Virus record (IMG/VR): IMGVR_UViG_3300037116_000299
Location: 124,001-188,000 of that record
Length of the DNA: 64,000 nt
Reading direction: 5' to 3' (one strand)
Positions within the stretch are counted from its first letter, which is position 1. Each line of letters opens with the position of its first letter. The translations under genes were made by a program, and so were the position numbers. Under the pieces are notes generated by a model, which was given only the letters and a program-made list of their open reading frames with translations, did no database searches and had not been told where the DNA came from. This document shows positions 1 to 64,000 of this stretch, one piece after another.

Positions 1-2793
1 GTCCATCAGCTCGTTGAGCATCCAGTTGGGGACGCCGTCACCTACGCTGATGGTCTTGCCGTCCTCGGACACCAGGGCCTCGGACTCCATCGAGTACACC
101 TTGTTGAGCCACTCGACTGCGATCGAGCGACGCACTTCAGGCGACCAGGCGCCGCCGCTGATGGAGAGCTTGACGCCCTCCCCTTCGGAGGTGAACTGGT
201 TGAGGTAGAAGTCCCTGAGACCGAGGTGATGCAGTGTGGTGCTGCTCACGATACGGCCTTCGGCATCCTTCACATCGATCGGCTCATCCCAGCCATTGGC
301 GATGTTGTCATACGCATCCTCAGACAGCTCGCCCGTGAGGGACTTGGCTGCTTCGAACTGCGCACGCCACCAGACGCGCAACGCTTTGACGACGTCGGTG
401 ATGACATCGCTGCCGGGATAGGCCATGAGCAGCTGCAGAGGCAGCGGCTTCTTGAAGCTGTGCTCGAGCTGACGGGATTCCTCCATGATTCCCTCATAGT
501 GGTCCTTCAGCTCTTCCAGAGCAGCGCAGACCTCGGTACGGACCAGCAGGTAGTTGCCTGCTTCGATCCGGTCCTTGGGTGCACGGCCCTGGCGGACGTA
601 GGATGCCGGGAAGATGAGAGTCTTCTCCGACAGCTTGGCCTCCTGGCACAGTTCGGTCACCATCTTCTTGTTGCCCTTACCCTGCTGCAGGTAGTCGATG
701 ACCATGTCCGAGTTGCTCGCTGCGCGCTTGCACAGGAAGGGCTGGCGCACCTTCATGAACGTGATGCACAGCTGGACGAAGTCCTCCACCTCCGGCTTGT
801 AGTCCACGGGGATGAATTCCCAGAACCACTCCGGGCTGTTGATCTTGACGTCTTCCAACGACATGGCATGGAAGCCCTTCGGCACGATGTATGTGCCGTT
901 GATGAGGGAGTCCAGGATCACGACCACGTTGTCGCCCGACAGCATGTTGTCGAGCGTGAGGCGGTTGATGAAGGTACCCAAGCTCTCACGATACTGCGTG
1001 AAGTGCTTGAGGTCCCGACGGAAGCAGTTCCAGTTCCACTCGTCCCCGATACCCTCATGGGTGAGGCGGTTACGTGCGGCCCAGTGGCTGTCCTTCTTCT
1101 CTTCAACCGAGATCTTCGGCTGCTTCGGATACTCCTGGATCTTGGCTGCAACTCGGAGGACATACACCGAGTTCCAGAAGACCCAGATCGAGTCATCCAT
1201 ATCACCACCGTTGAGATAGCTCAGCTGTTCAGCGATCCGTTCGAGCAGGAAGCAACGGCCTTGGCCCTTGTACTTCTTCAGCTCTGCCGGGATGTAGTTG
1301 AGGAATACTAATGCTTCTGCACTGCAGGCATTGGGATTACGACCTGCTGTCACCAACACACCGTCTGGTGCATCCGGCATGCAGTTGACGAAGACAGGAA
1401 TGCCCAAGCGATCCGAGCACATCTGAGCACGTGCCATGATGTGATCCGGAACCTTGGACAGGGTGAGATCCACGATGCGCTCATCGTCGACGAATACGGT
1501 CGGCGGTGGTGCGACGTAGACACGACGCGCCCACTCATGAGGCATGGGCACACGGCCCCGACGTAAGTCGAGGATGTTGTCGAACAGGTGACGAGTGACG
1601 CGACGGAAGCCCACAGGCATAGCCTTGGTTCCGATCCCGTCCTCCGCCATGCGCACCAGCGCCCAGCGGTTCTCGCTCTCATCGTTGCAGGAGTTGACGA
1701 ATGCACTGATCTCATCGAGCAGCTTGCCTTCGTCGCTGCCGAACAGGATAGCCGCCGCACGGTCCATATACTTGATACCAGTGGTGGCTGCCAAGCCCTT
1801 GGCACCCAGGCCCATGTTGCCCATGGTCTGGTTGTCGAGGGTGAGGTCATGCTCCTCAGCATCCGAGAGTGCACCCAGGAAGACGCGGTCATCCACGAAG
1901 CGAACCTCCTTCTTCGAACCGAAGAGATAGAGGTCGTAGCTGCGCATGTGCGGCATCTTCCAGTAAATGCCCTTGCCTTCGCCGAACTCGCCGACGAGGG
2001 TAAGCGCCTTGTTGAAGTACCCGGGGATGTTGGAGATACCCATCCCATCGATGGTGGCGGTTTCAGCTGCGTTGAAACGGGTCATGTCCGCATCGAGAAT
2101 GCGGATAACCCGGCCGTTGTCCAGCTCGATCTCGTAGGCGGTGCCTTCGGGAACGATCGTACGGTCAATGATGTGACCCCGCATCGAGGACTGATGCGGT
2201 GCCAGGAAGCGGCGCAACCGCTTGGCTGCCTTCGCGTCACTGGATACCCAGATACCCAGATCCTTGAAGCTGCGTGCCTTGCAGTTGTCGGATACGAAGA
2301 GAGCGGTGCCCTCATCGATCACGTTGCCGTAGATGGGGACGTAGCGAATGCCCGTCTGCTTGTCGGTCCAGCCGGAGCGCACCAGCGACCAGGCCTTGTT
2401 GGCCATGTGCTTGGTGGCGTTCTTGCCGGATGCTTCGAAGCTGACGAAGCCGTAGGTGACGCCTTCTGCCAGGAGGTCATCGAGAGCCTGACGGGTCTCG
2501 CTGTCATCGATGGCAGTCTTCGAGTCGAAGGATGCGCCTTCCTTGCGGATACGGCGCGTGATCTCCTTCAGGTTGACCTCACCCTCAGCACCGTGGGATA
2601 CGGCGCTCAGCACCAGCTGGAATGCCAGCTTGCTGGTGGGTTCGGTTGGGGTAACGGCTTCTGCGACTGCGACTGCGGCCGCTCCAAAGCTCTCTGAAGT
2701 GATCGGTGACGCTGCAACCACTTCGTTGACAACGATACGGGCGATGAAGCGACCAGTCTTGGGGTCACGAGCTGCTACGGTTCTCTGAGACAT
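1..2793 (-). CDS. Single-subunit two-barrel DNA-dependent RNA polymerase, YonO/cellular RdRP-like (non-virion RNAP candidate); 3'-partial, >=931 aa
   Basis: Translated by hand from ATG 2793 (RBS AAAGGAGA) through the catalytic region, and the same frame is open at base 1. Motifs in RdRP/YonO order: KRLRRFLAP, TIDGMGIS (D249), GEGKG (K274), GSKKE, LDNQT, GRVPMP, AGRNP (R485), LNGGDMDDSIWVFWN (D531/D533/D534; 1192-1209), LGTFIN, SDMVIDYLQQGKG. Confidence 0.85.
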   Translation of the reverse strand, partial: MSQRTVAARDPKTGRFIARIVVNEVVAASPITSESFGAAAVAVAEAVTPTEPTSKLAFQLVLSAVSHGAEGEVNLKEITRRIRKEGASFDSKTAIDDSETRQALDDLLAEGVTYGFVSFEASGKNATKHMANKAWSLVRSGWTDKQTGIRYVPIYGNVIDEGTALFVSDNCKARSFKDLGIWVSSDAKAAKRLRRFLAPHQSSMRGHIIDRTIVPEGTAYEIELDNGRVIRILDADMTRFNAAETATIDGMGISNIPGYFNKALTLVGEFGEGKGIYWKMPHMRSYDLYLFGSKKEVRFVDDRVFLGALSDAEEHDLTLDNQTMGNMGLGAKGLAATTGIKYMDRAAAILFGSDEGKLLDEISAFVNSCNDESENRWALVRMAEDGIGTKAMPVGFRRVTRHLFDNILDLRRGRVPMPHEWARRVYVAPPPTVFVDDERIVDLTLSKVPDHIMARAQMCSDRLGIPVFVNCMPDAPDGVLVTAGRNPNACSAEALVFLNYIPAELKKYKGQGRCFLLERIAEQLSYLNGGDMDDSIWVFWNSVYVLRVAAKIQEYPKQPKISVEEKKDSHWAARNRLTHEGIGDEWNWNCFRRDLKHFTQYRESLGTFINRLTLDNMLSGDNVVVILDSLINGTYIVPKGFHAMSLEDVKINSPEWFWEFIPVDYKPEVEDFVQLCITFMKVRQPFLCKRAASNSDMVIDYLQQGKGNKKMVTELCQEAKLSEKTLIFPASYVRQGRAPKDRIEAGNYLLVRTEVCAALEELKDHYEGIMEESRQLEHSFKKPLPLQLLMAYPGSDVITDVVKALRVWWRAQFEAAKSLTGELSEDAYDNIANGWDEPIDVKDAEGRIVSSTTLHHLGLRDFYLNQFTSEGEGVKLSISGGAWSPEVRRSIAVEWLNKVYSMESEALVSEDGKTISVGDGVPNWMLNELMD

Positions 2794-2891
2794 GTGGTTC
2801 TCCTTTGTCCAGATCTCCACGATCTGAACGGCTATGCCAGTCGGGTAACTGGCGAGTTGTGGTTGTGAGTTGGGGGAGCAGGTCTATGCGC

Positions 2892-3074
2892 TTACCCCTG
2901 CCACGGGAAGTTGACATTGCTTACCCACGCCTCGTGGTCTTCCTTCTGCTTCTGAAGGCGTGCGGCGTATGCGACGTTCGACTCGACAGGCGTAGCTGGC
3001 TTATCGGCTGGGTACACATACAGAAGGAGTGCGCTAACGACGAGGAAACAAACGATGAAGAATGCGATCAACAT
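2892..3074 (-). CDS. Small membrane protein (60 aa, one N-terminal TM helix)
   Basis: Start placed at MLIAFF behind RBS AAAGGAGAAAGCACC; hydrophobic segment LIAFFIVCFLVVSALLLYVY. Confidence 0.7.
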   Translation of the reverse strand: MLIAFFIVCFLVVSALLLYVYPADKPATPVESNVAYAARLQKQKEDHEAWVSNVNFPWQG

Positions 3075-3161
3075 GGTGCTTTCTCCTTTCAAGAGAAAGC
3101 CCACAGTCATGAAGACCTGTGGGCAGTTAGAGTGAGGTTGACGAACAGACTGTTGGTCAGA

Positions 3162-3689
3162 CTACTTGGCGGACTGAGCGATCAATGCGATCAGGTCAGC
3201 CTTGGACATGTCGTTGAGCTGCGCTTCGAGGTTGGTCATCTCCACACCCGGGGTGCGGGCGATGGATGCTGCGGACGTGGCCTTGCCCCACTTGCTGAGC
3301 TTGCCGCTGATGCTCTCGCCGATGGATGCGGACTTCGACAGCATGTAGCCGGTGGCGTGGAGGGTGACTGGCACAGCCAGCACTTCCACTTTGCCGACGA
3401 CCGGAGCGGTCTTCTCTGCAGCGGTCTTGATGATGCTGCCTGTCCAGTTGATGAAGCGGTTGCTGACGCTGCCGCTGATGGCCTGGTCCAGGGTCTGCTT
3501 GGTGGCGATGGGTGCCACGACTGCTACTGTGGTTGCGGCAACCTGGGTGGTTGCCTGGGCGATTGCTGCTGCGATGATGGTCTGGAGCTGCTCTGCTGTC
3601 ATGGTCACGGTGTTCTCTTTGGTTGCCTTGGTGGACTTCTTGGAAGTTGAGTTGACGGTCGCGGTTGCTGCCTTGATGGAAACTGCCAT
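3162..3689 (-). CDS. Hypothetical Ala/Thr/Lys-rich protein (175 aa)
   Basis: Strong RBS AAAGGAGAACCACC-ATG, almost identical to that of the RNAP gene; phage-like codon usage. Confidence 0.75.
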   Translation of the reverse strand: MAVSIKAATATVNSTSKKSTKATKENTVTMTAEQLQTIIAAAIAQATTQVAATTVAVVAPIATKQTLDQAISGSVSNRFINWTGSIIKTAAEKTAPVVGKVEVLAVPVTLHATGYMLSKSASIGESISGKLSKWGKATSAASIARTPGVEMTNLEAQLNDMSKADLIALIAQSAK

Positions 3690-3932
3690 GGTGGTTCTCC
3701 TTTGTACGGGTTGGGGTTATTGATTAGGACCGGGTGGGCTCGAACCTAAGTCGAGGGTCACTCAGTACCACTGATTACCTGGTGTCTCTATCCCCAAACC
3801 TGTCCGCCCCTCGTGATGGCTCAAGGGACCTTTCCCACTCAGCGTGCGGTGAATACCCCACGTAATCGCCGCATGCCAGCCATCGCTCAAAAGCTGTCCA
3901 GGATGCAAACAGAAAAGGCCTCGCGTGTGGGC

Positions 3933-3962
3933 CTTTGGTAGTCGGGCGCCCTCCCTGACACT
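3933..3962 (+). promoter_or_regulatory. Class A putative phage promoter (CTTTGGTAG ... GACACT), probably leaderless
   Basis: Motif at 3933, NANNNT hexamer at +24, SD-less ATG at +36 (3969). Confidence 0.7.
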
Positions 3963-3968
3963 CGAGTT

Positions 3969-4298
3969 ATGAGCAAGGCAATCAAGCACGATCCCATCAG
4001 CACCAGCACGGCGAAGTTCAAACTGCGGGACACCTACGCACCGGGCAAGTTCGGCGTGTACCACGCCGATGGCGTCATCGTCAGCAGTCCGGTCATGCAG
4101 ATCGACGGCAAGTACGTGGCGATCTCCGATGAAATCTTCGTTGAAACCCATCGTCTGCTCTTCGACATCACCTCCCTGGGTACAGACGGACTGATGATCC
4201 AGGTCTACGAGAAGACGATGCCGGCAACCCTGTGGCAGCGCCTTCGGGCAGGCTGGCTTCGTCTCTTTGAACCGAGTGCTTGCCTGACGGGGTGCTGA
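3969..4298 (+). CDS. Hypothetical protein (109 aa)
   Basis: First gene of the rightward block; stop overlaps the next start (TGATG). Confidence 0.75.
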   Translation: MSKAIKHDPISTSTAKFKLRDTYAPGKFGVYHADGVIVSSPVMQIDGKYVAISDEIFVETHRLLFDITSLGTDGLMIQVYEKTMPATLWQRLRAGWLRLFEPSACLTGC

Positions 4299-4456
4299 TG
4301 ACCTTCTCTGATCTCATCCGCAGTCCGAAGTTCCTGCCCACCGTCATGGTGGCGCTGTCGGTGGCAGCATCCTGCCGGTACGCCCTCCAGGCGGACTGGC
4401 GCCACGCCATCTACTGGATGGCCTCTGCAGTTTTGGTTTCAGCAGTCACGTACTAG
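4298..4456 (+). CDS. Small membrane protein (52 aa), not in ORF track
   Basis: TGATG-coupled ORF MTFSDLIRSPKFLPTVMVALSVAASCRYALQADWRHAIYWMASAVLVSAVTY with two hydrophobic stretches. Confidence 0.65.
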   Translation: MTFSDLIRSPKFLPTVMVALSVAASCRYALQADWRHAIYWMASAVLVSAVTY

Positions 4457-4472
4457 AAGGAGTTCCCTAACC

Positions 4473-4838
4473 GTGGACTATTTGAAGATCGCCGAGGATG
4501 CCATGCGTGTCTTCGACAACCACTACGATTACGAGATCGATCTGCTCAATCGGAACAAGGTCATGCCCGTCCTGATTGCAAAATCGGGGAAAGACAAAAA
4601 CGCTGCATTCGACGAGGATGACCTGGCTCACATGTTCTTTTACCTGGAGACATCCAACTCGATCCCCAAGGATGCTGTTCTGGCCATGCCTCACGGATGC
4701 CCCTTTCAGACGGAGCGCGCGAAGTGTGTCTATGACTGGGGCCTCAACACCAGCCACCACAGTGGCCACGTCGTTCTCTATGACGCCGCTCAGGTTGATG
4801 CGTTCCGCTCGGCCGCGGCATTCAACATCAAGTGGTAA
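4473..4838 (+). CDS. Hypothetical protein (121 aa)
   Basis: GTG start with AAGGAG RBS; globular-looking sequence. Confidence 0.75.
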   Translation: MDYLKIAEDAMRVFDNHYDYEIDLLNRNKVMPVLIAKSGKDKNAAFDEDDLAHMFFYLETSNSIPKDAVLAMPHGCPFQTERAKCVYDWGLNTSHHSGHVVLYDAAQVDAFRSAAAFNIKW

Positions 4839-4901
4839 AACTGCGCCACCTAACCAGTTTCTGATTTCCAAATCAGAAACATCACAAATACCAGGAGACT
4901 T

Positions 4902-5417
4902 ATGACCCTCAATCACTACTTGCTGAACATCACCATCACCGACGGCATGTTGAACTCCGACAAGTCCGACGCCAACGACATCGAGGTCGCCGCGTTGGCC
5001 ACCGACCAGGAAGATGCGCAGAAGATCGTGCTCGCGTTCTACACCCAGTCCGGCCTGTCCTCGAAGGTGATCGACGGCGTGCACACCCTGTATCGCACGG
5101 CCGACCTGCAGAAGCCGGGTTCGATCCGCACGGTGCGCGTCAACACCATCGTCGATCTGCCGATCGCCACAGTGACCGAGGCCAGCTCGGCTCCCGTCGT
5201 GAAACCGGCCGTGAAGGCCCCCACTGCCAAGGAGAAGAAGGCAGCTGCTGCAGCTGAAGCCGCCGCGGGCGCGCAGGAGAAGACAGAAGATCCGATCGAG
5301 ACCCAGACCAAGGAGACACCAGGCGAAACCGGTGATGCAGGCAAGATCACCGAGGGAACTGGCTTCGGCGTAGGCACCCAGACGGACGCGCAGGAAGGCG
5401 CTACGGAACAGAAGTAA
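4902..5417 (+). CDS. Hypothetical protein with low-complexity Ala/Glu/Thr C-terminus (171 aa)
   Basis: AGGAG RBS; followed by a terminator. Confidence 0.75.
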   Translation: MTLNHYLLNITITDGMLNSDKSDANDIEVAALATDQEDAQKIVLAFYTQSGLSSKVIDGVHTLYRTADLQKPGSIRTVRVNTIVDLPIATVTEASSAPVVKPAVKAPTAKEKKAAAAAEAAAGAQEKTEDPIETQTKETPGETGDAGKITEGTGFGVGTQTDAQEGATEQK

Positions 5418-5488
5418 CGACATTGCATCTCGAACGGTTCGCCGCAAAGCGACTTCGAGGCACAACCACCCGGGTTACCGGGCTCAGG

Positions 5489-5510
5489 AAGCCACCTTCG
5501 GGTGGCTTTT
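5489..5510 (+). terminator. Intrinsic terminator
   Basis: AAGCCACC-TTCG-GGTGGCTT stem with UUCG tetraloop, followed by TT. Confidence 0.75.
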
Positions 5511-5520
5511 CCTGTTGGGG

Positions 5521-5550
5521 CTTTGGTAGTCCCCTGCCCTCTTCCATACT
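5521..5550 (+). promoter_or_regulatory. Class A putative phage promoter (CTTTGGTAG ... CATACT)
   Basis: Motif about 10 nt after the terminator; hexamer at +24. Confidence 0.7.
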
Positions 5551-5588
5551 CAGCACATCAGCCCAAACCGGGCGAGGAGATGAGAGCA

Positions 5589-5804
5589 ATGCCAGAGAAA
5601 GAAGCCATTCAGTTTGCAGTCACCGAGACCAAGATCCGCGACAAGAAGGTCGGTCGCGTAGGCACCGTAACCCTCGAGAGCGCCAACAGCAAGGGCTGCA
5701 GCCGGATCGTGCTGGTAGGCCAGGAAACGATCATCAACGACTACCGCGTCGGCGAGTTCTATGAGTTGACACTCAACCAGGTCACGGCGCCGGTCGCAGA
5801 CTGA
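5589..5804 (+). CDS. Hypothetical protein (71 aa)
   Basis: Start placed at MPEKEA behind GAGGAG; TGATG overlap with the next gene. Confidence 0.7.
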   Translation: MPEKEAIQFAVTETKIRDKKVGRVGTVTLESANSKGCSRIVLVGQETIINDYRVGEFYELTLNQVTAPVAD

Positions 5805-6058
5805 TGCGCACAGCCGGCATCAAGGTCTCCGCCGCCGACATCCGCCGCCTGATCGACGGCAAGTCGCTCACCATCAACCTGCCGGCAGATGTCACTACCC
5901 TCCAGATCACGCTCTACGGCATGGAAGACGCCAAGAAGGATGCAAAGACGGAGTTTCTGGAAAGTATGCGAGAAGTCGCTGCCGGTCTTCCAGGGCTCAA
6001 CAAAGAACGCGTCGAAGCGTTCCTACAACGGGTAGCAACGATTGGCAACAGATTCTGA
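5804..6058 (+). CDS. Hypothetical protein (84 aa)
   Basis: Translationally coupled ORF. Confidence 0.7.
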   Translation: MRTAGIKVSAADIRRLIDGKSLTINLPADVTTLQITLYGMEDAKKDAKTEFLESMREVAAGLPGLNKERVEAFLQRVATIGNRF

Positions 6059-6070
6059 AAGGACAGCACC

Positions 6071-6430
6071 ATGTGGAGTATCGCAATTGAAGCATCCATG
6101 AAGGAAGACGACGGCAGCTACGTGAAGGTCAACCTCAGCACCGAGTTCCATGGCGGCGAAGGCGCGCTGGACAAGCACCTCGCTGAAGGCGCCGATTCGG
6201 TGAACAAGTTCTTCGACCGTCTCGACGAAGAGCCGGAGCCGGAGCTTGAAGCAGTCCTGGGCGTATCCCACGCAGGGTGCGGTGGCCTCCGCGGAACACC
6301 ATTCGTCACCACGGGAAACATCACTCCTGCGGCCGGTGTCGACTTCCCCAATGGCTTCGCCACACTCGTTCAGTGCGAACCCCTGCTGCCCAACCAGCCC
6401 CGCATCATCTTCATCATCTCGGAAGACTAA
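6071..6430 (+). CDS. Hypothetical acidic protein (119 aa)
   Basis: AAAGGA RBS, operon position. Confidence 0.7.
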   Translation: MWSIAIEASMKEDDGSYVKVNLSTEFHGGEGALDKHLAEGADSVNKFFDRLDEEPEPELEAVLGVSHAGCGGLRGTPFVTTGNITPAAGVDFPNGFATLVQCEPLLPNQPRIIFIISED

Positions 6431-6466
6431 AGCCCTCACCCTCAGATCCACCCAGGAGCAGTTCAA

Positions 6467-6793
6467 ATGAAGATTCGCCCTCTCAGTCAGTACACCATCA
6501 TCAAACTCGATCCCTCGGAGAAGCAGATCGGCTCCATCCTCACGCCGGGTGGCACGTTCGAGCAGTTCAACGTGCCCAAGCGCACCGGAACCGTCATGGC
6601 CGTCGGCCGCGGTCTGGTGACCGCCGGCGGGCAGGTTCTCCCACCCCAGGTTGTCCCTGGCGATCGCGTCTACGTCCTTGAAGCCAAGGTCAAGATCGAG
6701 GTTGAGTACGACGGGGTCATGTGCCTCGCTCTTTCCGACGAGTCTCACATCGTCGGCGTCATCGTTGAAGACAACGATGGGAAGGAGGGGTAA
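6467..6793 (+). CDS. groES: GroES/Cpn10-like co-chaperonin (108 aa)
   Basis: MKIRPL..., mobile loop SEKQIGSIL, TGTVMAVGRG, VVPGDRV, IEVEYDG, DESHIVGVI match the Cpn10 pattern. Confidence 0.9.
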   Translation: MKIRPLSQYTIIKLDPSEKQIGSILTPGGTFEQFNVPKRTGTVMAVGRGLVTAGGQVLPPQVVPGDRVYVLEAKVKIEVEYDGVMCLALSDESHIVGVIVEDNDGKEG

Positions 6794-6858
6794 TGCCCTC
6801 CTTATGACGCACTAAAGGGCTTAGTGCCCTGTTTATGAACCAAACTGGAAGGAAACAC

Positions 6859-7080
6859 ATGGCAATCAATCGCAAGAAGCCTGGCGCCGTCGTCAAGCAG
6901 AAGTTCATCGTCTACACCACCGTCAAAGCGGACCTCGGAGTCCACATCGAGGCGGATTCCTGGGAAGACGCAGTAGCCGTCGCCAAGGGCCTCAAGTTCG
7001 AGACCATCGTGAGCACCGAAGGCCTCGAGTACATGGATTCGGATCCCGTGCAGATCAACTCGATCTCCAGCGACTCCTAA
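6859..7080 (+). CDS. Hypothetical protein (73 aa)
   Basis: Start at MAINRK behind GGAAGGAAAC; phage-like IEADSWEDAVAVAK motif. Confidence 0.7.
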   Translation: MAINRKKPGAVVKQKFIVYTTVKADLGVHIEADSWEDAVAVAKGLKFETIVSTEGLEYMDSDPVQINSISSDS

Positions 7081-7592
7081 TGCGCCCGCCTCTCTCCGAG
7101 CCACCCAACCGGAACCAGCAGCTGGTCAACACGCTCAGCGCGCTCTGTGAGCGGCGCGGGTGGACGAGTACGCTTGACCAGGCTCGTTATCTGTTCGGCC
7201 CGCACCACTGTGAGATGTTCATGGAGTGTGGCCGGTGGGTAAAGCGCTGCCAATGCGGCGCGGAGGTCGACCCCAGTCAGGGTGGCCACCTCCTTCACCT
7301 GATCCAGATCCTGACTGTGGAGATGACCAATGAAGTTGTATCAGATTCAGTACACGGTGACCTTCGGCAAGGGCCCGAGCGCCCTCTGCTTCCCGGACAC
7401 AATGGTAGTTCCAGCGAACACGGAAGCGGAAGCGAAATCATCCTTTATCGGGACGGTGGAGAGGGTTGGCACGCTGCTGATGAAGTTCAACGACACCCGG
7501 CTGATGGCCCCGATCCGCGACCTCGGCGGTTCGCTCGCTATCATCGGATGCTCGAAGCTCTGAAGCGAACCTTCTCTAAGTGGTTCGCCTGA
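7080..7592 (+). CDS. Hypothetical Cys/His-containing protein (170 aa); C-terminal half overlaps another ORF
   Basis: TAATG-coupled start; HHCEMFMECGRWVKRCQCG; true length uncertain. Confidence 0.5.
   Translation: MRPPLSEPPNRNQQLVNTLSALCERRGWTSTLDQARYLFGPHHCEMFMECGRWVKRCQCGAEVDPSQGGHLLHLIQILTVEMTNEVVSDSVHGDLRQGPERPLLPGHNGSSSEHGSGSEIILYRDGGEGWHAADEVQRHPADGPDPRPRRFARYHRMLEALKRTFSKWFA
7330..7563 (+). CDS. Hypothetical protein (77 aa), nested in another frame of 7080-7592
   Basis: GGAG RBS; phage-like VVPANTEAEAK motif. Confidence 0.6.
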   Translation: MKLYQIQYTVTFGKGPSALCFPDTMVVPANTEAEAKSSFIGTVERVGTLLMKFNDTRLMAPIRDLGGSLAIIGCSKL

Positions 7593-7651
7593 TCGCGCCA
7601 GGGCGGCGCTGATCAGATACTCAATCTAACCAAAGCGGTGAAACGCGATTT

Positions 7652-7686
7652 GGGGTACGGCCCTAAGAAGCCGTGCCCCTCTTTTT
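7652..7686 (+). terminator. Intrinsic terminator
   Basis: GGGGTACGGC / GCCGTGCCCC stem followed by TCTTTTT. Confidence 0.8.
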
Positions 7687-7695
7687 GTGCCCAGG

Positions 7696-7725
7696 CTTTG
7701 GTAGTCCGGCCGCGGCGCCCATCCT
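7696..7725 (+). promoter_or_regulatory. Class A putative phage promoter (CTTTGGTAG ... CATCCT), probably leaderless
   Basis: About 10 nt after the terminator; hexamer at +24; SD-less ATG at +36 (7732). Confidence 0.7.
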
Positions 7726-7731
7726 GGGTGC

Positions 7732-7938
7732 ATGGACGCCAAGAAAGAAGTCATGCGTCTCCTCAAGGAATCCGGAGTCGAGGAGCGCCATAACAAACAC
7801 CAGGCCTACCGGTTGAACGGTCATCTGATCGTGATCACCGGCACCAAGACTGACGACCGCGGCTGGATGAACAAGCTGTCGGAGATCCGCCGCGCCATCA
7901 AGACGCCGGCTGTAGAAGCTTTTCGGAAGGCCGCATGA
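7732..7938 (+). CDS. HicA-like small basic protein (68 aa)
   Basis: ERHNKHQAYRLNGHLIVITGTKTDDRGWMNKLSEIRR resembles the HicA-like (dsRBD-fold) pattern; no adjacent antitoxin seen. Confidence 0.45.
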   Translation: MDAKKEVMRLLKESGVEERHNKHQAYRLNGHLIVITGTKTDDRGWMNKLSEIRRAIKTPAVEAFRKAA

Positions 7939-8051
7939 TGCTCAATCGAATTCTCTGCTTCTTCGGACTGCATCGCTGGGTCCCGGCCGGTCCTTACATC
8001 GAGACTTGCCGCTGCTGTGGCGCGGTGCAAAACGTCTGGGTCCTCCTGTGA
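7935..8051 (+). CDS. Small Zn-finger-like phage protein (38 aa), not in ORF track
   Basis: ATGA overlap; LCFFGLHRW...TCRCCG (C-x4-H...C-x2-C). Confidence 0.6.
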   Translation: MMLNRILCFFGLHRWVPAGPYIETCRCCGAVQNVWVLL

Positions 8052-8941
8052 AGGAATGGACCCACGCCGATCTGGTAGCCCGGGCCGCCCGCTGGCTGTG
8101 GGGTACCTACGGCTGCAAGGCCGTGCTCACGGAGATGACCACTCACTCTGGCGAGATCCCTGACGTCATCGGCTGGAAGTTCAATGGACGCTCCGTCCTG
8201 GTCGAGTGCAAGACCAGCCGCGCCGACTTCAAAGCCGACGCCGACAAGCCCTTCCGCCAGAACCTGAACATCGCACTCGGCGCCGAACGCTACTACTTCG
8301 TGCCGGCGGGGCTGATCAAGCCGGAGGAGCTGCCGGCGGACTGGGGCCTGGCGGAACTGAAGGGCAACGGGGTCCACATCACCGTCCACGCCCGGCCGCG
8401 CAAGGACCTTCGTTCTGATGTAGCCCGCAACTACGAGATGCGCATGCTGGTCGCTGCCCTGGGCCGCACTGCCGCGCGTCTCCAGCCCATCCAGCTCAAC
8501 GACTGGCTGCGCTGGGAGAACCGGGAGCAGTCGCTCAACCAGATGCACGGCTGGGTCACCAAGGAAGATCACGAGGCCCACCTCTCCGCCCTGGCTGGCT
8601 GGGAGCAGGTTACCGATCCCAAGGATCTCCCGATCGACGACGTCACAGGTGAGGCCTGGTGTCCCAAGCATGAGCAGGCCTTCGCCGACTGTTGCTGCAT
8701 CGGCCCAGGCGAGCAGCATGTCCAGTACGAGGTGAAGAACGGCGTGCTGATGGCTTTTCCCATGGCGATGCACTGCTGCAAGTTCGAGCCCATCGAGTTG
8801 CGGGTAGCCCCGAGTCTCCGCATCGATGCCTGCGTTCTCCCGACGGACCAGGAGCGCTGGAGAGGCCGCAAGGACACGGAGTCCTTCATTCCAGGTCCCT
8901 CTTTGGTAGGCCTGTCCCTACAGGGGATTATTGCGGAGTGA
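8048..8941 (+). CDS. MmcB-like PD-(D/E)xK nuclease-domain protein with Cys-rich C-terminal extension (about 297 aa)
   Basis: EIPDVIGW...VLVECKTSRADFKAD.. and RYYFVP..LI...ELP..WGL pattern; GTG start overlapping the upstream stop. Confidence 0.7.
   Translation: MKEWTHADLVARAARWLWGTYGCKAVLTEMTTHSGEIPDVIGWKFNGRSVLVECKTSRADFKADADKPFRQNLNIALGAERYYFVPAGLIKPEELPADWGLAELKGNGVHITVHARPRKDLRSDVARNYEMRMLVAALGRTAARLQPIQLNDWLRWENREQSLNQMHGWVTKEDHEAHLSALAGWEQVTDPKDLPIDDVTGEAWCPKHEQAFADCCCIGPGEQHVQYEVKNGVLMAFPMAMHCCKFEPIELRVAPSLRIDACVLPTDQERWRGRKDTESFIPGPSLVGLSLQGIIAE
8901..8931 (+). promoter_or_regulatory. Class A putative phage promoter (CTTTGGTAG ... GATTAT)
   Basis: Motif in the last codons of the upstream gene; hexamer at +25; GGAGGG RBS and ATG 8969 downstream. 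Confidence 0.6.
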
Positions 8942-8968
8942 ATCGTAACTTTTCCGTTGGAGGGACCC

Positions 8969-9151
8969 ATGGCGACCGTCGTTTCCGTCAACCACATCGA
9001 TCTCTTTGACACCACACAGCTGGATGCGGAGTTCCGCGCCAGCAAGGAGCGTAAGAATGGCACCCAAAGCCGCACAGAAGAAGTCCCCAGCAGCTCAGAA
9101 GCTGGCCAAGCAGGGCGCACCAGTCACAGCACCGACCAAGCGGCAGGGTAA
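8969..9151 (+). CDS. Hypothetical protein (60 aa)
   Basis: GGAGGG RBS; overlaps the next ORF by about 95 nt. Confidence 0.5.
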   Translation: MATVVSVNHIDLFDTTQLDAEFRASKERKNGTQSRTEEVPSSSEAGQAGRTSHSTDQAAG

Positions 9152-9527
9152 GGCCGTCCTGGCGCCGGTGGTCCCGATCACCGTGAAGTCCCTGGTCAAG
9201 CCCCGTCCCGCTCCGATCCCACTGGCAGCCGCTCAGCCTCACCCTGATCCGTCCAGCATTGCCCGCAAGGCAATGCAGTTGCGTCAGCAGGTCGGAAAGA
9301 AGGTCGATGGCTACGGAGCACCGGCTCCAGTCATCCGCAAGGTCGCTGAGTATCTCATCCGCTTCGAAGATGGCACGGTGTTGCACGCAGTTGGACCGCA
9401 CGCCGACGTGCTCGTTCGTTTCACCGACGAGTGCAATTCGATCTGCCTCGCCGAGGGCAAGGCCTACTACGACGGCCCGGCCATGACGAAGTACACCCCC
9501 GAGGAGTGGGCGGCCCGGCAGCTGTAA
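9057..9527 (+). CDS. Hypothetical protein with basic low-complexity N-terminus (156 aa)
   Basis: Start placed at MAPKAAQKK behind AAGGAG; followed by a terminator. Confidence 0.7.
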   Translation: MAPKAAQKKSPAAQKLAKQGAPVTAPTKRQGKAVLAPVVPITVKSLVKPRPAPIPLAAAQPHPDPSSIARKAMQLRQQVGKKVDGYGAPAPVIRKVAEYLIRFEDGTVLHAVGPHADVLVRFTDECNSICLAEGKAYYDGPAMTKYTPEEWAARQL

Positions 9528-9545
9528 CACTCTTCCCGCACACTC

Positions 9546-9574
9546 AAGGCCCTGTCGCTCTGGCAGGGCCTTTC
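9546..9574 (+). terminator. Probable intrinsic terminator
   Basis: AAGGCCCTGTC / GGCAGGGCCTT stem followed by TCT. Confidence 0.55.
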
Positions 9575-9578
9575 TACT

Positions 9579-9965
9579 ATGCCAAGAGACATCACACCGC
9601 TTTATCAAGGCGCCTACGAGAAGACCTGTGGGCAGACCTGCGTCGCAATGGCCGCCGGCGTGTCCAGGGAGGCCGCGATCGCCGCCGTGGGCATGCCGGC
9701 AGGCACCTGGGGCGCCGACCTCAAGCGCGGGCTTGCCAAGCTCGGCATTCGTACCGGCAAGACGCGCACGCTGCGCCACAACGCGGGCGCACCCCAGTTC
9801 GGCATCGTCAACATCAACTACCGGGTCAACGGCCGCAAGGTGCGCCGCCCTGGCCACTGGCTGCTGGTGTGGGATGGGCTGATCTATGACCCGTTGCCCC
9901 CGGACCACGAGTGGCGCCCTCCGGGTGAGTTCATCTCCGGCTTCGACATCCTCGACATCGACTAG
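9579..9965 (+). CDS. Papain-fold C39-like cysteine peptidase (128 aa)
   Basis: Q-x5-CG..C..M nucleophile motif (QGAYEKTCGQTCVAM), GHW and IYDP catalytic His/Asp. Confidence 0.7.
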   Translation: MPRDITPLYQGAYEKTCGQTCVAMAAGVSREAAIAAVGMPAGTWGADLKRGLAKLGIRTGKTRTLRHNAGAPQFGIVNINYRVNGRKVRRPGHWLLVWDGLIYDPLPPDHEWRPPGEFISGFDILDID

Positions 9966-10151
9966 TTGGCGGAGGGAAGGGGGCCGCGCAACGGGGTTAG
10001 GAGGTTCGAGTGCCTACTGACTGTCAGTGGGTTCTCAATGATTGACCCGAGTACGTGGAACCTCTTAGATTCATGCCTATTCTGACTTAGTTGTGCCGTG
10101 AGTCTTTGACGGGTGTCCGGTAGGGTGTCATGCTCTTTCTACCTTCTTACA

Positions 10152-10255
10152 TTGAGTAGTGCTTAAAGACTTTAAGTAAGTCTTAACTATTGAGTACCTC
10201 TTAATCAGTCAGTACATCTCTACGTGATGTACTGCTTTTATTAAGTACCTCTAAA
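10152..10255. repeat. Four 15-bp imperfect palindromes TTRAG-TANNN-CTWAA in an AT-rich non-coding island
   Basis: Copies at 10152, 10172, 10190 and 10241; 10141-10260 is 35% GC by hand count. Confidence 0.75.
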
Positions 10256-10278
10256 GAGCGGGGTCCTCCCGCTCGATC

Positions 10279-10308
10279 CTTTGGTAGATCCAGACCATCC
10301 CGCATGCT
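10279..10308 (+). promoter_or_regulatory. Class A putative phage promoter (CTTTGGTAG ... CATGCT)
   Basis: Hexamer at +24; GAGGAG RBS and TTG 10349 downstream. Confidence 0.7.
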
Positions 10309-10348
10309 CAGTCATGTGGCCGGTCACCGGCTCCAGAGGAGAACTATC

Positions 10349-10675
10349 TTGACCACCCCAAACGATCTTTCCCGGCTGCTCGACGAGGACACCAAGTCCG
10401 AACCGCGCAACCACACCTGGCTGGTGAGCTTCACGGCGAAACTGCCCTCCGACCTGCTCCCTGCCGAAGAAGGCATCTGTCCGAACTGTGGCGAAGAGCA
10501 TGACCCCGAAGAGATGCGCATCGTCAACGATGAGGTCACCATTCTGGGCACCCTCGACGGCCAGGTCATCATCGACCGCGTGCGCGCCCGGGTCCTCGAT
10601 CCGGAGAACATTCCCGTCCTGACGGATTTCTGTTTGACCGGCTTGAAGCACCTGGCCATGGCGGAGGTGTACTAG
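10349..10675 (+). CDS. Hypothetical protein with CPNC motif (108 aa)
   Basis: TTG start behind GAGGAG, in frame with track ORF 10304. Confidence 0.7.
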   Translation: MTTPNDLSRLLDEDTKSEPRNHTWLVSFTAKLPSDLLPAEEGICPNCGEEHDPEEMRIVNDEVTILGTLDGQVIIDRVRARVLDPENIPVLTDFCLTGLKHLAMAEVY

Positions 10676-11055
10676 TGTCGACCGACCGTATCCTCGACCC
10701 CTCCCGCGAGCAGTTTGCCATCCGCGTGCCTGAAGGCGAGACCCGCATCGTCCTGGTCACGCCGGATGTGCCCTTGTTCTGCAACCACTGTCACGACACC
10801 GAAGCTCCTGAGTACCGCCTGCGGCGCGCCGCCGGCAAGTACATCGCCCTCTGCTTCAAGAACGGCGAGGGCTGCTGGGAGCGCACCACCGTTCCCCAGT
10901 GCGAGTACACCGACAACCAGGGTGTGCAGTGCCTGTTCGAGTCGGAATGGGAAGTTCGCTTCGGTAGTGACCAGCTGATGCGCACCAACCGCTGCGTTGC
11001 GCACGTGGGTCCCGCGCTGTGTGATGTCGGCGAGCACCGGGTCTTTCCGATCTAA
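10675..11055 (+). CDS. Cys-rich, probably Zn-binding protein (126 aa)
   Basis: CNHC plus six further Cys; TAGTG-coupled start. Confidence 0.7.
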   Translation: MSTDRILDPSREQFAIRVPEGETRIVLVTPDVPLFCNHCHDTEAPEYRLRRAAGKYIALCFKNGEGCWERTTVPQCEYTDNQGVQCLFESEWEVRFGSDQLMRTNRCVAHVGPALCDVGEHRVFPI

Positions 11056-11207
11056 GGGTTGGGCTCCTCCCGGACGTTCTGAGAGGCATCTCTCCCCAAT
11101 TTCCCCTTTGTCTTTCCCCCTGTTATTTGTACCTGCCTTTCAAGTACCGGGCGGGAGGAATAGCGCACCAGCGCTGACCTCCCGCTCCCAACCCCTAAGG
11201 AAAACCC

Positions 11208-11672
11208 GTGTCCCAAGATACGAACCTCGGCTATCGCTCCAACTTCCCACTCACCAAGATCCTCGATCGCCTCTATCTCGGCGGCTTTCAGGACGCTCTT
11301 AACCTGCGCGGCCAGAACCCGCTCGGCATCACCCACATCTGCAACTGCACCAGCGAGAAGCTGGATCTGCCTCGTGCCAAGTTCAACATCATCCAGATGG
11401 ACCAGCTGGACGGTCACGAGTGGCACACCCAGAAGCTCTACGGCGCGGTCGACTGGATCCACCAGGCCCTGCGGGGCGGCGGTAAGGTCCTGGTCCACTG
11501 TCATGCGGGTGCGAGCCGCTCCCCTACCCTGGTCGCCTGCTACCTCTACACCTGTGGCTTCGGCTTCTACGAGTCCCTCGATGAGCTGCGCAAACAACGG
11601 CCCATCATCAACCCGGCGCCGGCAATTGTGATCAGCGCCAAGCGGGCCTTTGGTATCACCCCTGTCGCATAG
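11208..11672 (+). CDS. Dual-specificity protein phosphatase (154 aa)
   Basis: LTKILDRLYLGG, GITHICNC, GGKVLVHCHAGASRS (HCxxGxxRS), RKQRPIINP. Confidence 0.9.
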   Translation: MSQDTNLGYRSNFPLTKILDRLYLGGFQDALNLRGQNPLGITHICNCTSEKLDLPRAKFNIIQMDQLDGHEWHTQKLYGAVDWIHQALRGGGKVLVHCHAGASRSPTLVACYLYTCGFGFYESLDELRKQRPIINPAPAIVISAKRAFGITPVA

Positions 11673-11678
11673 CACTCT
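11648..11678 (+). promoter_or_regulatory. Class A putative phage promoter variant (CTTTGGTAT ... CACTCT)
   Basis: In the last codons of the phosphatase gene; hexamer at +25; GGAGG RBS starts at +37. Confidence 0.45.
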
Positions 11679-11694
11679 GGCTCTGGAGGCACGA

Positions 11695-11979
11695 ATGAGT
11701 CAAGTAATTAGCAAGGGTACGATCGCCATCTGTTCCCGTGGCCGCAAGGGCCTCGTCACATCGGACGGCCAAGTTGAAGTCAGCTACGAGGATGGCACGA
11801 AAGGCATGGCCTGGACCGGCGTGCATCTTGGCCCGGCAGTCCTCGGGCAGCCCTGGTCGAGCCGCAAACCCACCGCGTTGCAGCAGACAACGTCGCGTCA
11901 GTATCGCGCCATGATGGCGTTGCTTGACCGGCACACCCGCAACCTGCAGCCGCTGAAGAGTGTGGCATGCCAGAAGTAG
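11695..11979 (+). CDS. Hypothetical protein (94 aa)
   Basis: Start placed at MSQVIS behind GGAGG; GQPWSSRKP motif. Confidence 0.7.
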   Translation: MSQVISKGTIAICSRGRKGLVTSDGQVEVSYEDGTKGMAWTGVHLGPAVLGQPWSSRKPTALQQTTSRQYRAMMALLDRHTRNLQPLKSVACQK

Positions 11980-12299
11980 GCCATCGCGAGATCGTTCACA
12001 CCATGCGCGATTGGCGGCGGATCGAGGTCTTCGAAGGCGATGAATGGTTCGCCGACAAGATCGTCCACCGCTACCGCGACATCCAGGAGAAACGGGTCAA
12101 CGGTGAGTGGGTTCTCGACAGCTCGAAGCTGTTGAAGCGGGTCACCGGCAGGTTCCTATGTGTCGGTGGTCCTCGCAATGGCGAGCGCCTGACCTTTGAG
12201 GAGTCCCGCAACACCAAGTACGTCTCCTTCAACTGCGCTGGCGATTACGGCCGGCGCGAAGGAATTCCCAAGTCTGTCTTTGCCTGGATCGAAAGGTAA
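11967..12299 (+). CDS. Hypothetical protein (110 aa)
   Basis: Short overlap with the upstream gene; phage-like CVGGPRNGE motif. Confidence 0.7.
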   Translation: MPEVGHREIVHTMRDWRRIEVFEGDEWFADKIVHRYRDIQEKRVNGEWVLDSSKLLKRVTGRFLCVGGPRNGERLTFEESRNTKYVSFNCAGDYGRREGIPKSVFAWIER

Positions 12300-12301
12300 T
12301 C

Positions 12302-12883
12302 ATGAGCGCCACCAAGATTGTGCCACTGGTCAAGAAGATGGACCGCTGGGAGAGCCACTTCATGCAGACGGCCATGCTGGCCGCGACTATGTCGGACGAC
12401 CGTTCCACCAAGGTGGGCTGCGTCATCGTGAAGGAAAACGCCATCCTGGCAAGCGGCTGCAACACCTTTCCCCGCGGCTGCTACGTGAACGGTGAGGACC
12501 TGGAACCTCATCTGCAGATGAGGGAGTACATGGTCTCGGGAATCATCAATCCGGAGTCTCGTGCCAGGATACTGGCCCCTATCGAGGCCCGCCACGACAA
12601 GCCCGCCAAGTACCTCTGGACCGAGCACGCCGAGCGCAACGCCATCTACGGTGTTGCCCGCCGCGGTGGACCGGCCTTGCAGGGCTCTGCCATCTATGTG
12701 CCCTGGTTCCCCTGCGCTGACTGTGCCCGGGCCATCATCCAGTCCGGCATCTCCCAGGTAGTTGCCTACATGCCCGGCTTCGATCACCCCAAGTACGGCC
12801 CGGATTTCAAGGTAGCCGTCCAGATGTTCCGGGAGAGCGGGGTTGATGTTCGCTATGTGGAACGTCTGGAAGCGGCCAAGTAA
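12302..12883 (+). CDS. dCMP deaminase-family protein (193 aa)
   Basis: STKVGCVIV, SGCN.FPRG, HAERNAI, PCADCARAIIQSGI. Confidence 0.92.
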   Translation: MSATKIVPLVKKMDRWESHFMQTAMLAATMSDDRSTKVGCVIVKENAILASGCNTFPRGCYVNGEDLEPHLQMREYMVSGIINPESRARILAPIEARHDKPAKYLWTEHAERNAIYGVARRGGPALQGSAIYVPWFPCADCARAIIQSGISQVVAYMPGFDHPKYGPDFKVAVQMFRESGVDVRYVERLEAAK

Positions 12884-13145
12884 GGCCGACACCCGCGACT
12901 TCTTCCTGCTGATGGGCTGCCAGTTCCTGAGCTACTTCATCTACAGTGTCAACGCCCGCGCCCTGGCGCAGGGCCGGATGGCGTGGACCTTCTTCACCGA
13001 CCTGATCTTCGCCGCCGCCAACTACACCATCATCAAGCAGGTCAGCGAGAACAAATCTGCCATGGGCCGCCTGGGTTACGTCCTGGGCGGGTCTTTCGGC
13101 TCAGTTCTGGCCATCCTGCTGACAAAGAAGCTGTTCGGCCAGTGA
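12843..13145 (+). CDS. Small multi-pass membrane protein (about 96-100 aa)
   Basis: Three hydrophobic segments, YVLGGSFGSVLAILL; start uncertain (12843 or 12855). Confidence 0.65.
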   Translation: MMFAMWNVWKRPSKADTRDFFLLMGCQFLSYFIYSVNARALAQGRMAWTFFTDLIFAAANYTIIKQVSENKSAMGRLGYVLGGSFGSVLAILLTKKLFGQ

Positions 13146-13155
13146 GCCGCAAAAT

Positions 13156-13165
13156 CCTATACTAG
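13156..13165 (+). promoter_or_regulatory. Class B putative late promoter CCTATACTAG
   Basis: Intergenic copy of a motif seen five times at operon starts. Confidence 0.65.
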
Positions 13166-13175
13166 GAAGGGTCGT

Positions 13176-13910
13176 ATGAGCACACCAGGGTTGATCCCCT
13201 CACCCGAAGACCTTTCTCCCTCCTGCACACCGGCACTTCCCGCCCCCAAAGTGAACATCAACAGCCTCATGGCTCGTGATGAGGACCTGGGGCTGACCAC
13301 GGAAGAGCAACAGGAGCTGGAAACCTACCAATCTGCCCTCATCATCCTCGGCCCCGCCGCCGGCGCCGTCCTCGTGTGTCCCGGCAACCAGGACAACGTG
13401 GCGGACGAGGACAAGTGTCCCTACTCGTCCAAGTGCCCCCTCCTGCGCGCCCGCAAGGCGCCCGCGGATCGACTCTGCCCGATCGAACGCAAGATCGTCG
13501 AAGAGCGCTTCGGGGCCTGGTGCCGGGAGATGGAAACCGAGCCCGATACCCTCAACGAGTCCAACCGCGTCGCCATCTCTGATCTCTGCTGGCTCGACCT
13601 GCAGGAGCAGCGCTGCCTGCACATCGTCGACAAGGGCGAGCAGGCCCGGCTCACCGTTACCAACCCGAAGGATGTGCACCCCGAGACCCTGTTGCCTATC
13701 TCGTGGGAGAAAGTCATCCATCCGAACGTCGAGCTTTTGGTACAGCTGCAGACGCAGCGCAGGATGATCTTGAAGGATTGGATGCTCACTCCGGAACAAC
13801 GCTGGAAGAAGGCGAAGGCGGAGAACAAGGGAACCGGGAAGGACCTGAGCAGCAAACAGTCCGCACGAGCGGACCTGCTGCGCAAGGGAACGGTTTCACC
13901 ACAAGTTTAG
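13176..13910 (+). CDS. Possible terminase small subunit with Cys cluster (244 aa)
   Basis: C-terminal VIHPNVELLVQLQTQRRMILKDWMLTPEQRWK resembles the P27-type TerS pattern (P......LTP..R); under a class B promoter. Confidence 0.4.
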   Translation: MSTPGLIPSPEDLSPSCTPALPAPKVNINSLMARDEDLGLTTEEQQELETYQSALIILGPAAGAVLVCPGNQDNVADEDKCPYSSKCPLLRARKAPADRLCPIERKIVEERFGAWCREMETEPDTLNESNRVAISDLCWLDLQEQRCLHIVDKGEQARLTVTNPKDVHPETLLPISWEKVIHPNVELLVQLQTQRRMILKDWMLTPEQRWKKAKAENKGTGKDLSSKQSARADLLRKGTVSPQV

Positions 13911-13994
13911 CGATACCCCACACGGAGAGAAGGTTGCTCCGAATACGGGCCGGGAGGGTTCACTCTCCCGGCTTAGTTCTCTTACGAGGTAGCA

Positions 13995-15374
13995 ATGTCG
14001 AAGCGCGAACGCGGCAGGCCAAGAGCAGGCGTCACCTACGAGCAGATTGCAGCGGAAGTGGCTGCAGGGCAGGATTTCAACCAGATCGCCATCAAGTTCA
14101 GCGTATCGCGCGACACTGTTGACCGGCGGATCAAAGAGCACACCGGAGGCAAGAAGGGCGTCAAGAGTGCCGCCCGCAAGGCTGCCACCAAGCGTGCCGC
14201 GGACAAGAAGGCCAAGGCCGCTCCGGTCAAGAGCCTCCATGCCCGCGCCATCCTGTCCGAGCGTTCGAAGAAGGCCGACTGGAGCGCGACGCCTGAAGAT
14301 TGCATCGCCGATCTCCGCTTGGTCCAGGAAAACCACTCCGACTCGTTCATCTCACGCAACTACTACCGCGTGCACGGCAAGTACAGCGACAGTACCTGGA
14401 ACTGTCATTTCGGCACGTTCGAGGAGTTCAAGCGGCGCGCTGGCCTGCAGCTCTCCCGCGGCCAGCATCACCTGGAGAAGAAGACCGCCCGCCACGCCGC
14501 CCTCGACGTCTATCGCCAGTTCTTCCTCGAAGAAGTGAAGCCCTGGGTCGGCAAGTACGAACTCAAGCAGACCGATGGCCGCATCAAGACCATGCTGATC
14601 GGCAGCGATCTGCATGATGTCGAGGCCGACCCGTTCGTCCTGTCTGTCTTCCTGGACACCGCCAAGCGCGTGCAGCCGGATGTGATCGTCCTCAATGGCG
14701 ACATGTACGACGAGTACGAGTTCTCCCGCTTCGACCAGGATCCGCGGCAGGTGAACATCCGGGCACGTTACGACTTCGTGCGCGAGCAGTTCTTCAAGCC
14801 CTTGCGCAGGATCTGCCCGAATACGCAGATCGATTTCATCATCGGTAACCACGAACAGCGCATTCTGAAGCTGCTCGCCGATCGCTCTCCCGCCATGAAG
14901 GTCCTCGTCGACCTGATGGGCGTCACCTTCTCGCAGCTGCTCGGGCTGGACGACTTCAGGATCAACCTGATCTGCAAGAGCGACTTCGCGGCGTACAACG
15001 CCAAGGAGATGCACGAAGAGGTCAAGCGCAACTACAAGAAGTATTACGAGACCGTGATCGTGAACCACTTCGGCGACGAAGGGTTCGCCATGTGCTCAGT
15101 CGGAGGCCACACCCACAAGCCCAAGCTCAGTTCGACGGTCAATGAAGTGATGGGCCCCATCTGGGCGCTCACCACCGGCGCGATGGCCAAGGTAGATGCG
15201 GAGTACGTCCCCGGCAAGACCAACTATCAGCAGTCGTTTGCCCTCGTTCACGTCGACACCTGGAGCCGCCAGGCGCTGCCCGAACACATCATGTTCACGT
15301 CACGCATGGCAGTTGTCGGCGGGAAGTTCTACTTCCGGCCCGAGCCGGAAGAAGAAGCGCAGCTCGCTGCGTAG
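13995..15374 (+). CDS. Calcineurin-like metallophosphoesterase with N-terminal HTH and a homing-endonuclease-associated-type repeat (459 aa)
   Basis: SDLHD, NGDMYD, GNHE, GHTH motifs; N-terminal HTH (FNQIAIKFSVSRDTVDRRIK); WSATPEDCIADL...YYRVHGKYSDSTWNCHFGTFEEFKRRAGL. Confidence 0.85.
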   Translation: MSKRERGRPRAGVTYEQIAAEVAAGQDFNQIAIKFSVSRDTVDRRIKEHTGGKKGVKSAARKAATKRAADKKAKAAPVKSLHARAILSERSKKADWSATPEDCIADLRLVQENHSDSFISRNYYRVHGKYSDSTWNCHFGTFEEFKRRAGLQLSRGQHHLEKKTARHAALDVYRQFFLEEVKPWVGKYELKQTDGRIKTMLIGSDLHDVEADPFVLSVFLDTAKRVQPDVIVLNGDMYDEYEFSRFDQDPRQVNIRARYDFVREQFFKPLRRICPNTQIDFIIGNHEQRILKLLADRSPAMKVLVDLMGVTFSQLLGLDDFRINLICKSDFAAYNAKEMHEEVKRNYKKYYETVIVNHFGDEGFAMCSVGGHTHKPKLSSTVNEVMGPIWALTTGAMAKVDAEYVPGKTNYQQSFALVHVDTWSRQALPEHIMFTSRMAVVGGKFYFRPEPEEEAQLAA

Positions 15375-15384
15375 GAGCCGTCCC

Positions 15385-15573
15385 ATGAACTCGTTCCGCG
15401 TCATCGAGGGTCAGATCGTCGAAGACATCTCCCCCTCCCAGGTACCACTCTTCCACCGCGCTGCATGGGAGATTGCTGAGAAACTCTGTACGAACGGAAA
15501 GGCCGACGTCACCAAGGTCTTCGACATCCTCGATTCGTACTTCCACATCCCGCCCGGCCAGCCTTCCCGTTAG
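15385..15573 (+). CDS. Hypothetical protein (62 aa)
   Basis: Start placed at MNSFRV behind TAGGAG. Confidence 0.65.
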   Translation: MNSFRVIEGQIVEDISPSQVPLFHRAAWEIAEKLCTNGKADVTKVFDILDSYFHIPPGQPSR

Positions 15574-15588
15574 CAGAAAGACAATCTG

Positions 15589-16023
15589 ATGCAGGCCATG
15601 AATATCTTCGTGGACGCAACCCAACAGCGCACCTTCAAAAGGCGCGCTGTTGCTGCGTTCCATAAGGACAAAGAGTATATGGAGGCTATCTTCGTCCGCC
15701 GGGGCGTTGGTGAGTTCCACGTCGTCAAGTTCATCAAGCTCAAGCTGCTCAAGCAGGGTCCCGAGATCGTCGACTCCGACGACGTCGAGTACCAGGCGCT
15801 GAAGAACGAGGCCAAGAACCTGGGGCTCGAGTTTGGCACCGTCCACACCCATCTCTACAACGACTCGGCTCCCTCGGAATGGGACCACAAAGAGAGCGTT
15901 GGCGAAGCCCTGGTTGGAGTCTGCTCCGTCTGGACCGACGAGAAGACGCAGAAGACCCACAGCCGTATCGACTTCTGGCAGCCTCAACTGCCCTGCAAGC
16001 TGAATGTTGTTCCCTCGAAATAG
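15589..16023 (+). CDS. JAB/MPN+ (JAMM) metalloprotease (144 aa)
   Basis: KEYMEAIF glutamate plus exact H-x-H-x7-S-x2-D motif (HTHLYNDSAPSEWD). Confidence 0.85.
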   Translation: MQAMNIFVDATQQRTFKRRAVAAFHKDKEYMEAIFVRRGVGEFHVVKFIKLKLLKQGPEIVDSDDVEYQALKNEAKNLGLEFGTVHTHLYNDSAPSEWDHKESVGEALVGVCSVWTDEKTQKTHSRIDFWQPQLPCKLNVVPSK

Positions 16024-16190
16024 GTGACCATGACCACATCCCCTCTGCGGACCTCTACCCAGGTCCGCCCCTCCCCTCTTGTCCGCGTCCCGACCAAGGT
16101 CATGAAGACCGGCGTCAGCAACTTTACCCCCGGGACGGCGACCTTCAGTCCCCGCGCCAGTGGCTCTCGCAAGCTCCGAGGGGTCTGATC

Positions 16191-16200
16191 CCTATACTAG
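16191..16200 (+). promoter_or_regulatory. Class B putative late promoter CCTATACTAG
   Basis: Directly before the first gene of the structural/packaging operon (AGGAG RBS, ATG 16222). Confidence 0.7.
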
Positions 16201-16221
16201 ATAGCTTTTAGGAGATCAATA

Positions 16222-16737
16222 ATGGTATCGATTCCAGCTAACAGAGCACTCAATATCCTCGACAGTGGGATGACGAAAGCCGCCTCCATGTGGAATTCGG
16301 CAGGCGCATCAAGGGCTGCAGGCATCGCCCGACAAGTTTCCAGTGGCATGCACCTGAAGAGTTCCGGGTTCGCTCTTGCAGCGGGCGCGGGCGCCGCGGC
16401 AGGTGGCGCGGCCGGTTACGCAGCCAGCGATGGCGATATGAGCGGAGCAGCCAAGGGCGCGGCCCTGGGTGTACTGGGCGTCGCCGGTTTCCGCGGCATC
16501 CAGTCTGCCCGTTCCAGCTATAACGGCGGCCTTCTTCGCGATGGCGTAAGTTCAGCCAAGAGCTGGGCTTCCGGAAAGTGGCAGAACGGCATGCTGCAGG
16601 CTCGTCTGGGCGCAATGGAATTGGAGCAGCGCAGCACCAGCGCCGCTGTGACGGCGGGGTCCGTAGGCAAACGGATGAGCAGCCGCGGTGCGGCAGAAGC
16701 CGATCGCGCGTTCTGGCGTGCCAATCCGAACGGGTAA
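16222..16737 (+). CDS. Gly/Ala-rich hydrophobic protein, possible virion-internal/ejection protein (171 aa)
   Basis: Glycine-zipper-like GFALAAGAGAAAGGAAGYA segment; late-operon position. Confidence 0.6.
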   Translation: MVSIPANRALNILDSGMTKAASMWNSAGASRAAGIARQVSSGMHLKSSGFALAAGAGAAAGGAAGYAASDGDMSGAAKGAALGVLGVAGFRGIQSARSSYNGGLLRDGVSSAKSWASGKWQNGMLQARLGAMELEQRSTSAAVTAGSVGKRMSSRGAAEADRAFWRANPNG

Positions 16738-16740
16738 ACC

Positions 16741-17466
16741 ATGACCGATCCCGTCTTTGCCGGCACCAAGGCAGCGCAGTTCCTGAAATCCAAGGGCATC
16801 TTCGTCGCCGCCGCGGCCGCCGGCGCCGGCGGCATCGCCATTGGAGCGGCACGCGGCAGCAGTCAGCATCAGGACGCTTCACCCACCACTCGCGCAGGCC
16901 TGGCGGCTCATCATGCGGTTGGCGCTGGCCTGATTCTGGCCGGAGTCGGAGCTGGAGTCTACGCCGCCAAGGGAACGCTTTGGAAGGGCGGCTACAAGGC
17001 CGCGACCGGTGCTGTCGAAGCGGGAGGCAAGTCCTTTACCGCAGCGACCCGGGAAACGGGGATAGCCAATACCTTTCTGAAACACCCCATCGTTCCTACC
17101 GCGATCGGTATGGGACTCGGCGGGCTCGTCGGGGCCCAGATGGACAAAGACAATCCCGCCGCGGGCGCCGCGATGGGGATGGTCGCAGGCGGAGCTGCAG
17201 GTCTGGCACTGCGTAGCGGCCGGAACATGGCCAAGAGCTGGAGCAAGACACCTCGGGTTGGCAAAGCAGCCTTGATTGCCGGCGCAGCGATCGGCGTTAC
17301 TGCAGCAGCGCACGCTTTCACCCACGAACAGTCTTATGCCGCTGATGACACCGCCGTAAGCGATGGCCGCGGCAGCTACGAGGCAACCGCGGGACCTCGA
17401 GAGCGGATGCAGTCGATGAATGCGACAGGATATCTGGTCTTCGGTCTCAACGCGCGTAGGCACTAA
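16741..17466 (+). CDS. Gly/Ala-rich multi-hydrophobic-helix protein, possible ejection protein (241 aa)
   Basis: Several glycine-zipper-like segments. Confidence 0.6.
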   Translation: MTDPVFAGTKAAQFLKSKGIFVAAAAAGAGGIAIGAARGSSQHQDASPTTRAGLAAHHAVGAGLILAGVGAGVYAAKGTLWKGGYKAATGAVEAGGKSFTAATRETGIANTFLKHPIVPTAIGMGLGGLVGAQMDKDNPAAGAAMGMVAGGAAGLALRSGRNMAKSWSKTPRVGKAALIAGAAIGVTAAAHAFTHEQSYAADDTAVSDGRGSYEATAGPRERMQSMNATGYLVFGLNARRH

Positions 17467-17990
17467 TGCTCCTGAACCAGGCATCCCGGGATGGACTCAA
17501 CGGAGCAGCGCAGTCGATGCGCATGGCTCCGTCGCGTGCGTTCTGGTCAGGCATGAAGCTGAGCGGTATCGGAATCGCCGCGGGCGTCCCGATGATCGCG
17601 TATGAAGCAGGGCATGCCCAGAGGGGCGAGGTTTTGCCCACCGCCCTGGGCCGCACCGTAGGCCTGATGACCTTCCCCGCGCTCAGCGGCGCGCTCGCCG
17701 CCGGCGGCGCGATGGCGGCCACCGCGCTAGGTCTCTCGGTCCCGGGCATTGGAGCCTTTGCCGTGTTGGCTTCGATCTACCCCGACGTGATGATCGGCAA
17801 TTCGATCAATCGCAGCATCCGGTCTCTCACCGCGGCCGGGCGCCAGGTTCACCACCTCGAGTTCGGTGGCAGCTTCCAGGACACCGACACCGCGCGCCAG
17901 ATGCGCAACTACGCCCTTTACGAGATGAGCGGAGCCACCTCCGCCTCCCGTCGTTACCTGGGACAGGAAGCTGCCCTGATGCACCGATAA
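17466..17990 (+). CDS. Gly/Ala-rich hydrophobic protein (174 aa)
   Basis: TAATG-coupled; long hydrophobic centre. Confidence 0.6.
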   Translation: MLLNQASRDGLNGAAQSMRMAPSRAFWSGMKLSGIGIAAGVPMIAYEAGHAQRGEVLPTALGRTVGLMTFPALSGALAAGGAMAATALGLSVPGIGAFAVLASIYPDVMIGNSINRSIRSLTAAGRQVHHLEFGGSFQDTDTARQMRNYALYEMSGATSASRRYLGQEAALMHR

Positions 17991-18079
17991 CAGTCTTCGA
18001 CTCGAAGAGCGGATTCATAGCGGTTTTCGACCGCCGATAACGCTTTTCGACCAAACCCTTCAAATTGGAGTTCCTACTC

Positions 18080-18496
18080 ATGGGCGACTACCTGGATTTC
18101 AAGCGCAACGTGCTCAATACCCCTCACCCGATGTTCGGGGCGATGCCTCCTGGCTTTGGCGTAGGCGACCTGCCTGCGCGGTATGACGACGGCTTCCTCG
18201 TGTTCAACGCTGTCACTGGCGACCAGACATCCGCAGCCATCCCTGTCGATGCCAACGCGATCGAGCTGGTGGCCACCTTCAGCGACCTGCACACCGGTTG
18301 CACGATCACGGTGTTGGCGGCCGACGGCGTGACTCCGCTGGCAGTCTTCCCCGGGGTAAGCACGCTCAAGAGCAGCAACCTCTATGCCGGCTTTGCCGAG
18401 AACAACCAGCTGCTCGGCGGAGGTTCGTTTCTCTTCGCCGTATCCGCATGGTCTGGCACGGGAACCCTGACGTTGAAGGTTCGCCGCACCGGCTAA
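18080..18496 (+). CDS. Beta-rich hypothetical protein, possibly structural (138 aa)
   Basis: Start placed at MGDYLD behind GGAG. Confidence 0.65.
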   Translation: MGDYLDFKRNVLNTPHPMFGAMPPGFGVGDLPARYDDGFLVFNAVTGDQTSAAIPVDANAIELVATFSDLHTGCTITVLAADGVTPLAVFPGVSTLKSSNLYAGFAENNQLLGGGSFLFAVSAWSGTGTLTLKVRRTG

Positions 18497-18509
18497 TACA
18501 GGACAACTT

Positions 18510-20636
18510 GTGAGCACTGGATTCGTTCCGTTGGCCGATCTTGTGGCCGGTCTTCCTGAGGAAGATCGGTCCTTTCTCGCCAACGCCATCAAACGCGATC
18601 AGAAAGAACACGCCGAGGGCAGCGACAAAGCTGGCATCATTCGGCGGATGCAGTGCGCCCAGTGCCAGAACTGCCAGGAGCACTACCGCACCAAGCATCC
18701 AGGCAAGCCCTTCGTCATCAAGTGCTTTGGCGTCTACGACACCCCTGACTATGAGGCGGCGAAGGTGCGCATGCACGCCGACGGCGAGGAGATGTCGATC
18801 GACGAGATCCGGGAGATCTATGACCCCGCGTTCTGGGGCTCACGCCACATCGTCGTCAAGAATGACGACGGCGACATCGTCTCTTTCATCCCCCGTTTCT
18901 ACCAGGAAGAAGCTCTGCGCTGCACCTCGCCACGCAAGATCGACCGTTGGGGCCGCGGCCTGGGCAAGACCATGAGCGGCGTGGTGGAGGAGATGCACTT
19001 CCTCTGCAACAACAAGAACACCCAGACCCTGGTGCTCTGTCCATCGGCCGCGCAAGCTCAGTTGTGGTGGGATGAGATCAACTTCCAGGTCGAGAACTCG
19101 CCGACCCGTGAGTTCGAGATCTTGCAGAAGAAACAGCAGCCGTACGCCATGATCCGCTTCGGCAATGGCTCGGTCCTGACCATCTTCACCGCCGGATCGA
19201 AGTCCGGTAAGGGCGCTGACTCCATTCGATCGCAATCCCCGCGCCGCATCCGGCTCGAGGAGCAGGACTTTCTCGCCGACAAGGATTACCAGGCGATCAT
19301 GCCGCTGTTGCGGCGCTTCAAGAACGTCACCTTCCACGGTTCCTCGACGCCGACCGGCAAGCGCGAGATGTACTGGCAGATGTGCAACAAGCTGGCCGAG
19401 TACCAGGAGTTCTTCCACCCGGTCATGGATCACCCGGACTGGGGCAGTGAAACTCTCAATGAAGAGGCCTGCTTGGCCGAAGCCAAGACCATGGACCGCT
19501 ATCGCCATGAGTGGCTGGCCGAGTTCGGCGATCCCGAGGCCGGGCTCTTCAAGAGCGCCTTCGTCGACGCGGCGATGATGCCGTTCACCATGCGGTCTTC
19601 GATGTACTCCCCGGACAAGAACCATGTGATGGGCATCGACTGGAACGGCAAAGGCACCGGCACCCGCATCGTGGTCACCCAGTACGATCCTTCGACCCGC
19701 AAGCGGAGAGTGGTGCATCACGAGACCATCGACGACCCCAAGTCGACGACCCGCAAGTCCATGGCCCGCATCGTCGAGATCAACAAGATGTGGCACTGCG
19801 ACTACGTGTACGTGGACGCGGGGTTCGGCTTTGTCCAGGACGAGTTGATCAAGGAGATCGGCGTCGCCGCCGGCACCTTCGACCCTGACACCGCCAAGCT
19901 GAAGTACATCAAGGTCATCGACTTCGGCGCCAAGCTCGAAACCAACGCCATCGTCCCCAACCGGGACCCCAATTCCAAGTACCTGGCCGATCCGAAGGAC
20001 GACATTCTGAAGCGCCGCACCAAACCCTTCATGGTTGAAGGCATGGTCATGGCCTTCGAAGCCGGCCTGGTCGAGATCTCGCGCGAGTACAACACCCTCG
20101 AAGAGCAGCTCCGCGGCTACCGGGTCAAGACCTGGACCAAGGGCGGCGCAGCCGACACCTACATCACCGACTCCGAATCTGGCGACCATGACCTCGACGC
20201 CTGCATGCTGTCGATGCTGGGGATCGAGCTGAACTACGGCCTCTGGCACACCAAAGAATCCATCCGGCGTTTGGTACAGATCGCGCACGTGTCAGGCTGG
20301 GGACTGCCGGCAACTGTGGTCAATACCCAGCCGGCGGCAGCGGACGATCCAGAACAGAGTCCAGCCGCGCGGATTGAGCAAAACCGGCAACTCCGCCGTC
20401 AGGCGTCCGGGGTTCCTTCCCGCGTTACTGCTGCCCAGACGGGAACATCGCTGCAGGAGAAATACCGGCTGATGTACCTCTCCAAGGGCAGCTACATTGC
20501 CGCCCCCACCGGAGGCGGCGCTGCCAGTTCCAACGGACGCGTACCCTCCCGGACCGGAGTCTTCCAGGGAGCCTCGCGGGGAGGTTCGCAGTACGGCAAC
20601 CCGCAGACTTCCCGGACTCGATTCAGGAGCTACTAA
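18510..20636 (+). CDS. terL: Terminase large subunit (708 aa)
   Basis: Q motif RFYQEEAL, Walker A WGRGLGKT, Walker B RIRLEEQD, motif III SSTPTG, RNaseH-like nuclease MGIDW...YVDAGFG...DHDLDA. Confidence 0.92.
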   Translation: MSTGFVPLADLVAGLPEEDRSFLANAIKRDQKEHAEGSDKAGIIRRMQCAQCQNCQEHYRTKHPGKPFVIKCFGVYDTPDYEAAKVRMHADGEEMSIDEIREIYDPAFWGSRHIVVKNDDGDIVSFIPRFYQEEALRCTSPRKIDRWGRGLGKTMSGVVEEMHFLCNNKNTQTLVLCPSAAQAQLWWDEINFQVENSPTREFEILQKKQQPYAMIRFGNGSVLTIFTAGSKSGKGADSIRSQSPRRIRLEEQDFLADKDYQAIMPLLRRFKNVTFHGSSTPTGKREMYWQMCNKLAEYQEFFHPVMDHPDWGSETLNEEACLAEAKTMDRYRHEWLAEFGDPEAGLFKSAFVDAAMMPFTMRSSMYSPDKNHVMGIDWNGKGTGTRIVVTQYDPSTRKRRVVHHETIDDPKSTTRKSMARIVEINKMWHCDYVYVDAGFGFVQDELIKEIGVAAGTFDPDTAKLKYIKVIDFGAKLETNAIVPNRDPNSKYLADPKDDILKRRTKPFMVEGMVMAFEAGLVEISREYNTLEEQLRGYRVKTWTKGGAADTYITDSESGDHDLDACMLSMLGIELNYGLWHTKESIRRLVQIAHVSGWGLPATVVNTQPAAADDPEQSPAARIEQNRQLRRQASGVPSRVTAAQTGTSLQEKYRLMYLSKGSYIAAPTGGGAASSNGRVPSRTGVFQGASRGGSQYGNPQTSRTRFRSY

Positions 20637-21056
20637 ATGGCGAACGGCGATACCCAGAACAACATTGCCGCGGACACCGCAGCGAGTTACGACAAGCCGA
20701 TCGCCGTGTCGGTCATCAACAAGCTGGAGAAGTTCCCGTTCATGCAGGAGCTGGCCTACAACGGCATCCTGGAATTCCTGAAGCAGGGCTTCCTCGGCCT
20801 GCAGGACTTCTTTGAGGAGATGACGGTGTACTCGAGCGTCAGCACCCTGCTCAAGGCCGCCTGGAGTCTGATCGTGCATCGCGCGCCTCTCAACCTCGAT
20901 GTGGAGCGGAATCTCTACACCACTGAATCCCTGGGAACGGTCGGTCTGGCCTTCCAGAGGATGATCGGCTACGACCAGGTCTTCGCCGTGGATCCTGACG
21001 ACCTGCAGGACGCGACCGGGTCTTCAGTCGTTTCCGCCAACCTCCCGAGCGCCTAA
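20637..21056 (+). CDS. Hypothetical protein (139 aa)
   Basis: Abuts terL; coupled to the next gene. Confidence 0.7.
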   Translation: MANGDTQNNIAADTAASYDKPIAVSVINKLEKFPFMQELAYNGILEFLKQGFLGLQDFFEEMTVYSSVSTLLKAAWSLIVHRAPLNLDVERNLYTTESLGTVGLAFQRMIGYDQVFAVDPDDLQDATGSSVVSANLPSA

Positions 21057-22672
21057 TGTCCTTCGATTCGATCAAGTTCGCGTACACCCCGCCGCCTACC
21101 GTTCCCGCGACGATCCCAGTCAATTCTGTTCAGCAACCCGGTCTGTTCATGAACCCCGGACAGACGAATTCGCTGAACACGTCAGTGGCAGGACAGTTGA
21201 TCGCCAGAGCCAAGGAGCTGCTCAATGCCAATCGGTACCTTCAGGATGTGATCCTGGCGCGCAGCCAGGGATTGGGCGTGGAGTTCGATCCCGCCGTCGA
21301 CCCCAGCACGGCGCAGTCGCTGGAGATTCTCTACCCGAACCAGATCGTCCCGACTTCGCTGACCGTCAACATGTACGGCCGGATGCTGGACGCAGAACTG
21401 GCCGCGCTGCAGATCGACACCGCGCTTGGCACCAACAGCGCCTGTGAAGTCAACGCCTTCCAGGCGGCGGCTGTGAGCCAGGTGGCTCAGGCAATTGAGA
21501 ACGGCTTGCTCAACAGCGGCAAGTTCCAGTACCAGCTGCCCCTGCTGCTCCGTCAACTCAAGGGAGATACCGCCCTCTTCAACACCGTAGCGACCGAACT
21601 GGCCAGGTACCCCGTGCTGGCGGCGCCGGCGGCGTCGCTCACGAGCGGCAAGCCGAGCTTGATCTCGGTGCGCGGCCAGGACGTGTCGCCTGCCCTGTCG
21701 TCCATCATGAACGACGCGTTTGACTCATTCCAGAGTTCCTACGCTTCGGTCTATCAGCTGGCGGCAACGACGGGTGTCATCGACCAGGACGTCAACAACG
21801 TCCTGAACCAATACTTCATCGAGCCGGCCGCGAACCTGATTCGTATGACGGCTCTGTTCGACTCGCTGATCGGGTTTGCCCATCTCCCGCGGTTGAAGTC
21901 AGTGGTCAACGGGCTCACCGGCTACGCCTTCATGATGCTGATCGCCGAGGCCTCCACGATGGAGTTCATGGCCGATCGGTTCATTCAGACCGCAATCATG
22001 CCGCTCCGCCAGATCACCAGCAACATAGGCGACATGGTCAAGCAGGTACAACTTGCAACTGCCCTGGTGGGTCAGGCTGCCGGCGGCGTCAAGCAGGCCT
22101 ACAACCACACCACCGGCGGTCTGAAGGGAATGTCCTTCGGCTACAGTTGCGGACTCCCGCACAACGCGGCGGCTCAGAAGCCGGCCGTTCCGGAAAGCGT
22201 TTGGTCCGTTCCTGGCGTTGGCAAGATGTCCCAGGGCCTGACCGCCCTGGCCACCCATCTCGACTGGGCACAACACGAAGGCATGAAGAAAGCCAGCCTG
22301 GTCCAGGAGTCGTTTCAGAAGCTCCTGCAGCGCCGTGTTGGCGACATGAACACCCAGCTGGACCTGATGTGTAGTACCCAGGCTTTGAACACGCTCACCC
22401 AGCTCGCGCGATCCGTCCTCTCTTTCACCGGATCCGCGGCGCCCGTGGGCGGCACCCAGACCATCAGTCAGATGCAGGCCGTCACCCAGATCATGAACGG
22501 CATGCAGTCCGCCACCGGATCCTCTTATGTTGTCGTGAACAGCCAGATGCAGGCCGTTCCTCCTTCCGTTCCCGCGCCACCGAGCAGCGTCCAGACCACT
22601 CTGGTCAACGGAGGCCTGACCCTCGTCGCCACTTCGGCGGCCGTCAAGGCACCCACCCTTGGAGCAAGCTAA
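21056..22672 (+). CDS. Hypothetical, probably virion protein (538 aa)
   Basis: Long coupled ORF between terL and the portal. Confidence 0.7.
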   Translation: MSFDSIKFAYTPPPTVPATIPVNSVQQPGLFMNPGQTNSLNTSVAGQLIARAKELLNANRYLQDVILARSQGLGVEFDPAVDPSTAQSLEILYPNQIVPTSLTVNMYGRMLDAELAALQIDTALGTNSACEVNAFQAAAVSQVAQAIENGLLNSGKFQYQLPLLLRQLKGDTALFNTVATELARYPVLAAPAASLTSGKPSLISVRGQDVSPALSSIMNDAFDSFQSSYASVYQLAATTGVIDQDVNNVLNQYFIEPAANLIRMTALFDSLIGFAHLPRLKSVVNGLTGYAFMMLIAEASTMEFMADRFIQTAIMPLRQITSNIGDMVKQVQLATALVGQAAGGVKQAYNHTTGGLKGMSFGYSCGLPHNAAAQKPAVPESVWSVPGVGKMSQGLTALATHLDWAQHEGMKKASLVQESFQKLLQRRVGDMNTQLDLMCSTQALNTLTQLARSVLSFTGSAAPVGGTQTISQMQAVTQIMNGMQSATGSSYVVVNSQMQAVPPSVPAPPSSVQTTLVNGGLTLVATSAAVKAPTLGAS

Positions 22673-24915
22673 TGCCCAGCAAGACCGCTAACCAGATGAA
22701 AGCAGACCGTCTTCAGATCCAGGAAACGTATCGGCTCACCCGCCTCATGGCATTCACGGACGGCACGCTGAAGAGCGCGTCGAAGCCGATCGCGATGCGG
22801 AGGACGGTTGCCGGCAAGCAGATGGAGCCCAACATCAAAGGGCTCGGCGATCGTACCGCTTCGTACACCGGCGGAACCTTCCAGCCGCGGGAGATCCCGA
22901 CCGGAGCACGCCACGTCACCGATGCCCAGATGCGCGCCTGGAAGACGACCGTCGACAGCGGGATGAAGATCGCCGATGCCGGGAAGATCATCAACCCGGA
23001 CATCACCCGGATCAAGCAGGCCAAGGCGGCCGACTACATCGGCACCTATTACATGTGGAATGGGGTCCTGCAGCCGGAATACGACATGCGCGAACCGCAT
23101 GCCATCGTGGACACCGAAGTCTATGTAAAGCAGATGGTCCACCGGAAGCTGGCGCTCGCCGCCCGCGCCGGCTACGAGATCATGAGCGACCGGGATGAGG
23201 ACGCTGAGTACATCCAGCACCGCATCGACGTCATGGAGTTTGTCTCGGAGCGCAGTTTCCCCAGCCTGCTCAAGGGCATTCTGTACAACCTCTTCACCTG
23301 CTCCAACTGCTTTGTTCACAAGCTGCGCAAGGAAGATGCGTCCCCGGTTCCCCGCAAGAAGGGGATGCCGGCGCCGGTCGCCGCCTATTCGATCATCCCG
23401 GCCCACACCATCCAGCCCTACCTCGAGCATGGCCGGATCGTGAAGTGGCGTCGCTTCTTCGACTCCGCCGTTCCGTGGCAGGACATCCCGGTCGAAGACA
23501 TCATCCACTTCAAGTGGTCCTCCGATCTCAAGGCTGGCCACATCTATGCCACCCCGCGCACGATCGCCGTCCGCGACGACATCTTTGCGCTCCGCCGCTT
23601 GGAAGAGAACGTCGAACTGCTGTTCATCAACCACTTGTTCCCGTTGTTCCACGTTCAAGTGGGCACCGCGGAAGCGCCTTGCACCTACGGCGACAACGGC
23701 GAGTCTGAGATCGACCTGGTCCGCTGGCAGATCGAGAACATGCCGAAGGAAGGCGTCTATGTCTCGGACGAGCGCGTCAAGATCAGCGCCGTCGGCGCCG
23801 AAGGCAAGTCCCTCGACTTCTCCCCACTGGTAACGCACTACAAGAGCCGCGTCTATGTCGGGCTGGGCATGAGCGCCATCGACATGGGCGAAGGCGCGGA
23901 CGCAACGCGCGCCACCGCCGACAACATCTCGCAGAACCTCAAGGATTCGATCAAGGCCGATCTCGATGACCTGGCCGATCAGATCCGGATGTTCATGTTC
24001 CGCGACTGGTTCATGGAGGCGAACTACTCGACCTCCGTGCAGAAGGGCGTGGCCCGCACCTTCATCCGGTTCCACGAACTGGATCTCGACAACCGGATCA
24101 AGGAAGAGACCCACGTCCTGGCTCTCTTCAACTCCCACCTCATCACCGAGGATGAAGCCCGCAAGCGCCTGAAGTACAAGGCGATGACTCCGAAGGATCG
24201 GGGCAACACCCACTTCAGCCTGCATGTGGTGAAGCTTGAGAAGGAGATTACCAAGTTCAAGACTGCCTCGACCCTCGAAATCAACGCCGCCAATGTCGAC
24301 AACGAAAAGAAGATGGCAGGCACCCAGATCAAGCTGATGGAGGCGCAGGCCAAACTCTCCGAGACCAAGACCGGTCACGAGGAGCAGAGTCTCGCCGCCC
24401 AGGCCAAGCATCTGCCTGTCATCGCCAAGGCCAAGGTAGCGGTGGCGAATGCTACCGCGCGCAAGGGCGCCGCCGGCGCGCCGCGCCGCTCAACCGCCAA
24501 GAAGACGACGCAGACCGCGGCCGCCGTCTCGAATAAGATGCGCCCGACCAACCAGCACGGCAGCGGCCTGGGGCCGACCAAGGCTAAGTCCAGCCGTGAA
24601 TCCTTCATGGGCGAGTTGTACGAAGGCTTGCTGCTGGCGCGCGAGGACATGATCAGCGATGGACAGTCCGCGCCGAAACAGTGGCAGTCGGTCAGTTCGG
24701 AAGTGGTAGATCAGGTCCTGGACCGTATGGAGAAAGCTGAAATCACCGGTTCGGGTGGTGATTCCTATACTAGACAGGTGAGAGATGGACTTAGCCGATT
24801 GAAGGCCATGATCGCTGAGACCTCTGACCCTGAACTTCTCTCTGTCCTCCTTCGGGAAGGCATCGAGGAAGAGGTAGTAGACGATGTCGAACTTCACGAC
24901 GCACTTGCCAGTTAG
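22672..24915 (+). CDS. Portal protein with long Lys/Ala-rich C-terminal extension (747 aa)
   Basis: Position between terL and protease; DIIHFKW, YATPRTIAVRDDIFALRR, LFPLFHVQVG, RVYVGLGMSAIDMG...RATAD portal-like motifs. Confidence 0.8.
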   Translation: MPSKTANQMKADRLQIQETYRLTRLMAFTDGTLKSASKPIAMRRTVAGKQMEPNIKGLGDRTASYTGGTFQPREIPTGARHVTDAQMRAWKTTVDSGMKIADAGKIINPDITRIKQAKAADYIGTYYMWNGVLQPEYDMREPHAIVDTEVYVKQMVHRKLALAARAGYEIMSDRDEDAEYIQHRIDVMEFVSERSFPSLLKGILYNLFTCSNCFVHKLRKEDASPVPRKKGMPAPVAAYSIIPAHTIQPYLEHGRIVKWRRFFDSAVPWQDIPVEDIIHFKWSSDLKAGHIYATPRTIAVRDDIFALRRLEENVELLFINHLFPLFHVQVGTAEAPCTYGDNGESEIDLVRWQIENMPKEGVYVSDERVKISAVGAEGKSLDFSPLVTHYKSRVYVGLGMSAIDMGEGADATRATADNISQNLKDSIKADLDDLADQIRMFMFRDWFMEANYSTSVQKGVARTFIRFHELDLDNRIKEETHVLALFNSHLITEDEARKRLKYKAMTPKDRGNTHFSLHVVKLEKEITKFKTASTLEINAANVDNEKKMAGTQIKLMEAQAKLSETKTGHEEQSLAAQAKHLPVIAKAKVAVANATARKGAAGAPRRSTAKKTTQTAAAVSNKMRPTNQHGSGLGPTKAKSSRESFMGELYEGLLLAREDMISDGQSAPKQWQSVSSEVVDQVLDRMEKAEITGSGGDSYTRQVRDGLSRLKAMIAETSDPELLSVLLREGIEEEVVDDVELHDALAS
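24764..24773 (+). promoter_or_regulatory. Class B putative late promoter CCTATACTAG
   Basis: Inside the portal 3' end, upstream of the head-assembly genes; context TTCCTATACTAGACAG matches the 42258 copy. Confidence 0.55.
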
Positions 24916-25066
24916 GGAGATCAACCCCACCGGCATTGTATCCGCACCGCTGGAGACCGCGCTTGCAATGGGCGCCGGGGCAATGTTCCAGAGTCCGGTA
25001 CAGGTATCCCAGATCCCCGCAGGCGGTTCTTTCCTGCTCGAGATCCCCCTCAACGTACAGAACTAA
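24884..25066 (+). CDS. Small hypothetical protein (60 aa)
   Basis: GAGGTAG RBS-like sequence; fills the gap before the protease. Confidence 0.5.
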   Translation: MSNFTTHLPVREINPTGIVSAPLETALAMGAGAMFQSPVQVSQIPAGGSFLLEIPLNVQN

Positions 25067-25136
25067 CTGCAGTCGACGCCGGACAAGAACTACGTTACCC
25101 GGGTGACTGACAGTTCGTCAGGAAGAACAAGCCGAC

Positions 25137-27248
25137 ATGTCCAACGAGCGACGCTGGCTCAAGGTCCGCGACTTTCTGACATTCCGTCCGAAAGAGGTCC
25201 TTGAGGATAAGAAACACTTCTTCGAGTGCAAGGACTCTACCTCCGAGACAGGCAGTAGCCTGCTCGTGCGCGTCAACGCGACGCACGCCGGTCTGGTCAC
25301 CGGCAACCGCAAGTTTTACCGTCCTGATTTCATGCAGGACTCAGTCCACACCTGGCTGCCGAAGCACAAGCCGGCGCTTCCAGTGTTGCGTGGACACAGT
25401 GAGGATGGCGAGGTTCTGGGCCGCGTTCGCGAGGCCAAGTACATCGATGACTCCTGGCAGTATGCGAAGGACTATCCGATCCTCAAGGATTCGGTCTTCT
25501 ACAACCGGGATGCCCGGTCCAAGAAGGTAGGTCTCTTCAAAGCTGTCGACTGGATCACCGACAATCTAGTCCCCCTGTCCGACTACCGTGGTCTGGGCCA
25601 CATCGAACTCGGCCTGACCATCACCAATCCGGAAGCGATCAAGAAGATCCTCCGCGACGAATACCTTTGCGTTTCGGCCGGTGCCATCACCGACGAGGCA
25701 ATCTGCTCAATCTGCCACACCGATTGGGCTTCGAACGATAAGTGCGAGCATCGCCCTGGGCAGCTCGTTGATGGCCGCCGGATGTTCATTATCTCCGGTC
25801 GCTTCCGCTACGAGGAACTCTCCTTCGTCAACTTCGGCGCCGATCCATTCGCCGCCGTGAAGACCAAGGAATTGAAGGACTCCCTCGAGAAGATGTTCTT
25901 TCTCGGCTTGCCGATCGGAGACCAGGATCACATGGTCGAGGCGGGCCTCAAACTGACCGACAGTCTGTATGAGTCGGACATCCAGATTCATTACGAGGAA
26001 CCCGAGATGACGATCGATTTGGCTGCCCTTGAGCAGACCATCAAAAGTGCCGAACTGACCGCGACCGATGCCTTTGCGGTGCGCGACCAGCTCCTGGCCT
26101 GGACCCCGGAATCGGAAGACGACAAGAGCGCCAAGCGCAGCTTGCAGTCGACCCTGACCGCCAAGATTCGTAAGAACAGCTGGAAGCAGGACACTCCTGT
26201 TACAGTGACCGACGCCGTCGCAGCTCCTTCCGCGGAAGAACTCGCCACCGTCGATAAGGTCAAGGATGCAGTTGATGCTGCCGCCGTCGCCGCCGCCGTC
26301 ACCGAGTCCGAGACTCCGGCAACGGAAGTCAAGGACAAGGTCGAATGCTTTGCCTGCAAGGCGAAGTTCACCAAGGACAAGATGGGCGTCACTTCCGACG
26401 GTGAGAATGTCTGCGAAGAGTGCAGCGAGAACATCAAGGACGCCAAGAAGGCAACCGACGGTGTTGTCAAGATCAGCGATGAGCTGAAGGCCCTCGCAGT
26501 CGGCGTCAAGTTGCTCGATGCCGAAGAGAAGGCCGAGCCCACCGAAGAAGCCAAGTCGATTCTCGGTTGCTACGAGACGCTGGACAAGTTGCACGGCAAT
26601 GCGAGCCAGGAACTGCGCTGGAAGATGGAAGACCTTCACGGCTCCATCGGCGAGCGTTGGGGCAAGGATCGCTGGGTCGAGTACGCGAAGTCCACGCTGG
26701 CCAACCACGTCAAGGACTCCAAGCTCGTCTCCAACGACGAGCTGGCGCTCAAGGATGAGGCTGTCGTCACCCAGGAAGCCGAGATCACCAAGCTCCAGGG
26801 CACGATCACGATCAAGGATCAGTCGATCGCCAAGTTCTTCAACGACTCGAAGCTGAGCATGGCCACCACCATCGTCATGGCCAGTGTCCTGCGCCAGAAG
26901 GACGGTTTCACCGGCCTGGATGGAGCCAAGATCCAGGACAAGATCAGCGAGTACGCGAAGCGGCATATCACCAGCCTGCGCGACTCCGTCGCCGACATCC
27001 TGAATGAGCTGCAGTGGGCCAAGCCCGTTGTAGCCGCACCGGAGGCAGCGGGCAAGGACCCGGCCACCACGGTAACCGACAACGCGCATGTAAGCGAGTC
27101 CGAAGGGTTCCACCCTGAAGCGCAAATTCCGGAACTGAAGGCGCAAGACGCCCAGAAGCTGAACCGGATGCTCTCTTACATCACCGACGAACCTGCACGT
27201 ACCCGGCTGATTGCGGATGTGCGGTGGGGTCGGACGAAGCTCAGCTAA
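25137..27248 (+). CDS. Prohead protease fused to a scaffold-like region (703 aa)
   Basis: ATHAG...NRKFY, PVLRGH, VSAGA...CSICH...CEHRPG...YEELSFVNFGADPFA; acidic/coiled-coil C-terminal half with a CFAC...CEEC ribbon. Confidence 0.8.
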   Translation: MSNERRWLKVRDFLTFRPKEVLEDKKHFFECKDSTSETGSSLLVRVNATHAGLVTGNRKFYRPDFMQDSVHTWLPKHKPALPVLRGHSEDGEVLGRVREAKYIDDSWQYAKDYPILKDSVFYNRDARSKKVGLFKAVDWITDNLVPLSDYRGLGHIELGLTITNPEAIKKILRDEYLCVSAGAITDEAICSICHTDWASNDKCEHRPGQLVDGRRMFIISGRFRYEELSFVNFGADPFAAVKTKELKDSLEKMFFLGLPIGDQDHMVEAGLKLTDSLYESDIQIHYEEPEMTIDLAALEQTIKSAELTATDAFAVRDQLLAWTPESEDDKSAKRSLQSTLTAKIRKNSWKQDTPVTVTDAVAAPSAEELATVDKVKDAVDAAAVAAAVTESETPATEVKDKVECFACKAKFTKDKMGVTSDGENVCEECSENIKDAKKATDGVVKISDELKALAVGVKLLDAEEKAEPTEEAKSILGCYETLDKLHGNASQELRWKMEDLHGSIGERWGKDRWVEYAKSTLANHVKDSKLVSNDELALKDEAVVTQEAEITKLQGTITIKDQSIAKFFNDSKLSMATTIVMASVLRQKDGFTGLDGAKIQDKISEYAKRHITSLRDSVADILNELQWAKPVVAAPEAAGKDPATTVTDNAHVSESEGFHPEAQIPELKAQDAQKLNRMLSYITDEPARTRLIADVRWGRTKLS

Positions 27249-27275
27249 CTCAGCGTTAGCACAAGGAGATTCACC

Positions 27276-28478
27276 ATGGCTTTTGACGTCAATAACCAGT
27301 ACACCGGCAAGATGTTCGGCAACGACCGGTGGCCCGGTCACACCACCCCCGATCTCGAGGCTTCCGAGCCCATTCGGCCGTGGCTGCCCGTTCCCTACCC
27401 GGCGCCCTACCTCCCGGCTCTGCGCCAGGATGCGGGTCATCCCAAGTTGGCTTCCGTTGTCCTCAGCTCGCAGCATCTCGTGGGCCAGGACAAGAGCGGC
27501 GCATTGGTTCCCGCGGGCCTGTTCTGCGGCGTCACCCCCGGCGCGTCGAACAAGTATTGCATCCTGCAGTACAGCTCCGGCCTGGCCGATGAGTTCACCG
27601 TTGACCCGCGCACCGGCGGACCGGTAACTCCTGGCGACCACGTGTTGCTCGCAGCGCCGTCCGATGCAGCTCCAGGGAACATCACGCTGCCCAACGGCAC
27701 CGTGGTTGTGATCTCGCAGCCCGACATCGACTTCGCCCATGCCTGTAACCTCTTCCCGGCTGTGCAGTCCGGCACGACCCCCACGGGCGTGGCTGGCGCG
27801 CCGGTTGCCTACTCCTTCGGAGTAGCCCGTCCCATCGGCGTCGCAGTGCGCAACGTGCTCCAGTACATCGGCGGCGTGAAGGTGCTCGACACGACTCTGG
27901 TCGGCGGCATCCTGTATCGCCTCGAAGGCATGGTTCCCACCGGCTTCCAGGTCAACAACTACATGCACGAGATGGGCACGGCCATCCAGACCCAGTACGT
28001 GCTGCGCGTGCCATGGATCGGCGCAACCCCCGGCACTCTGCAGGGCTTTGCGACGACCGACAACATCCGCGGCTATGTCCAGGGTTACGGACGCAGCTTC
28101 GCCCACTACACCGGCGCACCCCAGGTCGGCAACGGCGTCACCTTCTCCCAGCAGACCGGCGATTGCGGCAACTACTCCGACTTCGACGCGACCAAGAACA
28201 CCCCGGTCGATCTCATCGGACGCATCATCGGCGTGCTGAACATGATCCAGAAGGTCGGGTACTCGAACCGCATCAAGACCCTGTGGGATCCGTCCCGCAT
28301 GGTTGGTCCGACCAACAACCCGAACCCCGCGTCGATCATGATGGGCGGTTCCGCCACCGGCGGTATCCCGTACGACCTGTCTCTGACCACGGACGGCATC
28401 TACAAGGCCTCCCTGATCCAGAAGACGGCCGCTCGCCCGGAGTACGGCACCTACGTCCTCGTTCGCGTCAACCTGTAA
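27276..28478 (+). CDS. Head decoration/minor capsid-like protein (400 aa)
   Basis: Position between protease and MCP; strong AAGGAG RBS; Gly/Pro-rich beta composition. Confidence 0.55.
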   Translation: MAFDVNNQYTGKMFGNDRWPGHTTPDLEASEPIRPWLPVPYPAPYLPALRQDAGHPKLASVVLSSQHLVGQDKSGALVPAGLFCGVTPGASNKYCILQYSSGLADEFTVDPRTGGPVTPGDHVLLAAPSDAAPGNITLPNGTVVVISQPDIDFAHACNLFPAVQSGTTPTGVAGAPVAYSFGVARPIGVAVRNVLQYIGGVKVLDTTLVGGILYRLEGMVPTGFQVNNYMHEMGTAIQTQYVLRVPWIGATPGTLQGFATTDNIRGYVQGYGRSFAHYTGAPQVGNGVTFSQQTGDCGNYSDFDATKNTPVDLIGRIIGVLNMIQKVGYSNRIKTLWDPSRMVGPTNNPNPASIMMGGSATGGIPYDLSLTTDGIYKASLIQKTAARPEYGTYVLVRVNL

Positions 28479-28517
28479 GCCGACCGAACCAACAGTTTGT
28501 TCGTGTGGAGATTGCCC

Positions 28518-28718
28518 GTGCCGCAGATCGTGATTACCCAGGGTCAGGCGTACCTGAAGGGAAACGGTCTGCGGTGCATGGCTCCCCGCTATGACGACGC
28601 CACCTGCAAGTGCAACACGCTGGTGGTGAAGAAGAACTCGGCCGGTGAACTATCCGGGGCCTTCCAATGCCCCGAACGCCGCTGCCGCCAACACATCGAG
28701 GTTGAGGTTCGGCCCTAA
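28518..28718 (+). CDS. Com-like Zn-ribbon protein (66 aa)
   Basis: CKCNTLVVK...FQCPERRCRQHIEV; GTG start behind GGAG. Confidence 0.55.
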   Translation: MPQIVITQGQAYLKGNGLRCMAPRYDDATCKCNTLVVKKNSAGELSGAFQCPERRCRQHIEVEVRP

Positions 28719-28803
28719 ACCGAACCCCTTCGTGAATCCAGCTCCACAAGAACACCCGCACGGTCCCGCGCGGACCAGCTCGCCCCAGGAGGGTATTTTC
28801 ACC

Positions 28804-30132
28804 ATGGCAAAGAATAAGCAGACACCGGAAGAGTTCCAGGCCGAGCTGAAGCTTCAGGACCGGTTCGCGACCATTTTCCGCAGCAATGGGTACGATCCCG
28901 AGACCGGCGACCCGATGGATATCAAGGACGCTCTGGATGTTCAGAACGCGGCCTTCATGATCCCCCGCGCGCTGACTCAGATCGTGCAGGAAGGCATCGA
29001 GCCGATGCTCATCGGCACGAACCTGCTCCAGAAGGTCCAGTACAAGCCTGGAATGACGACCGTATTCCCCGCCATCGAGCCGCTTCGCGCGGACGAAGCC
29101 GGCGACGGAATGGATCTGCCGATCTACAACATCAACATCGGTGGAGCACAGTCGTTCGGTGTGACGGTCAAGCGGCACGGTCTGCGTCTCAAGATCGCCA
29201 AGCGCTTCGTCGACGAGTCCAGCTACCCCTGGATCAACTTCTGGCTGCGCCTGGCCGGCAACGCTCTCGCCCGCCACAAGGAAGAGTACATCTTCGACTT
29301 CATCACGCGCCTCGGCACGGTTGTCTTCGACAACGACGTCAACGCACGTATGACGTCCAACACCGTCGGCCAGCCCATCAAGGGCGTCACCACGGGTCGC
29401 GACTACAAGGGCAAGCTGAACGGCTCCATGACGGTCGACGACATCTTCGATATGTACGCGGCTGTTCTCTTGAACGGTTTCGTGCCCGACACGATGCTGG
29501 TCCATCCAATGGCGTGGCTCATGTGGGTAAAGGATCCCGTGATCCGCGAGTTCGCGATCCAGGCGGGCGGCGGAAGCTTCTTCGCTCAGTGGACCGGAAA
29601 CCCGGCTGTCCAGGGCAACAAGTTCTACAACAACGGCGGCCTCGGCCTCGGTACCGGCCAGACCGGCCAGTACACCAACGGTCAGCTGACCGGTGGGGAA
29701 GTCTCCAACGCCACGTCCGGCAACTACCAGAACATGAGTTCGGCACCGCAGCTCCCCGGTTACCTCGGCCTGCCCTTCCGCATCCTGGTCTCGCCGTTCG
29801 TCAAGTTCGACCCCGAGGATCGCACGACCGACATCCTGATGTTCAACAGCCGCAACCTCGGCGCCTTGATCGTGGCTGAAGAGCCCCATGTCAAGAGCTG
29901 GGAAGATGGCCAGTTCAACATCCAGAACATGTCGATCGAAGAGACCTACGGCTTCGGCATCCTCAACGAAGGCCAGGCGATCGCGGTTGCCCGCAACATC
30001 AAGGTCCGCCCGAACGAGTTCACCATGCCGGCGCGCACCGTGTTCAACCTGTCGGAGGCGAACAACACCTTCACCGATCTGGCAACGGCAGCGATCTTCG
30101 ATGCGGCGAACCCGCTCAACGTCAACGCCTAA
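28804..30132 (+). CDS. Major capsid protein, HK97-fold (442 aa)
   Basis: Position; IPRALTQIVQEGIEP, VKRHGLRLKIAKRFVDES (backbone strand), LARHKEEYIF (spine helix), PDTMLVHPMAW, RILVSPFV, EETYGFGILN. Confidence 0.88.
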   Translation: MAKNKQTPEEFQAELKLQDRFATIFRSNGYDPETGDPMDIKDALDVQNAAFMIPRALTQIVQEGIEPMLIGTNLLQKVQYKPGMTTVFPAIEPLRADEAGDGMDLPIYNINIGGAQSFGVTVKRHGLRLKIAKRFVDESSYPWINFWLRLAGNALARHKEEYIFDFITRLGTVVFDNDVNARMTSNTVGQPIKGVTTGRDYKGKLNGSMTVDDIFDMYAAVLLNGFVPDTMLVHPMAWLMWVKDPVIREFAIQAGGGSFFAQWTGNPAVQGNKFYNNGGLGLGTGQTGQYTNGQLTGGEVSNATSGNYQNMSSAPQLPGYLGLPFRILVSPFVKFDPEDRTTDILMFNSRNLGALIVAEEPHVKSWEDGQFNIQNMSIEETYGFGILNEGQAIAVARNIKVRPNEFTMPARTVFNLSEANNTFTDLATAAIFDAANPLNVNA

Positions 30133-30153
30133 CCTCAACGCAACATCTTCCCG

Positions 30154-30185
30154 GAGGCGGACGGTCAACACTGATCGTCCGCCTC
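30154..30185 (+). other. 14-bp RNA stem-loop after the MCP gene, no U-tract
   Basis: GAGGCGGACGGTCA-ACAC-TGATCGTCCGCCTC. Confidence 0.7.
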
Positions 30186-30217
30186 GTGTGGTTTCGAGGC
30201 CCTCCATGTTATCCAGC

Positions 30218-30247
30218 CTTTGGTAGTCCGCTCCGCCCTTCCACAAT
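30218..30247 (+). promoter_or_regulatory. Class A putative phage promoter (CTTTGGTAG ... CACAAT)
   Basis: Hexamer at +24; GGAGG RBS at +37; ATG 30268. Confidence 0.7.
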
Positions 30248-30267
30248 CAGGGGTGGAGGCATACTTC

Positions 30268-30921
30268 ATGTCCAATTTGATCGTGATGCCTGGTTCGAAA
30301 GAGTTCAACGAGACTCTCGCCACCAAGACATCTCCCGCCAAACGCCGCACCGCCCCGAAGATGCCCGAGGACCTGACTGGCAAGACGCTGATGTTGAACA
30401 CAGCGGTGATCCAGCAGTTCCAATGCGGTGGCTTCCACCTGGGCTCCCGCCATCCCTTTGCCATCGTGGGCCCGCAGGCCCAGCAGGCGCCGCTGCACAT
30501 CGCCCTGGCTGCCGGCAACCTCATCGACATGACCGGCAAGGACATGACCAAGGGCTACAAGGGCAAGGGCGGCGAGACTTCCGCGATCGCCGAGGAAGAT
30601 ACCGGCAAGCAGGTCTTCATCGCCACCGACGGCCGCGGCAACCTTTACATCGCCGCGCCCAAGTCGAAGGCGGAAGGCAAGCGCTTTGAGAAGGAGATCC
30701 GCAGGACCGGGACCCTCAAGAGCGTGAACTTCGACGAGCATGTCACTGGCTTCGCTGGTGGCATCACCGAGGAAGTCGTCGAGAGCAGCCTGCCCGCCAA
30801 GAAGCCCACCAGGAAGCCCACCAAGAAACCGGCGCAGAAGAAGCCAGCCACCAAGCCGAGCAAGACGAAGGCAAAGAAGAATGTCAGCTCCAGTAGTCGT
30901 AAGCGTAGACCCGGGAAATAG
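30268..30921 (+). CDS. Hypothetical protein with Lys-rich C-terminal tail (217 aa)
   Basis: Start placed at MSNLIV behind GGAGG; KKPTRKPTKKPAQKKPATK tail. Confidence 0.7.
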   Translation: MSNLIVMPGSKEFNETLATKTSPAKRRTAPKMPEDLTGKTLMLNTAVIQQFQCGGFHLGSRHPFAIVGPQAQQAPLHIALAAGNLIDMTGKDMTKGYKGKGGETSAIAEEDTGKQVFIATDGRGNLYIAAPKSKAEGKRFEKEIRRTGTLKSVNFDEHVTGFAGGITEEVVESSLPAKKPTRKPTKKPAQKKPATKPSKTKAKKNVSSSSRKRRPGK

Positions 30922-31582
30922 CGAGACCGACGTCGTTCTGGGTCAGGCCCTCATCGTCACCTTTGACCAGGTGATCGATCCGACCACTCTGAACGACAGC
31001 ACCTTTTCGCTGACCTACCCCGCATCGATCCAGGTGGTCAATGCGTCGCAGCTCATCTCAGGCAAGCCGGAGTCCTCGACGGTTGCCGTCGACGGCACCT
31101 GGTCCCTCGCCACGGTGGCGGGCGCTACCGTCGCCACCTTCCAGCCCACCCGCGGGTTCCAGCAGAACACCCCGTATACCGCGATGCTGTTGGGCGCCGA
31201 CGCTTCCCTCTCCACTGAGGATCTCAAGAACCTCGCGGGCGAGTCGATGGCGGTCAGCTACCAGTGGACCTTCACGACGGGCGTGCTCGATCTGCTGATC
31301 CCACCGTCCACTTCTCCCCTGGTCGACGACAACCGCGCGATCCAGTTGGACCAGATCCGCATCGTTCCCCGCATTCGCCTGAACCAGGATCTCACCCAGG
31401 AGTTCGATGTCATCTTCCCAGGTGATATCGATCCGACATCCTTCGACGTCAGCGATATCTATCTGAGCGTCGAGGCCATCCTGGGCAATCCCCTCATCCC
31501 CGGGCCGCCGCCGAATCTCGAGTACAGCGCGACGGTCGACGGCAACAAGCTGCGCATCCGGGTCACCGGCTGGCCAGCCTAA
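30881..31582 (+). CDS. Ig-like (SbsA/Big_5-type) virion protein (233 aa)
   Basis: PVVVSVDPGNSETDV.....IVTFDQVIDPTTL...ATFQP......TPYTA...YQWTFTTG. Confidence 0.8.
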   Translation: MSAPVVVSVDPGNSETDVVLGQALIVTFDQVIDPTTLNDSTFSLTYPASIQVVNASQLISGKPESSTVAVDGTWSLATVAGATVATFQPTRGFQQNTPYTAMLLGADASLSTEDLKNLAGESMAVSYQWTFTTGVLDLLIPPSTSPLVDDNRAIQLDQIRIVPRIRLNQDLTQEFDVIFPGDIDPTSFDVSDIYLSVEAILGNPLIPGPPPNLEYSATVDGNKLRIRVTGWPA

Positions 31583-31590
31583 GGAGCTTC

Positions 31591-32034
31591 ATGCAACTGA
31601 CAGAACACTTCGCCGATCGTGAACTTGGAGTTGCCGGCGAGATCGATCCTCGGATCTATGCCAATGCGGTCTTCCTGTGCAAGGAAGTCCTCGAACCCAT
31701 CCACGCCAAGTTCGGCGCCGTCCGGATCCATGACGGTTACCGCGATCCAGGCCACAACGCCCGGGTAGGCGGCAAGACAGCATCCTTCCATCTCTTCGTC
31801 GGCGGCGACGCCGCAGCCGACGTGGATGCGCAGGGCACCACGATCCAGATCCTCTTCGATTGGCTGCGCCTGGAGTCAGACCTGCCCTTCGACAAGGTCA
31901 TCCTCGAGAAGAACGCAGCCGAAGTCCCCGCCTGCGTTCACATCCAGATCGACCGCCTCAACAAACCCCGCCGCCAGGCCTTCATCGGCCACACCGGCAA
32001 CTCTCTCCGCTATGACCAGGTAGAGGTTCGCTAA
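31591..32034 (+). CDS. Endolysin, peptidase M15 family (147 aa)
   Basis: LTEHF..REL, IHDGYRDPGHNARVGG..ASFHL....AADV, CVHIQ zinc-ligand pattern. Confidence 0.88.
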   Translation: MQLTEHFADRELGVAGEIDPRIYANAVFLCKEVLEPIHAKFGAVRIHDGYRDPGHNARVGGKTASFHLFVGGDAAADVDAQGTTIQILFDWLRLESDLPFDKVILEKNAAEVPACVHIQIDRLNKPRRQAFIGHTGNSLRYDQVEVR

Positions 32035-32043
32035 GGAGCTGCC

Positions 32044-32289
32044 ATGTCCTTTCTTCCCAGCATCAAGATCACGTTTCCCGACCTGACCAGTAAGACCGCG
32101 ACCATCGTGATCCTGCTCGGCCTCGACCTGTTGTTCTTTCACTCGGCCATCTCCGGAGCACACGACACCATCACCACCAACCGGCTCTGGGAGTTGTTCG
32201 TCGGATCCAACGCAGGTCTGTTGCTGGCGCTCAATGCAGGCAGCAGCCACATGCCTCCTCCGCCCGCGGTCCCCACAGGAATTCTGTAA
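32044..32289 (+). CDS. Putative holin (81 aa)
   Basis: Two hydrophobic helices; directly after the endolysin. Confidence 0.55.
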   Translation: MSFLPSIKITFPDLTSKTATIVILLGLDLLFFHSAISGAHDTITTNRLWELFVGSNAGLLLALNAGSSHMPPPPAVPTGIL

Positions 32290-33065
32290 TGTCGGTTCTT
32301 CAAACAGCTTGCTTCCTCCGCAACCGGCGCCGCCGGGCGCGCGTCGCTTCAGTATTCACCTTCAGAAACGCTGTCCTCACTGCGGCCGCTTTCGCGCTGG
32401 TGTGTCTTGGACTTGCATTCCTATCGGTGCGCAAGGCCGCGACTGGGATGGTCGTAACGGAGCAAGCGCTGAACACGTTTGCCGCGACGGCGACGCGGGA
32501 AGTCACCAACAACGGCGATGAAGCCCACCGGGTTCTGCTCGAGGCTGGTCTGACAGCAACTGAGGCGCGCAAGGCCGCGGTGACCCAGCGCAAGTATTGG
32601 GAAACCGAAGTCCCCGTCCTCACCGCCAAGTCGGAGTTGACCCTCGATCGGACCAATGAACTTCTGGCGTCGCTCAAGAAGACGTCGGACGGCTTCAACG
32701 GTGATGGCACGGACATCACCAAGGAAGTGCTCAACGTCCTCGGCGATCTGCGGCCCGCGCTGCAGAAGAGCACCGAGACTCTCCAGGCGACCGCCGATAC
32801 GGCCCGCGCCGCCACCAAGGTGATCGGGGATCCTGCGATTCCCTCAGCTTTGAAGCACGTCGACACTGCGACGGGCCACATTGCTGAAGCGTCCGATCAC
32901 TTTGCCAAGGCTACTGACCACGTTGAGAAAACTATGGTCGATATCCAGGGCGGCGTGCACACCATCGTCCACCCCACCAAGGTCCAGCAGGTTAAGAACT
33001 GGATCACATTCAGCCTCGACGTGGCTCAGAAGTTCACCGAGACCCACTTCTACTGGCCCTTCTAG
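32289..33065 (+). CDS. Membrane-anchored coiled-coil protein, possible i-spanin (258 aa)
   Basis: Basic N-terminus, TM helix AVLTAAAFALVCLGLAFLSV, helical Ala/Thr-rich body; lysis-cassette position. Confidence 0.45.
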   Translation: MSVLQTACFLRNRRRRARVASVFTFRNAVLTAAAFALVCLGLAFLSVRKAATGMVVTEQALNTFAATATREVTNNGDEAHRVLLEAGLTATEARKAAVTQRKYWETEVPVLTAKSELTLDRTNELLASLKKTSDGFNGDGTDITKEVLNVLGDLRPALQKSTETLQATADTARAATKVIGDPAIPSALKHVDTATGHIAEASDHFAKATDHVEKTMVDIQGGVHTIVHPTKVQQVKNWITFSLDVAQKFTETHFYWPF

Positions 33066-33095
33066 CTTTGGTACTTCGTTTCTCCCATCCACACT
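33066..33095 (+). promoter_or_regulatory. Class A putative phage promoter (CTTTGGTAC ... CACACT)
   Basis: Hexamer at +24; AAGGAG RBS begins at +36. Confidence 0.65.
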
Positions 33096-33114
33096 CACAT
33101 CAAGGAGCACACTC

Positions 33115-33477
33115 ATGACTTTCTCTCTGAAACCGTTCAAGTCCATTGGCCATTTCTTCGCAACCGCGATCAAGGCCCTCGCCCAAAAGGGTCCTGCCGA
33201 AATCGACAAGCTCGAAGCGACCAAGACCGTTGTCGAAAAGGTCACAACCGCCGCCTCCGCAGTCCTCGGGATCGGCACTGTTGCTACGAGCATCGAAGAT
33301 CTGGGCTATGCCCTGCTCGGCGAGTTCGCCAAGGTCCTCACCCTGGGTGATGCGGCTGCTCAGGCCAAGTTGGCTGATGCAGGCGTCGACATCGCTGTGA
33401 TCAACGAAGTGAAGACCTTCGTGAACCAGTCCCAGGCGCTCAGCTCCGCGCTGCCGGCCCTCATCGCAGGCAAGTAA
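33115..33477 (+). CDS. Amphipathic helical hypothetical protein (120 aa)
   Basis: Start placed at MTFSLK behind AAGGAG; has its own promoter and terminator. Confidence 0.75.
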   Translation: MTFSLKPFKSIGHFFATAIKALAQKGPAEIDKLEATKTVVEKVTTAASAVLGIGTVATSIEDLGYALLGEFAKVLTLGDAAAQAKLADAGVDIAVINEVKTFVNQSQALSSALPALIAGK

Positions 33478-33494
33478 GCACACGTTCCAACCGG

Positions 33495-33523
33495 AGGGGC
33501 GGCCGCACTGGCCGCCCTTTCTT
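33495..33523 (+). terminator. Intrinsic terminator
   Basis: AGGGGCGGCC-GCACT-GGCCGCCCTT then TCTT. Confidence 0.65.
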
Positions 33524-33543
33524 CCGTGACACTCGGAGACCTC

Positions 33544-34188
33544 ATGCTTTATCCCGGCGACATCCGCACCTTCCTGCTTTCCCTTTCGCATACCGACGGA
33601 TCCGCCCCTACCGTCACCACTGCCCCGCTGATCACGGTGATTCGTCTCATCGACGGCGTGTCGGTGACGACTGCTCAGGCAATGGTGCTGGTGACCGGAA
33701 CCTCGCTCGTCTATGCCTATCCCTGGAACACCGCCGGGTTGGCAAATGGTGATTACCTGGCCGTGGTCTCCTACGCCGCTGACGGCGCGACCATCAATGG
33801 CAGGTTCCTCGAGAACGTGCGCCTAGGCGATACCCGCGTCACCGGACTGGTTGCGCTGGACTCAACCGTCGCTCACGACGCCACGGTGGCTAAGGACGCA
33901 ACCGTTGCGCACCTGGCGGACCTGGCGACGATCAATCCCAGCACTTCGGCAGCGGTCCTCGCCATCAAGGCCAAGACCGACACATTGCCCACCAACCCCG
34001 CCAGTCAGGACTCTCTCCTGGCTCTGACGCAGCTGATCACCGACGTTCACGACGTCTCGCTGGGCACATGGGTGGTGGATAAAACGCAGAACCCGAAGGT
34101 CCTGACCTTCCGCCGCCTGGATGGTTCCGTCCTGGCCAACTTCCAGATTACTGAAGACACCAACTCAGCCACCCGCACTGTCCGCTAA
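33544..34188 (+). CDS. Putative virion structural protein (214 aa)
   Basis: Start at MLYPGD behind GGAG; beta-rich; precedes the fibre genes. Confidence 0.6.
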
Positions 34189-34790
34189 TGAGTCAGAGCA
34201 CAGACCTTACGCGTTACTACACCCGCCCTCAGGTCGACGCAAAGCTTGCTGGCCTAATCGGTGGAACCGGCCCTACCGGACCTACCGGTACGGCCGGCGT
34301 TACTGGTGCTGCCAGCACAGTTCCTGGACCAACTGGTCCCACCGGATCTGCCAGCACAGTTCCTGGACCCACCGGAGCAACTGGGGCCAACAGCACGGTA
34401 GCAGGTCCTACTGGGCCGACGGGTTTGACCGGATCTACTGGAGCAGCCGGCGCCGCGGCGCCGCTCTCCATCGGATTCATCATCAATATCGGCACTGCTG
34501 GAACGAATGTGGGGCCAATGCTGCCCGCCACTCGCGTGGCAGGTTTTACTAAATGTGTCGTCACTGTGAAGTTCTCGGATACGGTTACTGCTCTTTCCTT
34601 CCGAATCAAGCAGAACGGAACGAGTGTCTTCACAACTAACCCGACCATAGCAGCTGGCACCTCTTCAGGCACTGTGTCCACATTTACAGCGCTCACCTCG
34701 AGTCCACTGACCGTTGCTGCGAACGATCTGTTCACCATCGACATCCTGACTGGCACCGCCAACTGGCAATTCACCGCAGTGATGGAGTAA
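34188..34790 (+). CDS. Collagen-like (G-X-Y) fibre protein (200 aa)
   Basis: GPT/GxT triplet run with interruptions; exact 22-nt duplication CTGCCAGCACAGTTCCTGGACC at 34309 and 34348. Confidence 0.85.
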
Positions 34791-34797
34791 TCCGCAA

Positions 34798-35961
34798 ATG
34801 GCAGCATCCCTCAGCTATCTCCTCAATGACAGCTCTACCTTCGCTAACTACTTCGCGTGGGCGAGTTCTTTCGCCACAGCATTTATCGCGGCAGGTTCTT
34901 GGGTGCAATCACCCGATACTGGCCAGGTGATGTGGTCCGGGTTGAGCATCACAGCCGTGAGCATGTCCGGCACAACGATGACCTGCACCTATTCTTCTCA
35001 GACAGGTCTCGCCCTGGCTGTTGGCCGTGCTTTGACCGTCACCGGATGGACGTCCGGCAACGTCGGCAACAACGGCACCTTCGTCATCACCGGCGGAACT
35101 CTTACCGCGGGCAGCGGAACCTTCACTGCGACCAATGCTGCAGGAGTCACCGTGGCTTCGGGAGGTACTGGGGTAGTCACCGCCCAGGCGACCGCTCCTG
35201 GCACGAACGTGTACTTCTATGAAATCTGGCAGCCAAACGATGGTCTGACGAACTTCTACCTGAAGATGGAGTACGGGAGCTATTCCTCCGGTACCAATGC
35301 ACCTACCATAGCGGCCACCATCGGGGGAGCCACAAATGGAGCTGGAATCATTGTTGGTCTTGCCACAGGTCGATTCGTTGGTTCAGTGGTCACGAACACC
35401 GCTGCTTCTTCCACCATCCCCTATGAGTGCCGATTCTCAGGCGGAGCTGGGTACTTCGGAGCCATGCTATGGAGAGGCATCAACAATGGTCAGTTGGTGT
35501 ATGTGGAGCGTTCGGTCAACTCTTCGGGTGCCTACACTAGCTCCCATGTGACTCTGGTAGTCATTGGTGCAGCCGCAGGGACTCAAGCATGTTCGGCCAA
35601 TCAGCAGACGTACACGCTTGGCGGTCTTGGCCCTGCTCCACAGGTGTGTTCATCTTCGAACACGAACAACATCAACTATATTGGCCTGTCCATCCGCAAT
35701 GCTAACCCCCGAACCTCTCTTGTGTTCAACAACAGCGTGCCATTCGATACATTGGCCCCCGTTGTTGGCTACTACGACTATCCGCTACTTGGACTCGGGG
35801 GTACTAACTACCTCAACGTCACTGAAGGCCAAATCCTAGTGACCCCTGTGTATGGAACGAACCACACCTACATCTGCACTCAGGCGTACCCCTTTTCTTT
35901 TGCGTTTGTAGGCGCGGGTTCAAGCAGTGCCGGTCAGTCTCTTGCTATGAGGTACGAATAA
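34798..35961 (+). CDS. Ser/Thr/Gly-rich fibre/receptor-binding-like protein, paralogue 1 (387 aa)
   Basis: End-to-end similarity to 35962-37110; fibre-module position. Confidence 0.6.
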   Translation: MAASLSYLLNDSSTFANYFAWASSFATAFIAAGSWVQSPDTGQVMWSGLSITAVSMSGTTMTCTYSSQTGLALAVGRALTVTGWTSGNVGNNGTFVITGGTLTAGSGTFTATNAAGVTVASGGTGVVTAQATAPGTNVYFYEIWQPNDGLTNFYLKMEYGSYSSGTNAPTIAATIGGATNGAGIIVGLATGRFVGSVVTNTAASSTIPYECRFSGGAGYFGAMLWRGINNGQLVYVERSVNSSGAYTSSHVTLVVIGAAAGTQACSANQQTYTLGGLGPAPQVCSSSNTNNINYIGLSIRNANPRTSLVFNNSVPFDTLAPVVGYYDYPLLGLGGTNYLNVTEGQILVTPVYGTNHTYICTQAYPFSFAFVGAGSSSAGQSLAMRYE

Positions 35962-37110
35962 ATGACCGCTAACCTTGTGTACCTCTTGAACGACGCTTCC
36001 ACGTTCGCCAACTTCTCCCAGTGGGCATCGCAGATTAGCGTCCAGCTTCAGCTCGCCGGATGGATTCAAAGCAACGACACAGGACAAGTCATGTGGACGG
36101 GCTTGACCATCAGTGCTGTGACCTGCACCGGAACCACATCAGTCTATACATACGCCTCGCTCACAGGTCTGCCGCTTGCGAATGGTCGTGCCTTGAACAT
36201 CACAGGCATGGGCAATTCGGTCAACAACGGAACGTTTGTCATCACGTCGTTCACCGGCACGACCTCGGGCACCTTCACCGTGACCAACTCAGCCAGTGGC
36301 ACTACGGCTTCCGGTCAGTCGGGTGTGGTCACAGCGAACACCGTTGTTCCTGCCACCAACGCCACGGTTTATGAAATCTGGCAACCCAATGACTCGTTGA
36401 CCAACTTCTTCCTCAAGATACAGTATGGGAACAGTCAGGCCGCGAATGCCCCGGTTCTAGTTGCTCAACTCAGCACCACCACCAATGGGGCTGGGGTACC
36501 CACAGGCTACGTTACCTCCCAATTTGTAGCGTGTGTGGGCGCACCCACCGCCCAGAGTGCCACGGTGCCCTGGGAGTGCCGCTTCTCTGGAGGACCCAGC
36601 TACTTCGGGGCTCTGATGTGGAGAGGAGTAAACACCGGTCAGTTGGTGTACATCGAACGCAGCGTGAACTCCAGCGGTGTCTACACCAACACGCACGTCA
36701 CCTTGGTGGTCATCGGGGACACTAACGGAGGCGGAGTCGTCACGGTTGCTAACCAGCAGACTCTGTACCTACAGAGCGGACTCGGGGCTTGCCCTGTAGT
36801 GTGCTCATCCACGAACTCAAACGCTTACGGCGGTTTGACTATCTCTGTGCCTAACCCTACCTCCAGAGGCAACCAAGCCTTCAACGGCACCGTGCCTGTG
36901 GACTTCATCTCTCCAGTGGTTGGGCTCCTCGATTACCCCCTTTATGGATTGGCGGGGACGAACTATCTGGCGGTGTCAGAAGGTCAGATTCTAACGGTAT
37001 CGGTGTACGGCTCTAACCACACCTACTTCGCCACTCAGGCTACACCTTTCTCTCAAGCGTTTCAGGGTTCAAGTGCCGCAGGTAACGCCCTCCTCATGAG
37101 GTACGAATAA
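35962..37110 (+). CDS. Ser/Thr/Gly-rich fibre/receptor-binding-like protein, paralogue 2 (382 aa)
   Basis: Shares YLLND.STFAN, DTGQVMW.GL, YEIWQPND.LTNF, ECRFSGG, ERSVNSSG.YT..HVTLVVIG and terminal MRYE with paralogue 1. Confidence 0.6.
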   Translation: MTANLVYLLNDASTFANFSQWASQISVQLQLAGWIQSNDTGQVMWTGLTISAVTCTGTTSVYTYASLTGLPLANGRALNITGMGNSVNNGTFVITSFTGTTSGTFTVTNSASGTTASGQSGVVTANTVVPATNATVYEIWQPNDSLTNFFLKIQYGNSQAANAPVLVAQLSTTTNGAGVPTGYVTSQFVACVGAPTAQSATVPWECRFSGGPSYFGALMWRGVNTGQLVYIERSVNSSGVYTNTHVTLVVIGDTNGGGVVTVANQQTLYLQSGLGACPVVCSSTNSNAYGGLTISVPNPTSRGNQAFNGTVPVDFISPVVGLLDYPLYGLAGTNYLAVSEGQILTVSVYGSNHTYFATQATPFSQAFQGSSAAGNALLMRYE

Positions 37111-38870
37111 TGCCCCTGATGGCGCCCACGCCCATTGCGATGGCGAATCGTGGTAACACGGTCACCAACAGCAACACCGTTGCGGCTACGACACTCACCA
37201 TGTCTATCGCCAACAACAGTGTGGGTGTGAACGGGGGCAACTCCGTGGGCGGAAATGTATTGATGGTAGCGGCTATCGCTATCTACACGGCCAGTGTGAC
37301 GGTCTCCTCCATCACCCCCGGAGCGAACCTCTTCACCGGATGGACATTTCAAGGAGCAAGCACCGAACCCGGCTCAGGCGTCCGCATTGAACTGTGGACG
37401 ACGCCTTGTGTCCTCGGGGCTGGAACAGCCAACTCGACCATCAACTTCAGTTCAGCCGCTCTGGCCTCTGTGTCCGTGACCAGCTACACGGAACCTTACG
37501 ACTACCCCTCGTCGCCTCTGGTGAACAGCGGTTTGTACAACAACACCAACGGCATCACCACCGGTGTTCACGTTGAGACCATCTCTCCCGCAGCCTTCAC
37601 AGCGGGAAACCTGATTATCATGAGTATGCAAGCGACTCCGACCCCCACCAGCGTCACGGACAGTGTAGGTACCACATACACTTTGGTCAACACCGGTTCC
37701 TACAATGCCTATGGTGCTAACCTCTACGTCGCCGTGTTCGCCGGTATCGCCGCAGGTTCCTCCGCGTCTCCCACGGTGACGATGCACTTCGGGGCCAGCA
37801 GTGGTGTCTATCGCTACTACGTGAGCCAGTGGGCCGGGGTCACCGCAACGGTGGACACAACGAACGCTGTAGGAGTCCCGTCTCTTGGCGGGGCTGCGAT
37901 GAACACTATCAACGTCACCACGACCAATGCCAATGACCTCATTCACACCGTGCTTGCCATGTATGGTGGGAACCCGACCGTGTTGAGTCAATATCCGGGC
38001 AACGGCGTCATTGGTAGTTTTGAAGGCGCCAGAATTGTAAACAGTACGGGAACCTACCCGACCTACTGGACAAACAACAACTCAAGTATGGCGGTCACCA
38101 CCGCGTTCAAGGTATCTCCGACGTACACTCCGACCGCCGCGCCAACACCGCGTGTCGTAACGGCTCACAGTGCTGCAAGCACTGGTTTTTATGCTGAACT
38201 GGACAACACCCCCCAGTACGGGGGAAACATGATGGTCACCGCGTATGCGGTGGCTACCAACTCAGGAGATACATTCGCGGGTGCGGTTGGTACGCTTCGA
38301 ACTTCGGTGACACCTACGGTGACATCCGCTGCTGCTGTCCTCATGGAGAATGGGCCAACTAGCACCATCGCCAGTATGCGTACTCAGTTGAGGATGTCGT
38401 CCCAACGGGCATGGGCTGCTATCAGCTTTGAACTGGTGGCCGCTAACGGCACCTACACGCTGAATGCCAACCCGCTCGTTCAGTCCAACCACATAGGTCA
38501 ATCTGAAACGGCCAAGTACCAAGTGAAGTCCACCGACATAATCGAGAAGTACATGGTTCCGTCTCAGAATGGAAGTAGCTCCGGACTCTATCTGTTTGCT
38601 CAGGCTCTCGCCAGCGCTACCCTTGGCATTGCGTACTCAGAAACGATCTTTGCTACCGGAGGTTCCAGCCCCTATGCACTCACGGTTCTGTCCGGGACTC
38701 TGCCTCCTGGTCTGTCCTTGAACTCAGGCACTGGTGTGATTTCCGGTACACCTACAACGGCAGGTACGTACGGTTTCACGCTCAAGGCAATTGACTCGCT
38801 GCGCAACACTACGACTTGCACGTTCCAGATCCTGACGATTGCATCGACCAACAGCGGATTCGTGAACTAA
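37110..38870 (+). CDS. Thr/Ser-rich beta protein with C-terminal putative Ig (He_PIG-like) domain (586 aa)
   Basis: ATLGIAYSETIFATGGSSPYALTVLSGTLPPGLSLNSGTGVISGTPTTAGTYGFTLKAIDS. Confidence 0.75.
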   Translation: MPLMAPTPIAMANRGNTVTNSNTVAATTLTMSIANNSVGVNGGNSVGGNVLMVAAIAIYTASVTVSSITPGANLFTGWTFQGASTEPGSGVRIELWTTPCVLGAGTANSTINFSSAALASVSVTSYTEPYDYPSSPLVNSGLYNNTNGITTGVHVETISPAAFTAGNLIIMSMQATPTPTSVTDSVGTTYTLVNTGSYNAYGANLYVAVFAGIAAGSSASPTVTMHFGASSGVYRYYVSQWAGVTATVDTTNAVGVPSLGGAAMNTINVTTTNANDLIHTVLAMYGGNPTVLSQYPGNGVIGSFEGARIVNSTGTYPTYWTNNNSSMAVTTAFKVSPTYTPTAAPTPRVVTAHSAASTGFYAELDNTPQYGGNMMVTAYAVATNSGDTFAGAVGTLRTSVTPTVTSAAAVLMENGPTSTIASMRTQLRMSSQRAWAAISFELVAANGTYTLNANPLVQSNHIGQSETAKYQVKSTDIIEKYMVPSQNGSSSGLYLFAQALASATLGIAYSETIFATGGSSPYALTVLSGTLPPGLSLNSGTGVISGTPTTAGTYGFTLKAIDSLRNTTTCTFQILTIASTNSGFVN

Positions 38871-39940
38871 GCCACTTGGATCTTGGTCTTGAGGACCGCG
38901 ATCCAAGGCTGCATCCATCCCGTATCGCGCGAGTTCCGTTCGATCGCGGCCAGCGTCCTGTCCGCGAGTCCGATCCTTCCGGTTTGAATCGCAGCAAAGG
39001 CAAACTCGTACGGCATTAGGTGCTGGTAGATGGTGGCATCGATGAACAACCGATCTTCCTTCGGATAGGGGAAGTCGTGGCCCCAGACCGAAGCATAGAA
39101 GAATGCCATCCGCGGCTCATCGATCGCCCGGTAATGCTGGACGATTTCATAGATCGGCTCAATGCGCGTCGGCCGATATTGGTAAGCCTTGAGGAATAGG
39201 GGCAGCACGGTCGCCTCCCAATCCTCTCCCAGGCGCATGGCCATCCGGCCCTTCTGATACATGGCGTACCAGCGTTCCTCGTCGAAGCCTTCAAGCAGCA
39301 CGCGTCGCCCATACCAGTATTCGGCGGGCCCATAGTGGCCGAAGTCCTTGTAGGACTGGGCCAGATAGAAGAGGCTCCGCGGATTGGTCGGATCTTCGAT
39401 CACAGCCTTGGTCAACAGGCAGATGTCGCGTTCGAACTTGTCCGTACGCATTGCTCCATCCGCCAGGTGAGTCAGGCTGATGTCGTGGATCTGCTCAAAG
39501 CGCAGCGCCGTCGGCGACGTGATGTATTCGTGGGTGACCCCGACATAGTTCCACTCGTGGCGCGACGACACCAGCATGGTCTGGGTGTAGTCGAGCGACC
39601 CTTCGTAGCGCAACTCATACGCATCCGCGGTCAGCTTTTCCTTGAATGGAGCCCGAACATTCAACACCATGTCCGCATCCATGATCAGCATGTAATCAGT
39701 CTTCGCCCGAGCGAGCCGTACGAGTTGCGTGCGATTGGCCCCGAAATTCACCCATGGGACTTCAATCAGATCCCCCGGCAGGCTCCCCAGTACGTCGAGC
39801 ACGATCGCCTGGGTGCCATCTGTCGACCCTGTGTCGCAAACGATCCAGGAATCGATCCATGGCTTCGCGGACTCTAGGGCGCGCCGAACGACTGCGCTCT
39901 CATTCTTCACCATCATGGCCAGGCAAACAGTTGGTTTCAT
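38867..39940 (-). CDS. Family-2 glycosyltransferase with C-terminal TPR-like region (357 aa)
   Basis: VCLAMMVKNE, IVCDTGSTDGT, WVNFGANR, LIMDAD (DxD), GVTHE; RSLFYLAQSYKD TPR-like helices. Confidence 0.9.
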   Translation of the reverse strand: MKPTVCLAMMVKNESAVVRRALESAKPWIDSWIVCDTGSTDGTQAIVLDVLGSLPGDLIEVPWVNFGANRTQLVRLARAKTDYMLIMDADMVLNVRAPFKEKLTADAYELRYEGSLDYTQTMLVSSRHEWNYVGVTHEYITSPTALRFEQIHDISLTHLADGAMRTDKFERDICLLTKAVIEDPTNPRSLFYLAQSYKDFGHYGPAEYWYGRRVLLEGFDEERWYAMYQKGRMAMRLGEDWEATVLPLFLKAYQYRPTRIEPIYEIVQHYRAIDEPRMAFFYASVWGHDFPYPKEDRLFIDATIYQHLMPYEFAFAAIQTGRIGLADRTLAAIERNSRDTGWMQPWIAVLKTKIQVA

Positions 39941-39946
39941 ATCGCC

Positions 39947-39977
39947 ATCATTCCATTGGCGAAAGTAGGTACCAAAG
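39947..39977 (-). promoter_or_regulatory. Class A putative phage promoter on the minus strand (CTTTGGTAC ... AATGAT), probably leaderless
   Basis: Hexamer at +25 and SD-less ATG at +37, both shifted by one base relative to the +24/+36 sites. Confidence 0.65.
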
Positions 39978-39994
39978 ACTAGACCCGCCGTCTT

Positions 39995-40004
39995 CCTATA
40001 CTAG
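39995..40004 (+). promoter_or_regulatory. Class B putative late promoter CCTATACTAG
   Basis: Back-to-back with the class A site; followed by ATAGCT as at 16191. Confidence 0.7.
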
Positions 40005-40058
40005 ATAGCTCCAGGAGCCTTTTATTGCGGCTCTACTCCGACAACAGGATGTCCAACC

Positions 40059-40343
40059 ATGAGTCTTTCGTCCTCAGATGAGAAGGAAATGCTTCTCAAA
40101 GTACGAGACATCCATGCCGTATTCATCGGCATCGAGGGTCAACCAGGGCGCTTTGCCACCCTTTCCAACACCGTAGAAGGACACGGCCGCCAGCTCGGCA
40201 GGCTTCAGAAGTTCCAGTGGGCGTTGACCGGTATGGGCGTCGTCATTGGCTATCTCTTCTATCATCTGGCCGGAGTTCTCGGCGCGGTTGACGCGCTGAA
40301 GAAGATCTCCTTCGTTCACACCGTCTTCCTTTCCAGGACCTAA
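40059..40343 (+). CDS. Small membrane protein, coiled coil plus TM helix (94 aa)
   Basis: FQWALTGMGVVIGYLFYHLAGVLGAV; holin-like architecture. Confidence 0.6.
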   Translation: MSLSSSDEKEMLLKVRDIHAVFIGIEGQPGRFATLSNTVEGHGRQLGRLQKFQWALTGMGVVIGYLFYHLAGVLGAVDALKKISFVHTVFLSRT

Positions 40344-40889
40344 ATGGCGACTGTTGGCCAATCCCGGTTGATTCAGTTCTGGATCGCCGATGTTGCCAGT
40401 GTTCCGATCACCACCTGCACGCTGTCCAGTTTCGCCATCTCCTTTACGCGGGATGGCGCAGCCTGTGCTGATGGTCTGAGCCTTGTAAACAATGGTGCCG
40501 GCAGTTACTGCCTGCAGTACACCCCAACGGCCGCCGGTCGCGATGCGGTGACGATCGATGATACTGTCAACGATCTCTACTACTGCGACATCGAGCCCAT
40601 TGTGTTGGTTGGGTCAGATGGTCTGGACCTCGTGACCGTGACCCAGGACTACGGCGGAGTGGGCGCGCTCCTGCCAAGCGCTCCGCAGCTTGCGACGTTT
40701 ACCCTCTACGCCTACTTCTATTCCGACTGGTCGGTGGGCAACAACGACCCGTCCTACGCCCTGGCTTCTTATCAACTCGATAGTTCCGGTGCCTGGAGCC
40801 TGACGCTTGTTCCCGGCACCTACACTCTGGTGCTCACGAACAACATCGGAACCACGATCGTCTTTCAGCCAAGTCTGGTGGTCGCCTAA
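40344..40889 (+). CDS. Putative virion structural protein (181 aa)
   Basis: Beta-rich; neck-region position. Confidence 0.6.
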   Translation: MATVGQSRLIQFWIADVASVPITTCTLSSFAISFTRDGAACADGLSLVNNGAGSYCLQYTPTAAGRDAVTIDDTVNDLYYCDIEPIVLVGSDGLDLVTVTQDYGGVGALLPSAPQLATFTLYAYFYSDWSVGNNDPSYALASYQLDSSGAWSLTLVPGTYTLVLTNNIGTTIVFQPSLVVA

Positions 40890-40892
40890 GTC

Positions 40893-41630
40893 ATGCAGAG
40901 CAATCTCGTATTCCACATCGCGATCCCGCGCGGGCTCAAACTGAAGAACGGCGCGACACTGATGAAGGACGTCACCTTCGACCTCATCAGTCAGCTCACT
41001 CCGTTTTACTCGAGTGTGGACCTGGTGCGCCTGGGCGGCGGACCTGCGATCGCCAAGCTCTCCGACATCACCCTGGCTTGCCAGATCTTCCAGGCCAGTC
41101 TGAAAGCAGACCTGATCTCACCCAACCATCATCCCTGGTTCGGGCCGCAGTTCAAACGTTTCCTTGGCGCCCGGATGCAGTGGACCACAGCAGTCGCCAC
41201 CCGCGACCTGATGCTGAACATCGTTTCCCTGCTGGGCCCGAGCGCGCACGTGTTGGCCAACTTCTCCGCCGATCGCAAGACCGACCTCAAACAGCCCCTG
41301 TCCCAGATCGCCGGCGACATCAAGAGCTACGAGGTTGCGGTCCGCAGCGGCGGCCGTACAGTTCCGGGCGGCCGGCCCACCTTCCACTTTGCTGCCAAGG
41401 GAGTCATGGACTGGGGCGAACGCACCCCCGGGCGATCCTGGAGCGGGAACGGTATGGGTGCAAACGCCACCTCGATTGATCCCGGGTCCGCCACCGGCGG
41501 CCGCGGCAAGCCGGTCAAGTTCTTCGCATCCCCCATCTGCTCGCCGCCCTTCTCCGCGATGCGGTCTGGCATCTACCAGCCGGGCTATCCTCTGGCTCCA
41601 ACGTCGATGTCCTCGTCGGGGTACTACTAA
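40893..41630 (+). CDS. Putative head-tail adaptor/neck protein (245 aa)
   Basis: Position before closure and terminator-like genes; helical N-terminal domain. Confidence 0.5.
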   Translation: MQSNLVFHIAIPRGLKLKNGATLMKDVTFDLISQLTPFYSSVDLVRLGGGPAIAKLSDITLACQIFQASLKADLISPNHHPWFGPQFKRFLGARMQWTTAVATRDLMLNIVSLLGPSAHVLANFSADRKTDLKQPLSQIAGDIKSYEVAVRSGGRTVPGGRPTFHFAAKGVMDWGERTPGRSWSGNGMGANATSIDPGSATGGRGKPVKFFASPICSPPFSAMRSGIYQPGYPLAPTSMSSSGYY

Positions 41631-41632
41631 GC

Positions 41633-42214
41633 ATGGATTTCTACGGCAACATGAGCATGGTCCCGGACATCCGGGAAGAGCTGCACGCAGTCATTCACGG
41701 CCGGGCGGATGTTACACCCCAGGGCCGCGGAGTTGTCCTGCGCCGGCTCAGCAATACACCGTGCGCCTGCTGGGACCCGGTCACAGGCGGCAGCAAGCGC
41801 CCCAACTGCCCGTACTGCAAGGGTGAGGGTTGGCAGTTCATCGAGACCCAGGAAACGATGGCGATCTACCGCGGCGTCGCCCCGGTCTATAAGCCGGGTG
41901 TGCTGGCCACCGGCCAGTATCCCCAGGCGGGTATGGGCTATACCGATACCAACCGCGCAACCGCCTACGTCGAGTTCTTCCGCACAGACGGCAGCGAGGT
42001 CTATCCGAACTACGAACGCTACACGCTGCAGGAGGCCAAGGCCTACGACAAGCTCTACGAGCTGAAGGTCGACCACGAAGGCGAGCTGGTCATCGATCTC
42101 ACCGGACACTTCGTCCGGACGGTCAAATGGAAGGTCCTGTCGGTGGTTCCCACGCACGGAGATCACGGTCGAATCGAGTTCTTCGAGCTTGGCCTCGAGA
42201 AGGAGAACGCCTAA
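41633..42214 (+). CDS. Putative head-closure/neck protein with Zn finger (193 aa)
   Basis: CACW...CPYCKGEGW; position. Confidence 0.55.
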   Translation: MDFYGNMSMVPDIREELHAVIHGRADVTPQGRGVVLRRLSNTPCACWDPVTGGSKRPNCPYCKGEGWQFIETQETMAIYRGVAPVYKPGVLATGQYPQAGMGYTDTNRATAYVEFFRTDGSEVYPNYERYTLQEAKAYDKLYELKVDHEGELVIDLTGHFVRTVKWKVLSVVPTHGDHGRIEFFELGLEKENA

Positions 42215-42257
42215 ATGCGCGTGATCAAGTGGTGAATCACCGGTAGAGGTGTGTCTT

Positions 42258-42267
42258 CCTATACTAG
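42258..42267 (+). promoter_or_regulatory. Class B putative late promoter CCTATACTAG
   Basis: Intergenic, before the tail operon. Confidence 0.7.
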
Positions 42268-42307
42268 ACAGAGGTGGCCGGGTAAACCTCCCGCGAGAGG
42301 ACCGCAC

Positions 42308-42973
42308 ATGTCTGCAATCGTGCACCCCTCGATGATCCCTCCGCCACTGCGTTCCAGCAAGCCTGCTGTGGACATCAATGGTTTCTTCCAGATCGTCGGG
42401 CAGGCGCTGACCAATTACGTCACCACCGAGGGACTTCCCCAGGGAGTCACTCCCTTCTACGTTGAGGATTTCCCTAAGGAGCGCCTCTCCCAGCCGGATA
42501 CCCCGTTCGACGGATTCACCTTCCACGTCGTGGATGGTGAGATGGCAACCACTTCGAACCTGGGCAACGCCCCACGCCAACCCGCTCTGCGCGAGACGCG
42601 CGTGATGAACGAGCTGACCGGTTACAACGAGGTCACGCTGGGCTGGTGGGAGAACTACACGGTCATCTTTGAGACCTGGTCGAAGTCCAATGGGACCGCC
42701 AACGATTTGTGCATGTGGTTTCACCGTTTCCTGATTCGGTATGCCTATTTCTACAAGGTCTTCGAAGCCTACGGGGTCAAGCAACTCCGATTCCTGAAGC
42801 GGCTCGAAGACACCGTGGAACTCAAGGAAAACCAGGAGTTGTACAAGCGTCAGTACGCCTACACCTTCCGGCTTGAATATCTCGACACCTTTGTCGAACG
42901 CCAACTCACCGACCTGACGGTCAATGTAAGCATCGGGCGGAACATTCAGACGATCGAAGTTCCTGCCACCTAA
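42308..42973 (+). CDS. Putative tail completion/terminator protein (221 aa)
   Basis: Start at MSAIVH behind GAGAGGA; FETWSKSN..ANDL..WF, LYKRQYAYTFRLE; directly before the sheath. Confidence 0.55.
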   Translation: MSAIVHPSMIPPPLRSSKPAVDINGFFQIVGQALTNYVTTEGLPQGVTPFYVEDFPKERLSQPDTPFDGFTFHVVDGEMATTSNLGNAPRQPALRETRVMNELTGYNEVTLGWWENYTVIFETWSKSNGTANDLCMWFHRFLIRYAYFYKVFEAYGVKQLRFLKRLEDTVELKENQELYKRQYAYTFRLEYLDTFVERQLTDLTVNVSIGRNIQTIEVPAT

Positions 42974-43030
42974 GCCCCGCACCTGTAGCGAACAGACTGT
43001 CAGTTCGCCCGATCCACGAGGAGAAATCGA

Positions 43031-44878
43031 ATGTACAACAATCTGCCTGGGATTCTGGTCAACACCGTTGATGGCGGCCTCGCCGTTCAGCGGCAGCCGG
43101 TGGCCGACTCCACTCTTGTCATCAGCACGTCCGGCCAGGGCGTCGCCAACCAGCCTTACCAGGTTGTCGATCGCACCAAAGCGGCTCTCGAATTCGGACT
43201 GCAGGGCAACCTGATCCGGGGCATGGAAGAGGCTGCATCGAATTCCGACAACCTGATCCTGTTCCGCATGGGTACCGCTCCGATGACCCTCACTGGCATC
43301 GGCGCAGATTCCACCCCGGGCGCTTTGACTGCAGGCTTCGGTTTGGAGTTCGGCCAGGTTCAGGCCACCGCCGCGACCGACTACAAGGTCTGGTACAAGG
43401 CCGGTGTGCTCGCCGTTTACTTCGGCGAGGCTCTGATCTATTCCAACGACCCGCTGCAGACGACCGACAACGGCGACCTCACCATCGACGGCTTGATCGC
43501 CGGCAATGCAGGTCTGCAGATCGGTACCGGAGCCAGCGCGACCCTCGCCAATGCCATCACGGTTCAGGCCGCAGCGGCTCTGGCAGGCGTAGCCCATCAG
43601 GCGGCTCCGACGCTGACCGCGTGCGTAACCGGCCTCGGCCTCACCGGCCGCCAGCAGTTCGTCGCCTTGCTCAAGGCGCTCGACTTGCTCCAGGGCTTCC
43701 AGGTCAAACAGATTGTGGTTCCGGAGGCGCTCTTCAATGCGCCGAACGTGGCCTTCTATGTCGCAGGCGACGCTACCACGTCCCTCAACAACCCGGTCAC
43801 CAACCCGAGTGCGCTCGACTGGCTCAAAACCTCAGCCGATGCGTATGGCAACCTCACGTTCCAGTGGGCGTCCGAGACAACGGACTCGAACGGAACAGCG
43901 GTTGCTGCCTTCGCCGGTGTGACCCTTGCGTCGCGCAAGGCCGCGGGCTTCTCCGAAGTCAACTGGGGCTACACCCTCGCCAACTTCTGCGCGTCGGTGA
44001 GCATGCTCGGCAACGAGTGCATTGGCTTCATCGGCACGACTGGCCCTGCTTCCTACAAGCTGGTCGATGTGCGCAAGTGGGTGGGTTACCTGCCCAAGTA
44101 CGACGCCAACGGAGTTGTGACCACGGCCGGTGCAGGCCTGCTCGGCATCGCCTACACGGCGGGCACGGACACCGCGCATCTGAATCCCCTGTGTGTCGAC
44201 TTTGCTTCCGGTTCGCGCAAGCCTGGCTTCTTCCAGACGGCGAGCGGACAGTACGATGATGCCGCGGAACAGGACATCAACCAGAATCCGATCGACATCG
44301 GCGCCTACCTGCATGTGGTTGCAGACCAGGCCATTCTTTCGAATGGCTTTGCCACCAACTATGTCAGCAACATCGCGACGTTCGTTGCCGGTATCTGCGG
44401 CATGCTCGACGAGAAGCGCGCACTGACCAACCTGTCGGTCTCCGGCATTCAGCAGCTGCCGGGCCTGACCTACACACCCGGCCAGCTCGATGCGCTCACC
44501 CAGGTCAACATCAACGTGCTCAAGACCAAGACCACCGGTCCGGCGCTGTTGCATGACAAGACCTGCGCCACCGATGCCAGCGACTACACCCAGGTGCTGC
44601 GCGTCCGCATCAAGGGCCTGGTGGTTGCCACCATGCTTGCGATCGGCGACCCCTTCGTGGGAGCCAGCTCGCTCGACGGTCTCCAGCTCACCTCGCTGAA
44701 GACGGCGTTGGACACCGGACTCTCCGAACTGTCCAAGCGTGGCTACATCAACAGCCCCAGCGTGGTCATCAAGACCACAGCGGCTGAACAGCGCATCGGT
44801 CACGCCGACCTGTTCCTGAAGTTCCACCCGGCCGACCAGATGGTGCAGCTCAACGCCTATGTGGGCCTGACCCGCTAA
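43031..44878 (+). CDS. Contractile tail sheath protein (615 aa)
   Basis: MYNNLPGILVNTVDGGL start; C-terminal QLDALTQVNINVL...YTQVLRVRIKGLVV...IGDPFVG...LKTALD..L..L...G..., LKFHPADQMVQLNAYV. Confidence 0.85.
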   Translation: MYNNLPGILVNTVDGGLAVQRQPVADSTLVISTSGQGVANQPYQVVDRTKAALEFGLQGNLIRGMEEAASNSDNLILFRMGTAPMTLTGIGADSTPGALTAGFGLEFGQVQATAATDYKVWYKAGVLAVYFGEALIYSNDPLQTTDNGDLTIDGLIAGNAGLQIGTGASATLANAITVQAAAALAGVAHQAAPTLTACVTGLGLTGRQQFVALLKALDLLQGFQVKQIVVPEALFNAPNVAFYVAGDATTSLNNPVTNPSALDWLKTSADAYGNLTFQWASETTDSNGTAVAAFAGVTLASRKAAGFSEVNWGYTLANFCASVSMLGNECIGFIGTTGPASYKLVDVRKWVGYLPKYDANGVVTTAGAGLLGIAYTAGTDTAHLNPLCVDFASGSRKPGFFQTASGQYDDAAEQDINQNPIDIGAYLHVVADQAILSNGFATNYVSNIATFVAGICGMLDEKRALTNLSVSGIQQLPGLTYTPGQLDALTQVNINVLKTKTTGPALLHDKTCATDASDYTQVLRVRIKGLVVATMLAIGDPFVGASSLDGLQLTSLKTALDTGLSELSKRGYINSPSVVIKTTAAEQRIGHADLFLKFHPADQMVQLNAYVGLTR

Positions 44879-44914
44879 GTAGTCCCTCCCTCCGCCGGCA
44901 AACCTGCCGCGGCT

Positions 44915-44949
44915 CAGCTCCCGTGAGGTCGCCCGATCTCCGGGAGCTG
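44915..44949 (+). other. 15-bp RNA stem-loop after the sheath gene, no U-tract
   Basis: CAGCTCCCG-T-GAGGTC-GCCC-GATCTC-CGGGAGCTG. Confidence 0.65.
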
Positions 44950-44987
44950 CGAATCCCTTCTGACTTCATCCTTCCAAGGAGTTCTCC

Positions 44988-45686
44988 ATGTCCAGTGCTC
45001 TCGGCGGTGTACTCGCCAGCGAAATCAGCCGTTCCTACAATTCGTTCGCAGGTTCGGACATCAAGGCGGTAATTGGCCAGTTCCAGTTCGCCGAGCTGCA
45101 GGCGATCAGCTACTCCATCACCCGCGAGAAGGCCCCGGTCTACACCCTGGGCAGCGCCGATGTGCGCGCCTACTCGCGCAACAAGCGCGGCATTGCCGGC
45201 TCCCTCATCTGGATCAACTTCGATCGCCACGCTCTGTTGAATCTCATTCAGCAGGCCGCCGGCACCTTCGTCGCCGATGCAGACGAGATTCGCCCGCAGT
45301 ACACCGACGTGTCCAACGGCTCCGCGGTCTTCCAGTCCTCGGTCATTCGTGACATGGGCCCCTCGATCAGTTCCACGATCAATGCTCTCGATCAGCAGAC
45401 CATCAACACGGTCGGCGCGACCAATGAGCTGGCGACCCCGTGGTATTCGGATCAGATTCTGCCGTTCGATGTAACGCTCGCTGGCGCAAATGAGTACGGC
45501 GCCATGTGTGCGGCCAAGATCTTCGGCCTCGAAATCCTCAACGAGGGTTCCGGGATCTCGATCGACGATGCGGTTACCGAGATGCAGGCGACCTTCGTTG
45601 CCCGTGTGGTCGAACCGATGGCCGCCGTGTCCAGTCCGTTCCAGCCGTCCACCGGCATTGGCGGTTCGGCTCTGACGCGCGCGTAA
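44988..45686 (+). CDS. Tail tube protein (232 aa)
   Basis: After the sheath, AAGGAG RBS; SFAGSDI...ELQAISYSITREKAPVYTLGS..RAYSRNKRGIAGSLIW. Confidence 0.75.
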   Translation: MSSALGGVLASEISRSYNSFAGSDIKAVIGQFQFAELQAISYSITREKAPVYTLGSADVRAYSRNKRGIAGSLIWINFDRHALLNLIQQAAGTFVADADEIRPQYTDVSNGSAVFQSSVIRDMGPSISSTINALDQQTINTVGATNELATPWYSDQILPFDVTLAGANEYGAMCAAKIFGLEILNEGSGISIDDAVTEMQATFVARVVEPMAAVSSPFQPSTGIGGSALTRA

Positions 45687-45707
45687 TCGTTTCTCCTCAA
45701 TCTCCAT

Positions 45708-45764
45708 ACGGGCAGTTTCAGCCTTTGGCTCTTTGTTCCTTTCTGCCATGCTGAAGCTGCCCGT
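45708..45764 (+). terminator. 15-bp stem with a large pyrimidine-rich loop and U-rich tail after the tube gene
   Basis: ACGGGCAGTTTCAGC ... GCTGAAGCTGCCCGT then TTCTTT. Confidence 0.55.
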
Positions 45765-45775
45765 TTCTTTATTCC

Positions 45776-46702
45776 ATGTCCATCTCCTTCCCTACCGTAT
45801 CTCCCGACCAATGCCTGCTTACCTGTGGACTTGAGACGACTTCGTCTCAGGTCACTTCGTTCGTGGCGATGGGTCTGCCTGCGGACGCCGGTCCTACTCC
45901 GGCAGCCAGTGCGCCGGTGCTCGCCCCGCCAACAGCGCAGGACGCCGCGGCGCTCGCGGCTTACACCCCGTCGAAGACCAATACCCTCGACGGAAAGGGA
46001 ACGGTTGTAACGCCGCAGTGGAACCCCGGCGCCGCCGGCGCCTTCGACTATCCCACCGATGCGATCAATCACACTCCGAACCCAGGGCTGACCACGTCAG
46101 GGTCGAACTACGATGACATGACCTACACCGGGTCCGACCTGAAGGTCATGCTCGAGGTTGCAGGCAGCGGAAGCACTCCGGGATCGGTACGGCTGTCCAA
46201 GCGCCTGGCGGAGTTGACCACAATCACCGTCTCGGTCCATCGGGTCAAGTCCCCGGTACCTGCCTGCGGGTACATCAACACCAAGGGCTGGGCGCGCGGG
46301 CGGCGCACGATCGCCGGCACCATGGTCTTCACCAAGTTCCTGCAGGATGTGCTGGCCGAGTTTCTCACCTCCGCCGCCTTCACCTCCGATCTCTCCAAGG
46401 ATTCCCAGTACGTCAAGGTCGATCAGCTCCCGCCCTTCAATCTGACCTTCCTGTTCTCGAACGAGTACGGTCACCAGAGTTACCAGCGCCTGATCGGTGT
46501 TGAGTTCGTCACTTCGGGTGACGTCTACTCCATCCAGGACATGCTGAGCGAACAGACGGTCTCCTACGTCTGTGCCGACTTCACTCCTCTCCTCCCCATC
46601 TCCCAAAACAGTCAGCATGTAGCGGCAGCGTCCAACCCGATCACCGCTGCTCAGCGGACCGTGGCGGACGTGCTCAACGCCGCCGCAACACGGCAGGTCT
46701 AG
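45776..46702 (+). CDS. Tail-tube-like paralogue with N-terminal extension (308 aa)
   Basis: YTGSDL...ELTTITVSVHRVKSPVPACG...GWARGRRTIAGTMVF...DQLPPFNLT...NEYG parallels the tube protein. Confidence 0.7.
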   Translation: MSISFPTVSPDQCLLTCGLETTSSQVTSFVAMGLPADAGPTPAASAPVLAPPTAQDAAALAAYTPSKTNTLDGKGTVVTPQWNPGAAGAFDYPTDAINHTPNPGLTTSGSNYDDMTYTGSDLKVMLEVAGSGSTPGSVRLSKRLAELTTITVSVHRVKSPVPACGYINTKGWARGRRTIAGTMVFTKFLQDVLAEFLTSAAFTSDLSKDSQYVKVDQLPPFNLTFLFSNEYGHQSYQRLIGVEFVTSGDVYSIQDMLSEQTVSYVCADFTPLLPISQNSQHVAAASNPITAAQRTVADVLNAAATRQV

Positions 46703-46704
46703 CC

Positions 46705-48222
46705 ATGGCCATTGCAACGATCCGATTCAAAGTCGTCAATCACGGCAACTTCCTTCCCGTTCAGGGAGCAACCGTGTCCAGTGGCGGCGCGTCCGCATCC
46801 ACGGCGAGCGACGGCACGACAACCCTGAAGGTGACCATCGGCTTGACCAACCAGTTCACGGTGGCGGCCCCTACCTATCTGACCAAGTCCGACTGGATCA
46901 CCTTTTCCGAGACCGACGTCAACACCCTCTATCTGGACCGCGATCCGAAGTATTTCGCCAACTGGACCAAGCTGGTTGACTCGAAGACCAACCAGCCGAT
47001 CGCCGGGGCGACGATCTACATCAACTCCAGCCGGGCCGGCACCTCGGATTCGACCGGCGCCGTGTGGGTCACCGGGCCTGTCGGCGCGGTATCCGTGCGC
47101 GTAACCGGCACCGGCTACGATTCCACCTTTCCTCAGACTGCGACCGGCCCCCAGGGATTCCCCGCACAACTCAGTGTGACGGCGACGCCGCCGTCGCCTC
47201 AGCACCTGACTCTGACGGCGGGCGCGGCTACTGCCGCAACCGCAGGCTGTACCCTGTTCTTCGCCACGGCAGCTGCCGGCGGCCCCGCTGCAGAACAGTT
47301 GACCTGCGCCAACGGGCAGGCCACGACAGCCAACACGTATCTCCCAGGTCAATACCTCGTCACTGCTTCCCAGACGGGTTATACCAGTTCGGACACGCCT
47401 CTCACCGTCACCGCGGGCGTCACCCAGTACGCGGTCCAGCCTCCAATCCTGGATGCGGCAGCTTCGAATGTAAAGGCAGGCGACGCTCAGAAGGTCCCCG
47501 CGAACGGAGGATCCGTCTCCGCCGGGCCGACAACCGCGTCAAGCGGGATTGCGACTCTGACCTCGACCCCTCCGGACTACGAGTGGATCTACCCGAACTC
47601 CCAGGATGGGAAGTATTTCACCGCCACCCAGGCGCGCATCTACGTGGGCAACCTCTTTATGGACGAGCTGGTGCAGATCCAGTTCACCTACCAGGGCAAC
47701 CGGATCCCCATCTACGGCTACAGTTCTGAACTGGCCGACGGCTTTGGAACCGGCAGGCGTTTGGTACAAGGCCAGCTCGCGCTTAACTTTGTCACTGAAG
47801 GCTACCTGTACACCGTCTTGAAAGAGTTCGCCAAGATGGCAAGCAACCGACCCGCGTCGGTGCAGGATGCCAACATCGCCGATCTGACAACCACCGTCCA
47901 GCAGTACCAGACCCTGGCTGCACAGAAGGACGATCAGACCGACCAGCTGCAGGCACTTTCCATCAAGATCCAGTCGCTGGCCGATTCACTTGGGCCCAGC
48001 GGACTCGATCTTTACACTGCGGGCCGGACCGTCTCGACGCAGAGTAAGTCGCCCCTCGCACTGTCCATCCCGTTCGACATCCGGTTTGAATTGACCGGCG
48101 CTGGTCGTACGGTAACGAAGATCATCCGGAATTGTCTGCTGACCGCGAACGATCAGGTCTATGACCAATCCGGCTCAACCTTGCTTGACGCCTATGGCTT
48201 CGTTGCACGAAGCCTGGACTAA
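46705..48222 (+). CDS. Virion protein: carboxypeptidase-regulatory-like beta domains plus C-terminal tube-like domain (505 aa)
   Basis: PVQGATVS, PIAGATIYI...TSDSTG repeats; C-terminal DELVQIQFTY...PIYGYSS....GTGRRLVQGQLALNF. Confidence 0.65.
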   Translation: MAIATIRFKVVNHGNFLPVQGATVSSGGASASTASDGTTTLKVTIGLTNQFTVAAPTYLTKSDWITFSETDVNTLYLDRDPKYFANWTKLVDSKTNQPIAGATIYINSSRAGTSDSTGAVWVTGPVGAVSVRVTGTGYDSTFPQTATGPQGFPAQLSVTATPPSPQHLTLTAGAATAATAGCTLFFATAAAGGPAAEQLTCANGQATTANTYLPGQYLVTASQTGYTSSDTPLTVTAGVTQYAVQPPILDAAASNVKAGDAQKVPANGGSVSAGPTTASSGIATLTSTPPDYEWIYPNSQDGKYFTATQARIYVGNLFMDELVQIQFTYQGNRIPIYGYSSELADGFGTGRRLVQGQLALNFVTEGYLYTVLKEFAKMASNRPASVQDANIADLTTTVQQYQTLAAQKDDQTDQLQALSIKIQSLADSLGPSGLDLYTAGRTVSTQSKSPLALSIPFDIRFELTGAGRTVTKIIRNCLLTANDQVYDQSGSTLLDAYGFVARSLD

Positions 48223-48233
48223 CAGGAGTTTCT

Positions 48234-48677
48234 ATGGCAGAACAGACCGCAGACCAGACCGCAGACCAGGGAGCCCCGATCACCCCTTTCGAGTTCCTCC
48301 AGGGTTTCGCCGGCGCGCCCAACCAAGCCGACATTGACAGTCTGAAGGCGCAAGCCCCAGGGGGACGCATCCGCCTCTTCCATTCCACCGACGCCAAGCG
48401 CGTGTACCTGATGCGCGGGATCTCCGCGATCGAACTGGTGCAGGTGCAGAACCTCATCCCCGCAGGCATCCACCCGGACAAACTGTCCGGAGTGATGCAG
48501 ACCACGGTTGCCATCAAATGTTGCGCGTGGACCAGCGAAACCGCCGACCACAAGCTCAGCGATCTGGCATTGCAGGCCGCCGGCGCGGGTCTCACCGGGA
48601 CGCTTCACGAGATCGTCTGCCAGCTCTCCGACTACATGGATCCGGCGACCATCGACCGCTGCAGCGCGGACCTGTAA
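48234..48677 (+). CDS. Putative tail assembly chaperone 1 (147 aa)
   Basis: Position between tube genes and the giant protein; VYLMRGISAIE pattern. Confidence 0.55.
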   Translation: MAEQTADQTADQGAPITPFEFLQGFAGAPNQADIDSLKAQAPGGRIRLFHSTDAKRVYLMRGISAIELVQVQNLIPAGIHPDKLSGVMQTTVAIKCCAWTSETADHKLSDLALQAAGAGLTGTLHEIVCQLSDYMDPATIDRCSADL

Positions 48678-48689
48678 GAGGAGGTCCTT

Positions 48690-49367
48690 GTGCAGGTATT
48701 TAGCGCTCAGTGGGCAAGCGGCCGCTACGCCAAGTGGCGGTCGCTGACCTGGGCAGAGTTCCGGCGGTTCGAAGATCGACTCCGTTACGAAAGCCCGATG
48801 CAGGTGTACGTCGACCTGTACCGGGCTGTCGTGATTCAGGGTCCTCCCTTGGAAGGCGATCCCATCTTCCAGGCCCCCGCGGGTCTGGTCGAGTTCGTCG
48901 CCCATTCGATGCTGGACTCCAATCCGTTCGGCGGCGAGTACACCTCCGTCAAGAACGCGATGGAGCAGAAGCGCACCGAGCTGAAGCAGAACTTCCTCTC
49001 CGCCAGCAAAGCCATCATCGCCGGGATCTTCCGCTACACCTTCGAGGAGATCGAGCAGTGGGATGCCGAGATGTTCTTTGAGCGCCTGGCTGCCGCCGAG
49101 TTTGTCTCCGGCCGCAAGGTAGAACCCGGCAATCCCAATCGCAAGGGCCGCCGCGGCCCCCAGAAGAAAGACTTGACCGCAGCACAGGAGCAAGTTGTCC
49201 AGCGTGTCGCGCAACGCGATCCGCGCATGCCGATGCCGGCCGAGGAATCCAGCTACGACCCCACCGCAAACTCAGAGGACGATCAGCCTCGTATGACCAA
49301 GCGACCCCTGACCCCTGCACAGGAGCAAGTCGCCGATCGGGTCCGCAAACAACGCATGGGAAGGTAG
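48690..49367 (+). CDS. Putative tail assembly chaperone 2 (225 aa)
   Basis: GAGGAGG RBS plus GTG; WRSLTWAEF, YTFEEIEQWDAEMFFERLAAAE; same frame as the upstream gene. Confidence 0.55.
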   Translation: MQVFSAQWASGRYAKWRSLTWAEFRRFEDRLRYESPMQVYVDLYRAVVIQGPPLEGDPIFQAPAGLVEFVAHSMLDSNPFGGEYTSVKNAMEQKRTELKQNFLSASKAIIAGIFRYTFEEIEQWDAEMFFERLAAAEFVSGRKVEPGNPNRKGRRGPQKKDLTAAQEQVVQRVAQRDPRMPMPAEESSYDPTANSEDDQPRMTKRPLTPAQEQVADRVRKQRMGR

Positions 49368-49370
49368 TCC

Positions 49371-52300
49371 GTGCCCAATCCATTCATCGTATTCGATCTC
49401 GAGGCCAGCTCCTTCAACACGGGGCTGGCCAATTCGTTTCTGAATGGAGACGGCCGCGGCGCTGACTTGATTCAGGAGTTCGTCCGCACTAGTTCCGACC
49501 CTTCCCGTCTGCAACAGCATCCCCTCTTCCAAGCTCACCAGCGTTCCCAGATTCTGCAGGTCTACGCAACCGGCGGCGCCTTTCAAGGCGGCGACGAAGG
49601 ATGGGTACGTCCGTTCGACGAGATGCGCCGGTTCAACCGGCCGATCGGGAATTCACTCTACGATGAGAGCGACTTTGCCCTCCGTCATTCCCTGCTCTCG
49701 AAGGCACAGGGAGGCCGCAACTATGAAGCCCAGCGCGTCGAGCAACTGTACCAGGGAATCTCGGACTCGATCCGGTCCCATGGCAAGGCAGTCCTCGGTG
49801 GGCACAACATCGGGTCTTATGACTTGTGGAGGCTCGAGTACGCCACCTATCAGCACGACTCCCTGCGGAATCGCCGCGGGTGGCTGGCGGACCAGGTGCG
49901 CACGGGCCGTCTCATGTTGCGGGACAGCGACGCCGAACTGCTCGGAGCTGCCTCGGCGTTTGCCCGCCAGGATGCAGACTTTGCCGCCCATCACTTGAAG
50001 GGTGCGACCGACGTGGCTTCGGCCAAGTGGGTCTCCGGTCACAACCTGACCAACATCACCGAGGCAATGGGCTATCGCAACACCAATGCCCACAATGCCC
50101 TGGATGACACCCTCGGGAATGTGGCGTTCTTCGGGGACATCGATTCGGGGAAGGCCTTCACGCCGGAATCACTGCGTTCGATCTTCCCCCGCCAGGCTGC
50201 CGCTGCCACGCGCGAAGCCGCGCCGCTCCGGGCTACCGTGGCTGAAGCTGCAACGGAAGCGCGTTCTCTCTTCACCGGCGGAGAGAAGAAGTTCCTCATC
50301 GGCGCCGCCGTCGCCGCCGCCGCCGCCGCCGTAGGCTCTCTGATTGCGCACTCTACCCGCCGCGATCGCCAGACCCAAATCACAGGTCTTGGCGAGACCG
50401 GCATGGGCGCGCAGGGCCGCCACAGACTCACGGACTTCGGCTCTGGCTACCAGGGCCTCTCCACCTCCCCCAATCCCTTCCAGCTCGAGTCTGAGGCCGC
50501 CTACAACCCCCTGGTGCGCGCACTGGGTGTAGGCGTCACCGGCTCTGCGCTCTACGGCGCCCATCGCTACATGCTGGCGACGAGCCCGAACTATGCCAAG
50601 CGCCTCCACGGTGCTGCGCTCAAGTTCGAGCAGTATTCCCCCATGCACCTGGGGCGCACCTTCGCTGCCAGCGAACGGTTCTCGTCCTACCTGCCCAGCA
50701 AGCTGGTATTCACCCGCGGGATGCTGACCAATGACGACGGCACCCTCAATGAGGTGGGCCAGACCTTCGATCGTCAGTTCTCAGCAGCCGGACACAAGTT
50801 TGATTTCCTGAATGAGGTCACCGAAGACAATCCCCTGGTCTTCGAAGGCCGCCGCCGGGCGGGCTCCGGATCCCTGCAACTCCAGGGGCGCGGCATCGAC
50901 ATCGAGACCCGGTTCGTCCCCTCCGAGGGACGTCTGGCGGGAACCGCCGCGCGGCTTGACCAGGCGTTGGTCAACCATCCGATTCGCAGGTCGCAGGCTC
51001 AGAGTTCAGTCAAGCAGGCCTGGGGTGATTTCCAGGCAGTCCGCCGATCCCAGCGAATCTCGAATGCATCTCCCTGGTCTGAAGTCGCTAGTGCTGAAAA
51101 GCTGTATCGGCCTTTCTATACCCAGGGGCATGTCGCCGATCCTGCCGACGAGCTGTTCTCCCAGGCCCGCAATGCATGGACCCGTCTTCGGGTAGAGGGG
51201 CTCGAGGCGACCGAGCGTACCCAGAGACTCTTCGCGGAAGCAGGGTTCGGACTGAAGGCAGGTACCTGGAACAAAGCAGCTCATCTCCCCTTTGTCGGGG
51301 AAGGCGGCATGCTCAACCAGATGCTCACCAAGCGCGTCGCGCCTCTGGTGCTTGCAGCCACTGCGCTGGGCTGGCTGGACTATAAGCTGGGGCATCCAAG
51401 CAACAAGATCGTCGATCTTGGCCTGAAGGCCAATGTCCTGCGCGCCGACCTGACCGATATGGTCCCCGGCGCCCGCGGCGTCACTGACTTCTACGACAAG
51501 GTCACCCCGGGATCGCAGTACGGCCCGTTGGCGTTGCCCCTGGCCGGCGCTTTCTTTGGAGGTGTCTACCACTACGGCAAACTCCTCGGCGGCAAGTACG
51601 CCGATGAGGCAGCCAGGACCCTCGGGGCTCGTATCCTCCCTGAGATGAAGGGCCTGCGCAACTTCACCGCTAAGGGTGGCAAGTTGGTTTCCGTCGAAGG
51701 AGCTTCCGCTATCTGGAAGTCTCTCGGCGCGCCGGGCAAGGGCGCTGCCATCGGCCTGGCTGCCATGGCTCTGTTCGTGCCCGGCATGCTTGGGTCCCGT
51801 AAGAGCGGCGCCGATCTGCGCGACATCTACTCCGGCAGCGAACCGATTCCAATCAGGTCCGGCCGCTGGTGGGAAGTCGGCTCAACACCCTACGAAGGCG
51901 GACGCATCAAGGAGTGGCGTCCCCACTGGAGCGTGCTGCGCAAGAGTCATGCAGAAGACATCTCGCTCTACGGATCCGAGAAGGATAAGTGGAAGCACAA
52001 TCCCATCCTGCATCCGCTGAAGTATGCCCGCGATCCCTACTGGCTTGAGAAGCAGCATTACTACGATCGACCGTACCCGGTTGCGTCCCCGGCGTTCTCC
52101 AATGTTCCCTTGATCGGCCCGCTGCTCGCCGCGACCGTCGGCAAGTTGGTCAAACCGCCTGTGCGCATGCATGAAGAGAACTGGAATGGAGAGGATTACA
52201 CCCTCTACTCAACCCGTCTGGAACCGAAGGGCCCAGGCGCGGTCGCGCCGCCCCGTCCGGAAGACGAGTTCACCCTCAGACATGCCCTCAAGCAGGAAGT

Positions 52301-54401
52301 AGGTATCCTGGCCGAGTACACCGGACTCTACGGATTCATCGCCAGCAGCGCCTACCAGGCCATCTTCCCAGGTGTGAACCAGGGCAAGGACGTCTACTTC
52401 CAGGGCTCCCGTCAGATGGACAATTTCTCCCGCCGCTACTACGAGCGGGAGCTGGGCGCCGGCATCGCGCCGTCTCCCTCGATGAAGGAACACTTCGGAT
52501 ACACCGAGCCCTTCCGCCGATTTGTCCAGCGGGAAGACTTCTCTCCCCAGGCCAACCCACTGCGCAACCAGATGCCTGGCTGGCTGCCCGGAGCCGACTA
52601 CCTCACCAACTTCCAAATCGGCGATCCCTTCACCAAGGTCGACGAGGGCTATGCCCGCCTGCCTGGCGCCGGCTACGAGGCCCTGCATCCAGAGTTGAAG
52701 GGACTCAAGCCCGAAGACTACCCCGACATCAACAAGCTGGCCATCCTGGGTGACGTAGCCCCGTACTCGCGCGAGTACAACATCTTCCGTTCGAAGGTAG
52801 GCGCCGACTCCGCCGACAACACCGAGCTGCGCATCGAGTACGAGAAGATCCTCGACCGCGTCCGGCAGACCAGGGAGTCCGTCATCCGGATGGACGCTCG
52901 TCGCTTCACCGAGCCTGTCGCTGAGCTTGAAGGCACCGTCGAAACGGCGACGCCCGGCGGAGTCACCCTCAAGGAACACCCCGGACAACTCTTCCAGTTC
53001 TCGTCCGTGAGCATGAGTGCCGCCAGCATGTCGGCGAGCATTCTCGGCGAGCACAACAATCTGACCCGCGCGGAAGTTGCCGGACAGGTTGACGAGCGCC
53101 ATCAGAAACTGCAGGACTACCTGGCTGGGATGGTTGGATCCAAAGCCCACCTGACAGTCCCCGATGGAACACTCGGCCGGGCGGAGCGCGCACGAGCCGT
53201 CATCGAAGTCGATGGCAAGAACCTCAACCGGGAACTGATCGACCAGGGTTACGGCCAGTATCAAGAACGCCTGGGCGGAGCTGAAGCGCAGGAGATGTTC
53301 GGCGCCGCCGGCAAGACCATGGGCTCGATCGCTGAGGCCCTCGCCTTCCAGGGCGACTCCGGCCGGCTCAACCCGATGCGCTACATCCCCACACCAGGCC
53401 ACACCAAGGCCTGGCAGGAGCGCACGCCACTCGCCCAGTACATGACCAACGAGGTTGTTGGCACCCGCATGCGGCGGTGGGAACGGCCCATCCATGACTT
53501 CCTCATGCCTTACGCACGAGGCGCCTGGCAGCGGATGAGCGGTAAAGCTCTCATTCCTGAGGATGTACAGGTTCGGCGGGATCTGAACACCCTGGGCGAC
53601 ACCATGCAATATCTCCGCGGACTCAATGCGGAGACCTCGGGGACCTATACTAATAAGAAGCAGAGGACTTCTGTCGGGGCCAACCTGTTTGCCGCGTCGA
53701 CGTTTGTAGCTTCTACCCTTCCCGCCCGCGAATCCCATTACTTCCGCCAGTTCCTCAACGAGACGGATCCCGAGAAGCGGGCCTCGATTCTCGAAGTGGC
53801 TTCGACCGAGATGCAGCGCGCCCTTTCCGCGCAGTGGGTCGCTCAGGAAGCTCGCATTCAGGTAGCCAACGGCGAAGACCCTGGCCCGATCGGCGAAGGC
53901 GGCCGGCTCTACACCCAGGCCAACGTCGAGGACTACAAGAAAACCGACACCAGTCTGGACTACGGCAATTGGTTGCGATCCAAGGAGATCGCCGACTTCT
54001 TCTCCCGCACCGGGTTTGCTCTTCCCGAACAAGGATCAGCTGCATACGACGAAGCTTTGGATTATGAGGACGTCAAGCTGAAACTGATTCAACAGGAAGG
54101 GTACGACTCCCATGACTTCAACATCTTCGATGACCGGGCAGCCATGCTGTGGCGCAAGCCGTATGTGGATGGCGCTGTCCGCGAACTCACCAGTGGTGAC
54201 GATCGTTCCCCAGAACAGTTGCGGCGGGCGGTCGAACAGCTGATGACAGCCTCACACGACGCAAGATCGGATGTTCGAACTGCGGTACACGCAAGCCACA
54301 CGAATCGCGCGAGCATTCGAGTGGATGTATCTGTCGACGAGAGCGACGCACTGGTGAGAGACATTCGCCGCAACCCCGACAAGTATGCGCAGGAGACGTA
54401 A
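49371..54401 (+). CDS. Giant tape-measure-position protein with N-terminal DEDDh 3'-5' exonuclease and a degenerate SNase-like OB domain (1676 aa)
   Basis: Follows the chaperones; ExoI FDLE (D9/E11), ExoII HNIGSYD (D151), ExoIII HNALDD (H241/D246); hydrophobic Ala/Gly helices; TLGRAERARAVIEVDGKNLNRELIDQGYG near 53160-53260. Confidence 0.75.
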   Translation: MPNPFIVFDLEASSFNTGLANSFLNGDGRGADLIQEFVRTSSDPSRLQQHPLFQAHQRSQILQVYATGGAFQGGDEGWVRPFDEMRRFNRPIGNSLYDESDFALRHSLLSKAQGGRNYEAQRVEQLYQGISDSIRSHGKAVLGGHNIGSYDLWRLEYATYQHDSLRNRRGWLADQVRTGRLMLRDSDAELLGAASAFARQDADFAAHHLKGATDVASAKWVSGHNLTNITEAMGYRNTNAHNALDDTLGNVAFFGDIDSGKAFTPESLRSIFPRQAAAATREAAPLRATVAEAATEARSLFTGGEKKFLIGAAVAAAAAAVGSLIAHSTRRDRQTQITGLGETGMGAQGRHRLTDFGSGYQGLSTSPNPFQLESEAAYNPLVRALGVGVTGSALYGAHRYMLATSPNYAKRLHGAALKFEQYSPMHLGRTFAASERFSSYLPSKLVFTRGMLTNDDGTLNEVGQTFDRQFSAAGHKFDFLNEVTEDNPLVFEGRRRAGSGSLQLQGRGIDIETRFVPSEGRLAGTAARLDQALVNHPIRRSQAQSSVKQAWGDFQAVRRSQRISNASPWSEVASAEKLYRPFYTQGHVADPADELFSQARNAWTRLRVEGLEATERTQRLFAEAGFGLKAGTWNKAAHLPFVGEGGMLNQMLTKRVAPLVLAATALGWLDYKLGHPSNKIVDLGLKANVLRADLTDMVPGARGVTDFYDKVTPGSQYGPLALPLAGAFFGGVYHYGKLLGGKYADEAARTLGARILPEMKGLRNFTAKGGKLVSVEGASAIWKSLGAPGKGAAIGLAAMALFVPGMLGSRKSGADLRDIYSGSEPIPIRSGRWWEVGSTPYEGGRIKEWRPHWSVLRKSHAEDISLYGSEKDKWKHNPILHPLKYARDPYWLEKQHYYDRPYPVASPAFSNVPLIGPLLAATVGKLVKPPVRMHEENWNGEDYTLYSTRLEPKGPGAVAPPRPEDEFTLRHALKQEVGILAEYTGLYGFIASSAYQAIFPGVNQGKDVYFQGSRQMDNFSRRYYERELGAGIAPSPSMKEHFGYTEPFRRFVQREDFSPQANPLRNQMPGWLPGADYLTNFQIGDPFTKVDEGYARLPGAGYEALHPELKGLKPEDYPDINKLAILGDVAPYSREYNIFRSKVGADSADNTELRIEYEKILDRVRQTRESVIRMDARRFTEPVAELEGTVETATPGGVTLKEHPGQLFQFSSVSMSAASMSASILGEHNNLTRAEVAGQVDERHQKLQDYLAGMVGSKAHLTVPDGTLGRAERARAVIEVDGKNLNRELIDQGYGQYQERLGGAEAQEMFGAAGKTMGSIAEALAFQGDSGRLNPMRYIPTPGHTKAWQERTPLAQYMTNEVVGTRMRRWERPIHDFLMPYARGAWQRMSGKALIPEDVQVRRDLNTLGDTMQYLRGLNAETSGTYTNKKQRTSVGANLFAASTFVASTLPARESHYFRQFLNETDPEKRASILEVASTEMQRALSAQWVAQEARIQVANGEDPGPIGEGGRLYTQANVEDYKKTDTSLDYGNWLRSKEIADFFSRTGFALPEQGSAAYDEALDYEDVKLKLIQQEGYDSHDFNIFDDRAAMLWRKPYVDGAVRELTSGDDRSPEQLRRAVEQLMTASHDARSDVRTAVHASHTNRASIRVDVSVDESDALVRDIRRNPDKYAQET

Positions 54402-55471
54402 TGCAACCGCACAGCATCACCCTTGACCCCGAGCTGCACAGCGTTGATATCCGCGAGATTGAACGTCGCCTGAAAGAAAGGGTGGCTGGTCAAGATCCGG
54501 CCATTTCACAGTTGGTGGGCTTGCTCGAAACCTACTTTGCCGGCTACAACGACCCTAATGCTCCTGTGGGCGTGGTGCTTGCCCTGGGCCCGTCCGGGAC
54601 CGGCAAGACCAGTCTGATCGAAGCTCTGTGCGAGATACTCTACGACAACCCCAAGGCGCATGTTCGGATGAACTGCGCGGACTTCAAGGAGTCCCAACAG
54701 ACCCAGCGGATTGTCGGAGCGCCTCCGGGCTACATCGGTTTCAAGGACAAGTCGATCGAGACGTATTTGACCCAGGAGAATCTGGACCGCCATCACACGG
54801 CGAAGATGAAGCTCAGCGTCGTCCTGCTGGACGAGATCGAGGAAGCTCATAGCGCCCTCTATGACTACCTGCTGGCCGTATTCAATGACGGCGAAGGCAT
54901 GGTCAGCGGCAAGCTGGTCAACTTCCGCAACACCCTGTTTGTCATGACCTCGAACCTGGGGACCTCCACGAAGTCCAGCCTGCTTGGCTTTACGGCCGAC
55001 CAGGTCGCCGCCCATAACCACCAGAACGAAGCATCGATCCGCAAGGCAGTGCAGGAGCATTTCAAGTTCAAGTTCCTGAACCGCATCGACGAAACCATGA
55101 TCTTCGAGGCGCTGTCCAAAGAGACCATCGACCTGATCTTCGACATGCAGGTGTGCCAGATCCGCCGCAGGCTTCTGATCTCGAAGCAACCCGGTCCGCA
55201 GTACGTGTTCAAGATCCAGGACGATGCCCGCCAGGAGCTGGTCCGCCGCGGCTTTGACATCAAGTTTGGAGCCCGTCCCCTGAAGCGTGTCCTCCGCCGG
55301 GTCATTACCGACAAGCTGGCGGCTCTGATGCGCAGCGGCCAGGTGGAACACGGCGACCTGGTGGTGATCGATTACACCGGCATTCGCTTCATCTACGAGA
55401 AATACAACGGTGACGAAATCGGCCAGCTCTCGGACCCGCAATGGGCCGAGTTCAGCAGGATCATCGACTAG
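54401..55471 (+). CDS. Stand-alone ClpB/ClpC second-ring (D2)-type AAA+ ATPase (356 aa)
   Basis: RVAGQDPAI, GPSGTGKT, pore loop GAPPGYIGF, VLLDEIEEAH, FRNTLFVMTSNLG, FLNRIDE, FGARPLKR; no N-domain or D1. Confidence 0.92.
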   Translation: MQPHSITLDPELHSVDIREIERRLKERVAGQDPAISQLVGLLETYFAGYNDPNAPVGVVLALGPSGTGKTSLIEALCEILYDNPKAHVRMNCADFKESQQTQRIVGAPPGYIGFKDKSIETYLTQENLDRHHTAKMKLSVVLLDEIEEAHSALYDYLLAVFNDGEGMVSGKLVNFRNTLFVMTSNLGTSTKSSLLGFTADQVAAHNHQNEASIRKAVQEHFKFKFLNRIDETMIFEALSKETIDLIFDMQVCQIRRRLLISKQPGPQYVFKIQDDARQELVRRGFDIKFGARPLKRVLRRVITDKLAALMRSGQVEHGDLVVIDYTGIRFIYEKYNGDEIGQLSDPQWAEFSRIID

Positions 55472-55629
55472 ACCTTTGATAGATGCGGCGGAACAGCGAT
55501 GCTGTTCTAGCCACCAAGGCTCCCACCGGGCGGACGAGTAACTCACCTGGACTTCCGCGATAGCACCCTGCCGTCCTCACCTGTGCTCCCCACCTCGCTC
55601 GGAAGCGTCCGCCCACCCCTCTCCCTCCC

Positions 55630-58600
55630 ATGCCAAATCCCCTCCCATCGATGACCCGAACCGCCCTCAACTCCCTCAATGAGGGTGTTGACGGCGTGCG
55701 TGCATGGGCGAATCTCAGCCTGCTGCACTCCAGGGTGGGTATGGGAGCGGGCATTGCCATGCTGGCAGCTCCGTTGTTCCTGAAGAATGACGAGCGCGGT
55801 TACTTCCAGACGGCTGCGATGACCACTCCCTTGATCGCCGCCGGCGCCATGGTAGCGCCGCGGCTGTTCCCGACGCTGCAGCGCGAAGGTAAACGCCTCA
55901 TCGACGTGGTCAAGCAGGTTCCTACCGACTACGGCTTTCAGAGCGGGGTCTACAACGCCGAGAGCGGCGCAATGAACCTATCCGAACTGCGCCAGGCCTT
56001 CGAAGGCGGACGCATCTCCTCCGCGGATTACAACCGAGGTTTGCTGCGCTATCACGGTGACATTGCCGCCAGCGTGATCAGTCCCGACGAGATCGACCGG
56101 CAGTTCCTGTCGGCATCCCGCACCTTCTCCGAACTGTACAAAGATCCCACCAAGCACCGCATGCTCGAGAACGCGCTGTACCGCGCGACGCTGAGCCAGG
56201 AAAGCGCCGGCGAGAAAGCTGCCTGGAACGACCTGACGGCGGTTGCACCAAAGATGTCGCTCAATGAGATCGACGACCTGTTCGACGCCTACTCCAAGAA
56301 CCCGGACTGGCTGAAACAGGTCAACTACCGAATGCAGGAAGCCCGCAAGGCAACTACATCCGGCGCCACCATTCCCTCAATCGACACCCTGGTCGATGCG
56401 AATGCCGAGTACGTGCACTCTTACAGCCTGGATACAGATCAGGGCATGGCGATGCTCAAGAACTCGCCGTTCCAGGATGAGATGAGCGAGATCGAGACCC
56501 TGCTCGGCACTCAGGGTGCGGGCTGGAAACGATCTGACTTCGAACTGCAGGTTCTGCCTGATCGCAACCAGGCAGTCAACCGCATCCAGGGCCTGATGGT
56601 TCGGGGCGAGCTGTCGATTCCTTTTGCTGATGCGGACGGCGGCGTGCGCCTGGGCAGCCGGTTCGACCGGCACGGGGCCTCCCGCTTCTTCATCACCCAC
56701 AACGACCGGCTCTCCTCCCAGGTCTATGCCCTGCGCGGGCTGCAGAGCGGCCCCGCCGCCATGCCGAGTGTGGCCGAGGAGCTGGCGCGCGCTCAGTTCA
56801 ACATTCAGGGCGATGCAGGTGCATTGCGCAACCAGAAGTTCTTCTTTGGCAAGCAGGGTGTCATGGGCAATCTGCCGAACTCATTTCCCACCGAACGAGG
56901 CGCAAAGGGATTTGCCGATCTTCGTCCGGAAGAGATGATGGCCGCGATCAAACATCAGACCGAGGGGCCGGATGGCCTGGTCCGGATGTCAGGCGGTACG
57001 GGTCTGGACATCTATGAAGATCGCTCACTGCGGTTGATCGAGCCCCAGGGCGTGCACTCGCGTGAGGCGGAGAGTCTGCGCGGCAAGGCCGTCAACAAGG
57101 GCGTCTCCGCCTGGGTAGCTCCCGGCCATGAAGGCTTCTCCGCCACCAACGCCGTGGATCTTCCTGAGTTTGCGATGCGGACCTACCAGGTGTCGGGCAG
57201 CCAGCATGCCTTCTTCAGCGAGATGCCGGAATGGAAGGCGATCGAGAACGACGTCAACCAGCAGTTCGGTTATATGGAAGCTGCCGGTTTCGGAGGCAGC
57301 TCCGCCCTGGAAGAAGAGGCACGACAACTGTCTGTCGATGTCGCCTTGAGCAAGATTGGCGCTCGGGAACGCATGATCACCTTCATGGCAGGAGATGCGG
57401 GTGTTGGTATGGAAGCAGCCGAGGCCATGTACACCAAGTTCCTGCCATTCCTGGCCAATCCCAAGAACTACGAGGCCATGCGATCGCTCTCCTATCTGGG
57501 AGATGGATCCAGAATCATGGGCAACAGCATCGGCGCTGGCTTCACCCAGACCCGCTCGGTGCGCCTGCACGAGAGCCTGCTCACCGAAGGCATGCTGAAC
57601 GGGGAGACCATTCCCGAAGGCACGCCACTGGGCTTCGAGTACGGCAACGCCGTGTTCCCCAACGGGGAGCGCAACAAGATCGTCTCGCACTCGAGCACCT
57701 TCAACGAAGACGGGTCAATGACCTTCCAGATCGAAGAGAACCTGGGCAGCCAAGGCCTGAAGACGCACGGCTACACCAAGCAGACGACTGTGCTCGGGCT
57801 CAACGACCTGACCCTGGACCGCGTGCGCCGCGGTACGAATGCGTGGCATCAGGCGACCGGCAGCGGTGGTGTGGTCGATGAGCGAGTAGCCGCCTTCACC
57901 CTGGAGGGTTCCAACTCGGCCAAGGCCAAGAACCCCCTCTCCATCATGGAGAACATGCTGGGCGCCACGCTGGGCGATGTCCAGCAGGCAAACGGTGAGC
58001 TGCCCGACTTTCTCAATGCCGGCCTCAAGCAGCTGTCGCCCTACGGCTATTCGTTTGAGAACGGCGGACTGCTCAGCGACTCGTCGAAGTTCCTGAGCAT
58101 GGAGCATGCTCCTGCGAACTACACCGCTGTGGCCGAGATTATGCACGGCTTGATGGAACAGACCGGCGCGGCCATCAAGGCCGAGCAAATCAAGCTGGAC
58201 GCATCCATGCGCGGCTACATTGACTGGTCCATGAAGAACTCCAACGGGTCTTATACCGACTACAAGACCCGCTTCGGCATGCCCGAATCTCTCAGCGTAT
58301 CCGATCACATGGCCCTGAACCACGCCGGTGAGGTTCGGATCACGCGCGACGCACTGCAGCAGTTGAACATTATGGGCTACCACGAGGTTGCCAAAGAGAT
58401 CAACGACCGCCTGCAGACCGACGGACTCCCGAGTATGACCCAGGACTTCCTCAAGCACATCGAGAAGGACGGCCAGGACTTCTCCGGTCAGTTTGGTGAT
58501 ACCACCGTTTCGCTCGCTGATGCAATGGGAGGTTCCGACCTGCGCCTGGGCACCGCCGCTGGGCGCTCGGGTACGATCTTCGACCCAAAGAATCCGCTTG

Positions 58601-60579
58601 CCCAGAAGAACTACTCCGTCCTGGCCAATGTGGAAGGCAAGGACTATTACATCCCTGCCCTGGGGCGAGAAGCCTTTGGAGGCGGAGCAAACGCATACGG
58701 CACCGACGGTTACTCGGCCAACACGTGGGAGGGCCAGTTCAAAGATGTGCTGCAGGCTGCCGGCGGCGACAAGGAACCCTTCGAAGCGAAACTCAAGACT
58801 TACACCGACACCGTGAAACAGAAGGTGGGGATGGGCAAGGAGAGTGTGTGGCGCCCGTCGTCCGTTGACCCTCTGGGCATGGAAGGGCGCGCCGCCTCGC
58901 GCGCTTCGTCTCTGCGCTACGCGGATGGTTCCGTAAACCCCTACGAGATCGGAGTGGGCAACCGTTATCTGGATCTGATGGCCGCCGACGATGCAGCCGC
59001 TCTGCGCCGCGGTGGTAGCCGAGCATCTCTGCTCTTGCGTCACCCGATCAACGCTCCGGCCATCACCGTGATGAAGTACGACCCGCGGCTGGACAACACC
59101 TGGGACATTGGAGTGGATCCTCTGCTGCAGTTGATCGATAAGGGCGACACCGACGGCGATCGTATGTCAGCCCATCTGATCAACGGGGACCACTTCACCA
59201 AAGAAGGTTTCGCCAACTTCATGAAGAATGAAGTTCACGGATCTCAGAGCCTGCAAAGCAGTCAGGTCAAGTTCAACCGAATCTTCAATGGTGATGAGGG
59301 GCCCGTTCCCTTCAAGGACTGGTTCGCCGAAGCAGGTGAAGGCGCCCGGCGGCGCAACGGGTTTGCCACCTTCGCAGGAGTTGATGTCCGCCGCGCCCTG
59401 ATGGCTCGCACCGCCGGCGCCGACGTCGGCATGCTGTCGAACACCTTTGAGCTGATGGAGACCACGATCGCGCACAGCAATTCGATCCGCATGCCTGCCG
59501 AGCGTCTACTTGCCCACCAGACCCTGTTCGATATCGTCAAGCAATCCTCGATTGCCGCCCAGAAGTTGAAGAAGGGGGACGCGGTCGGGGACTACACCCA
59601 GCTTATGGCCTGGAACAACAAGCTGCGTGGTTCCCTTGCAGATCGGTCTGCCAATGGCCAACAGGGCTTTATGAAGGCCCTCATGGAAGGCGCTGAGAAG
59701 TTCGGCAAGGATGTCGACATCAACGATGAACACGTTGGAATGGGCATTGCCACCCAGGCAGAGCTGGAAGCTGGCAGTCAAATCAATCCCTACGCGCGCT
59801 TGCTCGAGCACAAGGCTGATCTCTTCGGACGGGTCCACTCTAGCTTCGACCCGCGACAGGCAGATGCCCATAAGCTATGGACCATGTCCGCCGCTGATGC
59901 CGAGAAGTTCTACGGCAACGTCACCGGCCGGATGACCGACGATATGCTTCCCCTGATCCAGGCGGCAGCCAACCGAGGCAGCGCAAGCAATTTGAGTGCT
60001 GCGGTTCTGGGAGCTGAGAACGAAGCCAACAAGGTGGCGCAGTTTGCCGGGAAGGCACGGCGGGCGGCCGCCGGGTTGGTCGATGCGGCCGGGCAGTCTG
60101 CGGAAGAAGTCATGCGGACCGCTCGGGGAGCTGGCGTCAGTAAGGTCCTGGGCATCGGCATGGCAGCCGCGGCTGCAGGAGGCCTGCTGTTGGGGTCTCT
60201 GCACAGCCCGCGCGAGGGACAGGCTTTGGCTCCTCCATCGGGTAATGCCCAGCGTCCGGAAGAACGGATCGGAGTCGAAGATCGCATTCCAGGAGAACCT
60301 GAGCCTGGGGCGATGGCACCTGCCAACCCACCGCGTATGGTGAGGTCAGCTCGGCAGGGTGTACGCACTTCCGTCGTTGCCCCCATGGGTCGTGCGACCC
60401 AGCTCGAAGTCCACATGAAGGCCGACGACCGTAGTCGAGCGGCCGAAGCTGCCCGTCTTGCCGCAAGACTTGCCTCCGGCGATGGGAACTCCAGCACCAC
60501 GATCAATTACCGCGACACCACTCGACTGGACAGTCTCCGCACCCGGGACAAGGTCCGCGAGGCGATGAACGAAAGCTAA
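55630..60579 (+). CDS. Single-chain two-barrel RNA polymerase, probably virion-packaged (1649 aa)
   Basis: Beta'-like block GMEGRAA...PYEIGVG...LLLRHP (R1137)...IGVDPLLQLIDKGDTDGDRMSAHL (D1173/D1175/D1177; 59146-59160) parallels the SGR...RxP...NADFDGDQMAVH pattern; candidate beta-barrel lysines GLKTHGYTK (K711/K717); located in the tail operon. Confidence 0.82.
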   Translation: MPNPLPSMTRTALNSLNEGVDGVRAWANLSLLHSRVGMGAGIAMLAAPLFLKNDERGYFQTAAMTTPLIAAGAMVAPRLFPTLQREGKRLIDVVKQVPTDYGFQSGVYNAESGAMNLSELRQAFEGGRISSADYNRGLLRYHGDIAASVISPDEIDRQFLSASRTFSELYKDPTKHRMLENALYRATLSQESAGEKAAWNDLTAVAPKMSLNEIDDLFDAYSKNPDWLKQVNYRMQEARKATTSGATIPSIDTLVDANAEYVHSYSLDTDQGMAMLKNSPFQDEMSEIETLLGTQGAGWKRSDFELQVLPDRNQAVNRIQGLMVRGELSIPFADADGGVRLGSRFDRHGASRFFITHNDRLSSQVYALRGLQSGPAAMPSVAEELARAQFNIQGDAGALRNQKFFFGKQGVMGNLPNSFPTERGAKGFADLRPEEMMAAIKHQTEGPDGLVRMSGGTGLDIYEDRSLRLIEPQGVHSREAESLRGKAVNKGVSAWVAPGHEGFSATNAVDLPEFAMRTYQVSGSQHAFFSEMPEWKAIENDVNQQFGYMEAAGFGGSSALEEEARQLSVDVALSKIGARERMITFMAGDAGVGMEAAEAMYTKFLPFLANPKNYEAMRSLSYLGDGSRIMGNSIGAGFTQTRSVRLHESLLTEGMLNGETIPEGTPLGFEYGNAVFPNGERNKIVSHSSTFNEDGSMTFQIEENLGSQGLKTHGYTKQTTVLGLNDLTLDRVRRGTNAWHQATGSGGVVDERVAAFTLEGSNSAKAKNPLSIMENMLGATLGDVQQANGELPDFLNAGLKQLSPYGYSFENGGLLSDSSKFLSMEHAPANYTAVAEIMHGLMEQTGAAIKAEQIKLDASMRGYIDWSMKNSNGSYTDYKTRFGMPESLSVSDHMALNHAGEVRITRDALQQLNIMGYHEVAKEINDRLQTDGLPSMTQDFLKHIEKDGQDFSGQFGDTTVSLADAMGGSDLRLGTAAGRSGTIFDPKNPLAQKNYSVLANVEGKDYYIPALGREAFGGGANAYGTDGYSANTWEGQFKDVLQAAGGDKEPFEAKLKTYTDTVKQKVGMGKESVWRPSSVDPLGMEGRAASRASSLRYADGSVNPYEIGVGNRYLDLMAADDAAALRRGGSRASLLLRHPINAPAITVMKYDPRLDNTWDIGVDPLLQLIDKGDTDGDRMSAHLINGDHFTKEGFANFMKNEVHGSQSLQSSQVKFNRIFNGDEGPVPFKDWFAEAGEGARRRNGFATFAGVDVRRALMARTAGADVGMLSNTFELMETTIAHSNSIRMPAERLLAHQTLFDIVKQSSIAAQKLKKGDAVGDYTQLMAWNNKLRGSLADRSANGQQGFMKALMEGAEKFGKDVDINDEHVGMGIATQAELEAGSQINPYARLLEHKADLFGRVHSSFDPRQADAHKLWTMSAADAEKFYGNVTGRMTDDMLPLIQAAANRGSASNLSAAVLGAENEANKVAQFAGKARRAAAGLVDAAGQSAEEVMRTARGAGVSKVLGIGMAAAAAGGLLLGSLHSPREGQALAPPSGNAQRPEERIGVEDRIPGEPEPGAMAPANPPRMVRSARQGVRTSVVAPMGRATQLEVHMKADDRSRAAEAARLAARLASGDGNSSTTINYRDTTRLDSLRTRDKVREAMNES

Positions 60580-60582
60580 ACC

Positions 60583-63500
60583 ATGAGTGTTACCTTCTCC
60601 ACCAGCAACTCGGGCCCTTCGTCTGCCGGCTACTTCCGGATCGGCTTTGTCACGCTGCAGATCCCGCCTCAGAACATCGTGACCTCGCGCGTCGTCAACA
60701 ACGACAAGCTGGCCACTCTGCGCGGCATGAACGAGATGTTCCGCAAGACCGGTCAGGCTCGCTGGGACGTAACCGTGAGCTGGGCCGCCATGATGGGCGG
60801 CGCCACACCCGAAGCCAAGTACCAGCAGTGGAATGATCTGCAGAACGTCGCCGCCATGTTCAAGGCAGCTCCCTTTGTCGAAGTCGAGTCACCTCACCTG
60901 CGCCAGGTCCTGGCCCCTCACGATCCGCTGATGGCTTATCCCCACCGGCTGGGGATGGCGTTGCGGCAGCTACGCGTTGATTCCCATCCCGATATCGTGG
61001 ACACCCTTCTGGTCACGTTGACGATGACCTACTTCAACTTCGGTCCCTACTCTGTGGCCTTCGACTATGTGGGCGACGAAGGACAGCCAGTCAGCGCCGA
61101 TCAATGCACCAAGTTCAAGAACTACATCGCCATGTGGCGCGCGAACAATATGGACCACGTCTCCGCGCGGGACGGCGACCCGATCGCACCGCTGTGGATG
61201 GCACAGGATCCAGGCGAGATGGCCCTGAAGTACCGGATCTACAACCCGGTTCCAACCGGTCAACTGCCGGACTTTGGAACCATGGTCATGCCTGGCGGCG
61301 CCCAGGTGGGCACGACAGTGCTGCCCAGCACCTACACTCCAGCGTCAGCGACATCTGCCGCGGCCGGCAAAGCGAGCAAGGGAACTCTGCCTCCGGATAT
61401 CGAAGCTCTGATTCGGAAGACGGCACTTACGGTCAAAGGGTACTGTGATCCGGCTATTGCCTGTGCAGTCTGTCTCACCGAAAGCGCTGGAAACCCAACT
61501 GCTCACAATGCAGGATCGACAGCACAGGGTCTCTTTCAGTTGCTGGCAGGCACGCGCCAGTCCCTCAACGTGGCGGACGGCTTCAATGCACAGCAGAGCG
61601 CCCAAGGTGGCTGCCAGTACCTGGCCGATCTGTTCAAGAAACTGGGCACCTGGGAGCTTGCCGTTGCTGGTTTCAACCAGGGATCCGGCACCATCGTTGC
61701 TTATCGGGACGGCAAGGCCTTGACCGACAAGAGCAACGGGCACGTGATCAATCCGAACAAGCTGGTGACCGGTGGAATTCCTCCGGATCCTGCTGTGCAG
61801 CGGTACGTTTCAACCATCCTGCGCAATGCACAGATGAAGTTCGGATTCACCGGGCAGACAGCACCTCAGCCAGGCTCCCAGCGGCCACAGACCGCACAAG
61901 TGGCACCGGCCGCTGCGACCAACAGCGCCACATCGCCCGCCACTTCCACCAGCAATCCAATGACAGCGACGGACTCCGCGACCGAACAGGCGTTCCAGGC
62001 CCAGGCTACCGAGATGGCGGCCGACGGTTGGAGTCTTGATCATCGGTCGGACACCGCGGGCGTCGGGATCTGCTTCTTCTACAAGGAAGCCGAAGTGAGG
62101 ATGGCTCCGCTCGATTCGTCTACGGCGGATGTCACCGGCGGCATCTGGCCCACCCAGTTCTCGGTTCTGCTGGTGAACAATCTGGCGCAGATCCCTCTGT
62201 CCGGTTATCAGTATCCGACCTATCAGCATCTTGGCCCCTGCAGTTCGCTGGTGCAGATCTCGTTCATGTCCAAGGGCGAGCGCGCCGACGAAACCCAGGA
62301 ACCTGTGCACGAAGGCCTCAGGTCGCTATCCTCCATGGCTCACTTCATGGAACAACAGCACCTGCGTCTGCGCACGCAACTGCGCACGCCCAATTCCCTG
62401 CATCGGATGCAGGCAGTCTACGTTGAGAACCAGGTCCTGAACATGCTCGGCATCTACGGCCTCATGCTTGACCAGGTCACTACCGAGACATTGCCCGAGT
62501 CCTCGGACCTGGTCACGGCGCAGCTGACGGCCAGCCAGTACGAGAACCGCTTCGAAGAGATCGAGCCCTACAAGTTGAACGGCATCTCCCAGGCCTACAA
62601 CCAGGGGTTGAAGGACCTGGTGCTGACCGACAATACCATTCAGCAGGCACCTTCCGATGTCCAGGGACCGTTGAAGCCCATCTTGAACTACCGCACCCAG
62701 GCAGATAACGCAGATGAAAATGCGATGATCGCGCGCCTGATGGAAGTCGCGGCTCAGCCGTCGTCGACTCTGTTCACGTACATGGCAGGTGCACCCACTT
62801 TCACCATCAGCCAGGTCGACGCCGCCCAGATCACCTACCAGACGGGAGTGGACTGGTCGAAGTATCCGGTCGCACTCGCCCGGGTGAAGCAACTCCAGCA
62901 GACTGGCGATGCTCAGACCTGGACGATGGCCGACTACCTGATGATCAAGAGCGTGGCCTGGAAGGTCTACAAGCCGGTTAATCTGGGCGGCAGTATTCAA
63001 CACGTCGACTCAACCTTCCAGGGCAACACCCGCCGGACGATGGTCCAGGATGCGTATCAGCGGCTGTTCGCGTACTTTGCCGCGAGCGACACCGGACTGC
63101 GCACCGCTCTCAACCAGGTGATGAACAGCCCAGCCCTGGCCGCCAAGGTCAAGGGCGCAGTGCCCTCCGGGGACCCGTCGCTGGCGTCACCAGGATCCAA
63201 CGACCACGGCGCCTACCGGGATATGGGTTTGAACACCATCCTGTTGAACGGCGAAGACTTCAACCCCGGCATGTACTTTGTCAACAACAACGAACAGTAC
63301 AAGACACTTGCGAAAGGCGCCCTGCTGGATGTGATGAGGTCGACGGCATCGGCGGCGGCGCAGACCAACAGCAATGACAACAGCCAGCAGCTGCCGAATT
63401 CAGTGGCCCCAATCTCCTCGACGACATCTCTGACTCCGACAAACCTCCCCGTAGATCAGGCAGGACAGATCAACCTGCCGGCAGGCCTCAAGTCGATCCC

Positions 63501-64000
63501 CGGCAATGCGGATACGGTCATGCGGATGTGCAACATCCCCGGCTACAACATGGCCGAGGCGTTCCCGACCTTCAAGCTGATGTTCCTGGAGGACGAGAAC
63601 AACAACGTCTATTACGCATTCGACGACTTCTTCAGCTATGCCTCGGTGCTCGACTTCGAGATGCAGCGGCCGTGGAATCGCCCGGCTACACTGCAGATCA
63701 AGATCACCAACCTGGCCTACCTGCTCAACCACAAGATCTACGATGCTTCGACCGCTGGCAAGTGGGCGTCCTACCGCGACCGCTTTGCCACCGAGGTCTC
63801 CGGATCCGCAGCAGTCGCTGTTCCTAGCGACACCAACACCAAGATCACTGCCGGAAAGGAAGGCATCGGAGGCACGCCCTATCAGCTGATGGGCCCGGAC
63901 ATGACCGAAGGCCCGCGCGGCGGCAACATGAAGAACCGTCGCATTCCGCTGCAGTATTTCCCACTGCAGACCGGCACCAAGATCCAACTGCGGGTTGGCT
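60583..64000 (+). CDS. Large baseplate-hub-like protein with internal SLT lytic transglycosylase; 3'-partial, >=1139 aa, not in ORF track
   Basis: ATG 60583; SLT motifs in this frame AVCLTESAGNP (catalytic E at 61480), AQGLFQL, GGCQYL, LAVAGFNQG; same frame ends GTKIQLRVG at the window edge. Confidence 0.8.
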   Translation, partial: MSVTFSTSNSGPSSAGYFRIGFVTLQIPPQNIVTSRVVNNDKLATLRGMNEMFRKTGQARWDVTVSWAAMMGGATPEAKYQQWNDLQNVAAMFKAAPFVEVESPHLRQVLAPHDPLMAYPHRLGMALRQLRVDSHPDIVDTLLVTLTMTYFNFGPYSVAFDYVGDEGQPVSADQCTKFKNYIAMWRANNMDHVSARDGDPIAPLWMAQDPGEMALKYRIYNPVPTGQLPDFGTMVMPGGAQVGTTVLPSTYTPASATSAAAGKASKGTLPPDIEALIRKTALTVKGYCDPAIACAVCLTESAGNPTAHNAGSTAQGLFQLLAGTRQSLNVADGFNAQQSAQGGCQYLADLFKKLGTWELAVAGFNQGSGTIVAYRDGKALTDKSNGHVINPNKLVTGGIPPDPAVQRYVSTILRNAQMKFGFTGQTAPQPGSQRPQTAQVAPAAATNSATSPATSTSNPMTATDSATEQAFQAQATEMAADGWSLDHRSDTAGVGICFFYKEAEVRMAPLDSSTADVTGGIWPTQFSVLLVNNLAQIPLSGYQYPTYQHLGPCSSLVQISFMSKGERADETQEPVHEGLRSLSSMAHFMEQQHLRLRTQLRTPNSLHRMQAVYVENQVLNMLGIYGLMLDQVTTETLPESSDLVTAQLTASQYENRFEEIEPYKLNGISQAYNQGLKDLVLTDNTIQQAPSDVQGPLKPILNYRTQADNADENAMIARLMEVAAQPSSTLFTYMAGAPTFTISQVDAAQITYQTGVDWSKYPVALARVKQLQQTGDAQTWTMADYLMIKSVAWKVYKPVNLGGSIQHVDSTFQGNTRRTMVQDAYQRLFAYFAASDTGLRTALNQVMNSPALAAKVKGAVPSGDPSLASPGSNDHGAYRDMGLNTILLNGEDFNPGMYFVNNNEQYKTLAKGALLDVMRSTASAAAQTNSNDNSQQLPNSVAPISSTTSLTPTNLPVDQAGQINLPAGLKSIPGNADTVMRMCNIPGYNMAEAFPTFKLMFLEDENNNVYYAFDDFFSYASVLDFEMQRPWNRPATLQIKITNLAYLLNHKIYDASTAGKWASYRDRFATEVSGSAAVAVPSDTNTKITAGKEGIGGTPYQLMGPDMTEGPRGGNMKNRRIPLQYFPLQTGTKIQLRVG

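What the first reader, a model, noticed from the sequence alone, without database searches (positions are those of the whole stretch)
13156..42267. Class B motif CCTATACTAG marks the starts of structural operons
Seen: five exact copies (13156, 16191, 24764, 39995, 42258) ahead of the TerS candidate, the packaging operon, the head genes, the neck genes and the tail operon. Flanks are also shared (TCTTCC..., ...ATAGCT, ...ACAG). No shared -35 is visible. Established: T4 late promoters are -10-only (TATAAATA). Inference: a late promoter for RNAP-1 or a late sigma. The TATACT core could also be a plain host -10.
Basis: partly seen in the sequence, partly recalled or inferred. Interest (0 to 1): 0.65.

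Follow-up and report, generated by a model that had tools for sequence, protein, structure and literature searches.

The report
Phage-specific late promoter motif
A 16-letter DNA signal that sits in front of the head, tail and packaging gene blocks of a giant soil-bacterium virus is conserved letter for letter in related viruses and absent from the host, so it is almost certainly a virus-specific "start transcription here" sign, probably read by the virus's own unusual RNA polymerase.

Summary
CCTATACTAG occurs five times in the window, all on the + strand (0.05 expected). It occurs nine times in the 214-kb genome as a 16-nt block, TTCCTATACTAGnnAG. Every copy lies between genes or in the last 150 nt of a gene. 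Eight of nine point the same way as the genes downstream: packaging, head, tail-sheath and baseplate blocks, and a tRNA cluster.

The block is identical at six orthologous positions in two other phage lineages (proteins 50-78% identical), while the flanks are at chance level (0.92 against 0.34). A related prophage in a 6.1-Mb Acidobacteriaceae genome holds all 7 copies; the rest of that genome holds none.

There is no -35, except at one conserved composite site. It is therefore a phage-specific promoter-like element. Late timing and the start site are inferred, not shown.

A second phage-specific motif, CTTTGGTA-N16-CAyrCT, fits the sigma. For class B I favour the phage polymerase (0.45) over sigma-directed host polymerase (0.35). 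Host sigma alone is unlikely.

The parts
13154..13169 (+). Class B site 1 (ATCCTATACTAGGAAG). The ATG of the 244-aa ORF 13176-13910 starts exactly 10 nt after CTAG.
   Evidence: An orthologous site with the same 10-nt spacing to the ATG is present in lineages R1 and G004.
16189..16204 (+). Class B site 2 (TCCCTATACTAGATAG), 21 nt before the ATG at 16222. It heads the block that runs to TerL (18510-20636).
   Evidence: Orthologous in R1.
24762..24777 (+). Class B site 3 (TTCCTATACTAGACAG), inside the last 150 nt of the portal gene. It lies ahead of the 60-aa and 703-aa ORFs and the major head protein gene.
   Evidence: All five codons it spans are identical at the nucleotide level in three lineages.
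39993..40008 (+). Class B site 4 (TTCCTATACTAGATAG), in a divergent intergenic region. A leftward class A motif (39948-39977, minus strand) sits just upstream.
   Evidence: RNA-library contigs are nearly absent over 39910-40100.
42256..42271 (+). Class B site 5 (TTCCTATACTAGACAG), 40 nt before the ATG at 42308 (virion protein), followed by the tail sheath gene.
   Evidence: A contig of metatranscriptome run X17 begins at 42269, 2 nt after the 10-mer, after a coverage gap over 42046-42268.
53644..53657 (+). Near-match CCTATACTAATAAG inside the 1676-aa ORF. Status uncertain.
   Evidence: It keeps A12 and G13 of the consensus but lacks the TT before CC. Conservation in relatives was not checked.
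35531..35540 (+). Near-match CCTACACTAG inside ORF 34798-35961. Probably chance.
   Evidence: The flanks do not fit the consensus.
1..2820 (-). N-terminal 940 aa of a 1041-aa YonO/QDE-1-like two-barrel single-subunit RNA polymerase (genome 123695-126820; the 3' end lies left of the window). Candidate reader of class B.
   Evidence: Atlas neighbours carry PF05183. 93 homologues were found. GGGDxDD is invariant. 6 of 49 family members hit PF05183. The family profile hits QDE-1 at E 3e-4. The model has pLDDT 89.7, and Foldseek matches QDE-1 at E 4e-13, plus RDR2, Thermus phage P32 gp64 and crAss phi14:2 gp66.

Best explanation
Class B (TTCCTATACTAGnnAG) is a phage-specific, -35-less promoter. It launches rightward transcription of the virion-gene blocks: packaging, head, tail sheath and baseplate. 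Elsewhere in the genome it precedes a tRNA cluster and two further units.

The most likely reader is the phage's own YonO/QDE-1-like single-subunit RNA polymerase. I propose that it binds the single 16-nt block and starts within or just after it, around the G of CTAG to the conserved AG.

Shown: the motif, its strand and position rules, its conservation, its absence from host DNA, and the presence and fold of the polymerase. Inferred: that it is a promoter, that it acts late, where transcription starts, and which enzyme reads it.

I put about 0.85 on 'phage-specific promoter' and 0.45 on the full statement including the polymerase.
For: (1) Over-representation. 5 copies against 0.05 expected in the window. 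It is the top-enriched intergenic 9/10-mer in the genome.

(2) Position. All nine sites are intergenic or at a gene's 3' end, and 8 of 9 point with the downstream genes. One sits about 140 nt upstream of a six-tRNA cluster, which rules out a translational signal.

(3) Footprint. Five related IMG/VR records carry 6-7 copies each, 33 of 33 on a single strand within their own record, against 0-1 per record in controls. Six positions are orthologous. Identity is 0.92 inside the block and 0.33-0.35 in the flanks.

(4) Phage-specific. In a 6.1-Mb Acidobacteriaceae MAG, all 7 copies lie within the ~144-kb stretch of contig C4 (3.097-3.241 Mb) that holds the RNA polymerase homologue and every class A and class B site, and none elsewhere.

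(5) No E. coli-type sigma-70 promoter was found in 12-31 kb, where 3.1 were expected.

(6) Polymerase. The phage encodes a confidently modelled two-barrel RNA polymerase of the QDE-1/YonO class. Homologues are present in every lineage that was long enough to check.

(7) Precedent. YonO transcribes the SPbeta late genes (PMC5467207). The P23-45 two-barrel polymerases each use a single-block motif (PMC10770324). The distant relative 0305phi8-36 has an RdRP-like polymerase and a proposed 21-bp phage-specific motif (PMC2147016; TerL link).

(8) Two classes, two machineries. Class A is two-block and fits the sigma-like protein. Class B is single-block. The two differ consistently at -12 (C in A, T in B) and at -6/-5, with no intermediate forms.

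(9) Start-site hints. Conservation runs to A12/G13. An RNA-library contig starts at index 11 of the block.
Against: There is no direct start-site, timing or binding evidence. The RNA runs are assembled contigs and may contain DNA; I estimate about 0.15 contig ends near the two sites by chance.

TATACT is a good sigma-type -10, with A at -11 and T at -7. At the 190283-type site it sits 16-17 nt downstream of the class A -35 in all three lineages. Class A -10s (yCC-CAyrCT) resemble the class B core.

The block stays identical although the polymerase orthologues are only 30-44% identical. That is unlike T7-family co-variation of polymerase and promoter.

The sigma-like gene is followed directly by class B sites.

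A gp55-like small sigma would escape the scans used.
Confidence: 0.45

Rival explanations
1. Class B is a -35-independent promoter read by the host core RNA polymerase carrying a phage-encoded sigma. That sigma is either the 463-aa sigma-like protein (genome 15784-17175, minus strand), alone or with a cofactor, or an undetected gp55-like late sigma. TATACT is the -10, TTCC is an upstream extension, and AGnnAG is the discriminator. The start would lie 6-8 nt after TATACT.
For: TATACT has the A(-11) and T(-7) that sigma-70-family -10 elements share.

At one conserved site it sits exactly 16-17 nt downstream of the class A -35 CTTTGG in three lineages, where the background frequency is 1%.

Class A -10s share C(-8), T(-7) and a pyrimidine-rich -16..-13 with class B.

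The sigma-like family has region 4 and a region-2.2-like motif. Its best PDB hits are SigF and FliA.

At the 190283-type site the ATG lies 8-9 nt after TATACT with no SD in all lineages. Several class A sites give leaderless ATGs 5-7 nt after their -10.

T4 late promoters (gp55) and P23-45 late promoters are precedents for -35-less promoters read by the host polymerase.
Against: Eight of nine sites have no trace of the class A -35.

Classes A and B form two separate groups, not a continuum: -12 is C in A and T in B, and the AG at -6/-5 is seen only in B.

Conservation of positions -2/-1 (A12, G13) is not typical of sigma promoters.

The RNA contig starts 3 nt upstream of the expected sigma-type +1.

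PF04542 (region 2) finds nothing in the genome.

This reading leaves the phage polymerase with no recognisable promoter class.
Confidence: 0.35
2. Class B is an ordinary host promoter: a strong -10 used by the host housekeeping sigma alone. It would be active in uninfected cells.
For: TATACT matches 5 of 6 positions of TATAAT. Promoters with only a -10 are common in some high-GC bacteria (general knowledge).
Against: A 12-16-nt block that is invariant across sites and lineages is not how housekeeping promoters behave. The 10-mer is absent from ~5.9 Mb of Acidobacteriaceae host DNA, while all 7 copies lie in the prophage. The other 13 TATACT hexamers in the phage lack the flanks and mostly lie antisense inside genes.
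Confidence: 0.04
3. Class B is not a promoter. It would be another oriented cis element at operon boundaries, such as an RNA processing site or the binding site of a late regulator or anti-terminator.
For: No start site has been mapped. CTAT...ATAG around CTAG gives a weak imperfect dyad. The block would be transcribed by read-through from upstream genes at several sites.
Against: The block is strictly asymmetric and tied to one strand. The distance to the start codon varies from 6 to 44 nt. It occurs before tRNAs and at a site antisense to its neighbours. It has an AT-rich TAnnnT core in a 59% GC genome. It forms no hairpin. An RNA contig begins at it rather than spanning it.
Confidence: 0.1

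Closest known systems
SPbeta YonO and its late promoter P(YONO) (Forrest et al. 2017, PMC5467207)
   Same: Both have a single-chain two-barrel RNA polymerase of the RdRP/QDE-1 class encoded next to the late region. In SPbeta it transcribes the structural and lysis genes.
   Different: SPbeta has one mapped start site for one ~35-kb operon, and its promoter sequence is undefined. Here there are 9 sites with a clear consensus but no start-site data. The two polymerases are not alignable by tblastn. The catalytic motif here is DxDD, not DxDGD. No enrichment of the motif was seen in the SPbeta yon region.
Thermus phage P23-45 gp64 and gp96 polymerases and their promoter motifs (PMC10770324)
   Same: The fold family matches: Foldseek hits P32 gp64 and P74 gp62 at E 3e-5. 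Each phage polymerase there is tied to its own single-block motif upstream of start sites.
   Different: Those motifs drive pre-early and early genes, and late genes use modified host polymerase. The motif sequences are unrelated (AT-rich and GC-rich). The host and morphotype differ.
Bacillus phage 0305phi8-36: RdRP-like orf99 and 21-bp promoter candidates (Hardies et al. 2007, PMC2147016)
   Same: It is the nearest named phage lineage by TerL (24-29% identity group). It is a jumbo myovirus with an RdRP-family polymerase. A phage-specific single-block motif absent from the host was proposed as the polymerase target.
   Different: That motif is 21 bp, lies in the non-structural arm ('middle'), and was never tested. 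No sigma was found in that phage, whereas this one has a sigma-like gene. The logo is not in the text, so the sequences could not be compared.
T4 late promoters (TATAAATA, gp55/gp33/gp45)
   Same: Both lack a -35, have a single AT-rich block with a TAnnnT-like core, and stand before late virion genes.
   Different: The lengths are 8 nt against 16 nt and the sequences differ. No gp55, gp33 or clamp-loader logic was detected here. This is a temperate jumbo phage of Acidobacteriaceae.
T7-family promoters
   Same: Both are near-invariant blocks of 16-23 bp that probably include the start site and are repeated before late operons.
   Different: PF00940 found no T7-like polymerase gene, but that scan is uninformative because its controls also rang nowhere. 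There is no sequence resemblance beyond an AT-rich segment near the presumed start.

Membership tests
Housekeeping sigma-70-type promoter (-35/-10) | -35 hexamer 16-18 nt upstream of the -10 | tested here: not met
   No conserved block lies upstream of position -2. Eight of nine sites match the only -35-like motif of this genome at 4 of 8 positions or fewer. No TTGACA/TATAAT-type site was found in 12-31 kb.
Housekeeping sigma-70-type promoter (-35/-10) | -10 of the form TAnnnT | tested here: met
   TATACT is invariant in all sites and lineages.
Housekeeping sigma-70-type promoter (-35/-10) | Used on the host chromosome | tested here: not met
   All 7 copies in the 6.1-Mb Acidobacteriaceae MAG lie in the prophage-bearing stretch of contig C4.
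T4-type late promoter (gp55-dependent) | A single -10-region block, no -35, before late genes | tested here: met
T4-type late promoter (gp55-dependent) | TATAAATA consensus and gp55/gp33 homologues | tested here: not met
   The consensus is TTCCTATACTAGnnAG. No sigma region 2 hit was found in the genome. gp55 and gp33 were not searched for by their own models.
T7-like single-subunit RNAP promoter | A T7-family RNA polymerase gene (PF00940) in the genome | tested here: inconclusive
   No hit, but the control genomes rang nowhere either, so the scan is weak evidence.
Promoter of a two-barrel single-subunit phage RNAP (YonO / P23-45 gp64 class) | The phage encodes such a polymerase | tested here: met
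   Homologues are in the relatives that carry the motif.
Promoter of a two-barrel single-subunit phage RNAP (YonO / P23-45 gp64 class) | Primary transcripts start at the motif | tested here: inconclusive
   Only assembled RNA-library contigs were available. One begins 2 nt after the 10-mer at 42269, and coverage dips at both sites.
Promoter of a two-barrel single-subunit phage RNAP (YonO / P23-45 gp64 class) | The polymerase binds or initiates at the motif | not testable with these tools
   Needs in vitro transcription or ChIP.
Promoter of a two-barrel single-subunit phage RNAP (YonO / P23-45 gp64 class) | Motif and polymerase co-vary across lineages | tested here: inconclusive
   The motif is unchanged down to 30% polymerase identity. 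At 33% it reads CCTATACTAA (L187), and at 29% there is a single GCCATACTAGTTAG (L188). Contigs of the more distant lineages were too short.

The most novel reading that the evidence does not exclude
TTCCTATACTAGnnAG is the promoter recognised directly by a YonO/QDE-1-class single-chain RNA polymerase. If so, it would be, as far as I could find, the first multi-site promoter consensus tied to a late-acting polymerase of this ancient class (P23-45 gp64 has a looser early-gene motif), and it sits in a temperate jumbo phage of Acidobacteriaceae that runs a three-part programme. The parts would be: a phage sigma on class A (CTTTGGTA-N16-CAyrCT), the phage polymerase on class B, and possibly a virion-packaged second two-barrel polymerase (the 1649-aa protein with an invariant DxDGD).
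Probability: 0.35. Interest if true: 0.75.

Novelty: new member of a known kind. Interest (0 to 1): 0.55.

Why it matters
Phage-specific late promoters are a known kind of element, so the motif itself is a new member of that kind, not a new principle.

Its value is as a handle. How YonO-class single-chain two-barrel RNA polymerases find promoters was left open when YonO was characterised (PMC5467207), and I found no later paper that answers it. YonO-class enzymes are discussed as possibly resembling the ancestor of all cellular polymerases. This phage offers nine near-identical candidate sites, a confidently modelled polymerase, and natural variants in at least five lineages. That makes the question directly testable in vitro.

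The finding also gives a first transcription map for jumbo prophages of Acidobacteriaceae, a dominant but poorly studied soil and peat group. It provides two compact, host-orthogonal promoter classes that could serve as genetic parts.

Tried and rejected
**Related phages**
- megablast of 20 kb against GenBank phages found no match.
- TerL as a single-protein query in IMG/VR found only identical copies.
- Relatives were reached instead by scanning IMG/VR for the 15-mer itself.

**Polymerase identity**
- PF00940, PF00623 and PF05183 scans of the genome were all blank.
- Pfam and PHROGs on the 1041-aa protein were blank.
- tblastn against phages was blank.
- The word-index protein search found only the protein itself.

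**Wider search for polymerase homologues**
- The family alignments A2 and A3 were too diverse for the search for related loci. Narrower sets worked.
- One homologue's contig had no DNA on file, and several others were too short to test co-variation.

**The 1649-aa DxDGD protein**
- Pfam, PDB sequence, PDB profile and hhalign against the polymerase family all gave nothing.
- The AlphaFold model failed (pLDDT 42.6), so no fold search was run.

**The 242-aa protein with a sigma region 4 hit**
- It is a NarL-type response regulator, not a sigma.

**Other motif checks**
- The SPbeta yon region shows no enrichment of the motif.
- A literature search for later work on a YonO promoter found nothing.
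- Other enriched intergenic 8-mers (GGATGCCG, TGACCCTG) showed no common context. TTGAACCC is a tRNA arm.
- The RNA downstream of the antisense site has no convincing consensus fold and no Rfam family.

**Readings rejected**
- A translational signal, a terminator, and a pac, ori or restriction-related site. The grounds are the tie to one strand, the variable distance to start codons, the absence of a hairpin, and the occurrence before tRNAs.

- Read laying was given 6,000 letters.


Full report
**1. The observation**

CCTATACTAG occurs five times in the window, at 13156, 16191, 24764, 39995 and 42258. All copies are on the + strand. Dinucleotide shuffles expect 0.05, and none of 100 reached five.

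With one mismatch two more sites appear, at 35531 and 53644.

Alignment anchored on the motif shows that conservation is confined to a 16-nt block, positions -2 to +13 counted from the first C. The block reads TTCCTATACTAGAyAG. Nothing is shared where a -35 would be.

The window is 124001-188000 of a 214,300-bp IMG/VR record with 59% GC. Genome-wide there are eight exact copies: seven on + and one on - at 15618. There is also TCTATACTAGACAG on - at 86906. The 16-mer with up to 2 mismatches gives 7 hits, against none in the reversed-sequence control. It is the most enriched 9/10-mer in intergenic DNA.

**2. Where the sites lie**

A GC3-based gene map shows genes on the minus strand from 1 to about 127.7 kb (replication and nucleotide metabolism). 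Genes from 128 to 210 kb are on the plus strand.

Within the window, PHROGs support these assignments:
- TerL, 18510-20636
- portal, 22672-24915
- major head protein, 28645-30132
- a virion protein, 42308-42973
- tail sheath, 43031-44878

All nine motif sites are intergenic or, at 24764, inside the last 150 nt of the portal gene. Eight of the nine point the same way as the genes downstream.

Outside the window:
- The site at 190283 precedes the genes after a 1896-aa SLT-domain protein.
- The site at 86906(-) lies about 140 nt upstream of a cluster of six tRNA genes.
- The site at 15618(-), with a weaker copy at 15699, follows a sigma-like gene.
- The site at 118984(+) is antisense to its neighbours.

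The distance from CTAG to the next start codon ranges from 6 to 44 nt. Together with the tRNA and antisense sites, this excludes a translational signal. No E. coli-type sigma-70 promoter is found in 12-31 kb, where 3.1 were expected.

**3. Comparative evidence**

No close relative exists among GenBank phages. TerL is distantly related (24-29% identity) to Bacillus phage 0305phi8-36, Acinetobacter phage ME3 and Moorella phage MTATph1.

Scanning IMG/VR for the 15-mer itself recovered many contigs of related but non-identical phages, with 54-86% tblastx identity.

In five such records the 10-mer occurs 6-7 times each. All 33 copies are on one strand within their own record. The reversed control gives 0-1 per record.

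Four of the records form one lineage (R1). G004 is a second lineage.

The genes downstream of the sites are orthologues of those downstream of the six plus-strand sites in this phage's late arm.

Across 18 pairwise comparisons, identity is 0.92 inside the block, 1.00 for the 10-mer itself, and 0.33-0.35 in the 45-nt flanks. At the portal-internal site, five codons show no synonymous change in three lineages.

The seventh, antisense site is also conserved. It lies 4-5 kb beyond the polymerase gene in R1, G004 and two further lineages, L185 and L186, and always continues as GAGCGGG or GTCGGG.

The polymerase family led to the host. One homologue lies in a 3.26-Mb contig of an uncultured Acidobacteriaceae MAG, and a fragment lies in a Terracidiphilus MAG. 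In that 6.1-Mb genome, all 7 copies of the 10-mer lie in the ~144-kb stretch of contig C4 (3.097-3.241 Mb) that also holds the polymerase homologue and all class A sites, which I take to be the prophage. None lies elsewhere.

The element is therefore real, under selection at the DNA level, and phage-specific.

**4. Transcript evidence (weak)**

Four metatranscriptome runs hold parts of the region, but only as assembled contigs.

In the best run (X17), coverage is nearly absent over 39910-40100 and over 42046-42268. One contig begins at 42269, two letters after the 10-mer.

With about 46 contig ends in 6 kb, I estimate 0.15 ends within 5 nt of the two sites by chance. The library may also contain DNA. 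This is a hint, not a mapped start.

**5. What could read it**

*A phage RNA polymerase.* The 1041-aa protein encoded at 123695-126820(-), of which window 1-2820 is the N-terminal 940 aa, hits no Pfam or PHROG family. The evidence for its identity is:
- Its language-model neighbours carry PF05183 RdRP.
- An exhaustive HMMER search found 93 homologues.
- Their alignment has an invariant GGGDxDD and a GxGKG motif.
- 6 of 49 members reach PF05183.
- The family profile aligns to the catalytic region of QDE-1 at E 3e-4.
- A model with pLDDT 89.7 matches QDE-1 at E 4e-13, plant RDR2, the Thermus phage P32 gp64 and P74 gp62 polymerases, and crAss phi14:2 gp66.

Homologues at 30-44% identity are present in the relatives that were long enough to check. 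Three published cases bear on this:
- YonO transcribes the SPbeta late genes, and its promoter is undefined (PMC5467207).
- 0305phi8-36 has such an enzyme and a proposed 21-bp motif (PMC2147016, PMC7824862).
- The P23-45 two-barrel polymerases each use a single-block motif (PMC10770324).

*A sigma-like protein.* The 463-aa protein at 15784-17175(-) has sigma region 4. Its family profile hits SigF and FliA. It shows a region-2.2-like DDIYDxLxxCLxRAxxKYDP motif. PF04542 itself finds nothing in the genome. A second region 4 hit is a NarL-type response regulator.

*A second promoter class.* The motif CTTTGGTA-N16-CAyrCT ('class A') occurs about 15 times, pointing with the genes. Several sites have an ATG 5-7 nt after the second block, which implies leaderless mRNAs. 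The motif is conserved in L185 and L186, and as TTTTGGyA in L188. In the Acidobacteriaceae MAG all 12 matches lie in the prophage. Its two-block architecture fits a sigma with regions 2 and 4.

**6. Weighing the readers**

*For the phage polymerase.* Class B is a single near-invariant block whose conservation runs to A12/G13. YonO offers a precedent for late genes. Two phage-specific classes match two phage-specific machineries. Classes A and B form two clean groups, with C against T at -12, AG at -6/-5 only in B, and no intermediates. The contig start falls at index 11.

*For a sigma-type reading.* TATACT is a good -10. At the 190283-type site it sits 16-17 nt downstream of CTTTGG(TA/TG/CC) in all three lineages. 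None of the other sites has this, and the background rate is 1%. Class A -10s share C(-8), T(-7) and pyrimidines upstream. The block is unchanged although the polymerase has diverged to 30% identity.

*Two spacing facts fit either model.* The ATG of the gene after site 13156 starts exactly 10 nt after CTAG in three lineages. The ATG after the 190283-type site starts 6-7 nt after CTAG with no SD.

*Host sigma alone is unlikely.* See: only 9-10 of 23 TATACT hexamers carry the flanks.

*Probabilities:*
- phage-specific promoter, about 0.85
- read by the YonO-like polymerase, 0.45
- read by host core with a phage sigma, 0.35
- host sigma alone, 0.04
- not a promoter, 0.1

**7. Novelty**

A phage-specific late promoter is a known kind of element, and this is a new member of it. 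The more novel reading is that it is a multi-site promoter consensus for a YonO-class polymerase. The evidence does not exclude that reading, and it would make an open question directly testable.

**8. Limits**

Late timing is inferred from gene content only. No start site is mapped. Co-variation of motif and polymerase could not be tested because contigs of the more distant lineages were short.

Noticed in passing
window 3933-3962, 5521-5550, 7696-7725, 10279-10308, 11648-11677, 30218-30247, 33066-33095 (+) and 39948-39977 (-); further sites elsewhere in the genome: A second phage-specific promoter-like class, CTTTGGTA-N16-CAyrCT. It points with the genes. Several sites have an ATG 5-7 nt after the second block, implying leaderless mRNAs. 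It is conserved in four other lineages. In an Acidobacteriaceae MAG all 12 matches lie in the prophage.
   Followed up: partly
genome 190255-190300 (L170:6255-6300), outside the window: A composite site. The class A -35 (CTTTGGCC here; CTTTGGTA or TG in R1; CTTTGGCC in G004) lies 16-17 nt upstream of the class B TATACT in all three lineages. The ATG follows 6-7 nt after CTAG with no SD.
   Followed up: yes
window 55630-60579 (+): A 1649-aa protein in the tail module. In five homologues it has invariant DxDGD (1173-1177), RxPxNA (1137-1142) and GxGKE (1067-1071). From memory, these resemble the two double-psi beta-barrel motifs of RNA polymerases, so it may be a virion-packaged polymerase. Sequence and profile searches were blank and the fold failed at pLDDT 42.6.
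   Followed up: partly
genome 118984-119100 (L014:18984-19100), plus strand: A class B site antisense to its neighbouring genes. It is conserved 4-5 kb beyond the polymerase gene in five lineages and always continues GAGCGGG or GTCGGG. It may give a short RNA. No convincing consensus fold and no Rfam family were found.
   Followed up: partly
window 3720-3800 (minus-strand sense), genome ~127720-127800: A block unique in this genome, GACACCAGGTAATCA...GGTTCGAGCCCACC, upstream of the polymerase operon. It is conserved in L185, L186 and L188. Its 3' part resembles a tRNA T-arm. ARAGORN and Rfam call nothing there.
   Followed up: partly
genome 210504-211807 (L017:2504-3807): A tyrosine integrase lies next to tRNA-Arg(CCG), with a resolvase at the record's right end. 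A relative is integrated in a 3.26-Mb Acidobacteriaceae contig. These are temperate jumbo phages of Acidobacteriaceae.
   Followed up: partly
genome 74283-75011 (L012:14283-15011), minus strand: A phage-encoded NarL/LuxR-type response regulator (REC + GerE domains; E 8e-20 to NarL).
   Followed up: yes
genome 75102-75521 (L012:15102-15521, minus strand), 73720-73793 (tRNA-Gln) and 81.8-86.8 kb (six tRNAs): ARAGORN calls a permuted tmRNA-like gene with a 32-residue tag, next to eight tRNA genes on the minus strand. The tmRNA call was not checked further.
   Followed up: no
window 30154-30185 and 13947-13974 (+): Strong GC-rich hairpins lie directly after the major head protein gene and after ORF 13176-13910. 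They are likely terminators or RNA-stabilising structures inside the late region.
   Followed up: no
L188:2280-2300 (minus strand): In the most distant lineage examined (polymerase 29% identical) there is a single GCCATACTAGTTAG. It is class B-like, but has the class A letter C at -12. It lies about 85 nt upstream of a class A-like site.
   Followed up: no

What the first reader, a model, noticed from the sequence alone, without database searches (positions are those of the whole stretch)
49371..50150. Intact DEDDh 3'-5' exonuclease at the N-terminus of the tape-measure-position protein
Seen: D9-x-E11, HNxxxYD151 and H241-x4-D246 are all present at the start of the 1676-aa protein that directly follows the tail chaperones. 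Established: tape measures are ejected and often carry muralytic domains, but a proofreading-type exonuclease is not a usual cargo. Inference: an ejected nuclease delivered with the virion RNAP. It could resect genome ends to expose single-stranded promoter DNA (N4 and crAss-like vRNAPs prefer ssDNA templates), degrade signalling oligonucleotides, or trim host nucleic acid.
Basis: partly seen in the sequence, partly recalled or inferred. Interest (0 to 1): 0.8.

Follow-up and report, generated by a model that had tools for sequence, protein, structure and literature searches.

The report
Exonuclease domain on jumbo-phage tail protein
A giant virion protein of a peat-soil jumbo phage starts with an intact proofreading-type (DEDDh) 3'-5' exonuclease followed by a membrane anchor. 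The exonuclease is an optional add-on, and relatives carry other nucleases on the same protein, so these phages probably deliver a nuclease with their DNA.

Summary
ORF 49371..54401 (1676 aa) begins with D9-x-E11, H145-N146-x3-Y-D151 and H241-x4-D246. A 44-sequence profile of this domain hits RNase T at E=4e-8. The AlphaFold model (pLDDT 92) matches only DEDDh exonucleases at the top of the PDB and viral fold searches. The catalytic residues are kept in 41-44 of 44 homologues.

The context needs correcting. The protein is the homologue of Bacillus phage 0305phi8-36 gp145, a virion protein found by mass spectrometry. Its gene lies between the tail chaperonins and the gene annotated as tape measure (here 55630..60579).

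The exonuclease, a transmembrane helix and a conserved DRQTQITGL...TDFGSG[WY] motif form an optional N-terminal module. The module is absent from all four isolated relatives examined and from about two thirds of metagenomic ones, and it was gained or lost at least 10 times. Other family members carry a Vsr-like endonuclease or a staphylococcal-nuclease insert, sometimes together with the exonuclease.

The best reading is a tail-borne, membrane-inserting protein that delivers a degradative nuclease at infection. Ejection, substrate and the link to a virion RNA polymerase are untested. Close relatives that keep the DxDGD protein lack the exonuclease. Novelty: a new variant of known enzyme cargo on tail-lumen proteins.

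The parts
49371..54401 (+). Whole gene: 1676-aa homologue of the 0305phi8-36 gp145 family, carrying an N-terminal exonuclease module
   Evidence: ORF found. The body has more than 216 homologues. tblastn hits virion structural proteins of 0305phi8-36 (ORF145), ME3, WH1, Edson and MTATph1.
49371..50186 (+). DEDDh 3'-5' exonuclease domain (residues 1-272)
   Evidence: Profile hit to RNase T at E=4e-8. AF2 model with pLDDT 92. Foldseek top hits are DEDDh enzymes.
49395..49403 (+). Exo I motif, D9-L-E11
   Evidence: D kept in 44/44 homologues, E in 43/44.
49803..49823 (+). Exo II motif, H145-N146-I-G-S-Y150-D151
   Evidence: N kept in 41/44, D in 43/44. Position 145 is W in 40 of 44 homologues and H here.
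50091..50108 (+). Exo III motif, H241-N-A-L-D-D246 (the 'h' histidine and the fourth acidic residue)
   Evidence: H kept in 41/44, A243 in 41/44, D246 in 42/44. It aligns to H-x-A-x-x-D of RNase T.
50289..50354 (+). Transmembrane-type helix 1 (residues 307-328)
   Evidence: Hydropathy peak of 2.23. A hydrophobic helix sits at this place in all long-class homologues.
50358..50459 (+). Conserved linker motif RRDRQTQITGL...RHxxTDFGSGYQG (residues 330-363); a possible processing or docking site
   Evidence: Present in nearly all exonuclease-bearing homologues and twice in P0006. It occurs only once in the window. It is retained in P0113, which has lost the exonuclease core.
50511..50561 (+). Second hydrophobic helix (residues 381-397). 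It is the N-proximal helix of the exonuclease-less homologues
   Evidence: N-termini of short-class proteins and of the isolates' gp145 homologues.
50460..54398 (+). Conserved gp145-family body (residues 364-1676)
   Evidence: 50-68% identity to more than 100 metagenomic proteins. 19-39% identity over aligned segments (many between 24% and 39%) to gp145 of the isolated jumbo phages.
52890..53318 (+). Possible degenerate staphylococcal-nuclease/OB-like domain inside the body (residues 1174-1316)
   Evidence: Profile A5 hits thermonuclease chains at E=0.008-0.06. Pfam SNase is not detected. This is weak evidence.
48234..48677 (+). First gene in the tail-chaperonin position (147 aa)
   Evidence: Assigned by position only. 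It has orthologues in L003 and L005 but no detectable similarity to gp143.
48690..49367 (+). Second gene in the tail-chaperonin position (225 aa)
   Evidence: Weak match to 0305phi8-36 gp144 (E=0.009), plus synteny.
54401..55471 (+). ClpB-D2-like AAA+ ATPase between the gp145-like gene and the tape-measure-position gene
   Evidence: PF07724 at E=1e-28 and PF10431 at E=2e-15. It holds the same position in L003, L004 and L005.
55630..60579 (+). Giant protein in the tape-measure position (the slot of gp146), with an invariant RHPINA...DxDGD block; a candidate fused RNA polymerase
   Evidence: Weak atlas leads to RdRP and Rpb1_2. No PDB sequence hit.
60583..64000 (+). Start of a hub-like giant protein with a lytic-transglycosylase-type motif; it runs off the window
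   Evidence: open frame; translation. The L003 orthologue carries PF01464 SLT. It occupies the position of gp147, the hub protein of 0305phi8-36.

Best explanation
The 1676-aa ORF is the counterpart of gp145 of 0305phi8-36-like jumbo myophages. gp145 is a virion protein encoded between the tail chaperonins and the tape-measure-position gene. To a conserved body of about 1300 aa, which begins with a hydrophobic helix, this phage lineage adds an optional N-terminal module. The module consists of a catalytically competent DEDDh (RNase T / oligoribonuclease / DnaQ-like) 3'-5' exonuclease, a transmembrane helix and a conserved DRQTQITGL...TDFGSG[WY] motif. The most likely mechanism has four steps. 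First, the protein is kept soluble by the upstream chaperonins. Second, it is built into the tail interior next to the tape-measure-position protein. Third, it is expelled on sheath contraction. Fourth, it inserts into the host membrane by its hydrophobic hairpin and places a metal-dependent 3'-5' exonuclease at the DNA entry site. There the enzyme degrades nucleic acid from free 3' ends. The target would be host or competing DNA or RNA, not the phage's own promoters. In sister lineages it would be assisted by the Vsr-like or staphylococcal-nuclease endonuclease inserts in the same protein. Shown here: the domain identity, the conserved active site, family membership and synteny, the optional nature of the module, and the recurrent nuclease accretion. 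Taken from the 0305phi8-36 record: virion location of the family. Inferred: tail-lumen location, ejection, membrane insertion, substrate and biological purpose. Rough sub-probabilities: active exonuclease 0.9; carried in the virion 0.65; delivered to the host 0.55; degradative role 0.35.
For: Domain identity rests. Family membership and synteny (tube, tube paralogue, gp142 homologue, two chaperonin-position genes, gp145 homologue, giant gene, hub) rest. GenBank notes on the 0305phi8-36 record say gp145 was identified as a virion protein by mass spectrometry. Hydrophobic helices lie near the N-terminus of every family member examined, including the four isolates. The module is optional: 77 of 118 homologues lack it, there is no separate upstream exonuclease gene in L003, L004 or L005, and at least 10 changes are forced on the body tree. 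Relics of the module in P0113, P0104 and P0015 point to loss. The nuclease theme is recurrent: a PF04480/PF18741 PD-(D/E)xK endonuclease is inserted at query residues 955-958 in about 20 homologues, and a PF00565 SNase is inserted near residue 1520 in two. Exonuclease-plus-endonuclease combinations occur in P0093, P0109, P0121 and P0122. An SNase domain on the hub protein of the related BtI1 element was already noted in PMC2147016. Precedent for a nucleic-acid enzyme fused to a tape-measure protein and delivered at infection: P23-45 gp96 (PMC10770324). A whole-library phmmer search with the domain found it only in this protein family, in P0006 and in short fragments. No standalone copies were found (for the search; for the hit sequences).
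Against: There is no direct evidence that this protein, or its N-terminal module, is in the virion or is ejected. None of the four isolated relatives examined carries the module, so no proteomic data cover it. The conserved motif after the first helix could be a cleavage site that removes the exonuclease before assembly. A folded 30-kDa domain may not fit a tail-tube lumen. The substrate is unknown. The nearest folds include oligoribonuclease, which acts on 2-5-mers, not on DNA ends. Pfam RNase_T is not reached by any single sequence. A few homologues have substitutions at catalytic positions (P0073, P0119, P0122).
Confidence: 0.5

Rival explanations
1. The exonuclease enters together with a virion RNA polymerase and resects the incoming genome end, exposing single-stranded promoter DNA for that polymerase.
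For: The neighbouring 1649-aa protein has an invariant RHPINA...DxDGDxxSxH block that resembles the beta' catalytic double-psi barrel. There are weak atlas leads to RdRP and Rpb1_2. A tape-measure-fused virion RNAP exists in P23-45 (PMC10770324). By analogy with tape-measure proteins, an N-terminal domain would lie next to the DNA end (inference).
Against: Relatives L003 and L005 keep the DxDGD protein but have no exonuclease module and no separate upstream exonuclease gene. The module changed state at least 10 times. The other nucleases on this protein family (SNase, Vsr-like) are not suited to controlled resection. The RNAP identity is itself unproven: there is no PDB profile hit. The YonO-like RNAP reported for 0305phi8-36 is a different gene (ABS83659.1, whereas gp146 is ABS83704.1).
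Confidence: 0.08
2. Processing of the phage's own genome ends. The delivered exonuclease chews the 3' ends of the long terminal repeats, so that complementary 5' tails anneal. The genome then circularises or concatemerises quickly and escapes RecBCD-type attack.
For: 0305phi8-36 has genes in a terminal repeat (figure legend in PMC2147016). 3'-5' resection of direct terminal repeats would expose complementary strands (established biochemistry; inference here).
Against: The module is dispensable in most relatives, which have the same virion module. Terminal repeats of this genome were not examined. Co-occurring endonuclease domains would endanger the phage's own DNA.
Confidence: 0.1
3. Producer-cell or post-entry membrane nuclease. 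The N-terminal module is cleaved at the conserved motif and stays in the cell membrane. There it degrades DNA of superinfecting phages or host DNA. It is not a working part of the virion.
For: The motif is better conserved than the exonuclease itself and flanks the domain on both sides in P0006. The upstream neighbour of P0006 is a Prok-JAB peptidase gene. A papain-like peptidase gene follows the closest exonuclease-bearing homologue (L001). Host membrane nucleases can cut DNA at the injection site (SNIPE, bioRxiv 10.1101/2025.11.03.685801).
Against: No cleavage has been shown. No peptidase gene adjoins the gene in this window, where the neighbour is an AAA+ ATPase instead. Fusion to a virion protein would be an odd way to make a cell-membrane enzyme.
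Confidence: 0.15
4. Anti-defence nuclease. It would degrade short signalling or priming oligonucleotides (oligoribonuclease-like activity) or defence RNAs immediately on entry.
For: The best PDB fold matches are oligoribonucleases. RNase T is the best sequence match.
Against: Cyclic-oligonucleotide signals lack free 3' ends, so a DEDDh exonuclease is an unlikely degrader of them (prior knowledge, not tested here). Sister proteins carry DNA endonucleases. Membrane tethering is an odd arrangement for a scavenger of diffusible signals.
Confidence: 0.07
5. Structural or inactivated domain with no catalytic role, or an externally exposed enzyme that degrades extracellular matrix DNA.
For: No activity data exist. 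A few homologues have substituted catalytic residues. An SNase domain on the hub protein of BtI1 would be compatible with an external role.
Against: The catalytic residues are the most conserved positions of the domain. The transmembrane hairpin and the position next to the chaperonins argue for an internal, membrane-inserting protein.
Confidence: 0.05

Closest known systems
RNase T, oligoribonuclease and the DnaQ epsilon domain (DEDDh branch of the DnaQ-like, RNase H-fold exonucleases)
   Same: Exo I (DxE), Exo II (Nx3[FY]D) and Exo III (Hx4D, with HxAxxD spacing) are present in order. The beta1-beta2-beta3-alphaA-beta4-alphaB-beta5-alphaC core is present. The profile E-value to RNase T is 4e-8.
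   Different: About 280 aa against 180-215 aa, with about 130 residues between Exo I and Exo II. It falls below the Pfam RNase_T threshold. An invariant extra glutamate (E119) is present. It is fused to a transmembrane helix and a 1300-aa virion protein. Activity and oligomeric state are unknown.
Bacillus phage 0305phi8-36 gp145 (ORF145, virion structural protein), and its homologues in Acinetobacter phage ME3 (gp035), Bacillus phage WH1 (gp096) and Moorella phage MTATph1
   Same: Homologous body. Same gene order: sheath, tube, tube paralogue, gp142, two chaperonins, gp145, giant gene, hub. An N-proximal hydrophobic helix.
   Different: The isolates have no exonuclease domain and no DRQTQITGL motif. 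Their N-terminal regions are unrelated and longer. No function has been assigned to gp145 in the literature I could search.
Thermus phage P23-45 gp96, a tape-measure protein with an N-terminal virion RNA polymerase (PMC10770324)
   Same: A nucleic-acid enzyme sits at the N-terminus of a giant tail-interior protein and is presumably delivered with the DNA.
   Different: The enzyme class differs (two-barrel RNAP against DEDDh exonuclease). P23-45 is a siphovirus and this phage is a myovirus. There is no sequence relation. Activity and virion presence were shown there and were not shown here.
Staphylococcal-nuclease domain on the hub protein of the 0305phi8-36 relative BtI1 (Hardies et al. 2007, PMC2147016)
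   Same: A nuclease domain decorates a tail-tip or tail-interior protein in the same phage lineage. Its purpose was called 'not obvious' in that paper.
   Different: The carrier protein differs (hub, gp147 position) and the nuclease fold differs.
Muralytic cargo on tape-measure and ejection proteins (T5 pb2, T7 gp16, phiKZ gp181, mycobacteriophage tape-measure motifs; recalled from general knowledge)
   Same: An enzyme domain is carried on an expelled, membrane-active tail or core protein.
   Different: Those domains attack peptidoglycan. In this window that function sits on the hub-like protein that starts at 60583.
SNIPE, a host membrane-bound nuclease that cuts phage DNA during injection (bioRxiv 10.1101/2025.11.03.685801)
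   Same: A membrane-anchored nuclease acts at the site of genome entry and is associated with tape-measure proteins.
   Different: SNIPE is encoded by the host as a defence. It has a different fold and no homology was tested.

Membership tests
DEDDh 3'-5' exonucleases (DnaQ-like; RNase T / Orn / epsilon) | Exo I motif D-x-E at the end of the first beta strand | tested here: met
   D9-L-E11 follows strand 5-12 of the model. D is kept in 44/44 homologues and E in 43/44.
DEDDh 3'-5' exonucleases (DnaQ-like; RNase T / Orn / epsilon) | Exo II motif N-x2-3-[FY]-D at the start of the helix after strand 4 | tested here: met
   N146-IGS-Y150-D151 follows strand 140-144. N is kept in 41/44 and D in 43/44. 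It aligns to HNxxFD of RNase T.
DEDDh 3'-5' exonucleases (DnaQ-like; RNase T / Orn / epsilon) | Exo III motif H-x4-D (the histidine subtype, as opposed to Y-x3-D) | tested here: met
   H241-NALD-D246. H is kept in 41/44 and D in 42/44. It aligns to HSA(R/L)YD of RNase T.
DEDDh 3'-5' exonucleases (DnaQ-like; RNase T / Orn / epsilon) | RNase H-like alpha/beta fold | tested here: met
   AF2 model with pLDDT 92 and pTM 0.90. The top 13 PDB hits and the top viral hits are all DEDDh or DnaQ, with probability up to 1.0 and TM to target up to 0.65. The E-values are modest (1.5e-2 against PDB, 5e-4 against the viral library), probably because of large insertions relative to the ~200-aa targets (inference).
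DEDDh 3'-5' exonucleases (DnaQ-like; RNase T / Orn / epsilon) | Significant sequence similarity to curated family models | tested here: inconclusive
   The profile of 44 sequences hits RNase T chains at E=4e-8. Pfam PF00929 is not hit by the window sequence or by six homologues scanned singly.
DEDDh 3'-5' exonucleases (DnaQ-like; RNase T / Orn / epsilon) | Divalent-metal-dependent 3'-5' exonuclease activity | not testable with these tools
   Needs an enzyme assay.
0305phi8-36 gp145 virion-protein family | Homology of the ~1300-aa body | tested here: met
   tblastn E=1e-19 to 1e-30 to the isolates. Collinear blastp segments. 216 metagenomic homologues.
0305phi8-36 gp145 virion-protein family | Position between the two-gene tail chaperonin and the giant tape-measure-position gene, upstream of the hub | tested here: met
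0305phi8-36 gp145 virion-protein family | Presence in purified virions | not testable with these tools
   Known only for 0305phi8-36 gp145, from the mass-spectrometry note in its record.
Tail tape-measure protein | Gene immediately downstream of the tail assembly chaperones | tested here: met
   The start codon lies 4 nt after the stop of the second chaperonin-position gene.
Tail tape-measure protein | Homology to a protein assigned as tape measure | tested here: not met
   No tape-measure PHROG or Pfam hit. The homologue in 0305phi8-36 is gp145, whereas gp146 holds the tape-measure assignment.
Tail tape-measure protein | Length proportional to tail length; extended, mostly helical structure | not tested
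By eye the body sequence is rich in W, P, G and Y and does not look like coiled coil.

The most novel reading that the evidence does not exclude
0305phi8-36-like jumbo phages use the gp145 protein as a delivery vehicle for interchangeable nuclease warheads: DEDDh exonuclease, Vsr-like PD-(D/E)xK endonuclease and staphylococcal nuclease. The protein is shot out of the tail and anchored in the host membrane at the entry pore. There the nucleases destroy host or rival DNA from the first seconds of infection. This would be a phage-borne mirror image of host membrane nucleases such as SNIPE, and possibly a virion-delivered superinfection-exclusion or host-shutoff weapon. The conserved DRQTQITGL...TDFGSG[WY] element would be the release or docking signal.
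Probability: 0.2. Interest if true: 0.8.

Novelty: new variant of a known kind. Interest (0 to 1): 0.58.

Why it matters
Enzymes carried on tail-interior proteins are the first phage activities to reach the host. Known cargo is mostly muralytic, with one virion RNA polymerase (P23-45). A conserved, catalytically intact exonuclease, swapped or combined with two other nuclease types on the same virion protein in a large and mostly uncultured jumbo-phage lineage, would add nucleases to that cargo list. It would also give gp145, unassigned in the literature I could search, a testable function. It bears on how jumbo phages take over or protect the entry site. It corrects the assumption that the first giant gene after the chaperones is the tape measure. 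The neighbouring DxDGD protein suggests that this tail module may deliver several nucleic-acid enzymes.

Tried and rejected
- Single-sequence searches of residues 1-300 against Pfam, PHROGs and PDB sequences gave nothing. Scanning seven homologues singly against Pfam gave no RNase_T hit.
- blastn of the gene against 50,697 phage records found no match.
- The word-indexed homologue search restricted to residues 1-300 found only 2 proteins, and whole-library phmmer found only 6. The family became visible only when I searched with the body.
- The first AF2 model, built on 7 sequences, was mediocre (pLDDT 72.6). Its fold hits were right in kind but weak, and it was superseded.
- The tape-measure identity of this ORF was rejected on homology and on the published assignment.
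- A separately encoded exonuclease immediately upstream in exonuclease-less relatives was rejected for L003, L004 and L005. Other places in those genomes were not searched.
- An assembly chimera at the exonuclease-to-body junction was rejected. More than 40 homologues have the same fusion, and a contig in an independent run spans 49037-51600 with no differences.
- The test for the gp143/gp144-type shared paralogous domain between the two chaperonin-position genes was negative.
- A Pfam SNase domain in the body of eight family members was found only in the known insert of P0122.
- The profile of the DxDGD region against PDB gave no hits. The language-model atlas search on the body was uninformative.
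- I considered that the YonO-like RNAP reported for 0305phi8-36 might be gp146. The accession numbers differ, so it is not.
Full report
**1. The observation**

The window holds an uninterrupted ORF at 49371..54401 on the + strand. It has a GTG start, with a GGAAGG 8 nt upstream, and encodes 1676 aa. In shuffles of residues 1-280, the ordered triple DxE / Nx3[FY]D / Hx4D appears about once in a thousand (204 of 200,000). The motifs alone are therefore a hint and not a proof.

**2. Is it a DEDDh exonuclease?**

- **Single-sequence searches failed.** Pfam, PHROGs and PDB sequences gave nothing.
- **Few homologues of the domain alone.** A word-indexed search found two. An exhaustive phmmer search of 1.84 billion representatives found six: short fragments, P0008 (a 634-aa low-complexity repeat protein that I judged spurious from its sequence) and large proteins.
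- **The body search opened the family.** Searching with the body of the protein gave 216 hits. About 45 of the 120 listed hits carry the same N-terminal domain.
- **Catalytic residues are conserved.** An alignment of 44 such domains has 18-55% identity to the window. D9 is invariant, and E11, N146, D151, H241, A243 and D246 are each kept in at least 41 of 44. The six catalytic or motif residues are among the nine least variable of 280 positions. An extra glutamate, E119, is invariant; its role is unknown.
- **Sequence profile.** The profile hits RNase T chains at E=4.3e-8, 6e-7 and 9e-7, with the three Exo motifs aligned in order.
- **Structure.** AlphaFold2 on this alignment gives pLDDT 92.0 and pTM 0.90. 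The strand and helix order is that expected of the DnaQ fold.
- **Fold searches.** Against the PDB, oligoribonuclease, RNase T, a DnaQ domain and CRN-4 take the first 13 places, with probability up to 1.00 and TM to target 0.55-0.58. Against the viral library, the top hits are proteins named DEDDh or DnaQ, with E=5e-4 to 2e-3 and TM to target up to 0.65.

I conclude that residues 1 to about 272 are a divergent, insertion-rich DEDDh exonuclease whose active site is under selection. Activity itself cannot be shown with these tools.

**3. What protein carries it?**

The window is part of a tailed-phage structural region. It holds a terminase, portal and major capsid protein and a tail sheath at 43031..44878 (PHROG 16991, E=2e-36).

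tblastn with the body hits "virion structural protein" genes of five jumbo myophages of 177-235 kb. These are Bacillus phages 0305phi8-36 (ORF145), WH1 and Edson, Acinetobacter phage ME3, and Moorella phage MTATph1.

Gene order was read in the four annotated isolates (0305phi8-36, ME3, MTATph1, WH1) and matches the window throughout. It runs sheath, tube, tube paralogue, gp142, two chaperonin-position genes, gp145 homologue, a second giant gene, and hub. The window's genes match the tube (E=1e-33), the tube paralogue and gp142, and weakly match gp144.

The 0305phi8-36 record states that gp145 was found in virions by mass spectrometry. Hardies et al. assign the tape-measure role to the next gene, orf146, on the basis of tail length. 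[quoted passage not shown]

The gene does follow the chaperonins, but its homologue is gp145. The tape-measure candidate here is 55630..60579. No function for gp145 is given in the paper I could read.

**4. Anatomy of the protein**

- **Residues 273-306:** a linker after the exonuclease.
- **Residues 307-328:** a strongly hydrophobic helix.
- **Residues 330-363:** a motif, RRDRQTQITGL...RHxxTDFGSGYQG.
- **Residues 381-397:** a second hydrophobic helix, followed by the conserved body.

The motif is kept almost letter for letter in exonuclease-bearing homologues whose exonuclease domains share only 20-30% identity. It occurs twice in P0006, flanking the exonuclease domain there. It occurs nowhere else in the window.

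Exonuclease-less homologues begin just after this motif, at the second helix. The four isolates start with an unrelated short segment followed by a hydrophobic helix.

Inside the body, residues 1174-1316 give weak profile hits to staphylococcal thermonuclease (E about 0.01). The catalytic residues are not evident and there is no Pfam support. I treat this only as a lead.

**5. The module is optional, and nucleases recur**

- **Absence in most relatives.** Of 118 homologues with a complete N-terminus, 41 have the exonuclease and 77 do not.
- **Repeated change.** On a tree of a body segment that avoids the insertion sites, at least 12 changes of state are needed and at least 10 are forced by well-supported branches. 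Shuffled labels need 34.
- **The window's nearest relatives are mixed.** P0011, P0010, P0012 and P0016 lack the module, while P0001 has it.
- **No separate upstream gene.** In the exonuclease-less relatives L003, L004 and L005, the chaperonin-position gene ends about 20 nt before the gene start, so there is no upstream exonuclease gene.
- **Relics argue for loss.** P0113 keeps the transmembrane helix and motif (E=1e-9) and a collinear remnant of the first strand with DxE. P0104 and P0015 keep fragments of the motif.
- **Other nucleases on the same family.** About 20 members have a PF04480/PF18741 (Vsr-like, PD-(D/E)xK) endonuclease inserted at query residues 955-958. Two have a PF00565 staphylococcal nuclease inserted near residue 1520. 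P0093 and P0109 combine the exonuclease with the Vsr-like domain, and P0121 and P0122 combine it with SNase.
- **An older observation in the same lineage.** Hardies et al. had already noticed an SNase domain on the hub protein of the related element BtI1 and could not explain it.

Three unrelated nuclease folds on one virion protein family make a nucleolytic role the common denominator.

**6. Mechanism**

*Shown here:* the domain identity, the conserved active site, the family and synteny, the optional nature of the module, and the recurrent nuclease decoration.

*Taken from a database record:* virion location of the family.

*Inferred:* the protein lies in the tail interior, is expelled at contraction, inserts into the host membrane, and exposes the nuclease to nucleic acid. 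Four observations support this. Hydrophobic helices lie in a virion protein encoded next to the chaperonins. The neighbours are a giant tape-measure-position protein and a muralytic hub. P23-45 provides a precedent, because its tape-measure protein carries an N-terminal RNA polymerase shown to be in virions (PMC10770324). Muralytic tape-measure cargo in general is a further precedent (prior knowledge).

I favour a degradative role at the entry site, acting on host or competing nucleic acid. The pairing of an exonuclease with non-specific or nicking endonucleases in sister proteins is the logic of degradation, not of fine end-processing. I hold this part at about 0.35.

**7.

The 1649-aa neighbour has a block, RHPINA...(27 aa)...GDTDGDRMSAH, that is invariant in seven homologues at 27-47% identity. 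It resembles the beta' catalytic motif NADFDGDQMAVH. A language-model search gives weak leads to RdRP and Rpb1 domain 2. A profile search of PDB sequences finds nothing.

It is a credible candidate for a tape-measure-position RNA polymerase, but this is unproven. The YonO-like RNAP that Iyer et al. report in 0305phi8-36 is another gene.

More importantly, L003 and L005 keep this protein with its DxDGD motif and have no exonuclease module. Any polymerase function therefore does not depend on the exonuclease.

**8. Other rivals**

- Resection of terminal repeats for circularisation.
- Cleavage at the conserved motif, leaving a free membrane nuclease. This is hinted at by a JAB peptidase gene next to P0006 and a papain-like peptidase gene after P0001.
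- Degradation of short oligonucleotides.
- A non-catalytic domain.

None of these is excluded. The last is unlikely, given the conservation of the active site.

**9. Source and reality of the sequence**

The stretch occurs at 0.87-1.00 word share in at least 16 peat or permafrost runs, including one metatranscriptome library at 0.87; four further RNA libraries hold 0.06-0.24 of the words. One contig in an independent run spans 49037-51600 with no differences, and no indels or joints were seen. Presence in an RNA library is not proof of transcription.

**10. Novelty**

I found no paper describing an exonuclease on a tape-measure-region protein or any function for gp145. The principle of enzyme cargo on expelled tail proteins is known. 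I therefore rate this a new variant of a known kind, of moderate to good interest.

Noticed in passing
window 55630..60579 (motif at about 59050..59190; DTDGD at 59146..59160): The giant protein in the tape-measure position has an invariant RHPINA...DxDGDxxSxH block across seven homologues at 27-47% identity. The block resembles the beta' catalytic double-psi-barrel motif. It is a candidate tape-measure-fused two-barrel RNA polymerase, like P23-45 gp96. The protein also has N- and C-terminal hydrophobic helices.
   Followed up: partly
window 54401..55471: A ClpB-D2-like AAA+ ATPase (PF07724, PF10431) lies between the gp145-like gene and the tape-measure-position gene. It holds the same place in L003, L004 and L005. 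It is absent there in 0305phi8-36 and ME3, and is replaced by a papain-like peptidase gene in L001. It could be an unfoldase that loads the giant proteins into the tail.
   Followed up: partly
window 50289..50459; P0006 residues 70-125 and 395-450: A transmembrane helix plus the DRQTQITGL...TDFGSG[WY] motif form a module that is conserved more strongly than the exonuclease domain. It is duplicated around the exonuclease domain in P0006, whose upstream neighbour is a Prok-JAB peptidase gene (L010 3460..3897). It may be a processing site.
   Followed up: partly
window 52890..53318: The body segment at residues 1174-1316 gives weak profile hits (E about 0.01) to staphylococcal thermonuclease over its C-terminal two thirds. 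The catalytic residues are not evident. It may be a degenerate SNase/OB nucleic-acid-binding domain common to the whole gp145 family.
   Followed up: partly
homologues P0021, P0024, P0050 and others (insert at query residues 955-958); P0121 and P0122 (insert near query residue 1520): In-frame inserts of a Vsr-like PD-(D/E)xK endonuclease (PF04480 + PF18741) or a staphylococcal nuclease (PF00565) occur in the same virion protein family, sometimes together with the N-terminal exonuclease.
   Followed up: yes
window 44988..45686 and 45776..46702: These are the tail tube and its paralogue (E=1e-33 and 7e-18 to 0305phi8-36 gp140 and gp141). The PHROG label 'major head protein' for the second one repeats a product-field error in the 0305phi8-36 record, whose own note says 'tail tube'.
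   Followed up: yes
window 60583..64000 (runs off the end): A hub-like giant ORF of more than 1139 aa has a lytic-transglycosylase-type E-S...GLFQ motif. Its orthologues carry SLT (L003) or glucosaminidase (L005). This is the position of gp147, the T4 gp27-like hub of 0305phi8-36.
   Followed up: partly
window 8006..8941, 13995..15374 and 38867..39940 (- strand): Other weak domain hits: an MmcB-like PD-(D/E)xK protein, a calcineurin-like phosphoesterase just under threshold, and a family-2 glycosyltransferase on the opposite strand inside the structural region.
   Followed up: no
whole window: The sequence comes from peat and permafrost metagenomes, and at least 16 runs hold this stretch. Relatives sit on contigs of 200-230 kb, and one on a 406-kb contig. 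Two homologues are binned as 'archaeon' and 'Candidatus Acidiferrales bacterium', which is probably MAG mis-binning or a hint at the host.
   Followed up: no
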